Assembly: GCA_951406725.2 (NCBI GenBank)
Contig: OX597817.1
Span: 18,910,001-18,974,000, forward strand
From: Octopus vulgaris
Lineage: Eukaryota
DNA length: 64,000 nt
Direction of reading: 5' to 3'
Positions 1 through 64,000 of the stretch are shown here, one piece after another (the first letter of the stretch is position 1; each line of letters begins with the position of its first letter). The notes under the pieces are model-generated. The model did not search any database. It was not told the origin of the DNA and was given only the letters and a program-made list of their open reading frames with translations. Position numbers and translations under genes: made by a program.

Positions 1-1989
1 TTAATTAAATGTTACACTCAGAGAGTTAGAAACTTTATATGAAAATAAAAATGAGCGCTTTGTGTTAATATTTTTGTTTCAGATAAAATGTATTTGAGTT
101 ACCATGATAGTTTATTACGATCGTATTTCCCAAACCAGATATAGGAAAAAATTATATGTTGATAAAAGTAGATTTTTATTTTAAAACGTTCATTTCATAA
201 ATGGAGTGTTTTTAAGCACTCATTTCATACTTTTGTAAACATTGACTTGAATATTTCTATTTCGATAGAAATTGCAGGGTAAATATTGTAGGATTCGGTG
301 TCGGAAATTAGTAAGAAGGAAGCGATAATTTTGCTATTGAAATTAATATTGTATTAAAGTACTTAATATTGATCCCTTTATTTAATTGATTGAGTTATAT
401 TTCCCTATATTTCCCCAGATACGGTATTTTTTATAAGAATATTATATCAAAATAGATTGATATTATTCTTTGCCACTTAAGCTTTAATTATTACCCTTCC
501 TTCATTCTATAATATGGACCTATTTATCAGAGTATTTTATTTTTATTGGTACAGATCTTGAGCTATTTTGATTATATTTTAAGACATCGATGTGATAATT
601 TACTATCTGTTTTGCGCCCACATTCTCCCTCAGGTATTGTTTCTCTGTCTTTCTTTCATGATCCTATAACAGCCTACTCTAGTTGTTAATACAGCATCTC
701 AGTTTCGTCTTTATTTTATTTTCATACTTAAAAACCGATCTGTTTATTACAATGTCCATAAGCTATAATCAATTTTCACCGCATATGCTGCTGTGAAAAG
801 TATAAAAAGTCACGAATATCTGTGAGTACGCATTCTAATTATGTATTGGATTATTTATTTCACTGCTTTTATGTAGTCGTTCCCTGCGATGGGAAATTTA
901 TCAGTTGCACCTGTGTATATATGCTACACAGTATTACACATTTTAATTCTATTATGTGAGACAGTCTTTCAACCAAGTCAGTGATACATGTGCTGTGTAA
1001 ATGTAGGATTACTTTGCATTCCATAGTTGATCTAAAAGAACATGGAGTCGCCATGAAATGATGTGCAAATATATGAACTGAATATTATATTATCAAACTG
1101 TAGTGGAGTAGAGTTTCAAGATATTATTTGAACTGAATGGAGTAAAATAAACGCATTCTGTGTAGTAGGAGATACGGTATAGTATTTAATGCTTATAAAA
1201 TTTGTATATCTGGTGACTGACTTCTTAAAACGAACATACAAAGATGGTATCTTTTATGAGGTGTTGGTGACCGTATGCCTGCCAACTTTCTCACGTTCAA
1301 ACCCAACTTCTATCTTACCACAACAGTCTATGAAGTCTATGAGAAAGAAGTTGGATCTGGAAGTGAGAAAGAAGGTAGGGTTATTGTCCAGCAGCGGCAT
1401 AACAGCCAGATCGCCCGTCATTGATATATAAAATATCAGTGACTATTCAAGCACTGGTATCACAAATAGCCAGTTGGCTTATTAAAGAATGAGAGCGTCA
1501 GAAGTAGTATTAATACCAACATTTAATCTTGATCTCCATCTTAATGTGGAGATTGTGCTAGAACAAAGAATACTCTAATCTTTATCTCGAGCGGATCTCT
1601 CATAAGGACCTGATATGTTGTACATGTGTCAGTGACGAACCCATAGCAGGGTGAAATCAGGTGATCTAGCAGTTATAGCGGCTATAGCAGACGGTTCTCG
1701 CCTGTCAGCCATATACTTACGAGTGCTTTATGCACTATGTTTCCATATGAGAAATCCTCTCAAGGTAAATAACGTAGTATTCAGTGTTCTAACATAACCT
1801 CTGCGTTGATTTGGAGATCGGGATTACCTTTTGACATTAATAATGCTCCTGATGCTATTAATTATTGTTGAATAAAGATAATGATAATAAGCAATCATAA
1901 GATACAACTTTAACATGATAAACTGGAAGATCAGTGAAGTGAGAAACTTAGAAAACTCAGGAGACTGTTTAAGTTAAACCGGAGTCACC

Positions 1990-3042
1990 ACCCCAAATCA
2001 GGTACAGACAGTATATATCTACCTCACTAAGAAGGATCTCGTGGCCTGACACAGATAAAGAACTGCTATAGAATAACAACAGTTGGGCGAGAAAAGTACT
2101 TAGAAACAAAAAGTAGGGGACTACTACATGTAATAAAATAACACAACAAAAAAAGAAAATTATTTTCCCTGTACACAAGGAGGCGACAAGATATAAAACA
2201 AAAACATACTACTGATACACTGATCTGAAATGACAACACAGCAGAAATGGTCAAATGGATAAAAAAAAACAACATGAAAATAGACTACAAAAGATACTTA
2301 AGAAGAAATGGCGGGGAAAATTACTTCATGGCTAATACCCTGCAAAGCTTGACAGAGAAGTGAGCCTAAGTAAAAGCCAAGTGTCTCATAAAACAGTTGA
2401 CTAAAAGTTGAAGCGGAAGGACTGATTCTCTCTGCACAAGACCAAAGCTGACAACAAACAACTATAAAAGCAAACTAATGAAAACAAGCCCTAACACCAA
2501 ATGCGGAATATGCAACCAGCACAATGAGACAGTTGACCCCATAATCTCTGGCCGTCCACTCCTTGCCAAATCTGATTATATATACAAATACGACAGAGTA
2601 AGTAGTTATATTCATTAGAAATACGCTAACACTACGTCATAAAAAATAACAAGAAATGATATAAACATGTACCAAAGGAGATACATAACAACGGCCAGGC
2701 CACAATCATCTGGGATAGAAGGAGAAGCTACTCGCTTAGGCATAATAATCAAGGATTGGGGAAAAAAACACCTGCTTACTGATAGAAATTGTTCTCCATT
2801 CTGACCAAAATATTGCCCGAAAAGAAGTGTAGAAATTGTCAAAACACAAAGACCCCGAAATTTAAGTAATCAGGATGTGGAGTATGGAGGTGCAAATAAT
2901 ACCGGCACCTATTGGAGTATTGAGTATGATACAATAAAAAACGTTTGAACAGAAACGCAGCAGCTCAACACAGCATATTATCCAAGAAATAACCCTGCTA
3001 GGAAAAGCTCACACCCTGCGCCAGACACTGTCAATTCAATAA
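1990..3042 (+). mobile_element. Decayed RLE-type non-LTR retrotransposon 3' half (R4/Dong-like)
   Basis: Manual translation across stops and frameshifts gives IYLPH*EGSRGL (RLYLPRKEGGRGL-like), LKVEAEGLILSAQDQS, a KCGICNQHNETVDPIISG zinc knuckle, TIIWD, and C-terminal IQEITLLGKAHTLRQTL*. Confidence 0.85.
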
Positions 3043-3319
3043 AACAACCAAAACAAAACAGCTCAGAAACACAAGACACACTCTTTATAATAAATATACG
3101 ATAACATAAACAACCACCACAAAATGTACTCTAATGGCCGGATACCCGACACAATTCACATTACACACATACAGCATACAATACAAACTTTAATACAACA
3201 AAATAGTGCAACCAGTCCCCATAATAAAACAAACAGACACAATACAATACCGATGAGAGTTTGCAATCCCCACCCACCAAAACACACACACACAAACAAT
3301 GCTGCACACCTCAGCAGCA

Positions 3320-3885
3320 CTCCGCAAGAATGATCCATTGGGAGTTCTGTAGAGATTACAGCCGACACAGAGCAAAGAAGTGGCATGACCAAATCCAAGA
3401 AGGAGTAACCGAGAATGAGGACAGTAAAATCCTGTGGGATGCAATGATTTATTGTGACCATCAGATCACACATCGAAAACCTGACATTGTTCTGGTTAAC
3501 AAGAAAGAAAATACATGCATGATATTCGACATGGCGTATCCCAGTAACAATAGAAATAAAGAGAAAGAAGTAAAACTGAGCAACTACGACGATTTAAAGT
3601 GGGAAACACGAAGGTTGTGAGCAATGAAGAGAGAGGACGTAATACCAGTAATGACTGACTCGCTTGTAAGTATCAGCACTCAGCTACCAACATGGCTCAA
3701 AAAGATCGGTACAAATATAAAGACAGAACACCTACAAAAATCCTCATTGCTTGGAACTGTAAAAGTTCTACACCGGGTTCTTGACGCATGATCAATAAAC
3801 AAGTGTCACCTTTGTCTGCTGACTGTCGACAGCTGACACTTTCCATCATACCCAGCGAAATAAGCTGAGAGTTTTCATCAAATAA
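3320..3885 (+). mobile_element. RLE LINE 3' fragment (endonuclease domain plus 3' UTR)
   Basis: ORF 3261..3620 contains IHWEFC..KKWHD..KILWD..HRKPDIVLV..CMIFDMAYP (PD-D/ExK RLE). It continues past a stop to HLQKSSLLGTVKVLHRVLDA* (~3791), then a UTR. Confidence 0.9.
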
Positions 3886-3904
3886 TTATAACCATCATCA
3901 TCGT

Positions 3905-3919
3905 CATTATTATTATTAC

Positions 3920-3978
<59 letters not shown>

Positions 3979-4037
3979 TTATTATCATTACTATTACTAT
4001 TACTATTATCATTATTATTATTGTTATTATTATTATA

Positions 4038-4118
<81 letters not shown>
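3905..4118. repeat. (ATT)n microsatellite
   Basis: Direct observation. Confidence 0.98.
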
Positions 4119-4639
4119 TTGCTTCTGCTAGTGTCATCATCGTCATTCCAACAACAATAAACAAAGTTAAAAATAGGTTCAACGATCAATATAAATGGGT
4201 TTTTTTTTCTATTTTTTGTTCTATCTGCCAAATAAATTGTCGAAGAAAAAATGGTTTAATATTTGGAATCCTTTCTTATTTTAGTTTTATGTTTTTAACC
4301 AATAATTGAGATATATGATGGTTTTATGTAATTGATGGAGCGTTATAAGAATACTTAAGTATCATAACTACAAAATTATATAAGAATAGCTTTTCTACAC
4401 GACGAACTCCTAATTTTTTTAAGAGTTAAACCAAAGCGATATTCAACAACATTAAATTGTGAACATTAAAACTAACGTTTTCTTTTCTTGTTTTCTATGT
4501 TAATACTTAATAATTCTTTTTTTGTGTGTTTTAACGTTATTAATGTCATTGAAGCAGTAATTAATTATTCGTTAGAATGGAACTAAAAAATGTAAATCAG
4601 CTGATTCAATTCTTCTTTTTCTTTTGTTGGTTATTAGTG

Positions 4640-4830
4640 GATTGGCAGAATTGTTCGAGCATCAGTTAACTGTTATATAGAATATAGTTACATTATCTAT
4701 TTTCTGAGTTGAAACTCCATGGAGATCAGCTTTGCCTTTCGTAATTTCGAAATCGGTCAAATAAGTATCACTCAAGGTACTGGGGAAAATTTAATCAACT
4801 AACTCCACTCCTAAATTATTTGCCTAAATT
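4640..4830 (+). mobile_element. Old degenerate SINE, family N
   Basis: TTGGCAGAATTG...TCTGAGTTGAAA...CTTTGCCTTTC...TAAGTATCA...ACTGGGG aligns loosely to the 27536 copy. Confidence 0.6.
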
Positions 4831-4849
4831 ATTGTTGCACCGTCACAGA

Positions 4850-5900
4850 AAATGCTTTACGATATTTGTTGTGGCTTTTAGTTTTAGGTTTCAAATCCTG
4901 CAATGATAAACTTTGCTAGTCAACCCACTTCGAATCTGAGAACATATGGTATCAATCAAGTTCTCAATTAATGCTGTATTTGATTGATCTAGTTCGTAAA
5001 TTTTGTTCTTGAGTAGTAAGATCAATCCTTTTGCCCCCTTTAAAATCCATGTTTTAAGCCATCTCCTAGAGCGTTCATCATCATCATTGTTCGACCGTGG
5101 TCGAGACAATGGAATTTACTATGTTACGCCAGACTTCACGGTCCATCATAGCATTAGAGCGTTAGCACATGGATATCCGATGTTTTTTAGAAAAACTCTC
5201 CGTGTAGGATTTTCTCTTTCCAGTTGATAATCTTTCCTTCATTAGTCTTCATTTTGTGCTCACTGATTACCTCCTCACGCAGTGCAGCCTGCAACATTCT
5301 TCATAGTTTTCTTTCAAATAAGTATGCAAGGACTTGATTTCCTCCGTAACGTTATTCTCTACTTAACTAATATTCTTCCACCTTCCTAGGTAAATAAAGC
5401 CTTGCTACATTTATTTTTGTACGAAGGCACCCGTGCATGGCCTTTATCTTCCTAGTTTTTTCTGTCCATGATGGTCAGATCTTCCTTCCTCCATGACACG
5501 ACTCTCGTGCAGTAGCGGACCACGCCTACAGATTAAGCTTTGATGCCTCTGAATTATTTTTGTCATTCACCTTGATTCTGCATATCTTTTTCACTCATTT
5601 GGTATATTCAGCAGAAATCTTTTCCTTCATCTTAGCCATGTGGCCAAATTGTAAAACACAAACACTTGTAACCTTCTCCGTTCACTTCTCTCATACGCTC
5701 ATCGTCTGGACGTTTTACTCCACCGCTGTTGTTATCAAATCAAAATCAATATCATATCGATTCTCCAAGCGAAAGGAACCATTGCCTAAATCTCGGACAA
5801 CCGAGAATTTTAGTGTATGATTACAGTAGACAGCAAACGATTTCCCCTTCACCTAATCGTAACCAACAGCTCCACCTCATTTTTCGTTGACGAAGTAACT
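4850..5900 (-). mobile_element. Decayed RLE LINE fragment
   Basis: Minus strand gives EKTRKIKAMHGCLRTKINVARLYLPRK and SRRWLKTWILKG. Confidence 0.75.
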
Positions 5901-6072
5901 GAAAAAGCTATCCGTACCAGCAGAGGCAGTGCGAAGGGCAAAACGAGGAAGATGATTCCCTAATCAGAGTGAACATCAGAAATTGAACCGAAACAGAGAA
6001 GAGAATCATTCCTCCCAAAACAAATACGATGACGAAGGTGACATGGGTCCTTCGAAAGACACACCACTGCCT

Positions 6073-6265
6073 CTTCTTCTTCTTCTTCTTCTTCTTCTTC
6101 TTCTTCTTCTTCTCCTCCTCCTCCTCCTCCTCCACATCCACCTCCTCCTTCTTCTTCTTCTTCTTCTTCTTCTTCTTCTTCTTCTCCTCCTCCTCCTCCA
6201 CCTCCTCCTCCTCCTTCTTCTTCTTCGTCTTCTTCTTCTTCTTCTTCTTCTTCTTCTTCTTCTTC
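6073..6265. repeat. (CTT)n/(CCT)n compound microsatellite
   Basis: Direct observation; explains the poly-L/R/E/F ORFs. Confidence 0.98.
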
Positions 6266-8000
6266 TCTGTATCACGGGCTCATACCTCAATGTAGGTTGG
6301 ACGCTTTGGCTGCTATTTATTTTAGCGCCTCAAGTGAGAAACCTGCATTTATACGTTGTTTTGCTCTACCCAGTAAATCGTGCGCGTACACACATACACA
6401 CATACACACACACACGTACACACGCGCACACACACACACACACGTATTTATATCTTGAACATACACACAGACACACACACGCAATCACAAACACACGCGC
6501 GCGCGCCTATATATATATATATCTTGAATACAGTAGTATAAAGATGTCTGATGCCAACTTTATTGCATTCACTCGAATACTAAAATATTCCCGTCAACTT
6601 TCAGTTAGCAGATAATCCATGAGCTCAATGAATGATTAATGGTTCGTATTCAGATAGAGAATTTCTTAGCCATTGTATCTAGTGTCGTACTGTGTATTCG
6701 ACACATTCACTCAATATACGAGACCACATTGATATCCAGTTCTTCTACTATGGTGTTGTTTGCAACAGTAATTGTTCTTCGCCTGTCTGACATTCTCTAA
6801 CGCCTGGAAAAAGCATGAATTTAAATGTTTTCTTTTAAAAGTAGAGATTAATATATAAATGCCTTGTAATTGAAATTTTGAATAAAACAGTCGAAAGACG
6901 TCTGATGCAACATTTAGTAATGAACAGTTTATTCTAAACAAATTATGTCTATTCGAATCTTCCGTCAATGGAATAAGTCACGTTGAAATCTCATCTGTCT
7001 AGCGTGTGGTGTTGTTCACAGCAATATTTCTTCTTTTTTGCTCTTCTCTACTTTTTTATCAGCTAGCAAAAACATGAATTTAAATCTTATTCATTCATTC
7101 TTACATTCACATACACACACACACACGAGCACAAATATAAAACACACACACACACACACGCACACATACATACGCGCACGCGCTCACACACACACACACA
7201 CATACACACACACACACACAAAGGAATACAAATGTACGATATAATCGAAATTTTGAAAAAAATGATAGAATGTAGTCTGGAGCAATCATTTTATACGAAC
7301 AATTTTGTTGTAAACAAATTATACACCCACAAAAATATATTTTCGACGAGTGTCTTCGTTATATACAAATATATTTAAATTCGCAATTTTGCTGGGCGAC
7401 GGAGAACGTAAGAAGGGAGATAAAGAATTACTGCTACAAGCTACACGAGAGAAAGAAGAGATTTGAATCTGAATTCATCTGATGGCAGGAGGATATTGAA
7501 TGCTTGTTTAAGAAATTTGTTCTACGAAAGAGAACCATCCATACAGACAAATACAATTGGACAATTATCTACGAGCCGAAAACAAAGGAAAACAGATGTC
7601 ACAATAAAGTCTTCGCGTGGCACACATAAAAATGAACTCATATGAATATGTTCGTAAGCTAAACTGTAATCCACAGCCTTTATACGGGTGGACAAATTTC
7701 CTTACATTCACTATCATTAAAACAAAATCACTGGACTAATTTGATTCAGATATTGAAAGCTTGCAGCTTTGTTACAAAGTAACTTGGAGATATTACTAAT
7801 AATTAAGTAACTTGAAGATCTCTATGAAAAAAAATTACTGTTACATTCTGCTATGTTAGTAAATAATCAAATGGAAACCTTCAAATGCTAGGTATTTCAA
7901 TAGTAAAATTTATAAAGGACTTCTAAATTTCAGTATATATTATTCATCGTTTTTGTTATTCATTTCCAGCGATGGAAGGCCGCAATCTGGCAGAATCGTT

Positions 8001-8420
8001 TTTACATTCTTTTACTCTTTTACTCTGTTAATTCTTACAGTCATTTGACTGCGGCCATGCTGGAGCACCGCCTTTAATCGAGCAAGTCGACCCCAAGACT
8101 TATTTTTGTAAGCCTAGTACTTATTCTATCGGTCTCGTTTGCCGAACCGCTAAGTGACGGGGACGCAAACAAACCAGCGCCGGTTGTCAAGCGATGTGGT
8201 GGTGGTGGTGGGGGGGGGGGCAAACACTCACACACACACACACACACATATATATACGATGGGCTTCTTTCAATTTCCGTCTACCAAATCCACTCACAAG
8301 GCTCTGGTCAGCCCGAGGCTATAGTAGAAGACACTTGCCCCTGGTGCCACACAGTGGGACTGAACCCGGAACCATGTGGTTGGTAAGCAAGCTATTTACC
8401 ACACAGCCACTCCTGCGCCT
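8001..8420 (-). mobile_element. tRNA-derived SINE, family C (CORE-like motif in intact copies, internal TA/TG tract, GAGTAAAA tail)
   Basis: Reverse complement of the 30665 copy: A-box TGGCTGTGTGGTAA, B-box GGTTCAGTCCC. It splits an older family-N SINE (7976-8000 and 8421-8610). Confidence 0.9.
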
Positions 8421-8610
8421 ATTGAGCAAAAATGTTTAAAGGCAATTCTTCTAGGTCTTTAGGTACTGGTTTCATACGCCACCGTGGTCCGTTCTGCCTT
8501 TCATTCTTGTGGAGTCGATAGGATAAGCACCAGTTGAGCACTGTAGCGGAAGTAATCGACTATCCTCCCCCGCTAAAATTGCTTACCCTGTGGCAAAATC
8601 TGAAACTGTT
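8421..8610 (+). mobile_element. Old family-N SINE, 3' part
   Basis: TGCCTTTCATTCTTGTGGAGTCGATAGGATAAGCACCAGTTGAGCACTG core. Confidence 0.7.
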
Positions 8611-11600
8611 TCAGTAATGGATCTTTTTATTTCTCTGTTCAAAACCAGCCCTTTTCTTTAAAGAAGAATTCAAATATTTAAAGAAAAAGATGATAACATA
8701 AGTACATATATGTTCACACATATGTATTCTCTCAATCTTTCTCTTATGCTTACACTTTGCATACTTGGACACTTTGCATACTTGACTTAACAAAGACGAC
8801 AAACAAACCTCCCTGAAATCTTATAATTTTCAATATGAAAGGCAGATCTAAAATTAATGTAAACATTATTAATAAAATGACAAAACTGTGGAGCGGTAAG
8901 CATGATGGCTATACGTGTGTAAGCGTTTGGATTATATATGTGTGTGTAGTGGTTGTTTAACGCAAGCTCAGCTCTGACAAAACACACCTATACACTCATA
9001 TACATGCACACGCATATGGATAAACAATGCGTACGCATCTACACTCATATACACACAGAATACACATGCAAGCATATACCTATGCACATACGTAACATAT
9101 GCACTGTATATTCATACAGACACACATTTGGATATGCGTGTGGTGTCTATGTGTGTATCTGTTAGCATATTTTATGTGTGCGCTTGCGTGTGCCTCTGTG
9201 TTTGTTTATATGTCTGCGTGCACCTATGTTTGTGTGTGTGTGTGTATGATATTTGGGGGAGATTTTAATACAAAGGAGAATTTACAAAGAGAAAGGAAAC
9301 TGCGTGTATGTTCTTATTTTTTACATTTGAAGAAAAACACACTTGTTAATGATCGGTCACGATTGCCTGTCATGCAGATTAGGAAGCATCTATTATGTTT
9401 TTTTGTGATACAATATGACTCGTAAATTTGGGATAACTAGTGTTGTACATAATTGAACACTGATTTTTATTTGTTGATAACAATAGAAATTCTGCACATT
9501 TAATATTCATAGCAAAAACATTTATGTATAGTTGTATTTCTGTCCAAAATCTGTTACATTATGCGATAGACTTGTGTATGTCCCTATTAAACCTTTAAAT
9601 AACTAAAGTTAAAGTGAGACTGAATAGAAAGCAATTATGGTAAATAAGGTAACTTCTCAAAATACAACTAAATTGGAGACTAACAGATTAAAGAAACTAT
9701 TATTTCTCATTTTCAAAGTTTACATCATGGTGAACTGCGAAGGATGCTAAAAATGGAAATAAATTTGCTATAATATTTGTTTCCGTCCACCTAAGAATAT
9801 CTAGTACCTTTTCTCTGTAACTTTTGCTATACCAGTAATAATCGAGAAAATGTCAATGAACTATATAAATCTTTATAATATAGAAAAAAAAACAGAAAAA
9901 AAAACAAAGAAAAAACAAAACTCCAATTTATGTAACAAATAAATTTCTACAGTTCGGTTTGCTGATACGGTAATAAAAATAGCTGTGAATTAGAGAATAT
10001 AATGGATTTAGATATTCATAACATAAATTAGAAAGTTTTCGTGACGCAGAAAGAGATGTATCAGGCGATAGAAACAAGAACGACGTTGATCATGAATGGT
10101 ATCAGGAAATTGTTATTGGTAGAAATAGTTACGGTAATATATACTAAACTGCAATATAGTTACTTGTACATTAAAGATAATAAGCGGGGAAATAATGTTT
10201 TGAAGTTTCCAGTGCAATTTTAAATTACTTCCTTGCTTCTCTTTTGTAAAAGTTTTGGTAAGTACAGTTAAGTGTCAGTATAGTTAAGATCTTTTAATAA
10301 AGTACACACTACAATGTAACTGACGATATATATTGTGAAGTTACATGTAAACCGAAATAAGAATATCATATCCATTCAATTGTGGGAAGAATGAAAATGT
10401 AATTCACTGTAATCTTGTCTAAAACTCAAGACTAAATTATATTCGATAACAATAATTCTATGCAATATAATATAGAAACTTCGTAAGCGCTTCCCCCTGA
10501 GATTGATATCTTTATTCAATATGAACATAAAAAGAAGAATTTTAAAATGAATGAATGCAACCATTAATTTTTTCGAATTTACGCCCTTATAAAATTTTTT
10601 ATCTTTCCTGTTTCTTTTCTTAATTGTATGCTTTCATTTAAACTTTTAAAACCCTATGTTTACTCTGTAGGATATTCCTTCTGAATTTTCGTCAAGTAGT
10701 TTTTTTTTCTTTCTTTTTTATATGCATATTATTTCGAAGTATGTTGCATTTGTTGCGAATGAAAGTTCGATTGTTATAACAGAAAATACCAATAACTGCC
10801 TCCTTCGTGGTCATTCCAGTGAGAATAAACCTGATTTAAAATATTCATTTTAATCAAGTCTTAATACTACTTCATAAAATGGATTATAATGGAAAGTTAC
10901 TTTCGTTTTTAAATTACAAACATGCCTTTTTATTCGGTGAACAGCAAGGGATCTAAAAGAGAAATTATTTTTATGCAAAAAACATTTATAAACAAAAGGT
11001 AAAAAAAATTATTGCATACATTCAGTTTCAAATATGAACTATTTTTTTGTATCTATGTACGTTAACAAATAATAAATAAAACGGTTATACTTATATTTAT
11101 TCTATTCTATTTCTAAGTAATATTTAAATGAGAATATGATTTGTGAATCATGTTTTTTACTAATACCATACCGACTACCGAATGAAACTAACTAAAGATT
11201 TACAGACAAGTATCATCGCAGTTTTCAGAATTACTGCATACTATGAAAAAGTCATAAATAAGATGTATTAGTCATGCACATAATACTATCTAACAAACAG
11301 ACTTGTGGAACGATTTGTACGCTTACTCTGAAGATTAGATTGGTATGCCTACAGTAGCCTAATGCTTGGTAATAACATTTGCATTCTTTTGTACAAGCTG
11401 CGTCAATATATCATGTAAGTGAAAAGTAAAGCAAAATTATATACTCATTGTTAACATGCCCTTGTTACGACATAACATTCTAAAATAACAGCAATTGTAC
11501 GTGTCTCGCTGATTTGACTCTTCTACTGAGTCATTCTCAGTGTCAATGCGTCAGAGAGGAAATTTCTGTAGAGAATAATTGCTAATTTATGGATTTATAT

Positions 11601-11995
11601 CCTTCATTATCGATATAAAATGGCGAAATACTTAAACAGCTGTCGGCTCTAAAGGCATCAGCGGATCTTTTTTTACATTATGTGGCGGAAGATTTCACAT
11701 GATAATGGTGATACTAGAAGTCGAGAGCTTGTTATATTACTGTCTAAAACACGCGATAAATGGATGACAACGGACAAGAAAGTGTCACAATTTAAAATCA
11801 CAAGTTGAAAGGAATTATCGGATTATTAAATAACGAATTTGATTAAACTAAAAATTTCGGACCTCAGATATAAATACATTAAATACTAAGAGATAGTAAA
11901 ATAAATATCCTTTCTCTCACAATGCATACATATTCATATATATAAGCATCTCTCTATATATAGAAACAAATACGTGTATATATATATGTATATAA

Positions 11996-12390
11996 TTAGC
12001 AGTATCGCCCGGCGTTGCTCGGGTTTGTAAGGGAAATAACTATATAAGCATTTTTAGAGTGTTATAGCCAAAAAATAGCAAAAAAATCCATTAAAAATGG
12101 AAAAAAAAATGATGGTAATTTTTTTTTTAAATCGTTGACTCATCGTAGACATTTTTAGAGAGTTACTTCCCTTATATAATAGCGAAAAAGTGCATTAAAA
12201 TGGAAATGATGGTAATTTTTTTTTAAAATCGTAGACTCATCGTAGACCCGCGCTAATACCCAGAAGGGCTCGATATGAATCACGACTATAAGATACCCGG
12301 TTTTGGTTAAACTGCACCGCAAAGTGTGGGAGTAATTAAGAATCTAAATCGTAGGAGACAGACACACAACTTCACTTTTATATATAAAGA
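11996..12390 (-). mobile_element. Non-autonomous Helitron, copy 1
   Basis: On the minus strand: A|TCTTTATATATAAAAG ... CCCGAGCAACGCCGGG hairpin ... CTAA|T (TC/CTRR ends, AT target). Confidence 0.9.
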
Positions 12391-13118
12391 TATATCTCTG
12401 TCTGGGTGTGTGTGTGTGTTTGTGTATGTATGTGCGTGTAGCTACTGCAGCTGTCACCTCAAATCTAATGATTGAAATTTCACGTTTCCGAATCAGTCTG
12501 TTGATCGGAAACGGTGAAAGTCGAATGACTAAATGAAAGATACCAGCTGCGATAACCATAAACAACTTTTGCCAGTCCACATTGATAATTCTTAGGAACG
12601 CTAAAATTAAAGAAAACGATCTAGGAAACAAGCCGCTACACAGAAACAAAACAAAGATCTCATTGCCAAGTATTTTGTTTTGTAGCCGTTCCTAGCAATT
12701 TATCATCGACCTTACTTCGACCATGTCAGCGACAGTATGTGCATGTGGGGGCATTTAAGCCCTTCCGAGACAATATCAAGAGGCACAGGTTCGGCCTACA
12801 ACCTCAGACATATTCTCAAACTGTTGATATATTTCGTCTGTTTTGACCACATATCTCGTGTGTCTGAACGTATACACAAACCTGTTTATTTACATATACA
12901 TACACTAACGCACAAAATATCTAATTATATAAAAGAATCACTCAACTTGTTTAATGTCGTGCAATATCAAGGGAAGGAGAAAAAGGCACACTACAAACAG
13001 ACATAGACGCACGAGAGCATGCATACATACATACATACATGATTGCATACATACATACCTACATACATACATACATACATACATGCATGCATACATACAT
13101 GCATACATACATACTTAC

Positions 13119-13885
13119 GGGATCCGGACAAAACCTCCTAGGATAAAATCCGCCTGGACAAATTCGTCTGCGACAAAATCACTCTGACAAGATCCCTTAA
13201 GTTAAAGTGCAAAATCTGACAAAATCTCCTGGTTACATTTTTGGCGGAGGTATACAAAAAGTACCCCACCCCATTTTTCTTTTCTTTTTTTTTTTTCAGA
13301 TTCCGATTCTGACCAGAAAAAATTACCATTTTTTTTCATAATTTAAATTCAACCCTATGCGATTTCCTTCCTTTCTTGCGAAAATCATTTTTGAATTCTT
13401 CGTAGAACAATACAGCCATTATGATTATGATTCTGAAAAGAAGTTTTCTGAAATTTCAGTTATATATATATAAAAAAAATGACACACTTCCCACCCCTTT
13501 CAAATCCACACTAATATTCCGAAAGTTTTTAAACGCGCTCACTCATTTGCACATGCGTAGATGACTTTCAACCAGTACATGCAATTAAGCCTTCAAGGTC
13601 TCTGTACTTGCTAGAAATATCAACTAAATCTCTTAAATTTCTTTTCAATTATACGTAAACAAACAACGGAAATCGTGGTGCCGAAAGACTTCAATTTTCC
13701 TAAACTCCAATTCTTACATATGCAAAAATATACTTAATCGAAAAATAAATATGTGGAATAAAATAACCGAACACAGTAGACTTTACTACCAAATGTACAT
13801 ATTTTCTGAATTCAAACATAAAAGGAAAGACATTCACTTCAAATGTGGTTTACAAGTCAAAAACATTCATCACCACCACTATCAT

Positions 13886-13961
<76 letters not shown>

Positions 13962-14061
13962 GTCGTCGTCATCATCAGCATCATCATCAACGTCATCAAC
14001 ATCAACGTCATCGTCACCACTACCATCGTCACCACCTTCACCACCTTCAACAACGCCACTG

Positions 14062-14094
<33 letters not shown>

Positions 14095-14136
14095 TTCATC
14101 ATCATCATCATCATCATCATATTCATCACCACCACC

Positions 14137-14170
<34 letters not shown>

Positions 14171-14416
14171 TCACTAAACTCAGCACCATTTATCACCGTC
14201 ATCGTCATGATCAAAATTGAATTTTAGGGAAAAATAACCCTCTGACTTTTTGTCAGAAACGGAATCTCCGTTGCCGAAAACTTCGCATTCTGTAGTAAAG
14301 AAGAAAAAATAGGGTGAGATGCTTATTGTACACCTCCGCCGAAAATATAACCTAGGGTGTTAACTTGGGGAGTTGTCTGAAGGGGTTTTGTCCAAGACGG
14401 TTTTGTCTTACACTCC
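13119..14416. mobile_element. Foldback-like non-autonomous DNA transposon A with GGACAAAA subterminal tandem repeats
   Basis: Ends GGGATCCGGACAAAA and TTTTGTCTTACACTCC; inverted GGTTACATTTTTGGCGGAGGT / ACCTCCGCCGAAAATATAACC; TTAC on both flanks; sits in (CATA)n; homologous to 17986-19851. Confidence 0.7.
13868..14172. repeat. (CAT)n/(CAC)n microsatellite inside element A
   Basis: Direct observation; explains the poly-His/Met/Asp ORFs. Confidence 0.97.
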
Positions 14417-14449
14417 TTACATGAATGCATACATGCATACATGCATACA

Positions 14450-14511
<62 letters not shown>

Positions 14512-14543
14512 CATACATACATATATACATACGTATGTATATT

Positions 14544-14575
<32 letters not shown>

Positions 14576-15172
14576 CATATAGATCAACATCAATAAATAT
14601 TTCTCTGTGTGTTTATATAAATGTATATGCATATGTATGTATATGTGTGTGTATACAACCTTCAACAAAATAACAGTCATGTATACAACTTGAACAGACA
14701 CATATCAGTACATAAACATACGTTCACATGTACATACACATGTACACACACACAGACACGTCTACACACCTAAATACTCACGTACATACATAAGTACATA
14801 CATACATACTTACGTTCATACATACATACATACATACATACATACATGCATGCATGCATATAGGCATGCACACATGCATACGCATGTACACATAAGCATA
14901 CGCACATACATATACACACACATAATACACGCATACATACATACATACATACATAGATACATACATACATACATACATACATGCATACATACATACATAC
15001 ATACATACACACATACATACGTACATATATATCATGAACTAACTGTTACTTTCTCAGATGAAGCACGGAATTTTGCCAATGAACAGGTCGCGGTCTTAAA
15101 GCGACGAAAATATTTTGGCAAATTAAATTTAAATTTTGAAGTGAATCTAACGGTTTTTGTGTGCTTCTTAAA

Positions 15173-15571
15173 TCTTTATATATAAAAGTCAAGTTGTGTG
15201 TCTGTCTCCTACTATTTAGATTCCTAACTACTCCCACATTTTGCGGTGCAGGTTAACCAAAACCGGGTATCTTATAGTCGTGATTCATATCGAGCCCTTC
15301 TGGGTATTAGCGCGCGTCTACGATGAGTCTACGATTAAAAAAAATTACCATCATTTTTTTTCCATTTTAATGCATTTTTTCGCTATTATATAAGGGAAGT
15401 AACTGTCTAAAAATGTCTACGATGAGTCAACGATTTTTAAAAAAAATTTACCATCATTTTTTTTTTCCATTTGTAATGCATTGTTTTGTTATTTTTTGGC
15501 TATAACTCTCTAAAAATGCTTATATAGTTATTTCCCTTTCAAACCCGAGCAACGCCGGGCGATACTGCTAG
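15173..15571 (+). mobile_element. Non-autonomous Helitron, copy 2
   Basis: A|TCTTTATATATAAAAG ... CCCGAGCAACGCCGGGCGATACTGCTAG|T; near-identical to copies 1 and 3. Confidence 0.92.
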
Positions 15572-15944
15572 TTAAATTTAAATGTTGAAGTGAATCTAAC
15601 GGTTTTTGTGTGTTTCTTAAATAGCTTATAAACACCTTCTACGCTGCAATTATATAAATATTTAGTCCGTCATTTAGTCCACCTGGCATCTGGTGTTAGT
15701 TTCTTTAACGTCATCGTAACAAATCGGTTCGGAAAAGGAAATCAGCAGAATAGGAAACGGACTTAAATGAAATTAGTACTTTTGTCGATTTGTTCGACTT
15801 AAATCATCAAAGCAGCAAAACCGCTGTCAAATGAGTGAAACAAGTAAAAGAGAAAAGATATTTATATGTCTATAAGGGATACAAGAGCAGAGGCGACCTG
15901 CTGGTACTACAGTCGCCTCTAACTTTGCTGTAAAAATGAAGTGT

Positions 15945-16260
15945 AATAAATAAAATATATGCATACATACAAACATATATGTACGTACCTACATCTACAT
16001 GTACATATACATGCATATATAAATATATACGTAAGTACAGGACACCACAATTAGACGCAGAACTCAACGAGAAACGAAAACGGGAAAAAACAAGCATGGA
16101 ACAAACCATTTTTTCCAACAGAAAAACAGAGTACAAGACAAACTACACAAGGAAAAATCCCCTTCACCAGCTGTCCCTAGTTCGACTCTAGCGTGTTTCG
16201 AAGGTAAGACAGAACACGACTCGTCGAAACTAGCCCTTCCTGCGAGAGAATTAAAATAAA
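15945..16260 (-). mobile_element. Unclassified repeat, possibly a Penelope-like terminal segment
   Basis: 15945-16170 is the reverse complement of ~40225-40440 (TATGTACGTACCTAC, CAGGACAC, CAAGGAAAA.TCCCCTTC). Confidence 0.6.
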
Positions 16261-17029
16261 ATTACTTCGCAGAGGGGTAAAAACAAGAAAGAAAAAAATA
16301 AAATGTAACACAAACAGGACGTAAAAACGATACAAATAAAAATACAAAATAAATTACAAGATAAAAATACATGTACAAGAAATACAATACGAGAAATAAA
16401 AATAAACAAGAAAACAAACGAAAAAGCCTTTTTCTGGCTTACTGTGTAGGTATTTCTTTGTTCCTTATTTTTCGCTTGCTACCACCTTCATTGAGCAGCT
16501 TCTCAATGCTGACATTTTCTGAAAACTTTCTACAACCAGGAAGAAATTTACTTTTGTTTTGCTTACCTACCACCTGTGTATAACGCCGTATGAGTCCGTG
16601 TACGCGTGTGTGTTTGAGAGAGAGAGAAGGAAAGATAGACGTTAAAACAGAGAGAAAGAGAGAGATAGTGAGAGACAAGCTGAGAGAAAGAGAATGAGAG
16701 ATAGCGTATGTGTGTGATTGTGTATGTGTGTAATTGTTTGTATGTATGTTGATGACCAGCTTTGTTTAAACGAGCCTTGATGGTGTTGACAGGAATTTCA
16801 TTGAAGTCTTCAGAAATAATTATTATACTAAATTCTTTTGAATCGAAAACAGGAAATAGAAGTACTTAACACGCACGGGGGTCATTGTTAAGGTTGGCTG
16901 AATTTGGTGAAAACAAATAAAAGAAGTTCGCTTGTGTGAAGCAATGGTTCTTAACAGGGTTCCATAGACTGGAAATATTTCCATAATACAAAAAATATTA
17001 CCTTTGTCTTCTTTTACCTTTATTTGTTT

Positions 17030-17221
17030 CAGTGAATAGACTGTTGCCATTCTGGGGCACCACCTTGAAGAAATTGTTAGTCGAATGAATCGACCTCAGT
17101 ACTTATTTTTCTTTACGCCTGATACTTATTTTTTTAAATCCTAATACATCGGCCGAACCGCTAGATTACAGGGATGTAAACACACCAACACCGGTTGTCA
17201 AACAGTGGTGGGGAAAAAAAG

Positions 17222-17274
<53 letters not shown>

Positions 17275-17430
17275 CGACGGGCTTCTTTCAGTTTACGTCT
17301 ACCAGATCCACTCACAAGGCTGTGGTCGGCCCAAAGCTATAGTAGAAAACACTTGTTCGAAGTTCCGCACTGTGGAACTGAACTCAAAACCATGTGAATA
17401 CGAAGCAAGCTTCTTATCACACATCCACAA
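17030..17430 (-). mobile_element. Family-C SINE, older copy
   Basis: GCCGAACCGCTAG, CCGGTTGTCAA, CGACGGGCTTCTTTCAGTT, CCACTCACAAGGC shared with 8001-8420. Confidence 0.85.
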
Positions 17431-17615
17431 AATTATTTTCTATACAATTCCTAATAATATTTAGTCATAAAAATATAATAGGAGTTTTGGACATCGAATG
17501 GCTCTGGGGTTCCCAGCCTCTGAATAAAATAGGAATTCAAGGGCCAAAAAAAAAAAAAAGAAATGGTTGAAAACTACTGGTGGAGGGTAGATTTTATTTA
17601 TTATTTATTTTGCTT

Positions 17616-17800
17616 AAGGCAGCGAACTGGCAGGATCCTCAGCAGACCGAACCAAACGCTTAGCGGCTTTTCTTCCGTCTTTACTTTCTGAGCTCAAATA
17701 CCACCGAGGATTCACTTTGTTTTTCATCCTTTCGGTGTCGAGCACTGGGGGTCAATGTAATCGACTAGCTCCCTCCCGCAAAATCTCAGGCCTTGGATTA
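17616..17800 (+). mobile_element. Family-N SINE, degenerate
   Basis: AAGGCAGCGAACTGGCAGG...TTTCATCCTTTCGGTGTCG...CACTGGGGGTCAATGTAATCGAC. Confidence 0.75.
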
Positions 17801-17985
17801 TATACTTTGCTTATAATACATACAACTACCCATAAAGCACTTTCAAGGGTTTTAGCTGAACAAACAGTGTTTATTTTTAATCCTGGCATATACTACCGCT
17901 CTTTTCTGCTGAATGTGAACAAACCAACACCGGTTGTCAAGCGGTAGTGGCAGAAAACACAAACATTAATAGACACATATATATA

Positions 17986-19180
17986 GGAGTGTAGGACAAA
18001 AGTCCACTAGAACAAAACACACTCGGACAAAACCCCCCCTTAGTTAAAGTGCGAAAGCGTATAAAACCCCTCGGTTACATTTTTTGATTATTTTTCGTAT
18101 TTTTTTTCTTTTTACCTTTTTAGTTGTTTCAGTCATTATTACTGCAGCCGCGCTGGGGTACCGCCTTGAAGAATTTTTAGCCGTTTCTATCGAGCCCCCA
18201 ATTTTTTTTTACAGATTCAGATATTTTCGGCAACGAAAATTCCCATACTACGAAAAAAAGAATTGCCATTTCAAACTTTAAATCTCCGCCCCCACACCCA
18301 CCTAATTTTTTCGTTTTTTCCCTTTTTTGCGATTTTCTTTTCTTTTTTCTTTTTTTGAGTGGGATTGATTCCGCGTAGCAAAATACAAAAAGTACGATGT
18401 TCTGAAAATTTTCCTTTTATGGAATTTAATTTTTTTAAAAATTGACACCCCACTCCCACACAGCGCACACCACCACTAATATTCCAGATGATATTAAACT
18501 CGTTCAGGCGTAAGTGATTTTCAACCAGTGCATGAAGTTAAGCCTTGACGGTGTATCCAGATGCTAGAAATAACAGCCAAATCTCTAGAATTTTTTTTTA
18601 CACAAAACGGAAATCGCTGTTGTAAAAAGACTTTTATTTTCCAAAATTCCAATTTTTAAATAAAGAAACATATATTCAATCGAAAATGAATAAATAGAAT
18701 AAAATAACAGAACACAAGGGTTTTTACTACTTAATGTACATATTTTCTGATTTCTAGCAAAAGGGAAAGCATTTACTTCAAGATATGTGTTTTACAAGTC
18801 AAAAACATTCACCATCATCACTGCAACTACCACTATCATCACCAACATCATCACCACTAACATCACCACCATTGTCGTCATCAGACAGTATCATGTCTAA
18901 ATAGAAGTGAAAGACAGAATAAAAGGAATGTAGAAAGATAGAAACGATCAGAGGTATATTTGAACGATTGCCCTTCGGACAGAACGGTGCCATGATTCTG
19001 TTAAACCTTCAACGCCCGGGGGAAGATCAACAGGTCAATTCATTTTCATTAATAACCAAGTGCAGAGAGAAGAAAACAAAAGACTTTAAATTTGTTTCAC
19101 AATTAATAAAAATGTAAATTCGATTTTTAATCCTAGCTTCAGTTAATTTGTGCCTGGAAAAGTCCTCAATGAATTATGAC

Positions 19181-19220
<40 letters not shown>

Positions 19221-19245
19221 GTTATTGTTATTGTTATTATTATTA

Positions 19246-19317
<72 letters not shown>

Positions 19318-19851
19318 TTATTATCTTTTTGCGAAGAATGACAATACATTTTTTTGTAGCGAATATTCAAACCCGAAAGTTTGCGATAACAGAAAAAAAT
19401 AATACTGAGTGGGTTGATTGTGAACGAGTTTAAAAACACCAGGAAGATTGGTGTAGATAGGGGCATGGTAGGAGATAGTTATCTAAAATTTTAGAGAAAG
19501 GAAGTTTTCAGATTCATAATCTCCGAATGTACGTGGAATACCCTCAAAATTTTCAGAAAGAAATGAAAAATGTGTATATGTATGTGTGTGTGTGTTGGGG
19601 GAAGGAATATAAAATTTGAAATGCTGATTTTTCTGCGGTCGTTGCACTCGACTAAAAAATGTTCAAGACAGTGCCCCAGCATGGCCGCAGTCTAATGACA
19701 GAAACAAGTAAAACAGAAAAACAAAACAAAAATTAACCGGAAATATAACTTAGGGGTTATTGTCCACTTTCTCACTTTAACTAAGAGGATTTTTTTCCTA
19801 GGGTGATTAGTGCGAGGGGATTTTGTCCAAGAGGAATTTTGTCCGGATCCC
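17986..19851. mobile_element. Foldback-like DNA element B, splitting an old family-C SINE (17840-17985 and 19852-19995)
   Basis: Ends GGAGTGTAGGACAAAA and TTTTGTCCGGATCCC; inverted CTTAGTTAAAGTG / CACTTTAACTAAG; internal 18470-18835 homologous to 13505-13875. Confidence 0.7.
19181..19313. repeat. (ATT)n microsatellite
   Basis: Direct observation. Confidence 0.98.
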
Positions 19852-20230
19852 CAGACATATACATATTCAGCGGGTTTGCACACTATTTCAGTCTACCAAA
19901 TTTACTCACAATGCTTTGTTCGACGCGGGACTTTAGTAAAAGACAATTGCCCTGGTGCCATACAGTGGTACAGAATCATTAGCTATGTGGTTCGAAAGAG
20001 AAGTTATTTTCACAATAATACACAAACGTAGCACATCTATAACTACTTTATTCCTCCTCTAAAAGTTATAGAGAGAGAGAGGGAAAAGAGAGAGGGAGAG
20101 ACAGAGATGCGATAAAAAGGAATACAAAGAAGTTGGTTCAGAATATTATCACTCATGCGTGAGAGATGACCTGACCAGCTAAGTCATATTTTGATGAGGA
20201 TGGCTTCAATATATGATATGTGTATGTATA

Positions 20231-20616
20231 TATAGCCAGTAGCATTCGCCCCAAACGGGACTGCCATATTAGGTTTACAAATAAACATTACTTTAAAATG
20301 CTGCTACTCAATTTCTCTCGTTGAAAAATTTAGGAACAACAATGTTTCTATTTATTAGATCAGTAAGTGTTTGTCACTTAGAAAATTATATATTTTCGAA
20401 CGGGTGATTAGAAGCGCCATCTCAATTCTGTGCCGATGAAGAAAAAATAACCCTGAAACCGTACGGTCCACAGATACTGCTTTGTGCTGGGTGGGGGTTC
20501 GAAAATATATGGACGCAGATCGTGTGTCGTATAGCCAGCTGGAGACAATGTCTGCTGGCGTTAAATAACAGTAGCATTCGCCCCAAACAATAGGTTGGCA
20601 AATAATCGTTACTTTA
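20231..20616 (+). mobile_element. Terminally redundant ~330-bp-unit hammerhead-bearing element (retrozyme or pseudo-LTR-like)
   Basis: CAGTAGCATTCGCCCCAAAC at 20237-20256 and 20569-20588, with flanking partial repeats; one HHR between them. Confidence 0.6.
20427..20474 (+). ncRNA. Minimal type-I hammerhead ribozyme motif, CCGAUGA core variant
   Basis: TCTGTG-CCGATGA-AGAAAAAATAACCCT-GAA-ACCGTACGGT-C-CACAGA: 6-bp helix I, palindromic helix III, GUC site, weak helix II. Confidence 0.7.
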
Positions 20617-20756
20617 TATATGTATGTGTCTTTATACACATACATATGTATATATAGTGTGCATATTGCAGTTCTATATTTAAGAGATGAGAAATTATGT
20701 ACATTATTTACATTATTTACGATTGACGGATTTTTGTCCTCATCTTGTTTGTTGTT

Positions 20757-20802
20757 AACACAACGTTTCGGCTGATATACCCTCCAGCCTTCATCAGGTG
20801 TC
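20757..20802 (-). ncRNA. Minimal type-I hammerhead ribozyme motif (loopless palindromic helix III)
   Basis: Minus strand GACAC-CTGATGA-A-GGCTG(GAGGGTATAT)CAGCC-GAAAC-GTT-GTGTT. Confidence 0.75.
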
Positions 20803-20863
20803 TTGGGGAAATTTCGAACCTGGGTTCTCATTCCTAAGGTATTTTCCGTTGTTGTTGTTGTTG

Positions 20864-20918
<55 letters not shown>

Positions 20919-21022
20919 CATTCAGATCACTGCCTGGAATCGAACTCGGAATCTTGGGGTTAGTTGCCTGCGCTTCTAACCACTACGCCGTATGTCCACG
21001 GGCATATGGTGTCGTGGTCTGG

Positions 21023-21055
<33 letters not shown>

Positions 21056-21101
21056 TCGAAAATACATTAGGAATGAGAACCCAGGTTCGAAATTACCCCA
21101 A

Positions 21102-21150
21102 GACACCTGATGAAATCTGGAGGGTATAATATCAGCCGAAACGTTGTGTT
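21102..21150 (+). ncRNA. Second copy of the same hammerhead motif (helix II partly mutated)
   Basis: GACAC-CTGATGA-AATCTG...CAGCC-GAAAC-GTT-GTGTT. Confidence 0.65.
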
Positions 21151-21853
21151 AACAACAAACAAGACGAGGACAAATATCTGTCAATTGTAAATAATGTAAA
21201 TAAGAGTGTGCATATAATTTATATATATTGATACACACATATGCACTCTCACACATACGCGCACATATGCATATGCACACGCCTACGAACACACACACAC
21301 ACACACGTATTGCCATATAGGCATGAGCAAAGCGTGAATAAATGCGAAGTGATAAATTTTTTTACATGGAAATTTACAGGTAGAGGCAAGCAAATAATTG
21401 AAAATTATGAAATGAAAGAGAGAGACAGAGAGACAGAGAGAGAGAGAGGGGGGAGAGAGAGGGAGAGAGAGAGAAAGGCAGGTAGAAGGAAAAGGACAAA
21501 TGTGTGTAAGGATGTAAAGTGTGAAAGCATGAAAGAAATGGAAACAGACATCAATCAAGAAACAAAAAGGTAAAGAAACTATTTCTATTCTCAATCAAAA
21601 ATTAATTTTGAATTGATGTTTCATTGTGATTGACACTTTAACTATTGCGTTCCTTAATTCCTATATATTTAATTTCCGTTTGAGTTTGATGTTTCTGGTC
21701 TAGATTAACACCATTAGCGGAATCGGAACATACGCTTTTTGTATATTTTAAAGCAAAAGCCTATAGCTGCCGTCGTTAAGCCGGTACATAAAAGATATAC
21801 CAGCTTAAAATCTTGACTGAAGACATTATATTTTAACTCAGATTTTATTGATA

Positions 21854-22091
21854 AAGGTGGCAGAAACGAGCTGGCAGAAACATTAGCGCGCCGGACGAAA
21901 TGCTTAGCGGTATTTCGTCTGTCGTTACTTTCTGAGTTCAAATTCCGCCGAGGTTGACTTTGCCTTTCATCCTTTCGGGTCGATAAATAAAGTACCAGTT
22001 TCGCACTGGGGTCGATGTAATCGACTTAACCCCTTTGTCTGTCCTTGTTTGTTCTCTCTATGTTTAGCCCCTTGTAGGTAGTAAAGAAATA
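21854..22091 (+). mobile_element. tRNA-derived SINE, family N (GCCTTTCATCCTTTCGGGGTCGATAAA core, resembling Nin/Deu-type domains)
   Basis: A-box-like AGCTGGCAGAAACATTAG, B-box GAGTTCAAATTCC, AAAGAAAT tail; several near-identical copies in the window. The domain name is recalled, not verified. Confidence 0.9.
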
Positions 22092-22545
22092 TATATTATT
22101 GTCCCCTCTTTAATGTACGTGTCATGAGATAGAATATACAAATGCCAAAAGATAGACAAAAATAAGACCAAACAGCCCTACAAATCATGACATACATACA
22201 TAAACACACAAACACACACACTCACTCAAACACACACACGCACATATAATTTAAGTTTATGTGCGGATGTCTAGACGTGCAGGTATATGTATAGAAATAC
22301 ATGCATAAAACAAAACAGACAATTCTGCACATGCGCAAAACATACGTATATGCGAAAATACCCTGTTGATATATTTCAATTTCCAATTAAGAAGCCTTGG
22401 ATCTAGCTTAGAAACAATCTCTTTCTCTATTGAGAAATATTGAAATAATACTGAATAATGCCATACATATATATATATATATATATAGTCATTAGCATAC
22501 ATACATAGATACATTCGTATACATACATATATATTTAATGGTGGT

Positions 22546-22713
22546 GGAAGCACTCCGTCGGTTACGACGACGAGGGTTCCGGTTGATCCGAATCAACGGA
22601 ACAGCCTGCTCGTGAAATTAACGTGTAAGTGGCTGAGCACTCCACAGACACGTGTACCCTTAACGTAGTTCTCGGGATATTCAGCGTGACACAGAGAGTC
22701 ACAGAGAGACAAG
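22546..22713 (-). mobile_element. Family-R SINE 3' fragment
   Basis: Near-identical to 33195-33356. Confidence 0.9.
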
Positions 22714-22798
22714 GTAAATATCCCGAAGAATCATCTTGCGTAGACGACATATATTTAAACAGCACAGATTATATCAGTTGCTGAAATTTCGTCAGCGC

Positions 22799-23019
22799 CG
22801 GCAGATGGTGCTGTTCTATCACGTGATTTCACCGTATGTCGGTGATCCTCTTCACGAAGTAGCCAAATACCGAATGCCACATTGAAAATCAGTCAAAAAG
22901 GATATAGTTTAACACTTACCCAACAGTCAGTGGGATCTTTGTAAAGTTGCTACTAGCGACGAAAGTAGTTTGTAACGAATTTACGGTTAAATCACGTGAT
23001 GCAATAGTGCTATCCACTG
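22799..23019. mobile_element. Degenerate MITE-like element with ~38-bp imperfect TIRs
   Basis: ...ATCACGTGATTTCACCGTA versus TACGGTTAAATCACGTGAT... inverted. Confidence 0.5.
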
Positions 23020-23229
23020 TACGTACGTACGTACATACATACATACATACATAAAAAAAACAAATGGAATTAATAACAACATTTTCAACTGATTTAGGCA
23101 TGGAATTTGCCCAAAAGAAATGTTCATATTTGATTATAGAAGCAGGGAAGTCAATACCCCAAACCCAAAACCTGTGCATCAACTGTCTCTCTCTACCTCC
23201 CCCATTCCACACAAAGAATGTTACAACTG

Positions 23230-24513
23230 CCTAGACACAGACGAAAATGTCTCATATGAAGGAACTGTGAATAAAGATAGAGTGACCCGAGAATATTACA
23301 TCAGGCTTAGGAAAATATGACAGAATTCTCCTTTTACAACAAAACAATATCTCATAATGCATTTACAGAACAAGCGCCCATCCCAACATTTGAGATGCTT
23401 GATTGATCTGCAGAAGTAATCCACTCCATAGATATCAAAACCCACAAAATCCTGATATCAACTGGGGACTTCCACAGAAACAGTGATGGTGACAGGCACT
23501 ACTTAAGAAGAAATGGAGGTGGTAGAGGCCTGAGTTCAGTGCAGACAGCCTTCGAATGCCATATATTATCACTCAGGGAGCACCTGCTAAGCAACAGCAG
23601 CAAAAATATATATATATATCAATGCAGTGCTGAAGAGTGAAGTGAGCAACATTGTACTACTTGGCAGTGAACTCCTCAAGAAACACTCTCTTCCTGATGA
23701 TCTCCTATACAGATCCATAACAGCTGGGCTCTCTTAACGTAGAGAAGACCTTGATGGAAGGCACTCAGCATATAAGAAAAGACCATGCATGGGTATGTTG
23801 CCCGGAAGATTGAAGAAGATAGAATTGACACAACGTGCAGCCTCTCTTGGACACAAGACCACTATATCACATCACACTTTGAAGGCTATACGCTTGCAAT
23901 CCAGGAACAGGAGATTGCCACAAAGTACATGGTGTCATGTTTCTTTTGAAGACATTTTACATTTGATTAACAGCTGTCCTAAAATATCATCACGGTTCTA
24001 CCTCCCTATGCGGCACGATCTTGTTGTAAAAACAATTTACAATGCCATCCGCAGAAAAGACTATCCTGAAATAAAGTTATAAAATCCATATGTTATGGAA
24101 TACATTCATAAACACCAATTCAAGGAATATTCGTGGAGAATTCACATCAAAACGTCTGTCAAATATAAGCATAACAGGCCGTATATTGTTGTTTGGGAGA
24201 GAGGGGCAAAGGTATGTACGATCATAGGGGTCAGCTGTCCTGCAGATATAAATATCTCTTTGAAAATCAAAGAAAATGAGGATATCTATAGACAACAGCT
24301 TCGAAACCCACAGCTTTCATATCCAGACTATGAATTCATATTCATACCACTAATAATTGGAGCACTAGGCATTTGTAAGTAAATGCTTAAAGGAGAATCT
24401 GGATAAACTGGGATTTTCAGAAAGAGAAATTGACGGGCTAATTTGCACATTAAAAGTCCAAACTGTGAATGGAATAGTAAAAATATGCAATACTTTTTTT
24501 AGTTCCAAATGTG
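23230..24513 (+). mobile_element. Decayed RLE LINE 3' half (distinct subfamily)
   Basis: VNKDRVTREYYIRLRKI, RHYLRRNGGGRGL, HLINSCPKISSRFYLPMRHD, KHNRPYIVVW..IIGVSCPAD, FIPLIIGALG. Confidence 0.85.
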
Positions 24514-25526
24514 AATTTGTCTGTGTTAACTACATCCCCAAAATGGAGCATTAATGTTTGTTGGAAAGCTGTTCCATCCTCAGTGTAAGATTTGTAATAA
24601 TAAAAAAATTAGAAGAGACATGCATACACACACACACACATATACATAGAAATATGTAAAGCAGTGATACATCAAAATTGAAATGGATATAGAAGTTAAT
24701 TAGTGGAAGATGTGGGGACTGAGCATTTGCTTATATCAACCGCCTTCTCCCATAACATATTGATCCATATGTTACTTGTTTATTGCATAATTTGCCGCTA
24801 ATACATTTATATTTGAAATATAAAGCATATCATACATTTTATTGATCGAGATATGCTCAATCTCTGTGTATGAGTTTGTGTGTGAAAGTGAATGGCCCAC
24901 ACACACATGCGTTTGTAATTCAATTCATTCCAATAACTTCGATGGCAAATGTGTTGCATGCAATATTGTACAGCAACTTTACATATGTATAGATATGTTA
25001 GCATTATTTTCATTCTATAATTTACGAAAGTGGTGGTAAAATTTACGAACGTGGTAGTAAAATAGAGGAATATATACTGATCAAGGATCAATGGATATAC
25101 AAGATTATCATACATCTTTTAAAGAGAACTTATCATACCTTCATGGAACATTACAAAGGGGGGAATTAAATCCCTCATGCGAAGCATTGTTTGATTGAGA
25201 ACGGAATTAGCTTACATCCTCATTATTAGGTACGATCTTGAGTGCAGAAGAGTTTATTAATATTTCATCTCTAGCAATAAGCCCGATTGAATCTTATCTC
25301 TAGCTTTAAAAGGTTGAATATTGAATAAACACATTCTTTCTAACTTCGTTGATCTGTTAAAAGCAAGTCTTCTCTGCCGTATTTGTATAGCGTATTTGTC
25401 TTGCCTATTTTTTTCTTTATCAATATTGCCTTTTCTACGTTTCTTCATTTTTAATGACCCCCATCGGTGAGAACATCCCGTTTGTCTTTGTTCTGTTTAC
25501 TGTTTTTAATATTTGAGGCAATACAT

Positions 25527-25830
25527 GGCTGCGAGCTGCCAAACTCGTTAACATGCCGGGCAAAATGCTTAGCGGTATTTCGTCTGTCGTTACGTTGTGA
25601 GTTCAAATTCCGCCGAGGTCGACTTTGCCTTTCATCCTTTCGGGGTCGATAAATTAAGTACCAGTTCCGCACTGGGGTTAATGTAATAGATTGAATACCT
25701 AAGTATGTCCTTGTATGTCCCCTCTATGTTTAGCCCCTTGTGGGTAATAAAGAAATGGGTATTTCGTCCGTCTTTACGTTCTGAGTTCAAATTCCGGTGA
25801 GGTCGACTTTGCCTTTCATTTCGGTATGGA
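25527..25830 (+). mobile_element. Family-N SINE plus partial tandem second copy
   Basis: Full copy to ~25756, then a restart at GGTATTTCGTCCG...GCCTTTCAT. Confidence 0.88.
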
Positions 25831-25876
25831 TCAATCAGTATGGATTTCAAACACTATAAATAGGTTACAAACTTGC

Positions 25877-25921
<45 letters not shown>

Positions 25922-25930
25922 GTGTGTGTT

Positions 25931-25985
25931 CCCGAGTAAGGACAGAAATGTGAAACAAGGTGGGGAAAAATAGTACTTGAATACA
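25931..25985. repeat. Short fragment of the 42034 element terminus
   Basis: CCCGAGTAAGGACAGAAATGTGAAACAAGGTGGGGAAAAATAGTACTTGAATAC resembles 42034-42087; lies between TA tracts. Confidence 0.65.
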
Positions 25986-26006
25986 AGAGCTTTACTAATG
26001 AAGTAC

Positions 26007-26044
<38 letters not shown>

Positions 26045-26305
26045 TTAAATTAGAGATAAGACCACTATTAGGCAAATCAATCAATGAAAAACACAAACCA
26101 AAACATAAAAATAAAAAATAATTAATATAATGTACAATATATATAAAATATAAAATTTAAAATCTAAATTATTCAAATTTAGAATTAAAGTTATTAATTT
26201 ATATTTATAAATTTTTTTTGTTTATTTATTTATTTATTTTTTATATTAAATATATATAACTATTAAAAAGTATTAAAAAGTTTAATATAAGATAAAATGT
26301 AAAAC

Positions 26306-26353
<48 letters not shown>

Positions 26354-26441
26354 TAAAACGGTTTAGATAACAAAAGAAAGAGACCTCAATATTATGTAAA
26401 TAGAGGAAATTTATCTATGCAATAATATGTTACATTACTCG

Positions 26442-26514
26442 ATAGTCAAGATAAAACTCTGAGTTTCAGATGCTGAAGTGGGAATCCACGACATCTCTTC
26501 GGTTATCTGGCTAT
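26442..26514 (-). ncRNA. Type-I hammerhead motif, CCGAAGA core variant
   Basis: Minus strand ATAGCC-AGATAA-CCGAAGA-GATG...GTGG.TTCCCAC...CATC-T-GAA-ACTCAGAGT-T-TTATCT-TGACTAT. Confidence 0.7.
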
Positions 26515-27535
26515 TTGAAAACGCTATGAAAAAATACCGTTATACAAAGGGAAATTACTGTGTTATAACTCTGCTTGCCTGCGTACTATACATCGCTCGC
26601 ATTTTTCACCATAAAAATTATATAAAAATACATAAAAAATATATAAATATATATTATTTGTATATAGTCTATGACTATATACAAATAATGTAAAAATCAT
26701 TTGCTAGTATGCCACAACGATACATATGTAAGGATAAATTCAAATATGAATTGCAAGAGATCTAGTACTGTACATATTATTGACCACACATACTAAATGT
26801 ATGTGCTCTGTCTTTTCACCAATAGGCTGTGAATTAGCGAGGTGCAGTGATCCTATTATAGCGTCGGGTTTTAAAGCGCCTGAAAGTTCCAAAATTTGGG
26901 GCGAGTGGTTTGTATGTTTGGCTGTGTGGACGCCAGTGTGACCGCTTGTATGTGTGTTTTTCTGTTAGCTGTGTATGCACGGGCCTTCCTGACACCTTCC
27001 AGAGTTCAGCTTTTGACCTTATATCGTTTTGTTTTTGTATTATGTCCGCTGTAGATTTATAGGTTTATGGAGTGGTGTGTGAGGTGTCACACCCCACATT
27101 TTGAAGTATTCCCGCCAGATTTTGAATTGAATGTTGTCTATTCTCTTCAGGAACTCATCCCCAGTAGCGTAATCTCTCAGAAAAATCACGTTTAATTTCA
27201 TTAGAATGGTCACCCCACTGGCTCTTACCTTCGAATTTAAAGCAAGCTTCCTTTTTCTATGAATAGGATAATGGCGGATACAGCATTCATCTTCATTCGA
27301 AATAACACGCCTATGAACAAGAAATTTATCAATCATATGCCACTGCTTCAAAACTGAAACAATTCGGATTGCCCTGTATTTATAATTCTGTGGGATCATG
27401 GTGTTCACTATACAAAAATGCAGCTCCTGCAATATTTCCAATAGTAATAAGCCATTAGTATTACATTTCCAACTACAGATGGATATAAATAAGTAGGTGT
27501 CGATATTTACATCTATTAATATATGAATATAGATG

Positions 27536-27772
27536 AAGGCGGCGAGCTGCTAGAAACGTTAGCACGCCGGGCGAAATTCGTAGCCGTATTTCGTCTACCG
27601 TTGCGTTCCGAGTTCAAATTCCGCCGAGGTCGATTTTGCCTTTCATCCTTTCGGGGTCGATAAATTAAGTACCAATTACGCACTGGGGTCGATGTAATCA
27701 ACTTAATCCCTTTGTCTGTCCTTGTTTGTCCCCTCTGTGATTAGCCCCTTGTGGGTAGTAAAGAAATAAAGA
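27536..27772 (+). mobile_element. Family-N SINE, full length, with 16-bp TSD
   Basis: AATATATGAATATAGA at 27518-27533 and 27773-27788. Confidence 0.92.
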
Positions 27773-28496
27773 AATATATGAATATAGAGGCAATTATGCG
27801 GATAAACAAATTAGACACATGAAATATATTAAATATATTAATTTGTGTATGAGATACAAAATATATAGGCACACGTGCAAAGCGACAGAAAGCAAATGGT
27901 AGGGACTTTCAGATGATGAATTTTTAGTATAATTATATTGATATCTATATTAATAAGTCCAACTTAAGAACGACAGAGAAAATTGCGAGTATAACCGACA
28001 GAGAAAATTGAAGAGGTGGAAGAAAGATGTTATAAGCCTAACACCTGTTCGGCGATCCATAATAATGTTGGTAGATTTAGTTCATCAACAATATGCGGCT
28101 GTATGGATGCCCTTAACATTGGATAAGACGAGATCCGTCATCAGGGTAGAGAAGACCTTACCTTTCAGATGTTACAGCAGAGAAGTTCAAAGATGGAGCA
28201 TGTGTATATGAATATATACATGAGCCCAGACACACACATATGGACACACACAGTATGTGTATTTGTAATTTCTTTTACGACTGCAAACTAAAACCTGTAA
28301 CATCTTTGTAAATATAATAATTCCTCGCCCTCATGAGGGCAGTAGGCATTAATACGTTTTGCAGTTGGATTTAATCTCAGATCGTAAAGAAGATATTAGA
28401 GAACACTATAGGATACTTAATCAAATATATTACCATTTCTGTCCTTTAACTGTTTTCATATAAATACGTAGGCACACGCACGCTACTACCTGGACT

Positions 28497-28527
<31 letters not shown>

Positions 28528-28683
28528 TCACAAACACACATACACATATACATAAACACACACATATGTATATGTAGCATTTATATTACATAAATGTATA
28601 TTATATAAGTGATGTATGTATATTTCTATTATATATTTTATATACATTTATATATACATATATGCATGTATGTATGTATATGT

Positions 28684-28719
<36 letters not shown>

Positions 28720-28771
28720 GTGTACACACACACACACATATATATATATACGCACACGTTTACATACACAC

Positions 28772-28825
<54 letters not shown>

Positions 28826-28870
28826 GTGTGTATGTAAACGTGTGCCTATATATATATATATGTGTGTGTG

Positions 28871-28921
<51 letters not shown>

Positions 28922-28922
28922 G
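28497..28922. repeat. (CA)n/(TA)n compound microsatellite
   Basis: Direct observation. Confidence 0.95.
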
Positions 28923-30664
28923 CCTAATTATATAGTTTTCTTCAATAACTTTTTCGTAATGTTTTTCTTGTCACTCGTAGGTTAATTGATTAAAAGAAAA
29001 GTAATGATTTGTTGCAACGTTCCACCTTTTAATCACCTTTTTCGCTGGTTTGGATTCTATTGATTTCCTTTTAATCATGTAACGAAAAAGCAGGAATATA
29101 AATAAATAACAATTATAACAAAGAACTAAAATAAAATATAGCAACCACAAGTTGCACTAGAGCGATTTGTTGTTTATAGCTTTCGTCCCTTTGCTCTGGT
29201 TTTGACTTAATTTTGGTTTTAATGACGTTTACATCCTATAAATCAACTTTAGAATCTTATAGACTAATTTAGAACTTTTCCAGAACTGTGATGAATAACG
29301 TTACACATTGCTGAATATTTTTTCTTGAACCCAATTAGTGTCTTCTTTAAAGACTAATAAAATATACTTTTTTTGGTGAATTTAATGTTTTCAAAGGATT
29401 TAACAAATTTCTTAATTATCCAAGAAAGCATGTGAAATAAAAGAAAATCCATGTATATATATATATATATATATATATATTGCTTTTTGTTATTTTTGGT
29501 TTGAATTTCTTGGGATCTGGAGATAATTACACATTCCTCAACACAATCTCCAGAAGAAGTGTTTGATTTATTTTCATTTTCACTGCTTTTTACACAGCAA
29601 ATTACAAAGAGCAGAATGTTTTTCTTGACAATGGTAAGATTTTGTTTTATTCCATACAATATAGCTGAAGGATTTTCTGATAAGTTATTAAATAACCACA
29701 TGGAAATATCCAAGGCAAATAGGCTGCCTTTTAATTATTAAATCACTACCTTATGCTGTGCTAGAAGATATATTCAAAGAACAGAAATTATGAAGGACAT
29801 TCATAGCTTAACATTTAGAGATATACACAGTTCAAAATCGGTATTCATATTGTAATGAGGCTCAAGAATCAAGTAAGGTCATTTCTGAAAGTTAACAATT
29901 GAAGGGCTTGATACCCTTAAGGTTCTTGATAGGAAAATAAAGCTGAATGATGCTTTATGGAGTAGGACTCCTTGGAAACTCAAGCTTTTGACAATACGGG
30001 ATATCACATTTAATGTCGACAAAAGATCTGAATCAGAGGCACAGAAAATGGCTCAACGAAGTTAAAGTCAAATAAACAAAATTAGTGATAGAAAGCAGAG
30101 TACCAAAATTTAATAAGATCTTGTGAGCAAAGAGATCCTGTCTGCTATAATCAATGTCACAGGGCGCTTATGAGGTGATTATTAGGATTGCGTGGTATTT
30201 TTAATTATACGATGAGTAAATAAATTTGAACTGACAACTGTTGACTCATTTGCCATGAAGGACAGGAAATCTCACGCACACAGACACAGACACAGATAGA
30301 CATACACATACACACAAACACAAACAAACAAACACACACACACACGCACGCACGCACACACACACAAGCGCGCATATATTTGTAGCAAAGAACGGAAAAA
30401 AACAGTGAATACGTGTCATAAAAATCTATTATTTCTTTGTACACTAAACTATACACTAATTGCAGGTACATATAATTTCATTACTCTCGCACCTATTCTC
30501 ATTTCACACGTGCGTATACTCATCCATTCACAACTTATACGTACATCTCAGCTAATGCATCAATATCGGTAGATACATGTGTTTGTACTCTCACACAGGC
30601 GTACTCTTAAAATCACACATACACATACATATGTGAATGCATGTCTATAAAACAAGTGAAGAAT

Positions 30665-31077
30665 AGGTGCAGGAGTGGCTGTGTGGTAAGTAGCTTGCTA
30701 ACCAACCACATGGTTCCAGGTTCAGTCCCACTGCATGGCACCTTGGGCAAGTGTCTTCTACTATAGCCTCGGGCCGACCAATGCCTTGTGAGTGGATTTG
30801 GTAGACGGAAACTGAAAGAAGACCGTCGTATATATGTATATATATATATATGTGTGTGTGTTTGTGTGTCTGTGTTTGTCCCCCTAGCATTGCTTGACAA
30901 CCGATGCTGGTGTGTTTATGTCCCCGTTACTTAGCGGTTCGGCAAAAGAGACCGATAGAATAAGTACTGGGCTTACAAAAAAATAAGTCCCGGGGTCGAG
31001 TTGCTCGATTAAAGGCGGTGCTCCAGCATGGCCGCAGTCAAATGACTGAAACAAGCAAAGGAGAGTAAAAGAGAGAG
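30665..31077 (+). mobile_element. Family-C SINE, full length
   Basis: AGGTGCAGGAGTGGCTGTGTGGTAAG head, GGTTCAGTCCC B-box, CCTTGGGCAAGTG, tail GACTGAAACAAG..GAGTAAAAGAG. Confidence 0.92.
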
Positions 31078-32012
31078 AATAAATGGTGCTAGTGTCAATG
31101 TTATTTCTTTACTAATGAATCTTTTAGTAAATTAGAAAACATGAACATGAACAATGATTATGTAATATTGATTATATATTATTAATTACGTAATGCAATC
31201 GCATCGTTATTTTGTCGTGGCATCTATGAATAAATTAATACGAGAACAATTTGGATGATTTCACCATCATGTAGATATAGGCGAATTTTGAAAGGTGTTC
31301 CTATTTTCCGTTAAAAGTGCAGGTCATTGAAATAGTAAAGATGGAAGTTCAGTGTATGACTTAACAAGATTATTTTAGATGCTGGATTTAATTAGTCTGT
31401 ATACTCAGACAATTGTCTAGCCGGTAAGGTAGGGCACAATTAAAACCATGTATTATATACAGTGTCATCAATCAACTGAGAAACGCCTGTCTAGAGTAGC
31501 TTCGAGGAAAATCTTAATTATCTGTAGGAGAAAAAATAGGTATGGACAGAATAGAATAATTGTAAAATAACAAAATATTGTCATAGTGTTTATAAAGTAT
31601 AATGATAAAATATTAGTTCTCGGATTTAACATTGCACTCTGCTGCTAATACATATGTACTTTAGCTAGCTCGTTGGCTAATCGCGACACCGGTGCCTGTT
31701 CTAGCACTATTTTTTTTATATATCGCTGGCGGAGACATGTGATGCTGCTTTGTCTAGTGGTCGAGACGAATGAAAGTGGAAATCACGGTTTCCGTGCTGG
31801 AGATGGCTGGGGTTTATCTCCGCTACCCATATAGACAAGTGTGCATTTTGCACCAAAAGCCAGGCCGAGGGCTTCTCTCATGGTATCTACCACAGTATAG
31901 TCGGTTCTAAAAGAACATCTACGTTTACATATGGATAAAAATAAAGGTAAAATCTAATGGTAATATGAAGAAATAATAACAAATAAAAATTAAAAGTCTA
32001 CTTAAGGATATA

Positions 32013-32391
32013 TACTCTTTTACTTGTTTCAGTCATTTGATTACGGCCATGCTGGAGCACCGCCTTTAGTCGAGCAAATCGACCCCAGGACTTATTCTAT
32101 CGGTCTCTTTTGCCGAACCGCTAAGTGACGGGGACGTAAACACACCAGCATCAGTTGTCAAGCAATGCTAGGGGAACAAACACAGACACACACACACACA
32201 CACACACGCACATATATATATAGATACATATATACGAGAGGCTTCTTTCAGTTTCCGTCTACCAAATCCACTCACAAGGCATTGGTCGGCCCGGGGCTAT
32301 AGCAGAAGACACTTGCCCAAGATGCCACGCAGTGGGACTGAACCCGGAACCATGTAGTTGGTTAGCAAGCTACTTACCACACAGCCACTCC
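32013..32391 (-). mobile_element. Family-C SINE
   Basis: Reverse complement of 30665-31077 with a small internal deletion. Confidence 0.92.
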
Positions 32392-32692
32392 ATATGTATA
32401 TATTTCAAAACATTTGTCACCTAATGATTAACATTATTTTTTACGTTTAGCGTTTGTTGGTTGCATATTTTGTATTCTGTAATCTTGTATTTTTATAATC
32501 CTGAATTATATTATTCTTACCGTCGAGATCTATATTATTTTATACAATCTCGTTTCAACATGAACTATTACCAACCAGAATATATATTTCACTCGTTTTA
32601 TATTATTTATATATTATATTATTTCAACCATTCCAGTTATATCATTATTCCTACCTTGAAATAATTGGATTAATTTTTTTCCATGCCCCAAT

Positions 32693-32770
<78 letters not shown>

Positions 32771-33194
32771 CGAAGTTTACGCTTAACAAACACTACTTTG
32801 TAGACTATAAGACTACACCTACATTGTGCTTATTATACCCGACTTATGTGTAGAACTCAGGCAAATAAATCCGCAAAAGACTAAAAAAAAACAATTCCAT
32901 TAGACGAAGCTAATCCATGCAAACAGATTTAAATGAGCATCGGATTGTATAGATGTAGTTGATATGTAACTTAATTGTACCGCTGAATATGTCAGTTATT
33001 ACATTACACAATTTGCACTCGGTAACATACTTTTTACTATTACTGTTACAGCTACCCCCATTCTTCTGTTATTGCTGTGTATGGGTTATTGCTGTGTATG
33101 CGGAGAGATTATATACGTTTAGAATTTCTGCGTTGTTCTGCTTAGTGATCTTATTCTTTCTGCTGAAAGAACAGATTTCTGTCTCTGTACATAT

Positions 33195-33568
33195 GGAAGC
33201 ACTCCGTCGGTTACGACGACGAGGGTTCCGGTTGATCCGAATCAACGGAACAGCCTGCTCGTGAAATTAACGTGTAAGTGGCTGAGCACTCCACAGACAC
33301 GTGTACCCTTAACGTAGTTCTCGGGGATATTCAGCGTGACACAGAGAGTGACAAGGCCGGCCCTTTGGAATACAAGGTACAACAGGAAGTAAGAGTGAAA
33401 GTTGTGGTGAAAGAGTACAGCAGGGATCACCACCATCCCCTGTCGGAGCATCGTGGAACTTTAGGTGTTTTCGCTCAATAAACACTCACAACGCCCGGTC
33501 TGGGAATCGAAACCGCGATCCTATGACCGCGAGTCCGCTGCCCTAACCACTGGGCCATTGCGCCTCCA
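33195..33568 (-). mobile_element. tRNA(Arg-like)-headed SINE, family R, with 11-bp TSD
   Basis: Reverse complement of 37568-37949; TCTGTACATAT at 33184-33194 and 33569-33579. Confidence 0.92.
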
Positions 33569-34531
33569 TCTGTACATATACTACTTTAGTAACTGTTATA
33601 GCATCAGTTCATATCGTTGTGTGGAAGAGTTGGGTATTTCAATGCAGGTTATTGACCCATCCTGTGTATATATGGATTTTGTAGAATATGCTTACTGATC
33701 TGTTTTTCTTGTTATCTTGCCAGAAGATAGGAAGATGAGGAAAGGGGAATAAAACACAAAGAATATAAGCTAAGTGACAATTCTCTGAGAATTTCTAGAG
33801 ATTTCAATTAAGCGATATTTATTGGGGTAGCGACTTTAACTGGGAGGGTATATTTGATATTCAGGGCCTTTAGAATGTTGATTGGACTCTGATGTCGGAG
33901 AACTGATTCCTATAAATTTGGCGTTGGAATTCGTCATATTGCATTGGATTTTGCTAACTTACCATGTGTTTTGTTAAAGTGTCAAAGTGGTATTTTGAAA
34001 AATGTTATAATTTGCTTGTTCAAAATTAGTGATACAGTACGTCCTCAGCAGAGACTCAAGCACTCAGACAAAATTATTAACCAAACTCCGAAGTTATACT
34101 GTTAAAGCTGTTGCTGGCTATTACATTCCAGTAATAATGAACTTTGTAGAATGTGATACTACATATATCAAGACGTAAGAACTCGTCGCCTATGGAACAA
34201 ACCAAATCAGCGATTGGCTGTTATAGAAATATCCACATCTTAACACTTTCCTACCTTTGGCCATTAAATTTCAAGACCTATAAACCAACTTTTTAAAAAC
34301 ACTTAATTTCACAGGTGAAGATAAACTGATCTTGTCCAACAAGTACAAAGCCTTTTCCTTGAGGCGCGCTGCCAACAATCGACGTTGGATTGGTTTTTCT
34401 TACTGCTATCATTGCTGTTATCACTATTCACACTGCTTTTGGTTTTAAATTTTAGAACAAGGCTAGCAATTTTGGATGCGGAAAAGTCGAGTAGAACAGT
34501 TATTGCAATTTTTAATATCATTATTATCTCT

Positions 34532-34690
34532 AAGGCGGCGAGCTGGCATAATCGCTAGCACGCTAGACAAAATAATGAGCGGCATTTAGTCCGTCGTTAT
34601 ATTTTGAGTTCAAATTCCGCCGAGGACGACTTTGCTTTTCATCAGTTCGGGCTCGATAAATTTGTACCAGTTCAACACCGAGGCTGTGAT
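34532..34690 (+). mobile_element. Family-N SINE, degenerate
   Basis: AAGGCGGCGAGCTGGCATAATCG...GAGTTCAAATTCCGCCGAGGACGACTTTGC. Confidence 0.8.
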
Positions 34691-34789
34691 TCTTATATTT
34701 TTACTCTACTGAAAATGTTTTACATAGAATGTGTGTGGTTCTTAGTAGTGCTATTTTTTGTTTATTATATAAACTTATTAGTCCTGGTG

Positions 34790-36090
34790 CTTTTGCTATG
34801 TCTGTACATTTTTGTCTGAATATTTTTTTATCATACCTTTCCTATGATAGGAATTGTGTCTGTTTTTAGAATCCACAGTCGCGTTATCTCTATTTCCAGA
34901 TTTTTTTTTATTTTGATAGTTTCTCCGTTTCTTTTAGAGAAACATTGCCATCTGTTGCTATTGATGCATTGATTAGGAAGCATTTTTTCTTGGCGATCTC
35001 TGATAACTATATCTAGCGTATTGGCCTTAATTTCTGTATCTCTGTGTAGTGGCATATCCCAGATTATGGTTTCTTTTTTATTTTGTGTGACCTGTTCTTG
35101 CGTGTGTCTATACAATCTGTTGCTATTCCATGGTGTTGGCATAGCTTCCAGTGTATATATGTATATAGGTTCCAACTCTGTCTTGCCTGTGAATATATTC
35201 CTTCTTAGCCAGGACTGGGCAGCCAGAGACAATATGATTTATTGTTTCTTCTGCATCCCCACATATTCTTCAATTACTTTCTTTTCCTTACATGATTTTG
35301 GTAATTTCTGGTGGGAAGGCTTTGATCTTGTGCTGCAATTAAAAAATCCCCCAGTCGCTGTTTTGAATCCTAAGTTTCTCAGCTATTGTTGGGATTTTGC
35401 TTTGCCTGTTTCTTTTCTGATTAGTTTAACCCAGTGGATGGAAGCACTCCGTCGGTTACGACAACGAGGGTTCCGGTTGATCCGAATCAACGGAACAGCC
35501 TACTCGTGAAATTAACGTGTAAGTGGCTGAGCACTCCACAGACACGCGTACCCTTAACGTAGTTCTCGGGGATATTCAGCGTGACACAGAGAGTGTCAAG
35601 GCCGGCCTTTTGAAATACAGGTACAACAGAAACAGGAAGTAAGAGTGAGAGAAAGTTGTGGTGAAAGAGTACAACAGGGATCACCACCATCCCCTGCCGG
35701 AGCAGTATTTACCATGAAGGAGCTTTTCTTGCCATCGTTTTATCATTATCCGTTGCTGTTCCAGTTTTGGTTTCCATTTCAGTTGTCTTACATGTTTCGT
35801 TGATTCTTCTTTTTCTTCATAGTTCTTAGGTGGTATGACTTGTTTTTTTTTGTATTTGTCAGTTTCCTTATTGAATGGAAACAGTTTTTTTTGTTTTGTT
35901 CTGGTTTTGTGGCTATTTGTATTTGTATTTGTATTGCTTCCGAAGTAGTTCTATGGTGGTTATTCTGTAATAGTTTTCTAGCTGTAGAAGCCCTCTACCA
36001 AATTCGATACGTTGTATATATAACTTTTGTATGTCAGATTTTGGGTGGTGCATCCTAACTCCTGTCATTACGTTACTTATTTTCTTGTCT
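34790..36090 (-). mobile_element. Decayed RLE LINE, interrupted by a family-R SINE
   Basis: ORF track: MHHPKSDIQKLYIQRIEFGRGLLQLENYYRITTI and ETIIWDMPLHRDTEIKANTLDIVIRD..LEIEITRLW..IPIIG. Confidence 0.88.
35440..35703 (-). mobile_element. Family-R SINE, 5'-truncated
   Basis: Matches 37690-37949. Confidence 0.9.
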
Positions 36091-36113
36091 ATTATTATTA
36101 TTATTATTATTAC

Positions 36114-36149
<36 letters not shown>

Positions 36150-36150
<1 letters not shown>

Positions 36151-36705
36151 GAGTGAGAGAGCAGTTCATGCCAGCAAAGTGACACTGGGGTAAAATATAC
36201 GAAGCCCAGTATACACATCATGACTACCCGTCTGATAAGGGTACACCAGGCACATGCATCACAACGATATGTGCGCGACATGGTGATCTCATATCAAGAT
36301 AAACAGCACATGACCTTGCAGGTGGGGGCCCAGTTAGAATTTTCTTCAGGTTGAGTAGCCGATCCCGCTCAAAAGGTCCCTGAATAAGGGTTGTTTAAGG
36401 ATGTTGAAAGAACCACCAATGTTTCCAGAGGTGAATTATTCAAACCCCAAAGAATCCCTCTCAACACATGGCTATGATGCTCCCCCGCTACTTCTGCTCG
36501 TTATCAGAGATGCACATATCGTCAGCCACTAAGGGACATGGTCAACTGGTTAGGGTCAAACAACTGACAAGCAATTCTGTGGTATTGAGGAGAATATTTG
36601 CTGTAGCCCATCTTTTATTCCAAGACAAGACAATGTACATGATAACACTTCCAATCAGTTAAAATCAGAAGCCATGAGAGCCACTGCCTGGTACTGCATC
36701 AGGGC

Positions 36706-36708
<3 letters not shown>
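36150..36708 (-). mobile_element. ~560-bp non-coding element embedded in (ATT)n
   Basis: (ATT)n on both sides; diverged plus-strand homolog at 52275-52805 (GGCTGACGATATGTGCATCTCTGAT, CATCCTTAAACAA, TGCTCTCTCACTC then TAA repeats). Confidence 0.75.
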
Positions 36709-36767
<59 letters not shown>

Positions 36768-37567
36768 CTGCCAATATTATCCCTATGAACATTTCCAATA
36801 GTATTATAAATTCTAGCTGTCGTTTAATCTACTGTGAAGAATTTATTTTCCACAATCTTCATCACAATTTTGTAATTTCACTTCTAGTAAGCATATGCGT
36901 CTTGCATGCTGGCTGTAAATGTATGACAATAACAATCTGTATATGTGCATCATACTCTTTTACGCATTGGCACGTTCACATTCTTGTAAGTTTTAATTTT
37001 ACGTTGTTACAATACTGTCATGTTTCGTTAATATTAAAATCTTTTCATAATTTTGAATTCTGTATTTTATACAGCAATATGTTGTTTTTTTTAATTTATA
37101 ATTTTGTATTTTTGTGATTTTATGTTTCTATATCTTTATATATATCCATGATTATTGAATACTTTTTATCTTTTTTGCATGACTGTAAAATGCAAATATG
37201 CAATTTCGTAATTTTGCATTCTGAAAGTCTAACTTCCCTTATTTTAAAATTATTTTAATTTTTATATAATTTCTTCATATAACGTATTATAATTTTTGCA
37301 TATTTGCATATTCATAAATTTTGATTATACATGCACGTTTGTGCCTGTGTATATGTATCTGTGTACATTAGTGTGCGTTTGTGTAAGTATGCATGTGTAT
37401 GTGCATAGGTGAGCACGTATTCTTGTACATGTGTATGGGGGCGAATCCATTTATGAAAATGCAAACGTGTATAACATCCTCGCAGTAGTAATTCTATAAT
37501 TAAATACAAACATACGTACCTACGCACTATCTTAACGTTATTTCTACAGGTACTCTATATATCATAT

Positions 37568-37949
37568 GGTGGAGGCGCAATGGCCCAGTGGTTAGGGCAG
37601 CGGACTCGCAGTCGTAGGATCGCGGTTTCGATTCCCAGACCGGGCGTTGTGAGTGTTTATTGAGCGAAAACACCTAAAGCTCCACGAGGCTCCGGCAGGG
37701 ATGGTGGTGATCCCTGCTGTACTCTTTCACCACAACTTTCTCTCACTCTTACTTCCTGTTTCTGTTGTACCTGTATTTCAAAGGGCCGGCTTTGTCACTC
37801 TCTGTGTCACGTTGAATATCCCTGAGAACTACGTTAAGGGTACACGTGTCTGTGGAGTGCTCAGCCACTTACACGTTAATTTCACGAGCAGGCTTTCCGT
37901 TGATTCGGATCAACCGGCACCCTTGTAGAGTAACCGACGGAGTGCTTCC
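37568..37949 (+). mobile_element. Family-R SINE, full length, with 10-bp TSD
   Basis: A-box TGGCCCAGTGG, anticodon-like arm GACTCGCAGTC, B-box GGTTTCGATTCCC; TATATCATAT at 37558-37567 and 37950-37959. Confidence 0.93.
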
Positions 37950-38345
37950 TATATCATATAACCAGCATTAATTTTTGCTACAACGTTTTGTATCGAGACG
38001 TCAGATGTAAACAATGTGATCGAAGACAAAAATGGATAATGAGCGTATATACTATACTTCCCTTCGACGCAGTACGACGTGTTACTGACTTATAAAATCG
38101 TTTAGTATACTTTATAGTATATTATGTTCGCTTTACGAAGTACCACGTACCTACAAATCCTTAATATGCACTTACCACACAGCGCAGGAGTGGCTGTGTG
38201 GTAAGTAGCTTGCTAACCAACCACATGGTCCCGGGTTCAGTCCCACTGCATGGCACCTTGGGCAAGTGTCTTCTACTATAGCCTCGGGCCGACCAAAGCC
38301 TTGTGAGTGGATTTGGTAGACGGAAACTGAAAGAAGCCTGTCGTA

Positions 38346-38389
<44 letters not shown>

Positions 38390-38592
38390 AAGTAGATAAA
38401 TGAATTATCTTATTACGGATTATTCAAAAGATAACCGACACCTGGGTAGCAAAAATCACAACAGAAAAAGCACGGTTGAGGTTACGACCATGGGGCCTAA
38501 AATCCGTGCCTTAGTACGGAAATTTGAAGTTTTATATATTTAGTGTAGGAAGAAATGGAGCTGAACGAAGATTTAACAAAATTCCTTTTATT

Positions 38593-38678
38593 ATTTTCTA
38601 CATATGTTTCAAAGGCTGCAAAGTCCCTAATTCGGATTAAATAAGGAGTCCATTTTGCAGCCTTCTCTTCAGGAAAAT
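38593..38678 (-). ncRNA. Type-I hammerhead ribozyme motif with long helix II
   Basis: Minus strand ATTTTC-CTGAAGA-GAAGGCTGCAAA...TTTGCAGCCTTT-GAA-ACATATGT-A-GAAAAT. Confidence 0.8.
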
Positions 38679-38874
38679 CCAGGAACTTAATTCTTCAACA
38701 AAATGTTAACCGGATTTTGACCTTGAATTATCTCAACGGACTTTCTCGTCGGCTTTCAACCAGCCTGGCGTCAACGCATATTGATAGACAGTTTGTGCCA
38801 TTTATTCCATGGGCTCCTCGTGAGCGTTTGTCGAAAAGCTCGCTGTGCATTTTGTTGGAGAATTAAGTTCCTGG

Positions 38875-38960
38875 ATTTTCCTGAAGAGAAGGCTGCAAAA
38901 TGGACTCCTTATTCAATCCGAATTAGGGACTTTGCTGCCTTTGAAACATATGTAGAAAAT
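38875..38960 (+). ncRNA. Type-I hammerhead ribozyme motif (inverted partner)
   Basis: Same motif as 38593-38678, with one helix II mismatch (TTTGCTGCC). Confidence 0.78.
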
Positions 38961-39010
38961 AATAAAAAGGAATTTTGTTAAATCTTCGTTCAGCTCCATT
39001 TCTTCCTACA

Positions 39011-39076
<66 letters not shown>

Positions 39077-39569
39077 CGTGTGTATATGTTTGTGTGTCTG
39101 TGTTTGTTCCTCTAGCATTGCTTGACAACCGATGCTGGTGTGTTTACGTCCCCGTAACTTAGCGGTTCGGCAAAAGAGACCGATAGAATAACTACTGGGC
39201 TTACAAAGAATAAGTCCTGGGGTCGATTTGCTCGACTAAAGGCGATGCTCCAGCATGGCCGCAGTCAAATGACTGAAACAAGTAAAAGATAATAAAAGAG
39301 AAAAAAGAGAGAATCATACAAGCATGTATTTGTGTATATAAACACACACATATTGTAAGAGTATTGTATCAGTGTATACGTGTATGTAAAATAATGCCCG
39401 TTTGTAAAGTGGTGTGCTCATCTGTACAAATGTGTAACGCATGTTTTTGCGTGCACATATGTATATATCTGCAAGTACGTGTATGCATATGCTGGAATGT
39501 GAGTGCGAACAAAACACAAAACAACACAACACCCATACACACATGTACAAATATGAAGTGTGAAGATCC

Positions 39570-39885
39570 TTTAGGTCACGAATGGCCATGGGATTGCACC
39601 TGGAAGCTACTTCCGAGGCACAAATCTGGACAGAGTTGCTATGGAAATCCAGCAGTCGCCATGCATAACAGCCTACCTTCTGCACACCGCCGATGTTAAC
39701 CGAAGGAAAGGCAAAGGCCGATACAGTTTAGCAACAATGACTTCACTACTCATTTCGACAGCTGAGGGAACTTAAGCAGCGTGAAAAAAAGTGTCTTCCT
39801 TAAGAAACAACACACAGCCCAGTCTGGGAATCGAACTCACTACCTTATGATTGTGGACCTGGCGATCTAACAATTGAGCCATGTG
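39570..39885 (-). mobile_element. Old tRNA-headed SINE (fourth family)
   Basis: Minus-strand head CATGGCTCAATTGTTAGA...GAGTTCGATTCCCAGACTGGGC. Confidence 0.65.
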
Positions 39886-40076
39886 CCCCCCCCCCCCCAC
39901 ACACACACGGACAAATACGCACGCACGTGTATGTGTCTGAGTATGAGTGTGTGCGTGTGGTTGTGTGTGCGTGCCTCTAAGTATGTACACGTGTGCGCTT
40001 TTGTTTGAGTGCGTGTGTATATGCATTTCTCGCTTTGTATGTTCGTATGAAGTTAAGTACAGGTTGTCTTATATAT

Positions 40077-40130
<54 letters not shown>

Positions 40131-40134
<4 letters not shown>

Positions 40135-40445
40135 AATCGATAAATGAATAAAACATATGCATATATAGATACATATATGTACGTACCTACCTCTACATGT
40201 ATATATACATACATATATGGGCGACTGAAGAAGGGGAATTTTCCTTGTTTTGTATGTCCTGTACTCTATTTTTTCGTTGTTTAAGAAAAAATATCCATTT
40301 CCTTCGTTTTGTGTTTGTTTTCGTTTCTCATTGTATTCGACGTTTTTTGTGTCCTGTACCCATATATGCATGTATATATACATGTAGAGGTAGGTACGTA
40401 CATATATGTATGTATATATGCATATGTTTTATTTATTTATTAATT
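40131..40445. repeat. Inverted-repeat element related to 15945-16170
   Basis: 40131-40221 is the reverse complement of ~40359-40445 (GTACGTACCTACCTCTACATG). Confidence 0.75.
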
Positions 40446-40513
40446 CATTATATGACGGAACGCACGCATCCATTTCTAAGTAAGATTGTACTTAATATAT
40501 ATATATATATATA

Positions 40514-40652
40514 TAAGAACGTATTTATATTGTCTTTAATGTTGTATATTAGTATTATATATCTGTAATGCCATTCTGCAAATAAACAATCACAGCAATG
40601 AAGCTATGACCTGATGCACTACTAGTTCAGAAAAATGTGAATAAATATGCAT
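40514..40652 (+). repeat. 139-bp segment duplicated at 43445-43583
   Basis: Direct alignment, 4 mismatches by eye. Confidence 0.9.
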
Positions 40653-41019
40653 TAGATTTAAGAAAAGAGTAATCTGAATACTATAGTGTTAAATATATAT
40701 CACTTTTATAGCAAACAAAAAGGCACATTAAAAAGCGCGATATCACTTGTCCTATCCAAGTGAGTCAAAGATATCAAATCCCACCGCTGAATTATATACT
40801 CCAATATTTTCGTAAAAAAGAACAAAAAAACCAATCAACGGATTAAATTGCTGTCATAAATTCGGAAAAACTTACATCATTAAATATTAAATACCTGTAA
40901 GTATGTAAGAATTTACGGGTATGTAAGTACCTGTAAAAATTTAGGTATTCTCTTACATAGCACATAAGATAATAAAAGACTATGTGGGAAAATACACCTG
41001 TGTGTTGTGTGTGTGTGTG

Positions 41020-41070
<51 letters not shown>

Positions 41071-41784
41071 AGAGAGAGAGGGAGAATTTGATGAATTTAT
41101 TTGGGACTCAAATACAGAGAGAAAGGGAAGAGAGAAGCATAATTTTAATCCACTCTAGTAGCTATTTCCCTCTTTCACTTGTTGATGCCTTGAAGATAAT
41201 AAATTTCACAATGTTTCATTCTCTATTCTTTAAAACAGCAGTTTTGCGCCATTTAAAAAAACCAAACGATCTTCAAGGGTTTACTCGAAGAAATCAACCC
41301 CAGTATTTATATTTCTTAAGTCTGGTACTCAGATCTCGGTCTCTTATGCCGATCGGTATAACTGACAGGGATCTGAGCAAGACAACGCCAGTTGTCAAGT
41401 AGTGTTAAGAGATACACTTAAACTCTCTCTCTCTCTCTCACACACACATGTAAATTTTGTGTTACCGGCAGCATTAGCTTCGGAAGTGACGCGAGCATAT
41501 GGCACTTAAGAGTAGAAAATACTGTGAAATATCAGCATATGTCATTCTTATTCTCTTCAAACACGGTTTTGTTTCTTCAGGTTTTAAAATATACTGCGTT
41601 TTTTAAAAAAATTATACGTCTTAGACGAAAAACTGCAACTAAAAGCGTTTAACAACACACATACATTATGTATGTGATATTGATTATGAATAGACACCCA
41701 CAAACACACGCGCACACATAGACAGACACAGGCAAACACACATACATATACGTTCATATACATGTATATATATATATGTAGAAG

Positions 41785-41970
41785 CCCGGGCATTAGTCAT
41801 TAAGGTTTTGTGCTCATGATCGTGAGTTTGTGGTTTCGATTCCTTCAGCAGACTCCAGGCAGCTGGTGAAAAATGAGTATTCCTGCGATGGATTGGGACC
41901 CCGTCTAGGGTGTGAATATATACGCCACGGAACCTGCGAACCCTATCTGACGAAACTTTAGGTTCAAAAT
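41785..41970 (+). mobile_element. Degenerate tRNA-headed SINE
   Basis: B-box GGTTTCGATTCC followed by CCTGCGATGGATTGG. Confidence 0.5.
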
Positions 41971-41998
41971 ATCGGGTTTCCTTTGTCCTTTTCTTTCC

Positions 41999-42033
<35 letters not shown>

Positions 42034-42035
<2 letters not shown>

Positions 42036-42268
42036 GGAGTAAACACATAAATGGGAAACAAGGTGGAAAAAAGAGTACTCAAATACCAGTGGTAGAGTAA
42101 TATGCTTTATTTAAAGCAGCAGAAAATTCAACAAAACCTGTTACTCTGAGTTTTCCGTTGCCGTTCATCGGACAGTTTTTGCTAGATTCTAGCAAAAACT
42201 GTCCGTTGAACGGCAACAGGAAACTCAGAGTAACAGATTTTGTTGAATTTTCTGCTGCTTTAAATAAA
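42034..42268. mobile_element. Palindromic element (81-bp arms, 42106-42268) carrying degenerate CCGAUGA hammerheads
   Basis: Symmetry axis at 42187; the two arms together give CTGT-CCGATGA-..-GAA-ACTCAGAGT-A-ACAG; TA tracts on both sides. Confidence 0.7.
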
Positions 42269-42271
42269 AAA

Positions 42272-42347
<76 letters not shown>

Positions 42348-43589
42348 GGGAGGGAGTATAAATGGGATAAGTTATCCTGGTGTATACCGTATTATCTCTC
42401 AAATTGGTTTAGTACTCAAGCATAGAAAGAGATCCTGGTACTGGTAACTTCACTCGTTGAGTAATTCGGTTTTCCTATTTAGAAACGTCAAATATTCAGT
42501 ATATATATATATATATATATACATGCGTGTGCACGTAAAGATAGATATAAATAGATAGAGAGATCGGGAGAGAGACCAAGAGAAAGAGAGAGTCCTCAAT
42601 GTTGTTTCCTTATGAAGACAATGTAAGAATAGAATAAAAGCAACGAATCTAAAATATCAATTTAACTTGAAACATTGCTTTTGTCACTTTTATGTATTTT
42701 TTTCATTTCAGTGTGATATAAATAAATATCTAATCAATAATGGATATCTAAACTAGTCATTCAATTTTTTACTTCCACGAATATCATTTAAATTGTAATC
42801 TGTATACATCTACGTCCTCCTTCGTAGAGGTGTAACTCTTTTAAGATATGATAATGCTTAATAACCTGAAATACTTAAAATGTAATTTAAAGGGTAAAAC
42901 TTGAATCATGAAGTTGTATTATAGAGAAACAAATTAACACACTGTCTGAGCTCCGTCTGTTCGAGTTGCTAGATGTACTCAGTGCAAAATATTAAATTTT
43001 CGCTTTTATAGTAACATTTTTTCTTTCTGCTAACCAGGTCGATATGGTATTAAATGATTTTATAAGCTCCATCAAATAGATAAACGCTGATAGGAGCAAG
43101 TGCAGAAATTAGAAACAAAGCACTGGAATGGAGAACTGCGAAGAAAATTTCTGGACTAGAAACTAGCTATTTCTTGGTGTTTGGCTTAGGGCAGAGTAGC
43201 TGTGAAGATCGAATTATCAATTTCTTGCTTTGGAAATATTCTTCCTTGGTTTCTTCTTAATATGATGGCAGTTAAAGCACGTATAGTATGCACACTTGTT
43301 GTGGAAATAGAGACAACTAAGTCTTATATTAAAACATATATGTGCGTGTGTGCTTGTACGTGCGTGTGTGTATATATATGTATGTATAATTGTGTGCCGT
43401 GTGTATGGGACGTATGTGTGGGTATATATATTTATATATATATATAAGAACGTATTTATATTGTCTTTAATGTTGTATATTAGTATTATATATCTGTAAT
43501 GGCATTCTACAAATAAACAATCACAGCAATGAAGCTATGACCTGATGCACAACTAGTTCAGAACAATGTGAATAAATATGCATCAGTAT

Positions 43590-45230
43590 ATTCGATGATG
43601 GGCAATGAGCTATAAGTGATGGAAGAACTCTCCGTTTTTGGTCAACAGAAACAATTTACTATAATGCTGAAAAACTTAAAACACATGCTTAATGTGTAGC
43701 GTCTTTTGCAAAGCTAATTAGGAAGAGAAGTAGTATAAGGGAAAAAATATTAAAAAAAACTTCTCAACATATGGAGAAACGACATGCATCAGTGTAACTC
43801 TGAATGACTTTGTGGATATCTTTATATATAAAAGTGAAGTTGTGTGAGTGTCTGTCTCCTCCGATTTAGATTCCTAACTACTCCCACATTTTGCGGTGCA
43901 GTTTAACCAAAACCGGGTATCTTATAATCGTGATTCATATCGAGCCCTTCTGGGTATTAGCGCGCGTCTATGATGAGTCTACGATTTTAAAAATAATTTA
44001 CCATAATTTTTTCCATTTTAAATCATATTTTTTAAATAAAGGGAAGTAACTCTCTAAAAATGTCTACGATGAGTCAACGATTTAAAAAAAAATTTACCAT
44101 AATTTTTTTCCATTTTAAATCATATTTTTTAAATAAAGGGAAGTAACTCTCTAAAAATGTCTACGATGAGTCAACGATTTAAAAAAAAATTACCATAATT
44201 TTTTTTCCATTTTTAATACATTTTTTGCTGTTTTTTTTGGCTATAACTCTCTAAAAATGCTTTATAGTTATTTCCCTTACAAACCCGAGCAACGCCGGGC
44301 GATACTGCTAGTTGTAGAGAAAACACAAGTTTCTACTCTTAAGAATGAATACATCATGGCAACACACGATCGATTTCAGCGTTTTAAGTATCGCTCAATA
44401 TTGCTTAATACACAGACGACAGGAACGTCTTCACGTGGCGACAAAGAATGAGCAGCTGTTCTACTTGATTCACGGTAAAATTTATTGCTCCGGGAGTTCG
44501 AGACTGGCTCGTTTTGAAATCGAATGCTAAAATAACGTATATTTCTAAGGAATGAAACTCAGCACTTGGTTTCAATGCTATAAAAGCTGTATTACTATCT
44601 TAGTAATACTTTAGATCCCAAACAGAAGCCACTATTTACCAATTGGACATACAAATGCCTATGAGCTGATACTCTAAAATTCACGTTTCTGTTATGTGGC
44701 GATCGAATAACGAACAGAGGATTATCAAAAGAGTGTTAGATTTATTTTGGATTTCTGCCGATCCATCAAATAATTTTGTTAGGGTAAGAACCCTAAAAAA
44801 ACAAAGCTTTGCTTCATGCAGAGCATGTTCCAGGTCACTCATCTAACGTGGGTGAACTGAACGATAAAGTTGAAATAGCTTTTCTTCTTCAAAAAGCAAC
44901 TCGGATGAGTCATCCTTTGGAACTAATGGTTATTGATACGTTCGATATTTACTAATAACGGCGCATAATGCAAGTAAACGAATTGTGAAGTAATTTTGAT
45001 ATGGTTACAATATAATGATTGCTATTGAAAATTTAACAGTAACGAAATTGCAGATTCTCTGGTTAATTAAGACCCGAAGTAGAATGTTCATTAGCAGATT
45101 TAGGTGATAGAGCAGGTTGGAATAATCATATGTTGAAGAAGAGTGAATGGTGTCATACTGAACAAGCTAGAACGAATCATAAAGGGGCAGAAATCCCCCA
45201 AAATAAGCGATTCGATTAAGCGAAACTCAT
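43590..45230 (+). pseudogene. Tigger/pogo-type transposase relic split by Helitron copy 3
   Basis: AKLIRKRSSI, MATHDRFQRFKYR..TGTSSRGDKE (ASxGWFxRFK-like), VMWRSN, KALLHAEHVPGH..VEIAFLLQKATRMSHPLELMVIDTF (LDNAPGH..FLPPNTTS..QPMDQGVI-like). Confidence 0.75.
43819..44311 (+). mobile_element. Non-autonomous Helitron, copy 3 (extra internal ~97-bp repeat)
   Basis: A|TC...CCCGAGCAACGCCGGG...CTAG|T; GATGAGTC unit present three times versus twice in copies 1 and 2. Confidence 0.92.
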
Positions 45231-45342
45231 GAAATATGTATCAAACAGAAAATGTGTATTTGAGGCCGGTTGTATCAACTAAAGCCATTGGAATAGTTAT
45301 CCCAGCATAGCTGAAAAAAGTAAAGGGATATTACGCTATAAG

Positions 45343-45392
<50 letters not shown>

Positions 45393-45499
45393 CAAGATGC
45401 ATACACATTCTCTGTCTCACACACAAACATACGTATGCATCCATGTATCTATGTATAAATATCTGTGTATGTATTTCTCACTCTTTCTCTTTATATATT

Positions 45500-45543
<44 letters not shown>

Positions 45544-46508
45544 CATGTATGTATTTATGCATTTATGTATGTATGTATATTTACATACAAATGCCTACGT
45601 TCAATTGCCAAAGTTGTTTTTTTATATCATCGTGCATGAATTATATAGTGCTTTCGATTGAAACCGAAATACAATTTTCCTCTGCAAATATTGGTCTCAT
45701 GACTATTGAAACCAAATCGATATGAAAAATAATATTGGAAGTGACATAAATTGTGAAATAAGTTCCATAATGTTTGGAACCATGAAGTCAATATCCATAT
45801 TCAATATGACGACATATAATTTAACTTACGCGGTTAATGCTTTTGAGATGTGCACGGGTCTCATGTTTACAATTTCCTCTTCTATTAAATAAGGGCTTTG
45901 TGCCTAGTTAATTATAAATCAATATTCAAATCTAGCATGGTAACCAATCAGATGGAACAGAAATATGAATAATATTCATAGATAAAAGAAATACCATAAA
46001 CTATTCTCATGTCTCCATCTTCAATAATCCCACAACTTCGCTGGATCGAATCAACGGATTAGCGTGCGTGGTCGAATAACCTGCTGGGCATGTCATTAGC
46101 AGTCAAATAAAACTCAGATCACGCTCTGATATTTTAAATGCAAGATGATCAGAGCCTGAGTGATCCTGATCATTGATCTGATGAAGTAGTGCAGAGTTTA
46201 GTCTCATCAACAACCAAAGCAATATACGGAAGCGTCAAAAACCATTACACCGACATTTATACGGAATGAAAAGCTAAGATATAAAGGAGAAATAGAAAAG
46301 CAAAAATTAGTTTCAAAGTTACGTCTCTGATACATAAAATGCCTTTCTATCAATCATTACTTAGTGAAGAAAACCATTTTTTCTACAAAATTTGTATAAA
46401 ATATTAAAAGAATCAGAACAAAAAATTACGAAGCATGTGAAGTTTATAGCATATGATTCCTTCGAAAAAAAAAATGTAAATAAGCAGCTGCAATTTATAA
46501 TTATACGT

Positions 46509-46509
<1 letters not shown>

Positions 46510-46594
<85 letters not shown>

Positions 46595-46862
46595 ACACCA
46601 CCCACACCTACACTCACATTTTTGTGTGAATCACATGTGTCAATTGATATATATATACCATAGTAACGATACACCCGCACATACGTATACTGCAGTAAAT
46701 ACTGACATTCAAACACACACACACACACACACACACACATTAGTATATATACAGACATAAATATACACCCATGAACATACTAATACGTACTAGCATATGC
46801 ATACTTAGAAACGAACATTCATGAGAGAGAGAACTATAAGAGAGCGAGAGAAAGAGAGAGAA

Positions 46863-46906
<44 letters not shown>

Positions 46907-47027
46907 GGAATAGGAAGAGAAGATTTGGTCAAAAAATCTGTTACAGAACATATTTTTATATTTATATGAATCGGTGTACGAGAGTGCGTGCTTATATAGA
47001 CAACCAATAATTTACTATGAATACACC

Positions 47028-47100
<73 letters not shown>

Positions 47101-47166
47101 CGTATATATTGCGAGTGAGTGTATGGACAATATAAGTTCTCTCTATAAGCACGTAGACCCGTACAG

Positions 47167-47230
<64 letters not shown>

Positions 47231-47278
47231 ATGATATTTATATATATATGTATGTATGATATACATATATATATATAT

Positions 47279-47321
<43 letters not shown>

Positions 47322-47350
47322 CGTACATATATACATACATACGTATATAT
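46510..47350. repeat. Microsatellite cluster (CA)n, (AG)n, (TA)n, (CTAT)n
   Basis: Direct observation. Confidence 0.95.
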
Positions 47351-48149
47351 ATACGTAACTCTATGTGTATATATACATTGAAAAATATATCTGTATATAT
47401 TCATATTATCCCATTGCTTTCTCATTTATTTCAGACAGTAAAATGATTGCAAATCTTTCTCACGTAAACTAAAATTCTATTTGACATAAATGTCCCCAAG
47501 ATATTCTTATGTATCTATTAGTCATGTCGATATTCTTATTTTATATATATTTTGTGATGTCTTCATGTTTATTGTATTTTTTTCTAATGTCTAAGCTAGC
47601 TGTTTTTTTTGGTGCGCGCGCACATAAAACACACGCAAAAAAGAAAAATATATAAAAGATTTGCATACATATAGAATAAAAAATTGAAACAAATAAAAAA
47701 AAAAGATCTTTTTAAGACATAGATGTGTCAGAGTAATGCATTAATTATTGAACTAGTTTGCTGCTTTTATATAGATTTATTTTTAAACAAGAATTACAAA
47801 ACTACAAAACTCAAAATCTAAATTTATTAGTATAAACAAAAAATACAAAACCTGTGAAACACAATATACTAAAATAATCGATATAAATATGTAATTGATT
47901 TCAAAGTGCAATGTATTAAATAATGAAATATATTTTTCTCGATATATTATTTATGTTTTCTAACTTTTTTCTTTCTATATATTTTCTTCGATTATTTAAA
48001 ACAATATATATGCATACTCACACAGAAATCACGCAGACTCATATATCGCGACATATGTTCTGATTAGAGCATCACCAACAGATCCTCACCTTACTTAGCT
48101 GGTGCTCGTAATTGCCAGCTCGGACTCTGTGAAAGACTGCGTATTCTCC

Positions 48150-48830
48150 ACTAATCTGCAGTACCCATCAATAGCAAAAACGATATGTCTGGTTGTTGCC
48201 ACCAGATGAACGCCCTCTTGGGAACTTCGAGCAAGTGATCGCCAACAGTATAAGGGGGTGTATCTTGGGTTCGATCTCCAGTATCTTCAGAATATTTGCC
48301 TCACAAATTCCACTGCAGATCCACTGGTGTTTCTTTCAACTTCTCCCTATTGTCATATAAATATAGTGCTGGCCGCTTTCCACGCAATGCCGCACTTAAC
48401 GAAATCATAAAGCATAACCTAGACGCCAAAGGCTTCCCTCTCAGCTCAAATCAGCGGGGTTATACCGAAGAGGAAATGAAAGGCCTGACGGTATGACAAT
48501 TTTCTCGGTCCGTAACGATCTTGGATATACATGCTGTGACACCACCAGCAGTAAATTGGTGTGTTCAGCATGAAGCTGAGAAAAAGAAACTGAGAAAATA
48601 TTGATCACATTCTGACATGTTTATGGTCGAGCCTATGGCAGTGGAGACTCCTGGCGTTCACGGCCCCTGGACACTGCTCACTTCTATCGAGGCAAGGATG
48701 GCTATTTGCAAGTGCAAGTCCTCTGAGTCAGAGCAGCTGTTCCAGCGAATCTCCCGTACCATTCTCCAGGGCAATTCCTTTTCCAGTTTGTCTGTTTGGA
48801 CCACGAGGCGGTCTGAATTATTGGGAATCG
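48150..48830 (+). mobile_element. Decayed CRE-like RLE LINE 3' end
   Basis: SYKYSAGRFPRNAALNEIIK, RGNERPDGMTIF, EPMAVETPGVHGP, LFQRISRTILQGN. Confidence 0.8.
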
Positions 48831-49015
48831 AGAGAATGTAAAATTTCGTAGATTACTACTCGTACTTAGTAAACCATCGATTTCCTTCCGAAGGACTTCT
48901 AAAGAATATATATGAAGGAGAGGGTATCTAACCGCTTCCCGCATAGACCTCAAATTGACATTCCAACTTTATGTATCATCTGTAATTATCCATGGCCCTC
49001 TTTATATGTGTGCGT

Positions 49016-49052
<37 letters not shown>

Positions 49053-49056
<4 letters not shown>

Positions 49057-49753
49057 GAGGCTGCGGTGAATATATTGTCGTCTAAATTACGCAAAATTGA
49101 AAATGACGCTGATATCCCATTTTAACAGATACATTTACCAAAATTACATAAAATATTTTGAAATACTAAAGAGTAAATTTATTCAATAAACTCCTCATTG
49201 GCTTCAACCACGGCCTCCAGACGACTTCGGAATCTCCTGCAACTTTTCTGGACGGTTTCTTGGTTTAAGTTGGTGAATGCTGCCATAATCTTAATCTTTA
49301 GAACATCTTTGGTGTTACAAGGTGTTATACTTGTAACAAATCAAGAACTCCGACAAATATATGCACTAAATTGCTGCTCTTGCTGCCTTCTTGCTCAACA
49401 TACGACTCAGTAGGATATATTCTACGTTCCTCTTATCTTAAGCAATAATGTGGAAACACCTTTGATACCTAAGTACAATAAAGCATTAGTTATATAACGT
49501 GGGATATCTTGCCTTTGAAGACTGTATGGGTTTTAATAAAATACTCTTACTTGTAGACCCGACGGCCATTGATATTTAAGTCGGACTTCAATTTTAGTGA
49601 CTGGGAAAGTTACGGTAATCTATTTTTGAATTTCATTTTAGTATTCTTTTTATTATTATAACGATTCTATGAAGAGAATAACTAGTTAAATTACAGCTTA
49701 GCAACTGTATTATTTCAACGACATATGGTGATAATAATTCACAACGGCCTTTT
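49053..49753 (-). mobile_element. Tc1/mariner-derived internally deleted element
   Basis: Minus strand CRRFRSRLEAVVEANEEFIE* (transposase C-terminus-like); imperfect TIRs AAAGAGGCTGCGGTGAATATATTGTC / GATAATAATTCACAACGGCCTTTT. Confidence 0.65.
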
Positions 49754-52274
49754 GGTCACCTCATCGATAAACTATTCAGGGACATAATATTTGTACAATA
49801 TATTTGGATGTCGAGTCAATGAGGGGGAGAGCCGTTTTTAACCAAACTAAATTCGCATGTAGTTATTCGAGATAAGATGTAAAAAAAAAAAAAAAACTCT
49901 TTAAATTTAACAACTTACGGTCCATGTTTGATTATGCTATAGAAAATTTGCTTTCATTGTCATGAAGTAACGGTGCTGCTGTCAGAATACGAACTACCGG
50001 TATTCACGGTTAGAATCAAATTAACTATCAACTCGACCAGCTTCAATTATCGTTACGGAGGAGAGGCTGGTTAAAATCTAGTGTTTAAAATCTACAAATT
50101 TTTCTTTATTATTTTGCTTTCATTATTCTACGTAGTAAATCGAAAATGCTAAAAACACACCATCCTGTTTCCTTTCATATTGTAAAATCTTATTGTTTGA
50201 TTTCGATGTCTTAATTAACAGGGTTAAGTGAATTAGCCATAAGTGAATAAATAACCAAATAGAAAACTGAAAGGAAAATAATCAACATACACGTGATATT
50301 CATTCCTGATTAAAGCTCCAAATTTTTTTTAATAATACTTGTTATTTATTTAAATAGTAAAATACGTTTAAAACTTTTGTTTGGAGTCTGAGACATGACA
50401 GGAACTTAATTTCGAGTTACCAATCATGATGACATCGAGTGGAAGAATCGATCTTTCAGATACATTGTCGGGTCAAAGGTTCGTGCATGTATTTAATGAT
50501 TTTTAACAGCTGTTATATTGTGATTCAAGCTACACTGATCGGAGGGTGGCATGGGATGCTAATAACGCCTGCCAAGCTACGTGGAAGCCTTTTAATCTGA
50601 AGTGAGTCACTTTATAATTTGACTATGGTGTCAGCCAGCTTGCCTCTAGGTGATGTTCGATTTTTGGAAGGAACGAAAGCAAAATTAAAATTTCACATGA
50701 CTTTGCTATAGCAGGTCAAAAGTACAGTACTCCGATACACTGAAGTGGTGAATGCAGGTTTATCATATAAATTTGTAGGTTTGATATATTGTTGCTTTTG
50801 TGTTGTTGGTTGTTTTTCAGTAATCTTGGTCACCTGTTAATAATATAACAACATAACGATTTACAGTCTTCAATCTTAAACTAGATTACTCCGTCTTTAT
50901 TTAGTTATTGTCCGCGCTGTTCTCGGTTTAGCTATGAACGAGCAAACCTATCAGCACAGACATTCCATCCGTGACTATTTCATCTCATTTTCAGGTATAG
51001 TGTATCCAGAAACACTTTATTTGATATATTTTGTTTCTCGAGACGTCAGATTGTCACTTGCAAACGATTTACAACGACTTTATAATATGCTTCTTTGTTT
51101 TTATCTTTTAAGTATTAGGTACTGAAGCGTACAGATGACCAATAAGATGCCGACGACCGCTTTGTTCAAAGCCTCCCTGGACCTCAAGTGGCCTGAACTC
51201 TTTACATGAACACCACCCTGTACTTAACTCCATGTCCCCCTACATGGCCTTGCTATTTGCTTTTGAGCCAAATTAACTAACTAACTAACTAACTAACTAA
51301 TTTGATACGATAGCAGAGAAAGGGCACAGAGTTTCGTAACCTCTGATTACGACTATTTTATTTTTTCTGCAGCTAGGGTTATTTTACTCAGTCTTTATAT
51401 CTTAATACATCTGTAACAGAGTATGGACAACTCTTGCATCATACTGAAATAAGACGATCGTAAATTATCAAGCCAATTGCTTAATGATAACAAATCTGTT
51501 GATCCGGTATTTCCCATTATAATACCATTACTTAAACGTCTCCATAGATTAATTCTCACCTAATATTTAACCGTCCAACAACCTAAATACAAATAAGCAG
51601 AGTAAATCGACACAACTCAATCTTGTACATAGAAAAACAATACAAATAGTGTTAATTAGTATGGATCACTATGTTCAGATCTGGCTGCGAGAAATGATAA
51701 CTGCGATGGAAATTTATCATGTACAAAGTCTGGATTTTAGTTTCATCGATTTCATCGACAACACTAAGGATTTCGAGGTTTAATGAAATGAATTAATGAA
51801 TTTCCATATTACCATAGAGCTTCTATGTATGACTTCTACGCATGTTGAAGCCGAACACAGGAGCATTTCAATTTAGAATGATATACGTGGGTGAATGCTG
51901 ATAAAAAGGAACAAATTTTAGCGACAATAATTCTTTCTGACACAGGCACAAGGCTAGAAACTTGAGTGAAAGGTGTTACTAGTTACATGACTAGTACTTT
52001 ACTTTACTGACTCTGGAAGGTAAAATAAAAGGTAAAGTTGGTCGCGTTGGGATATGAACTCAGATTTCAGTTAGTCCGAATATATATCTGAACCACTTTA
52101 TCCAACGTCATTTCTATTTAACCATTTAAAAAAATCAACCATCCTCCAGCATAATTCCATTAATAAGTCAGGGCATGGAAAAACACACAATCACTGCAGG
52201 TTTAAAATACATGTGGGAAAACTAGGACAAACAAAACGTATGAATAAAATGAAATGAAATAAATTGCATATAGT

Positions 52275-52805
52275 TAACTGATCTTCACTGACTGAAAGTG
52301 ATATATTCATATTTTGAATTAGTATAAAAGATGGGAGGTAGCAAATATTCTGCTCAGTACCACTAATTTGCTTGTCAGTTGCTTTACCTTCACTAGTTGA
52401 GTATTCTCCTTAGAGGCTGACGATATGTGCATCTCTGATCATGAGTAGGAGTGGTGAGGGTGCATCGTAACCATGTTCTCGGTGGAATGCTTGAGAGTTT
52501 GAATAAGTCAACTCAGGAAACATGTGTGTTTCGTTCATCATCCTTAAACAAATCTTATTCAGGGTTCTTTTGAGCAGTATGGGCTACTCGACGTGAAGGA
52601 AATTCTAACTGGCCCCTCCTAAACAGATTTGTTATCATTAAGAAATTGGCTTGATAACTTACCATCGTCTTATTTCAGTATGATGCAAGAGTTGTCCATA
52701 CTCCTCCTAAAAGCTTGTACTGATATGAGACACCATGTCGCGTAGGCTTCGTATGTTGCATTCCAGTATCACTTTGACGGCATGCATTGCTCTCTCACTC
52801 ACTCA
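52275..52805 (+). mobile_element. Diverged copy of the 36150-36708 element, followed by (TAA)n
   Basis: Shared blocks listed for 36150; carries an 82-bp foreign insert. Confidence 0.75.
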
Positions 52806-52840
<35 letters not shown>

Positions 52841-53354
52841 TATTATAGAGCTCGACGCTATCAAAGGACGGGTATTGGATAACAGCAGCAGAGGAAACGA
52901 GAAAAATACAGTTCTTACTGACAAATGTAATCTCATAGTACAAACAGCGGTGAAATTTTTAATAATCCTCAGGAAAAGAACAGTGATAGCTTGCTCGATG
53001 AGAGACATATCTGGAAGAAGACAATAAAACTAATGGTCGTATGACAGATGAGCAATAGGCATTCTACGATAGAATAAAGGCAAGCCTACAGGAGAACAGG
53101 AGCGACATTATTTGGAAACTTAAAAGGGTTGATCGGTGGAAATTGAACCAAGAAACGAAAAATGTCAATAAAATTCTGAAATATATCACAACAAAAAACG
53201 TCACAGAAACAAATAATTTGATCAGAGCAACAACTATTGTTATAGCAGAAAATGTGGTTGTTGATGTCAAGAAAAGAAATATAATGGGAATGACAGAAGA
53301 AAAGAAGCATACAGGCAGAATTAGATATGCTCTCGAAGGACATTTTTGTGTTAC

Positions 53355-53504
53355 AACCCAGATTCGAAATTTTCCCCAAGACACCTGATGAATGCTGGAG
53401 GGTATATCAGCCGAAAAGTTGTGTTAACAACAAAGATGAGGACAAATATCCGTCAAAAGTAAATAATGTAAATAGTGTACATAATTTCTCATCTGTTAAA
53501 TATA
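53355..53504 (+). mobile_element. Headless copy of the hammerhead-tailed element (HHR at 53380-53425); last bases at 53952-53972
   Basis: Matches 21079-21203; GACAC-CTGATGA..CAGCC-GAAAAGTT-GTGTT (helix III C>A). Confidence 0.8.
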
Positions 53505-53951
53505 TATTTCTTTACTACCCACAAGGGGCTAAACATTGAGGGGACAAACAAGGACAGACAAAGGGATTAAGCCGATTACATGGACCCCAGTGCGAAACTG
53601 GTACTTTATTTATCGACTCCGAAAGGATGAAAGGCAACGTCGACCTCGGCGGAATTTGAACTCAGAACGTAACGACAGACGAAATACCTATTTCTTTATT
53701 ACCCACAAGGAGCTAAACACAGAGGGAACAAACAAGGACAGACATAGGTATTAAGTCTATTACATCGACCCCAGTGCGTAACTGGTACTTAATTTATCGA
53801 CCCCGAAAGGATGAAAGGCAAAGTCGACCTCGGCGGAATTTGAACTCACAACGTAACGCAGACGAAATACCGCTAAGCATTTCGCCCGGCATGCTAACGT
53901 TTCTGCCAGCTCGCCTTCTGCCAGCTCGCCTTCTGCCAGCTCGCCTTCTGC
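53505..53951 (-). mobile_element. Tandem family-N SINE dimer with triplicated head and 15-bp TSD
   Basis: (TTCTGCCAGCTCGCC)x3; CATCT[G/C]TTAAATATA at 53490-53504 and 53952-53966. Confidence 0.88.
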
Positions 53952-56387
53952 CATCTCTTAAATATAGAACTGTAAGAGCAGAAGAGATTCTATAAAGAAA
54001 TAAATGAAGCGTGTACAGATGAAAAGTTGTTACTAGATAACATTGAAAATCAAAAGTTTTGGAGTGACATCTGGAGCAAAGACAAGGAGCACAAGAAGGA
54101 TGCTGAATGGTTGCAAGAACTGAAACAAACAGTAGTCTGTCCAAAACAGGCAGAACTAGTCATTTCAGTAAAGGAAGTGAAGGAAACCAGCAAAAAAAGG
54201 CAACTGTTAGGCCTCGGGACCAGATGGAGATCAAGGCTACTGGATCAAAAGATTTGGTGAATAACATGGACGAATAGCTGCACAACTCACTAAGTGATAA
54301 TACCATGGTATTGGGTAGCACAGTACTGTGCTTGAAAAACATCGGAAAAGGCAGGCAATAAGTTAGACAATTACACGCCGATATCCTGTTTGTCACAAAT
54401 GTGGAAGTTCTTGACTGGAATACTCGCAGAGTTAATGTACGAGCATCTGGAAAAATTGAATCCTGTCCCATGAGCAGAAGGGTTGCAAGCGTAGGTGCAG
54501 ATGTACCAAGGATCAACACCTGATAGACAAAACTGTTCTTAGTTACTGCAAGGGGAGGAAAAGTAACTTAGCCATGTCATAGATCGACTATAGTAAGGCG
54601 TACGATACGATCCCACATTCTTGGATAACGGAGTGTATGAACCTGTTCGGTATTGCATCGAATTTTGAGTGATTGCTTGGAAAAAAGATGACGAATTGGG
54701 GGACCTGACAGCATATGGAAGACGTTTAGGGACAGTAGAAATTAGGAGGGGCGTCTTCCAAGAGGACCGCCTGTCCCCACTGATCTGTGCTTGATACCAC
54801 TGATTCTGAGGAAACCAAAAGCTGGGTATGTATTCAAAAGCCGCCAGCGAAAAGTCAACCATTTGTTATTCATAGATGATCTCAAACTTTATGGTAAAGA
54901 TGAAGCACAAATCAGTTCCCTCGTTGATACAGTGTATACCTTCAATAATGATATCAGAATGGAGTTCTAACTGAAAAAGTGTCGTGTGTTAGTCTTGAAG
55001 AGAGGCATAATAAAATATAAGGACGGGCTAACGATACCGTCGGGGACGGTTATGAAGCAGATAGAGTAGACGGACTAGAAGTACTTGGGGATGTTGGAAA
55101 TGGATAAAGTGATGGAGAAAAAAATGACAGAAAAATTTAAGGTTGAGTACTTGCGCAGACTGAGACTGATCCTAAAGTCGAAATTAAATGGACAAAATAA
55201 GATCAAAGCTATCAACACCTGGGCGGTTTTACTCCTTAGCTATCGAGCTCGGTTAACCGCAAGGATAGTAGACGAACTAAACAGCTTAGAGAGAAAGTCA
55301 AGGAAGTTGCTAACAAGATATGTGTCACTCCACACAAAACGTGACACAGGCAGACTGTATGTACCAAGAAAAAGAGGGGAAGAGGACTTATTGAATGCGA
55401 AGACAGCATTAGATCAGAAGAAAACAACATAGCATGGTATATGAAAAATGCCAGAGAACAGCTATTATTAAAAGTAGGAAGGCCAGGTTTGTTTAGGATG
55501 AAAGTTTGCAAAGATAAAGCACTATACATTAAATTTAAAACGAACTAAATTGAAAATAGGTGGGTAAAGAAAAGAATGCACGGTCAATTTCATAGGGATG
55601 TTGAAGATAAGACAAACAGAGAAGAAAGATAGCTGCGGATGACTAAAAGTGATTTAAAACCGAAAACGAAGGCTCTACTCAGCGCAGCCCATGGGCAAGC
55701 ACTAAGAACAAACTACACAAAATACAGAATAGACAACACACCGGAAAGTGATAAGTGCAGAATCTGTGGACAAAACGGTGAAACCGTATGGCATATTACC
55801 AGCCAATGTACGCCAATAGCCCAGAAGGAATATAAGAGATGCCACGGAAACATAGCCAGGCTTGTCCATTGCACACTCTGTAACAAGTATGAACTTGACA
55901 GAGGAAAAAAAAAATGGTACGACCGCAAAACTGAAGGCATCGTCGAAAATAGAATTGCAAAGATACTATGGGATTTTATGATTCAGTGCGACCATGAGAT
56001 AGAGAATAGGAAGCCGGACATAGTGTTAATTGAGAAATGAAGCAAACTATGCTGCATCATAGATATAGCATGCCCAGCTAAGAACAAGGTATGCGATAAG
56101 GAAGAAAGAAAAGTCGATAGATATGACAGGTTAGCTTGGGAAGTTAAGCAGTTTTGGTCGATGAAAAAGGTAGCAGTAGTACCAATAAACAGTGAGCAAA
56201 ATCTTGTGAAGTACGTGTAACAAATAGGGGCTGCAAAAAGGGTGGAACACTTGCAGAAAACTGCAGTGATTGGAACCGCTCGAATACTCCGGAAGGTGCT
56301 CGAAAAATAAAAGGTTTTATCTTAGTTCACTGGTAGTGAACATCCGACACTCTAGTACATCTCCATCGTTAGAAGCTGTACAAAGGT

Positions 56388-56476
<89 letters not shown>
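56388..56476. repeat. (AAT)n
   Basis: Direct observation. Confidence 0.97.
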
Positions 56477-56477
<1 letters not shown>

Positions 56478-56479
56478 TA

Positions 56480-57620
56480 CAGAAATTAAAACGAAAACTG
56501 AGACGGAGTACATCAGAAGTGTGAGGAATCTAATGAAGTCCGAATCTAGTGAAGGCTGTAAATACTTAGGCAGAATCATTACTTGGATAATCAACAGCTT
56601 TTCTAGACTGGACAAACATTGAATTAGCAAAACTAGCCAGAAGAACTAGGAAGGAATTCAATATGAATGGAGGTCTCTACCCAAGCGCAGGATTAGCAAG
56701 ATTATATCTTCCTAGAAAGGAAGGTGGAAGAAGGTTAATATTAGTGGAAGACTGCGTGGCGTTATCTAGAGTAGATGTAGACTCCTACGTAGGTAATAGT
56801 TAAGAAAGTTTATTACAAGCTGCTATAGACACAGCAACTCATAGGGAAACTAAAACACCAAACTAAATTAAAAACCAGAAAACGAGCAAAAATTATCTGT
56901 GTGGCAGGAGGTGTTGCATGGTAGATTCTCAAAGTTAGTTGTAGCAAACAGTAGTAGTGAGATATGGTTATGGCTGCACTAGGGAAAGCTGAAGGGGAAA
57001 ACAGAAAGTTTGTTAATAGCTGCACACGATCAAGCATTAACGACTTATTGGATAAAATCCAAAATAGACAAAAACCAAGTAGATTTCCAATGTAGATTAT
57101 GTAAATCAAAACAGGAAAGCGTTACTCATATAGTAAGTGAATGTAGCATGCTGGAACAGAAAGAATGCAAGAAAACACAAGACAATCTAGATAGAGCAAT
57201 CCACTGGGGGATTTGTAGAAAGCTAGGAAACTTACAGATAAATGGTATGAACATGAACCTAGTAAAGTACTAGAAAGTGTGAAATACAAGATATTGTGGG
57301 ATTTTAACATTGAGACTGACAGAATGATAGACGCTAAAACGCCTGATTTGTTAGTAGTAGATAAATTAAAAAATAATATTGTTAAATAATTGTCGTTACT
57401 GTCCCAAATAATGAAAAATTAAAGTGAGAAGTATAGAAAAATAGCAAATACCAGGACCAAGCTATTGAATTTCAGAGACTATGGAAAGTGAGGGTAAAAT
57501 GTATCCCTGTAGTTATAGATACATTAGGAACTACCCATAAAGATTTGAACAGATGGATAGAGGAAATAGTTATAAAACCCAGCTTTGGCCACGAACTGGA
57601 AGGTTAACCTTAGGAATTAG
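56480..57620 (+). mobile_element. RLE LINE 3' half
   Basis: ARLYLPRKEGGRRLILVEDCV, LLIAAHDQALTT, CRLCKSKQESVTHIVSEC, KILWDFNIETD..PDL. Confidence 0.88.
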
Positions 57621-58265
57621 CAAGTGTCTCCGCTATGTCACATTTGCAGTAGAATGGATGAAACCATTGCCCATATCACGAACAAATGCCCTAGACTTGC
57701 TCCAAACCACTACAAGTTGTGGCGACTTGATCAGGTAACGACAGTGCTACGTTGGGAATTGTGAGAACTGTGGGTTAGAAAGAGGCACGACGTGATATGA
57801 ATACAAACCAGAGAGAGTGGTGGAGTCGGAGACTAGCAAAATCCTTTGCAATTTCGCAATCCAAACATCAGGTCCTTGAGCATAACAGACCGCATCTAGT
57901 GGTGATGGACAATGTGCATCACATATGATATATAGTCAAGAAGGAAGGTGAAAATAGAAATAAATACGCCCGTTTAAGTACGAAATTGCCTGGCTATGGA
58001 AAATGTAGAAGGTGAAGACAGCGCCAAATATTGTTGGGTTCTTGGGGACAGTATCAGAAAGCATCAAGGGGAATATAAAGGAAATTGGAATAGAGTGTCC
58101 ACTAGAACTGTTACAAAAGTTTTATCTTCTTGACACGGCCAGAATGATCAGCAAAATATTAGATAGCAGAAAAGAAGGGATGGCATGGTACCGTAGGCTG
58201 CAGCTAGCAAGCCCGCTCCGCATGCAAATCTCCCGGAGTCACAACAAAATCTGTGATAAAAAGAT
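57620..58265 (+). mobile_element. RLE LINE 3' fragment
   Basis: SKCLR..ETIAHIT..CPRLAPNHYKLWRLDQV, WYEYKPE-like segment, IVGFLGTVS, LLQKFYLLDTARMISKIL. Confidence 0.8.
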
Positions 58266-58449
58266 ATAATATTGTTAATAATAATAATTTTGAATTTGAA
58301 ATAAGTTTGCTTATGATTTTCTCTTCGTTCTGATTATAGTATGAATATTTCTGAGAGCACACAGTTTCGTCTAGTGACAACATATGACAGCAAACTTTCA
58401 AATCTAAGTGCCATATCTTTACTTCTTCAAACATGAATTGTGAACCCTG

Positions 58450-60260
58450 TTATCTACTAATCTGTTGTCTGTATCCCTACAACCAACAATAACCTACCGT
58501 CAATTACCTCTTAGAAATTTAATACAAACCTGGTTTTAGAAGATTAATAACGTTAAGACAAATGTTGATATGGATGTAAAGATTCATTACAGCAAAACAA
58601 AATATAACCAAAGGCTGAAGATTGCTGAAGATTGCATGGATTGATTATCAGTAGCCTGGGGACACTGTAGATATGATTTAGGCAGCTTCAGTAGTAAGAT
58701 ACATGGAAATTGTCATGTGTAATACGAAAATAATCTTACAGATATAAACAAGAGATATAATTTTAGAGGTTAACTTAAAACCCATTAGAATAAGAATACC
58801 TCAAAGAGATTCTCTCTTCTCTCCTTTTTGGTTTGATACTCGTGTATTTAAACGAAAAGTTAGGCCTTTATGCAACAGTTGGGCAACTAATGCAACAGTT
58901 GGGCACTTGATAATCGTTTGTATATAGACAACCTCAAGTATAGGTTGCACCGATAACAGAGTAAATAAGCAATTAGAAACACTTCTGCGGATAGTACATG
59001 TGTTTACCACGGACATTGATATTAGATTTAGACGAGAAATATTTGCCTGACTAAATTTGAAGAAGGTAAAATTAATTACTATCAGGATAGCCAGGGGTGA
59101 GAGAATTAGACCAAACACAGACATACAAATACTGGAAAATCAATGAATGAGGCCGTTTACAACACACATCTAAACGGAATATTTTAGCCGCATTAGATTA
59201 TTACTTAAACAGAGCTAAATGTGACAAATAATGCAATATGCATCAATACTCTAGCTGTTCTGGCAATAAATTATAGTTATGGTTATATAAGTTACAGTTA
59301 TATCTCACTAAATTAACTAGCAAGACAAGACTGGAGAAATAAGAATATTATTATCTAAATTTTGGATACATTGCTTGAAATCTGATATACAAAGATTATA
59401 TTTACTACAAAACACACAGAGATAGAATGCTTTTGTATCTACAAAACTATTATGTCCTTTGTATGATTCCACAAATATCTAGTAAAGAATAATGGAAACC
59501 TAATACAAATAGCTAAAAAAAGTAAAAGAAAAATGTCTTTCTTCAAGGAAGCCAACAAACAGAGGCATAAACGAAAACAAGTTATAAAGAAAAGGAAGAA
59601 ACGACAAAAATTTGCAAATAGAAATAAAAATAAATCTATAATCTAAGTTTAAAATAGGGTTGCAAAATACTACGATAAAGCGATGACAAGAAAACCTCCT
59701 ATCAATAACTGTAAAAAACTGAACAGAATGGAAGTAGACAAAGGAAAGCCAAAACATTAGTAAAGAAGTAGTGTAGTCAAAGCTGAGACTAAAGGATTTT
59801 TGATCGTGGTACATGATCAAAGCTTGCCTACCAAATACTACCAAAATCTCAGGAAATGAAGTAGAATACAATAATTCCGGAACATATGAAGTTGAGGAAG
59901 GATCAATTAAGTATATTATCTCTGCATTCCTAGTTATAATTAAGAATGGACACATTAGCAAGTTTGATACAGCTGCACCATACATAAATTGGATGCTACA
60001 CCAAGACTATGAAAGATAAAGAAGGAGAATGTAAAGGCCTTCAACATATAAGAATTATAAAGACACCATACTATGAGATATGCCAGCACACACTGATACA
60101 ACGATCCGGAATAATCGGTCAATAATTATTGACATATCTTCTATTACCTACCAGAAAAAGAAAAACGTATATCTCCCACAAGATCAATGAGCCCAAGCAC
60201 GCGTTAATGTATTGTTTCAAAGGAATTACATAAACAAAAATTATATAAAGGTCTGGAATT
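58450..60260 (+). mobile_element. Heavily decayed RLE LINE
   Basis: ICINTLAV, KSDIQRLYL, AETKGFLIVVHDQSLPT, SIKYIISAF..AAPYINWML. Confidence 0.65.
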
Positions 60261-60699
60261 AGACCTTTATGTGCGCGTGTGCATATGTATGCGTGTGCCT
60301 TAATAGATTCTTAAAATACAATCGCGTGTAAAAGCGACTGAGACAGGGATACACCAAAGGAATCTTTGGAGTAACGTTAATTGATTGGATGCGTAACTTG
60401 GAGATCAGAGGCCGCTACAGGTAAAGCCGCTACTTCTCCGAATTGAAAACTCACAGTTCTGATGCTACGGGCATGTGATAAGAATGTTTCGGGAAAGAAT
60501 CGCTGGACAGGTTTTATGGGGAAAACGAACCCTCAATAGATTCAGTTGGTAGATCACAAATAAGATGGTGGGATAATAGCTCGATCGGTCTCGCATATGG
60601 ATACAGCCGGATCAATTGGAAACATCTGCTTCTTACAGGACCCAATAAATGGCGTGCTTGAAAACTCACCTCCACGACTCTCCCAAGAATATGTGGGCG

Positions 60700-61915
60700 A
60701 AGAATGTAGTATGAGATGGATGATCTGAAATTATATGGACAATGCAGATCCCAAATTATTTCACATGTGGATACGGTGCTTGGTTTTATTCTGGACTTCC
60801 GAATGGAATTTGGTGTGTGTTCATTCCGAAGCGAGGCAAGATCAAACTCCTGAGCGGAATAGTAATAACTTCAGGAAAGGTCAGGAAGCAAATAGATAAC
60901 AAATGCCGTAATGGAGCAGGAAATGAAAAGTAAGCTTATAGACAAATACAGACAGTTAGATTCATTCTGAAATCAACGCTGAATGGTAGGAATAGATATG
61001 AGGCATTTAATGCTTACGCTATATCCCTGCTAAGATATGGAACTAGAGTGGTTGGTTGGATAGTTGATGTGTTAGAATATCTGGATAGAAAAACAAAGAA
61101 GTTACTCATAATGAACGCAACCTTTCATCCAAGTGATATTGATAGATTATATGTCAAAAGAAAAAAAAAAAAAAGGGAGAGAGGTCATTAGTTGTAAAGG
61201 CTGTGTTGGAGCAGAAGAGAACGGCGTAGCTTTGTATGCAAAGACTGCTACTGAACCATTGCTGTTGGAAGTTTAAAAAAATCAAATTGGATGAAAATTG
61301 GAGATGCAAGGAAGAGTCTGAATGCAAGAATAAAATCGAAACCGAAAGAAGATGGACAGAAAAAAAGATGTACAGGCAATTTTACAGAGACACGAAAACC
61401 GAAACCTATTTGGAGAAAAGGTGACTATGAATGCGGAAAAGTGACCTTAAACCCAAAATAGAAGCTTTAATTCGTGCAGCACAAGAGCAAGCCTTGAAAA
61501 CAAATTATCTTAAGCACAAGATTGACAACTCAGATCCAACAGAAAAATGTGAGGTGTACAGAGAAAATGTGAGGTGTACTGACGTCACGATAACATAGAG
61601 AAAATCATGCAGAAAATTCGGTGTTGAAAGAGCAAGTGACTGGCATGAACACAAAGCAGACGTTGTAGAAAATGAACATGCAAAGATTTTATGGGATTTT
61701 ATGGCACAATGTGAGCATGAAATTGAACATCGAAAACCAGGTAATATGGACAACAAACAGACTTCGGTTTTAGATATGACTTATCCAGCTAACAATTAGT
61801 GACAAAGAATCGAATAAAACTGAATGAGACTAGCATTGGAAATAAAACATTTATGAGCAATGGAAAAGGTTCAGGTGGTCCTTGTTATTGAGAGAGCGCT
61901 TGGTAATGTGAGCAC
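60700..61915 (+). mobile_element. Decayed RLE LINE
   Basis: DDLKLYG, KSTLNGRNR, LDRKTKKLLIMNATFHPSDIDRLYVKRK, KSDLKPKIEALIRAAQEQAL, KILWDFMAQCEHEIEHRKP. Confidence 0.85.
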
Positions 61916-62014
61916 CAGAAATGGAAACAACAAGTACCAGTTGAGCACAGGAGTCGGTGTAATTGATTCCCTACCCTTGAAATTGCTGGCAATGTGACAC
62001 AATTTGAAAGCATT

Positions 62015-62220
62015 ATTATTAGGATTATTGTTATAATTATTATAAAAAAAGCCTCAGGGTATGATGGAAAAGTGGGTTTGATGGAAAGTGAAAGATGTCC
62101 ACATCGAATACACTAAGGTAAAGCTTGTTTACTGATCATGCTTCAAGAACTGCGGAAGACTCTTGCAGTACCAAGCAATGTTCTTTCTACTATATGCACA
62201 AAATCCGAAATTTTGGAGGA
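62015..62220 (-). mobile_element. Short LINE 3' end (similar to 3740-3880)
   Basis: Minus strand TLLGTARVFRSS, then a UTR with TAAACAAG and TTCCATCATACCC. Confidence 0.6.
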
Positions 62221-62419
62221 GAGTGCATGTCGATTTCATCGACTCCAGTGCTCAATTGATATTTATTTTATCGATCTTCGAAAGGTAGAATTTGAACGCA
62301 ATAAAACACCGGTCGTCGTGTCACCTGATCTTTAGAACTTTTACTATGGGTGAACATGTCAAATACAAATGTATTGAAGAATGACGTGAATGAGGTCGGA
62401 ATTGATAACGCTGAGGGCC

Positions 62420-63815
62420 ATTCGATCATCAGCCCGGTTGATATATAATTATTCTGGTACGATATATAGGGGAAAAGATGGATTGGAGCACACTGAAAGC
62501 AGTTCTGTAATGTAATGTTACATTTGAAGTGAACCTAGTAGTTTTGGCTAAACTGAGATAATGGAAACGGTATGACTTCAAAAATGGAATGTTTGATGTA
62601 ACCCAGACGAGATTAAGTGGCAAAATAAGCCAAATATGACAGAAAGAACGGGTTACAGATAAAGAAACCGAAGAAATCAAGCGCAAGATCTACCTAACAT
62701 GTTATAGCAAAGTAGAACACATAGAAGATGCCAGTAATACTGAAAGCAGAGGCTTGAAAGTTCAGATACCACATATCAAGAGATAGCTAACTATCCAGGA
62801 GAAAAACGAGAACATATCTTTTCTGATGAAGAGATGGTCATTGCTAGTAGAGTACGTGTTATCCAGTCAAATGAAGAATACAATAATGGAAGAGGCACAG
62901 ATAGTTAACCAAGTCTTGGCATCGGGAGTTATGATATCAATATGACCAACATCTTAATGTATGCTGTAGCGGTGGTAGTAACGGAAAGATATGGAGTGAA
63001 TATATCACAACACCAGAAGACTTCAAGAGAACCCTGGTGGAAAAGGAGATTGAGAAATAGGGAGACGTGTTGCGACAAGGCTTTCCGAGGGAAAACATTT
63101 CGTAGCAAAGGAGATAAGATAAAACTATACTCTATGAAGAGTTTCAAAAAAGTACTGGCTGAAAGAAAAACAATATAGGACATTGACGAAAGAAACAAAA
63201 GAATGGGTAAAGTTGATAATTGCCAAAATAAGGAGATGCAACAATATAATTGAGCAATTTAGCCTAAATAAATTGATCAAAACAAATCACAATAGATTTT
63301 TGATGGAACTAAAGTGAGATGTTGCTGTGAACAAACTATTTAACAACGAAAGACAAAAGAAATCTGGAGAGATTTTTGTGTGAAAGTAGTGAAACACAAT
63401 GGCGATGCAGAATTGATAAAATGGTTAAAGGTAAATAACGCAGATATGCGAAAACAAAAATCATGGAGACCACAGAAGAAAAGTTTTAAAATGCCTACAA
63501 AGTGATGTGAAACCGGAATTCTGCTGGACCAGATTAGGTGCAACGATTCTGGTTAAAAAGTGTATATGATAGCGTGACACACTCGTGGATCCAAGAATGT
63601 TTCAATATATTTGAGATAGAGAATGTTGTTCGATTCTTACAAACCAATATGACAAAACAAAACACTACACTGACATCAGGTCAAGATATGTTAAGTGAGT
63701 TCCGCATAAGAAGTGGAATGTTCCAAGGTGATACACTCTCGCCCTTGCTATTCGTAGTTGCTCTTAGCTCCGTTATCATGACCATCAGAGAAACTAAATC
63801 ATGTTTCTAGTTTAG
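62420..63815 (+). mobile_element. Decayed RLE LINE, 5' part to RT
   Basis: REPWWKRRL, VYDSVTHSWIQECF, IRSGMFQGDTLSPLLFVVAL. Confidence 0.85.
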
Positions 63816-64000
63816 TATAATATCCTTAAATTGGACACACAAGTTGTGTTTGCCATTATGAATAAATGTGATACTTGTTTCTTTCCCAGGGGTGCTTTTA
63901 TTTCCCGACTCACAAAGTTGGGGACACTTCAAGTCAGCTTCTAGTTGAAATAGATGTCGATCAAAAACCTTATTGATCGAGTTTTGTTTGTAAACGCAGT

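Follow-up and report, generated by a model that had tools for sequence, protein, structure and literature searches.

Nine hammerhead ribozyme copies lie in the window, the whole 64-kb stretch of DNA analysed here, within elements of five families that we call A to E (Table 1). Each was found where the sequence-only reading had placed it. That reading described small non-autonomous elements with complete hammerhead layouts, a self-complementary helix III in every family and a habit of landing in TA microsatellites.

Table 1 Hammerhead-bearing elements and their parts in the window
Feature	Positions	Strand	Description
A element	20237..20616	+	~1.06 units of a permuted 359-bp non-coding repeat, ~84% to consensus, TA-rich end
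A hammerhead	20427..20474	+	C3 20433; core CCGATGA (U4C); helix III ACCGTACGGT; cut predicted after 20468
B left arm	20675..21003	-	Penelope/Poseidon-type PLE 3′ end by motifs: tRNA-like segment, (AAT)n, hammerhead, 3′ tail
B hammerhead, intact	20757..20802	-	C3 20797; A9 followed by an extra A; helix III ACGT; cut predicted after 20762
B tRNA-derived segment	20925..20997	-	motifs resembling A and B boxes; putative internal Pol III promoter
B right fold-back arm	21000..21214	+	stub of tRNA-like head
B right-arm hammerhead	21102-21150	+	C3 21107; helix II broken
C element	26351..26654	-	Hydra-clade PLE 3′ end by motifs, 5′-truncated, terminating in (TA)n
C hammerhead	26508-26449	-	C3 26502; core CCGAAGA (U4C); helix III ACTCAGAGT
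D left arm	38385..38705	-	~190-bp tail, (TA)n at end
D left-arm hammerhead, intact	38678-38593	-	C3 38672; 12-bp helix II; helix III ACATATGT
D right arm	38704..39013	+	Hydra-clade PLE 3′ end by motifs, 5′-truncated, terminating in (TA)n
D right-arm hammerhead	38875-38960	+	C3 38881; near-intact
E main arm	42034..42187	-	~75-bp tail; Hydra-clade PLE 3′ end by motifs, in (TA)n
E main hammerhead	42175-42138	-	C3 42171; core CCGATGA (U4C); first base of GAAA changed
E fold-back arm	42187..42271	+	hammerhead 42199-42236; C3 42203; broken core CCGTTGA
B third copy	53355..53504	+	5′-truncated; hammerhead 53380-53425; C3 53385; helix III palindrome lost

The motifs are not a product of chance, as shuffle comparisons of both the window and independent flanks ruled out such an origin. 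A descriptor composed post hoc, with the motifs already known (helix I of at least 4 bp, core C[UC]GANGA, helix II of at least 2 bp, GAAA, self-complementary helix III, UH), gave five strict matches spanning four families, compared with a mean of 0.04 and a maximum of 1 in 300 blockwise dinucleotide shuffles of the window. Dropping the palindrome rule gave six matches, the extra one being E at 42171-, against a shuffle mean of 0.23 (maximum 4). As an independent check, the partly redundant flanks of fetched loci (536,400 bases) held 18 distinct strict matches versus 0.35 in shuffles, and 12 of the 18 belong to families other than A–E. Across this flank scan the core and helices are conserved in at least 15 families despite differing helix sequences, and position 4 is exclusively U or C (18 of 18 matches). 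The core and three helices are likewise present in the window families; the core is U4C in A, C and E, which CUGANGA descriptors therefore miss. No match to an Rfam hammerhead model was present among the 27 of 27 rows of one search and 150 of 194 rows of another; miRNA-like Rfam matches, all below gathering score, were microsatellite or fold-back artefacts.

Completeness proved uneven among the copies. Four of the nine are near-intact (20797-, 26502-, 38672- and 38881+), but the other five are not complete, including A at 20433+, where helix II is down to 2 bp. The hammerheads are of PLE-type type I design with a self-complementary helix III, although the palindrome is gone at 53385+. In B it comprises ACGT and not the longer AACGTT first given, the outer bases being core and cleavage positions, and in C its odd length would leave a central mismatch in a dimer. 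The families are indeed repeats, with hundreds to thousands of copies.

Longer copies in the 2.8-Gb genome reveal what four of these families are. B, C, D and E each run upstream into one open reading frame (ORF) that encodes a reverse transcriptase (RT) and a GIY-YIG endonuclease, which bears out the earlier suggestion to look for such linkage and is the arrangement of EN+ Penelope-like elements (PLEs), with the ORF upstream of a hammerhead-bearing 3′ end. They also share 5′ truncation, inverted or tandem pseudo-LTRs (pLTRs) and an optional tail at one end: 3′ ends are constant, 5′ ends vary and many insertions have an inverted second arm. The five parent elements showed no DNA similarity to one another outside microsatellites. 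These DNA searches yield only the best-scoring 40 copies, and the samples are score-biased. We conclude that B–E are very probably the 5′-truncated 3′ ends of four protein-coding PLEs and that A, a non-coding repeat of 359 bp, likely owes its insertion to the same machinery; the earlier label of small non-autonomous elements survives for A alone. Going by what is established for PLEs, the GIY-YIG nuclease would nick the target, (TA)n in C, D and E, and the RT would prime at the RNA 3′ end and usually stop early, so that the last 150–350 bases, where the hammerhead sits, are retained in most copies. The head-to-head arms would arise by snap-back or a second priming event.

The clade assignments that follow are made from motifs rather than a tree. 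On these grounds we assign C, D and E to the Hydra clade, C being judged without its N-terminal region. Directly upstream of C lies an ORF with an RT (YKDD), a CxCX5C linker, GIY-YIG, CxxC..E and CxH, whose nearest Atlas clusters are RVT_1 plus GIY-YIG. The D protein carries RW, DKT, YRDD, CxxC..E and CxH, with a 794-aa open frame in one locus (L128); L126 and L127 are nearly full-length D elements that have an inverted 1-kb 5′ copy. For E, loci selected by the upstream sequence held a collinear endonuclease fragment in 17 of 30 cases and the E hammerhead in 19 of 30, and locus L291 encodes RWK, DKT and YRDD. In a score-ranked sample E looked like a non-autonomous hairpin element of fixed form, a reading rejected once exact-pattern matches (938, of which the first 30 were analysed) showed staggered 5′ ends running into the ORF. 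The Hydra RWK/DKT motifs thus appear as RWK and DKT in E and as RWF and DKT in D, and in C the region lies outside the fetched copies. The CxCX5C linker is present in C and E and replaced by an N-rich insert in D, which we call Hydra-like because of its other motifs and its 40–43% RT identity to E. In all three, GIY-YIG lacks an internal CCHH, and CxxC and CxH lie beside conserved E and N residues; the C-terminal endonuclease excludes the Naiad clade for C and D. Pfam returned no match for four C/D and three E protein pieces. All three families are young, with near-intact ORFs, D copies being 97–99% identical.

Landing in TA microsatellites holds for these families but not for B. Counting, out of 25 loci per family, those with a recognisable 3′ end, (TA)n ends occur in 17 of 22 for C, 18 of 23 for D and 16 of 19 for E, compared with 0 of 21 for B.

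The Hydra-clade PLEs of Craig et al. 2021 (PMC8557442), in the parts of that paper available to us, resemble C, D and E in the C-terminal GIY-YIG, CxxC and CxH, and (TA)n targets, in RWK and DKT as found in E (RWF and DKT in D), in CxCX5C as in C and E, and in hammerheads with a palindromic helix III, odd or even in length. In the available rows of its File S2, Penelope-3_HM has the same helix III as C and E, and Hydra-2_aMil has helices I and III nearly those of E; 26 of 26 Hydra rows have U4, whereas C and E have C4. D differs in being longer (~3.5 kb), in its N-rich insert in place of CxCX5C and in a long, branched helix II. An octopus element, Hydra-1_oBim, is already in the table of that paper, with palindromic helix III hammerheads and (TA)n targets. 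The C, D and E hammerheads are unlike the Hydra-1_oBim one seen there and are therefore of other families; a fragment with a hammerhead matching Hydra-1_oBim is 38–41% identical to C. Elements of this kind, their palindromic helix III and their preference for (TA)n have thus been published, and the earlier expectation of an uncatalogued set can apply at most to individual families: the five add to a published class.

B is of Penelope/Poseidon type by its motifs and does not end in (TA)n. Its protein has DKG, YVDD and CSC within GIY-YIG, and one of four pieces matched Pfam (RVT_1, E=1.4e-10); it shows the marks of that type, namely DKG, two cysteines inside GIY-YIG, a C-terminal endonuclease and no zinc-finger linker. 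Of 20 loci picked by the endonuclease (the query locus counted among them), 19 extend into the B segment. Minimal metazoan PLE hammerheads, as described in the accessible part of PMC4209133, share with B a 5-bp helix I, a 5–6-bp helix II, an extra base after A9, G10.1-C11.1 and a palindromic 15.2-16.2, and the elements share opposite-strand pairs 100–700 bp apart and a predominance of single truncated copies. B differs from them in the tRNA-derived segment and (AAT)n that separate the ORF from the hammerhead.

This segment is identical to a genomic tRNA-Arg(TCG) at 45 of 70 positions (z 8.4), although the source tRNA is tentative because the 30 tRNAs from an Rfam family search cover only six amino acids. 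Its A-box and B-box motifs are at tRNA spacing. No tRNA-Arg gene came up in a pattern search, ARAGORN found no tRNA in 25 B loci nor, at relaxed thresholds, in the B consensus, and Rfam gave no tRNA match for the segment. Of 30 sampled B matches, 28 have their 5′ end between -22 and +17 of tRNA +1, 20 have it between -12 and +6, and 2 extend beyond this wall; many junctions are asymmetric, with the direct arm held to +1 and the inverted arm variable. Short B copies thus have, as tRNA-derived SINEs do, a head with A and B boxes at their 5′ end, and the 329-base copy has no T4 runs, which is weakly compatible with Pol III transcription. From this head the short copies may have spread independently. 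Our tentative proposal is that the B terminal repeat captured a tRNA-derived segment that acts as its internal Pol III promoter, which would make each 330-base end a self-transcribing hammerhead SINE, spreading SINE-like and mobilised by the telomerase-like PLE RT. Ohshima and Okada reportedly described three tRNA-derived octopus retroposons in 1994, judging from the title, so short B may already be described there. In the portions of the sources at hand, a small-RNA-derived, Pol III-type promoter likewise precedes the hammerhead in Schistosoma SINE-like repeats (PMC6765202) and lies within the terminal repeat of Helenus/Cassandra TRIMs (PMC10886601); those are non-autonomous satellite or LTR elements, whereas the putative B promoter is in a protein-coding PLE 3′ end.

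A is the only one of the five families that looks like a non-autonomous retrozyme. It has a non-coding unit within the 150–450-bp range, low GC, a type I hammerhead and a self-paired circle (circular fold z = -9.4). Among 72 segments, 5′ ends occupy all 18 bins, 49 3′ ends fall within two narrow bins ~60 bp apart, many copies are longer than one unit, and five span two hammerhead positions, mostly decayed; the maximum was ~1.9 units, with no long tandem arrays seen. Intact cores remain in 18 of 53 copies, and by eye helix III in ~11 of 53 is shortened by two bases yet remains self-complementary. Both A samples are score-biased. In what is available of PMC7229834 and bioRxiv 10.64898/2026.07.22.740005, non-LTR retrozymes resemble A in lacking an ORF, in the type I hammerhead, in size and composition (A: 359 bp, 44% GC, 6-bp helix I, 4-bp helix II) and in a highly self-paired circle with tandem junctions. 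A departs from them in reaching only ~1.9 units, in its old copies (79–96% to consensus), in the U4C core and longer palindromic helix III, and in being known here from DNA alone. A would arise, like non-LTR retrozymes, by more-than-unit-length copying of circular or tandem RNA; it is likely a small parasite of PLE machinery, and the family is old and has probably lost its activity.

Several other explanations bear on these readings. The original view, that all five families are independent non-autonomous ribozyme elements, is very improbable. Copies are mostly short and non-coding, A lacks an ORF, and B and E have strong 5′-end peaks just 5′ of the hammerhead, so short RNAs may have been templates; yet RT and GIY-YIG ORFs are contiguous with B, C, D and E at many loci, and C and D, for which this view is largely refuted, have smoothly staggered 5′ ends and fixed 3′ ends. 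It is also improbable that an autonomous PLE missed in sampling has A as its terminal repeat, even though the first E sample likewise missed the ORF, A resembles PLEs in its two-site 3′ ends, inverted arms and TA flanks, and retrozymes are reported, in the part of bioRxiv 10.64898/2026.07.22.740005 available, to derive from pLTRs. No collinear PLE ORF was found in the A loci examined: what lies upstream of A in 40 score-biased loci is the closing part of the 359-bp unit itself, an inverted arm or flank with no relation to it, and the sole PLE fragment beside A (L018) lies downstream with its own hammerhead. For B, there is about an even chance that the 5′ wall does not reflect Pol III initiation: copies may snap back at a short natural hairpin there, or a Pol II start may coincide with it, and the tRNA-like segment would be a passenger from a SINE that once landed in the B 3′ UTR. 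A short hairpin overlaps tRNA +1 and many copies pivot there, the cloverleaf has decayed beyond detection by ARAGORN and Rfam, and E, without such a segment, has a 5′ peak too (13 of 30 starts at most 7 bases from the pattern, with ~3 further matches starting in the peak by eye). E copies reach more than 700 bases upstream, however, and B matches rarely cross the wall; the clustering of B ends there, the asymmetric junctions and the retained box spacing also favour a promoter.

Whether the hammerheads act is a separate matter. In tandem transcripts, palindromic helix III is predicted to pair two hammerheads into an active dimer that trims the precursor, and single copies would cleave poorly. 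Lunse et al. are said, by their title, to treat dimeric PLE hammerheads. In folding models A and D have the swapped dimer as their cofold minimum; in C and E that minimum contains the intermolecular helix III without helix I, and for B (4-bp helix III) the dimer, at -22.3 kcal/mol versus -24.0 for two monomers, is not favoured. Modelling is thus consistent with a dimer in A and D, partly in C and E and not in B. A run search with family C gave no confirmed RNA run among the matches listed, and four contig sets aligned to C attest to its presence alone. That the hammerheads no longer cleave usefully, and are kept as a 3′-end structural signal or passenger, seems unlikely to us, but several observations lean that way: three families have U4C cores, a change reported to be less active in vitro (PMC3088659), E helix II is weak, Naiad PLEs lack a hammerhead and insertions retain both sides of the cut site. 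The available parts of two studies point the same way: minimal PLE hammerheads had little activity in vitro (PMC4209133), and eight of nine frog dimer elements showed no cleavage (bioRxiv 10.64898/2026.07.22.740005). The conserved cores and helices across the flank families, and the restriction of position 4 to U or C, argue instead for a working ribozyme.

The massive presence of PLE hammerheads in animal genomes is already known, as are Hydra PLEs from Octopus. With U4C cores evading CUGANGA descriptors and Pfam blind to the Hydra-type proteins examined, elements of this sort can easily end up among the unknown repeats. C, D and E, being young with near-intact ORFs, offer good material to test the role of the hammerhead in PLEs. 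If several successful families have indeed fixed U4C hammerheads, this would widen the tolerance of PLE hammerheads, and D, (TA)n-targeting and Hydra-like without a zinc linker, would do the same for PLE targeting and provides a test of whether that linker directs it. If the B head is a working promoter, it would show a PLE end turning into a SINE-like element, and B would catch in the act the origin of promoter-plus-hammerhead repeats of the Schistosoma type.

All nine hammerhead motifs that the sequence-only reading had assigned to at least five repeat families, here labelled A to E, were confirmed in place, five of them as damaged copies. A strict descriptor gave five matches in the window (A, B, C and both D copies) compared with a shuffle mean of 0.04 and a maximum of 1 (300 shuffles), and omitting its palindrome rule added one E copy (6 matches, shuffle mean 0.23, maximum 4). 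Because the strict descriptor was tailored to motifs already seen, we also scanned 536,400 bases flanking loci fetched from elsewhere in the genome and found 23 matches, 18 of them distinct, against 0.35 in 20 shuffles. Six of the distinct flank hammerheads derive from families A-E and 12 from others; their helix sequences all differ, and all pair. These 12 represent about ten other families (flanks of L006, L018, L048, L063, L075, L089, L138, L153, L222, L280 and L320). No Rfam model matched the hammerhead copies of the window.

Hammerheads (located by the core cytosine, C3) and other repeats of the window
Feature	Position	Strand	Remark
Family A hammerhead	20433	+	strict descriptor match
Family B hammerhead	20797	-	one of the three B copies passes the strict descriptor
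Family B hammerhead	21107	+	
Family B hammerhead	53385	+	
Family C hammerhead	26502	-	strict descriptor match
Family D hammerhead	38672	-	strict descriptor match
Family D hammerhead	38881	+	strict descriptor match
Family E hammerhead	42171	-	one of the two E copies added once the palindrome rule is omitted
Family E hammerhead	42203	+	
Abundant SINE-like repeat	53498-53930, 25531-25835, 21855-22097, 27541-27768, 34537-34672, 17622-17741		
ORF fragments with zinc knuckle and restriction-like nuclease motifs	55079-56040, 3228-3620, 34831-35238, 53059-53350		
Repeat with 97-103-bp internal tandem units	15316-15518, 43966-44226, 11990-12394		

The SINE-like repeat, partly tandem at 53498-53871, is presumably a CORE-type octopus SINE, and we take the zinc-knuckle ORF fragments to derive from non-LTR retrotransposons. 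The repeat with tandem units has inverted relatives at other places in the window.

First-look DNA searches returned 1231 (A), 1949 (B), 2693 (C), 1460 (D) and 552 (E) candidates, which are not equal to copy numbers; exact patterns matched 938 times for E and 1970 times for B, and reversed control patterns gave 0. For each family we examined 25 of 40 score-ranked copies, together with follow-up samples. The elements had been regarded as non-autonomous. The search for linkage to reverse transcriptase (RT)/GIY-YIG ORFs of Penelope-like elements (PLEs) argues against this label for B, C, D and E, each linked to an RT and GIY-YIG ORF; the label fits A, with which no ORF was collinear in the fetched, score-ranked loci.

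By their protein motifs, C, D and E are the 3' ends of putative Hydra-type PLEs. Copies of C and D have a common fixed 3' end and staggered 5' ends. Two near full-length D elements (L126 and L127) each begin, on the 5' side, with a 1-kb copy in inverted orientation, and a third D locus (L128) has an open frame of 794 residues. When the sequence upstream of E was used as query, 17 of the 30 loci examined contained an endonuclease fragment, and L291 supplied the N-terminus and RT. The Hydra motifs listed in the available text of Craig et al. 2021 (PMC8557442) are RWK, DKT, CxCX5C, CxxC and CxH, with no CCHH; compared with these, E has the full set, C has those that fall within its recovered part, and D has all save CxCX5C, with RWF replacing RWK. 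A Pfam search recognised none of the C, D and E proteins, and RVT_1 and GIY-YIG are present in some members of the Atlas neighbours of C. The suggestion that the elements often land in TA microsatellites is borne out for these families, with (TA)n following the element end in 17/22 C, 18/23 D and 16/19 E copies, and fails for B (0/21). As D lacks CxCX5C yet shows this preference, it bears on the proposal, made in the same text, that the linker directs microsatellite targeting.

At the CxCX5C linker site of other Hydra elements, the D ORF (L126, L128) has an N-rich low-complexity insert of ~170 residues. E as a fixed hairpin element proved to be an artefact of score ranking, the first 30 of its exact-pattern matches having variable 5' ends. 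The E tail and the E hammerhead have older, diverged relatives at 25886-25987 of the window and at L103:1-200. Next to its A copy, locus L018 contains an endonuclease fragment together with a hammerhead region and flanks that match, by eye, Hydra-1_oBim as shown in the available part of Craig et al. (PMC8557442), which points to an octopus as the likely host. Two preferred 3' ends occur in each of A, D and E (~60, ~190 and ~75 bp apart), exceeding the 30-40-bp tail described for PLEs in the accessible literature.

B, again placed by motifs, is a putative Penelope/Poseidon-type PLE end carrying a tRNA-derived segment. It is continuous with an endonuclease ORF at L047 and L032, 19 of 20 loci picked by that ORF continue into B, and longer loci contain GLNF, DKG, YVDD and, within GIY-YIG, CSC, with a Pfam RVT_1 match. 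The stop codon is followed by the 70-base tRNA-derived segment, (AAT)n and the hammerhead. The consensus of this segment (17 of 20 loci) is identical to genomic tRNA-Arg(TCG) at 45/70 positions, the best among 30 tRNAs (z 8.4 over 200 shuffles); A-box and B-box motifs are at tRNA spacing, and the tRNA fold is lost. The first 30 exact matches to the segment represent 27 insertions. Twenty-eight start from -22 to +17 of the tRNA +1 position (20 from -12 to +6), two extend into the ORF, and a hammerhead body lies 3' in 23, with none nearby in five. In the literature searched, which included neither Repbase nor the 1994 paper on octopus SINEs, we found no tRNA-headed PLE. The B copy at 53355 abuts one of the ORF fragments (53059-53350).

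This wall of 5' ends fits transcription from an internal promoter. It could also come from snap-back at a hairpin, which does lie at the same spot, and E likewise has a 5' peak, with 13/30 ends no more than 7 bases away; misalignment of fold-back copies accounts for three larger values. We hold Pol III-driven propagation of B tentatively, at slightly less than an even chance.

A is retrozyme-like. Each copy is a permuted portion of a 359-bp unit, and identity to the consensus ranges from 79 to 96%. Among 72 segments from 40 loci, 49 end 3' at two sites ~60 bp apart, frequently before TA, and 5' ends are spread across the whole unit; many segments are longer than one unit, and five cover two hammerhead positions. 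The circle has a predicted fold of -140.4 kcal/mol versus -88.7 +/- 5.5 (z -9.4), in which helix I continues into a long extended stem. With closest relatives at most 85% identical across the full unit and hammerhead cores intact in 18/53 copies, the family is old. A shares size, GC and structure with non-LTR retrozymes as characterised in the available text of PMC7229834 and bioRxiv 10.64898/2026.07.22.740005. It is possible that A is instead part of a missed parent PLE, which may have escaped because both A samples were score-ranked.

C instead of U at core position 4 (U4C) recurs: the core is CCGANGA in 32/34 C copies, and positions 4-5 are CG in 38/44 E and 29/53 A copies. Seven A copies have CA, suggesting CpG decay from C4, and 3 of the 12 flank hammerheads outside A-E have C4. 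In the available material of Craig et al. (PMC8557442), every Hydra row of File S2 has U4 and the core search string begins cuganga. U4C is reported to lower activity in vitro, yet to allow viroid infection (PMC3088659). Among contig loose ends on L132, relatives of family C with other helix sequences keep the common U4, and C4 is therefore probably a derived state in this family.

Anatomy, ORF linkage, end distributions and target context form the observed part of the mechanism. Following established PLE biology, GIY-YIG would nick the target, target-primed reverse transcription would start at the RNA 3' end, and truncation, inverted arms and tails would arise at insertion; the hammerheads are predicted to cleave as dimers. 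For A and D, the lowest-energy cofold coincides exactly with the swapped hammerhead dimer; for C and E, it contains only the intermolecular helix III, and for B, a dimer is not favoured. By eye, helix III is two bases shorter yet self-complementary in ~11/53 A copies, which points to selection on symmetry. In the accessible text of Cervera and de la Pena (PMC4209133), a minimal monomer showed no cleavage and dimers cleaved at low levels. In fold-back insertions such as 42106-42268, the hammerhead would pair with its antisense and be silenced.

The available text of the 2014 study (PMC4209133) describes minimal, small-palindrome hammerheads in PLE terminal repeats, with thousands per genome, many families and opposite-strand pairs; that of 2021 (PMC8557442) describes Hydra elements that target (TA)n and whose hammerheads share the helix III seen here; and those of 2020 (PMC7229834) and 2026 (bioRxiv 10.64898/2026.07.22.740005) describe retrozymes as PLE derivatives. 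Thus, A-E are additional families of a known class, and extrapolation from the 12 additional flank matches suggests tens of thousands of hammerheads across the 2.8-Gb octopus genome.

Follow-up and report, generated by a model that had tools for sequence, protein, structure and literature searches.

The window analysed here is a 64,000-nucleotide stretch of Octopus vulgaris DNA (contig OX597817.1, positions 18,910,001 to 18,974,000, forward strand), and all coordinates below are counted from its first letter. At 38385-39013 it holds an inverted repeat with a hammerhead motif in each arm, lying in the TA tract of a SINE. This locus raises the question of which event leaves two ribozymes on opposite strands of one short insert, and whether the twin layout has any role of its own. 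The observations described below indicate that a multi-copy Penelope-like element (PLE) very probably inserted into the (TA)n tract of the SINE and left an inverted, 5'-truncated partner beside itself, in which case the twin ribozymes are incidental.

Anatomy of the insert and its host SINE

The host element at 38184-39300, which we take to be an octopus SINE, is broken at its TA tract. Its halves (38184-38345 and 39079-39300) are collinear with four unbroken copies in the window, indicating that the insert is the younger element; in our reading the 5' half carries a tRNA-like head. The insert itself (38385-39013) is flanked by two (TA)n tracts (38344-38384 and 39014-39075). The arms (38540-38705 and 38848-39013/14) are 97.6% identical over 166-167 nt (3 substitutions, 1 indel) and enclose a spacer of 142 nt (38706-38847). 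The insert is asymmetric, as 155 nt (38385-38539) lie outside the left arm. A preliminary description of the locus, made from its letters, had given arms of about 166 bp around a spacer of about 142 bp and had placed a young insert in the TA tract of an older SINE; both statements were confirmed. The features are as follows.

38184-38345, plus strand: 5' half of the host SINE, 81-97% identical to the four other copies in the window
38344-38384, no strand: left (TA)n tract, the putative insertion target, exceeding in length that of the intact copy at 30669
38385-38539, minus strand: 3' extension ('tail') of the element, in the inverted copy only, non-coding; multi-copy in four sequencing runs, with stops in all element-sense frames
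38540-38705, minus strand: left arm, an inverted 5'-truncated copy of the element's 3' end
38593-38678, minus strand: left type I hammerhead (helix I of 6 bp, core 38672-38666, helix II domain 38665-38611, palindromic helix III, GUA at 38601-38599)
38702-38705, no strand: inversion junction with 2-4 nt of microhomology; other copies align from 38702 or 38704 and their upstream letters differ
38706-38847, plus strand: spacer, the upstream part of the forward copy, probably non-coding; multi-copy, with frameshifting indels among relatives
38848-39013, plus strand: right arm, formed by the forward copy's 3' end; it stops at an internal ATATA run continuous with the TA tract
38875-38960, plus strand: right type I hammerhead (core 38881-38887, helix II domain 38888-38942, GUA at 38952-38954)
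39014-39075, no strand: right (TA)n tract
39076-39300, plus strand: 3' half of the host SINE, 71-92% identical to other copies

An ORF check and a Pfam search of five frames of the insert found no reverse transcriptase (RT) or GIY-YIG endonuclease frame; Pfam returned a single weak match, below the cut-off, and nothing above the cut-off for the spacer. No tRNA was detected by ARAGORN, and the spacer and the extension folded no better than shuffled sequences. With neither an RT nor a GIY-YIG frame left, assignment to the PLEs rests on anatomy. In the proposed mechanism, a PLE, possibly of the Hydra clade, would have entered the (TA)n tract of the SINE; the forward piece (38702-39013) would start at the internal ATATA run, and the inverted piece (38705-38385) about 156 nt further 3', the two being joined through 2-4 nt of microhomology. 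Both pieces reach the hammerhead of the pseudo-LTR, which accounts for twin ribozymes pointing outward. The one-sided extension of 155-156 nt far exceeds the 30-40 nt usual for PLE tails, those of Hydra-clade elements (PMC8557442) included.

Such scars are known. An inverted 5'-truncated partner together with a one-sided tail has been described for PLEs (Craig et al. 2021, PMC8557442), and in the same source Penelope-13_HM is listed with hammerheads on both strands and has a 5'-truncated copy in inverted orientation. Cervera and de la Pena (2014, PMC4209133) reported pairs of minimal hammerheads on opposite strands, separated by 100-700 bp, and a 5'-truncated PLE whose other strand carries a second hammerhead. 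The twin layout is thus the usual scar of Penelope insertion. In itself it carries little weight; it is already in print and recurs in the window, where two unrelated inverted hammerhead-like pairs were found (20704-21203, minimal, and 42106-42268, degenerate).

The first of these pairs (20704-20846 and 21058-21203) consists of outward-pointing minimal hammerheads of an unrelated family, with ATT/CAA tracts and a tRNA-like segment between them; the hammerhead at -20797 is intact, with a G-C closing pair, and helix II of its partner is damaged. The second folds back on itself, with arms of 81 nt, a spacer of 1 nt and a (TA)n tract alongside; each arm shows a degenerate likeness to a Hydra-type hammerhead (CUGU/ACAG in helix I, a palindromic helix III and a changed core). 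Another inverted repeat adjoining a TA tract (40127-40221 and 40359-40453, arms of 95 nt, spacer of 137 nt) has a 74% identical relative at 15945-16165 and a CTGAAGA word in its spacer; no hammerhead fold was found in it. A further repeat (51419-51500 and 52622-52703, 82-nt arms, 96% complementary, 1121 nt apart) is a possible non-autonomous DNA transposon. By eye, frames resembling coding fragments of an RTE-like LINE were seen at 3228-3620, 23738-24082, 34831-35238 and 55079-56040. A second SINE family lies immediately upstream of the locus (37565-37950), with relatives at 33195-33568, 35440-35703 and 22546-22706, and two copies of the host SINE family (30669-31073 and 32016-32391) are inverted about 1 kb apart, so that a long duplex is possible. 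On the minus strand of the extension, a pyrimidine-rich run ending in CAG (38430-38460) resembles a splice acceptor, and an intron was considered; 5' introns are known in PLEs (Craig et al. 2021, PMC8557442).

The hammerhead motifs and their long helix II

CUGAAGA cores are located at +38881 and -38672. Each arm reads, in order, a 6-bp helix I, CUGAAGA, a 55-nt helix II domain, GAAA, ACAUAUGU and the cleavage-site A, where ACAUAUGU is the palindrome of helix III and the predicted cleavage-site A falls at 38954 (plus) or 38599 (minus). The full hammerhead descriptor matched twice in the window and not once in each of 30 dinucleotide shuffles, and the CUGAAGA/GAAA core and GUA site claimed earlier for each arm were recovered in both. 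The motif is of type I and ends in helix I, with 6 bp in helix I, 11-12 bp in helix II and, within the monomer, 2 bp in helix III. A 12-bp helix II had been assigned to both arms. This applied to the left arm (12 contiguous pairs) but not to the right, where 11 of 12 positions pair and a U.U mismatch occurs at 38894/38936; at 38936 relatives have A or G. With z -4.06 the left helix II domain was markedly stable, and 1 of 500 shuffles equalled it. Helix II is closed by G.U, not the usual G-C (positions 10.1/11.1), and C was present at 11.1 in the loose end of one relative. The Rfam hammerhead models gave no match at the gathering score or at E values up to 10 apart from TA-repeat and chance matches, most likely because of the long helix II insertion.

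The PLE hammerheads reported by Cervera and de la Pena (2014, PMC4209133) share with the present ones type I architecture, a CUGANGA/GAAA core, a short helix I and a small palindromic helix III with a predicted dimer. They differ in helix II, which has 3-8 bp and loops of 3-9 nt in the 56 animal motifs listed there, compared with 12 bp and a structured apex of 31 nt here, and in an unpaired base after position 9 that is usual in those motifs and missing here in the 12-bp register. Stem II has 3-7 bp in the 26 animal rows of Craig et al. (PMC8557442). Helix II is therefore unusually long, as the preliminary description had proposed, and exceeds the published animal PLE lists compared. The G.U closing pair is less exceptional, occurring in about 9 of the 56 motifs listed by Cervera and de la Pena (PMC4209133; our own count) and also in Penelope-13_HM and -17_HM (PMC8557442). 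The nearest precedent for the long helix is PLE-X1_sMoe of spike moss (Craig et al. 2021, File S2), whose helix II domain of about 52 nt combines 9 bp with a loop of 34 nt; unlike the octopus element, this is a plant, endonuclease-less element targeted to 28S rDNA, and it is marked there as deviating from the canonical structure. Literature searches found no paper on natural hammerheads with a long stem II, and none on the pair G10.1-U11.1. In all, the locus is largely an ordinary 5'-inverted PLE insertion, in which the long helix II stands out as a modestly new form.

Several features recall the Hydra clade. Penelope-13_HM, Hydra-1_Obim and Hydra-2_Amil have in common with the octopus insert a (TA)n target, a hammerhead near the 3' end and an AC..GU palindromic helix III, often cut after A (PMC8557442). 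Craig et al. (2021, PMC8557442) give a (TA)n preference for 26 of the 27 Hydra-clade families; insertion into (TA)n was seen at this locus and in TA-flanked loose ends of other copies, and since it also occurs in many Naiads it is not diagnostic of Hydra. Three short words of the tail were found by eye in the same order in Hydra-2_Amil (PMC8557442), against a background of 4 in 12603 stretches of the window. By six probe words, not one of the consensus sequences of Craig et al. (PMC8557442) matched, four words being absent and two standing in unrelated places. The (TA)n target, the form of helix III and the three tail words hint at the Hydra clade, and this likeness, noticed post hoc in sequence, is only a lead.

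Variants in other copies were unevenly distributed over the domain. Among the 40 of 86 variant rows listed, 5 of the 31 apex positions vary, 2 of the 24 in the outer helix, and a single position across core, helix I and helix III combined. Such a distribution fits selection, as judged from these incomplete rows. A majority variant at 38891 (62-96% of depth) breaks, on its own, the base of helix II and helix I of the dimer in the model; among the same 40 of 86 rows no compensating change was seen. One contig of run X1 omits 32 nt of the helix II domain (38909-38940), leaving a 4-bp helix of ordinary minimal-hammerhead size.

A multi-copy family with variable inversion joints

The family was surveyed with contigs from 4 of 24 listed runs, aligned on the insert. 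The contigs covering the insert numbered 1178, 1425, 288 and 72 per run, filling 30 of 30 bins in three runs and 29 in the fourth, and 20 sequence holders from nine studies are listed for the family. The extension and the spacer, named earlier as probes for a parent Penelope, proved multi-copy in all four runs but yielded no RT frame. Other copies with the long helix II do occur: relatives of about 80% identity are gapless over it. Those with 17-24 differences align without gaps over ribozyme and tail, and three of them end at 38677, the edge of helix I, with unlike sequence beyond. This identifies ribozyme plus tail as the conserved block and the long helix II as a family trait.

Contigs pass from the extension into the arm, with high depth on both sides; among the 32 of about 3000 records listed, no strict 31-letter bridge spans this boundary (best 29-30) and no contig bridges the inner junction of the locus at 38705/38706. 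Two element ends, at about 38533 and about 38388, are both TA-flanked in other copies. Other copies also continue upstream of 38702-38704 with different letters, indicating that the spacer is the upstream part of the forward copy and no dedicated loop.

At least 17 joints between an inverted and a forward piece were listed, situated at varying points, after two rows internal to one arm had been excluded. The self-complementary overlap ranges from 0 to 155 nt across these 17 joints, and just one yields two whole ribozymes. Eight different joints occurred in one run, more than alleles of a single locus would give in an unpooled sample. A PLE trait, 5' truncation of variable extent accompanied by an inverted truncated copy, is thus present both here and in the joints of other copies, and together with the anatomy it supports the Penelope-type origin put forward earlier.

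The same joints bear on two other explanations. A DNA transposon or MITE, with the arms as terminal inverted repeats, would account for inverted arms, a short spacer and a TA target, but the left arm has 155 nt beyond it and so is no terminus, arm length differs between copies over the range of overlaps just given, the spacer extends further upstream in other family members, and the hammerhead sits inside the arms; this is the least probable reading of all. Nearly as improbable is an inversion after insertion, through template switching in replication, or an artefact of assembly. Long inverted repeats are unstable, and the lack of a bridge at 38705/38706 among the contigs listed would agree with such an origin. 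Against it, the arms differ at four places, unlike an assembly fold-back, and eight different joints of the same type occur in one run. Moreover, the left copy contains family sequence missing from the right copy, so that the left was not copied from the right.

A further possibility, rather unlikely, is that the copies derive mainly from a short non-autonomous, retrozyme-like RNA (from about 38800 through ribozyme and extension, about 420 nt) mobilised by a PLE protein, of which the locus would be a slightly longer read. It would refine the Penelope insertion proposed above and does not exclude it. Nine of the 17 listed forward pieces start within 38796-38823 (scan p 0.0008 against a uniform distribution), and this cluster may mark the 5' end of such an RNA. 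The summed depth also increases near 38800, the insert has no coding frame, and a 2026 preprint derives animal retrozymes from PLE pseudo-LTRs (bioRxiv 10.64898/2026.07.22.740005). On the other hand, family sequence extends upstream of 38702 in loose ends, the list of joints comprises the best supported rows, depth is no copy number, and the head-to-tail tandem joint that is the hallmark of retrozymes is absent among the rows listed. The non-LTR retrozymes of the same preprint (bioRxiv 10.64898/2026.07.22.740005) share with the family a non-coding sequence, a type I hammerhead and kinship with PLE pseudo-LTRs; their head-to-tail tandems permit dimer cleavage, whereas the copies here are inverted. 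A retrozyme proper was rejected for the locus, as its copies are inverted and no tandem array of the unit was found in the window.

The Poseidon element PAc of Anolis (PMC11167929) is comparable in having two internal start sites of reverse transcription that define an optional tail, and AT-rich targets. It differs in having a short tail and a frame that begins within stem II, while the octopus insert has no through-frame and ends 156 nt apart. Its hammerhead is protein-assisted and dispensable for insertion in vitro (PMC11167929).

Outside these runs the family was not recovered. Pattern scans gave no match in viral contigs and one chance match in prokaryote genomes, and in metagenomes no match and then 119 loci matching only around an 18-letter pattern. 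The literature on hammerheads in octopus and other cephalopods did not yield the family, which subscription papers or the Repbase and Dfam libraries may hold. In a repeat annotation of Octopus vulgaris from 2026, 31 PLE families are counted as recently active; its main text makes no mention of ribozymes.

Predicted activity and fate of transcripts

In the monomer, the active fold was predicted to make up 1e-2 to 1e-3 of the ensemble. In the homodimer, the unconstrained minimum-energy fold had the double-hammerhead topology in both copies, with an 8-bp helix III, and it was retained with 9 of 10 single variants, including a loop variant at 38950. The energy gained by dimerisation (-8.4 kcal/mol) does not exceed that of shuffles, 77 of 200 of which reach the same value. 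Minimal PLE hammerheads were inactive in vitro as monomers. As the monomer here is also predicted to fold poorly, a negative monomer assay would not refute the ribozyme. In the parent element, the folding model suggests that the ribozyme would most likely cut after GUA as a dimer, formed through the 8-nt palindrome of helix III and swapped strands of helix I, perhaps with help from a protein of the element, as fold and literature together suggest. Inverted copies within one transcript are unable to partner in this way. The locus had been called the best-preserved candidate for activity, which is doubtful given the rarity of the active monomer fold and the intact minimal hammerhead elsewhere in the window (-20797).

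On either strand, transcription passes the antisense arm before it reaches the ribozyme, which leaves no window for cleavage. In the model of a growing plus-strand transcript, the arm duplex had a probability of 1.0, against 0.0 for helix II, whatever the length tested. For the whole insert the predicted folding energy is about -335 kcal/mol, and the active form makes up about 1e-80 of the predicted ensemble. According to the model, masking would be a permanent block and no switch, and a free ribozyme would come only from a transcript starting inside the insert, for which a partner molecule would still be needed. It had been proposed that hairpin formation between ribozyme and antisense could mask cleavage; this agrees with the prediction for a read-through transcript, while the variable joints speak against any designed or regulatory role. 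An antisense-gated switch, with the inverted arm kept to toggle cleavage, could invoke the loss of the ribozyme fold in the modelled hairpin and the near-identity of the arms (97.6%). Such a switch is highly improbable, since the antisense arm comes first on both strands with full duplex probability at all lengths tested, a gap of about 110 kcal/mol cannot be toggled, the arm varies from 0 to 155 nt over the 17 joints listed, and both arms carry private changes, as decay would give.

The copy at this locus would thus be a dead fragment, in whose read-through transcript a 166-bp duplex would block the ribozyme, and its likeliest effect, if it is transcribed at all, would be double-stranded RNA. 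The listed runs include none on record as RNA; the RNA status of run X7, in which relatives are present, is a guess. In Drosophila, siRNAs matched inverted regions of rearranged Penelope copies. Inverted PLE ends make long double-stranded RNA, which, where such scars are abundant in a genome, could feed silencing or A-to-I editing.

A bolder interpretation, which we regard as improbable though not negligible, is that the family represents an undescribed animal PLE lineage in which the 55-nt helix II is a selected module, a second priming site lies 156 nt downstream, and a short non-autonomous RNA begins at about 38800. Such a module might serve as a docking site for a protein of the element, or make a tertiary contact that speeds cleavage of dimer or monomer. 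If helix II is selected, it would extend the known shapes of animal hammerheads to forms missed by short-stem descriptors and Rfam models, and would offer a handle on the poor unaided cutting by PLE ribozymes. If this interpretation is true, the lineage would be a natural test case for what PLE hammerheads do.
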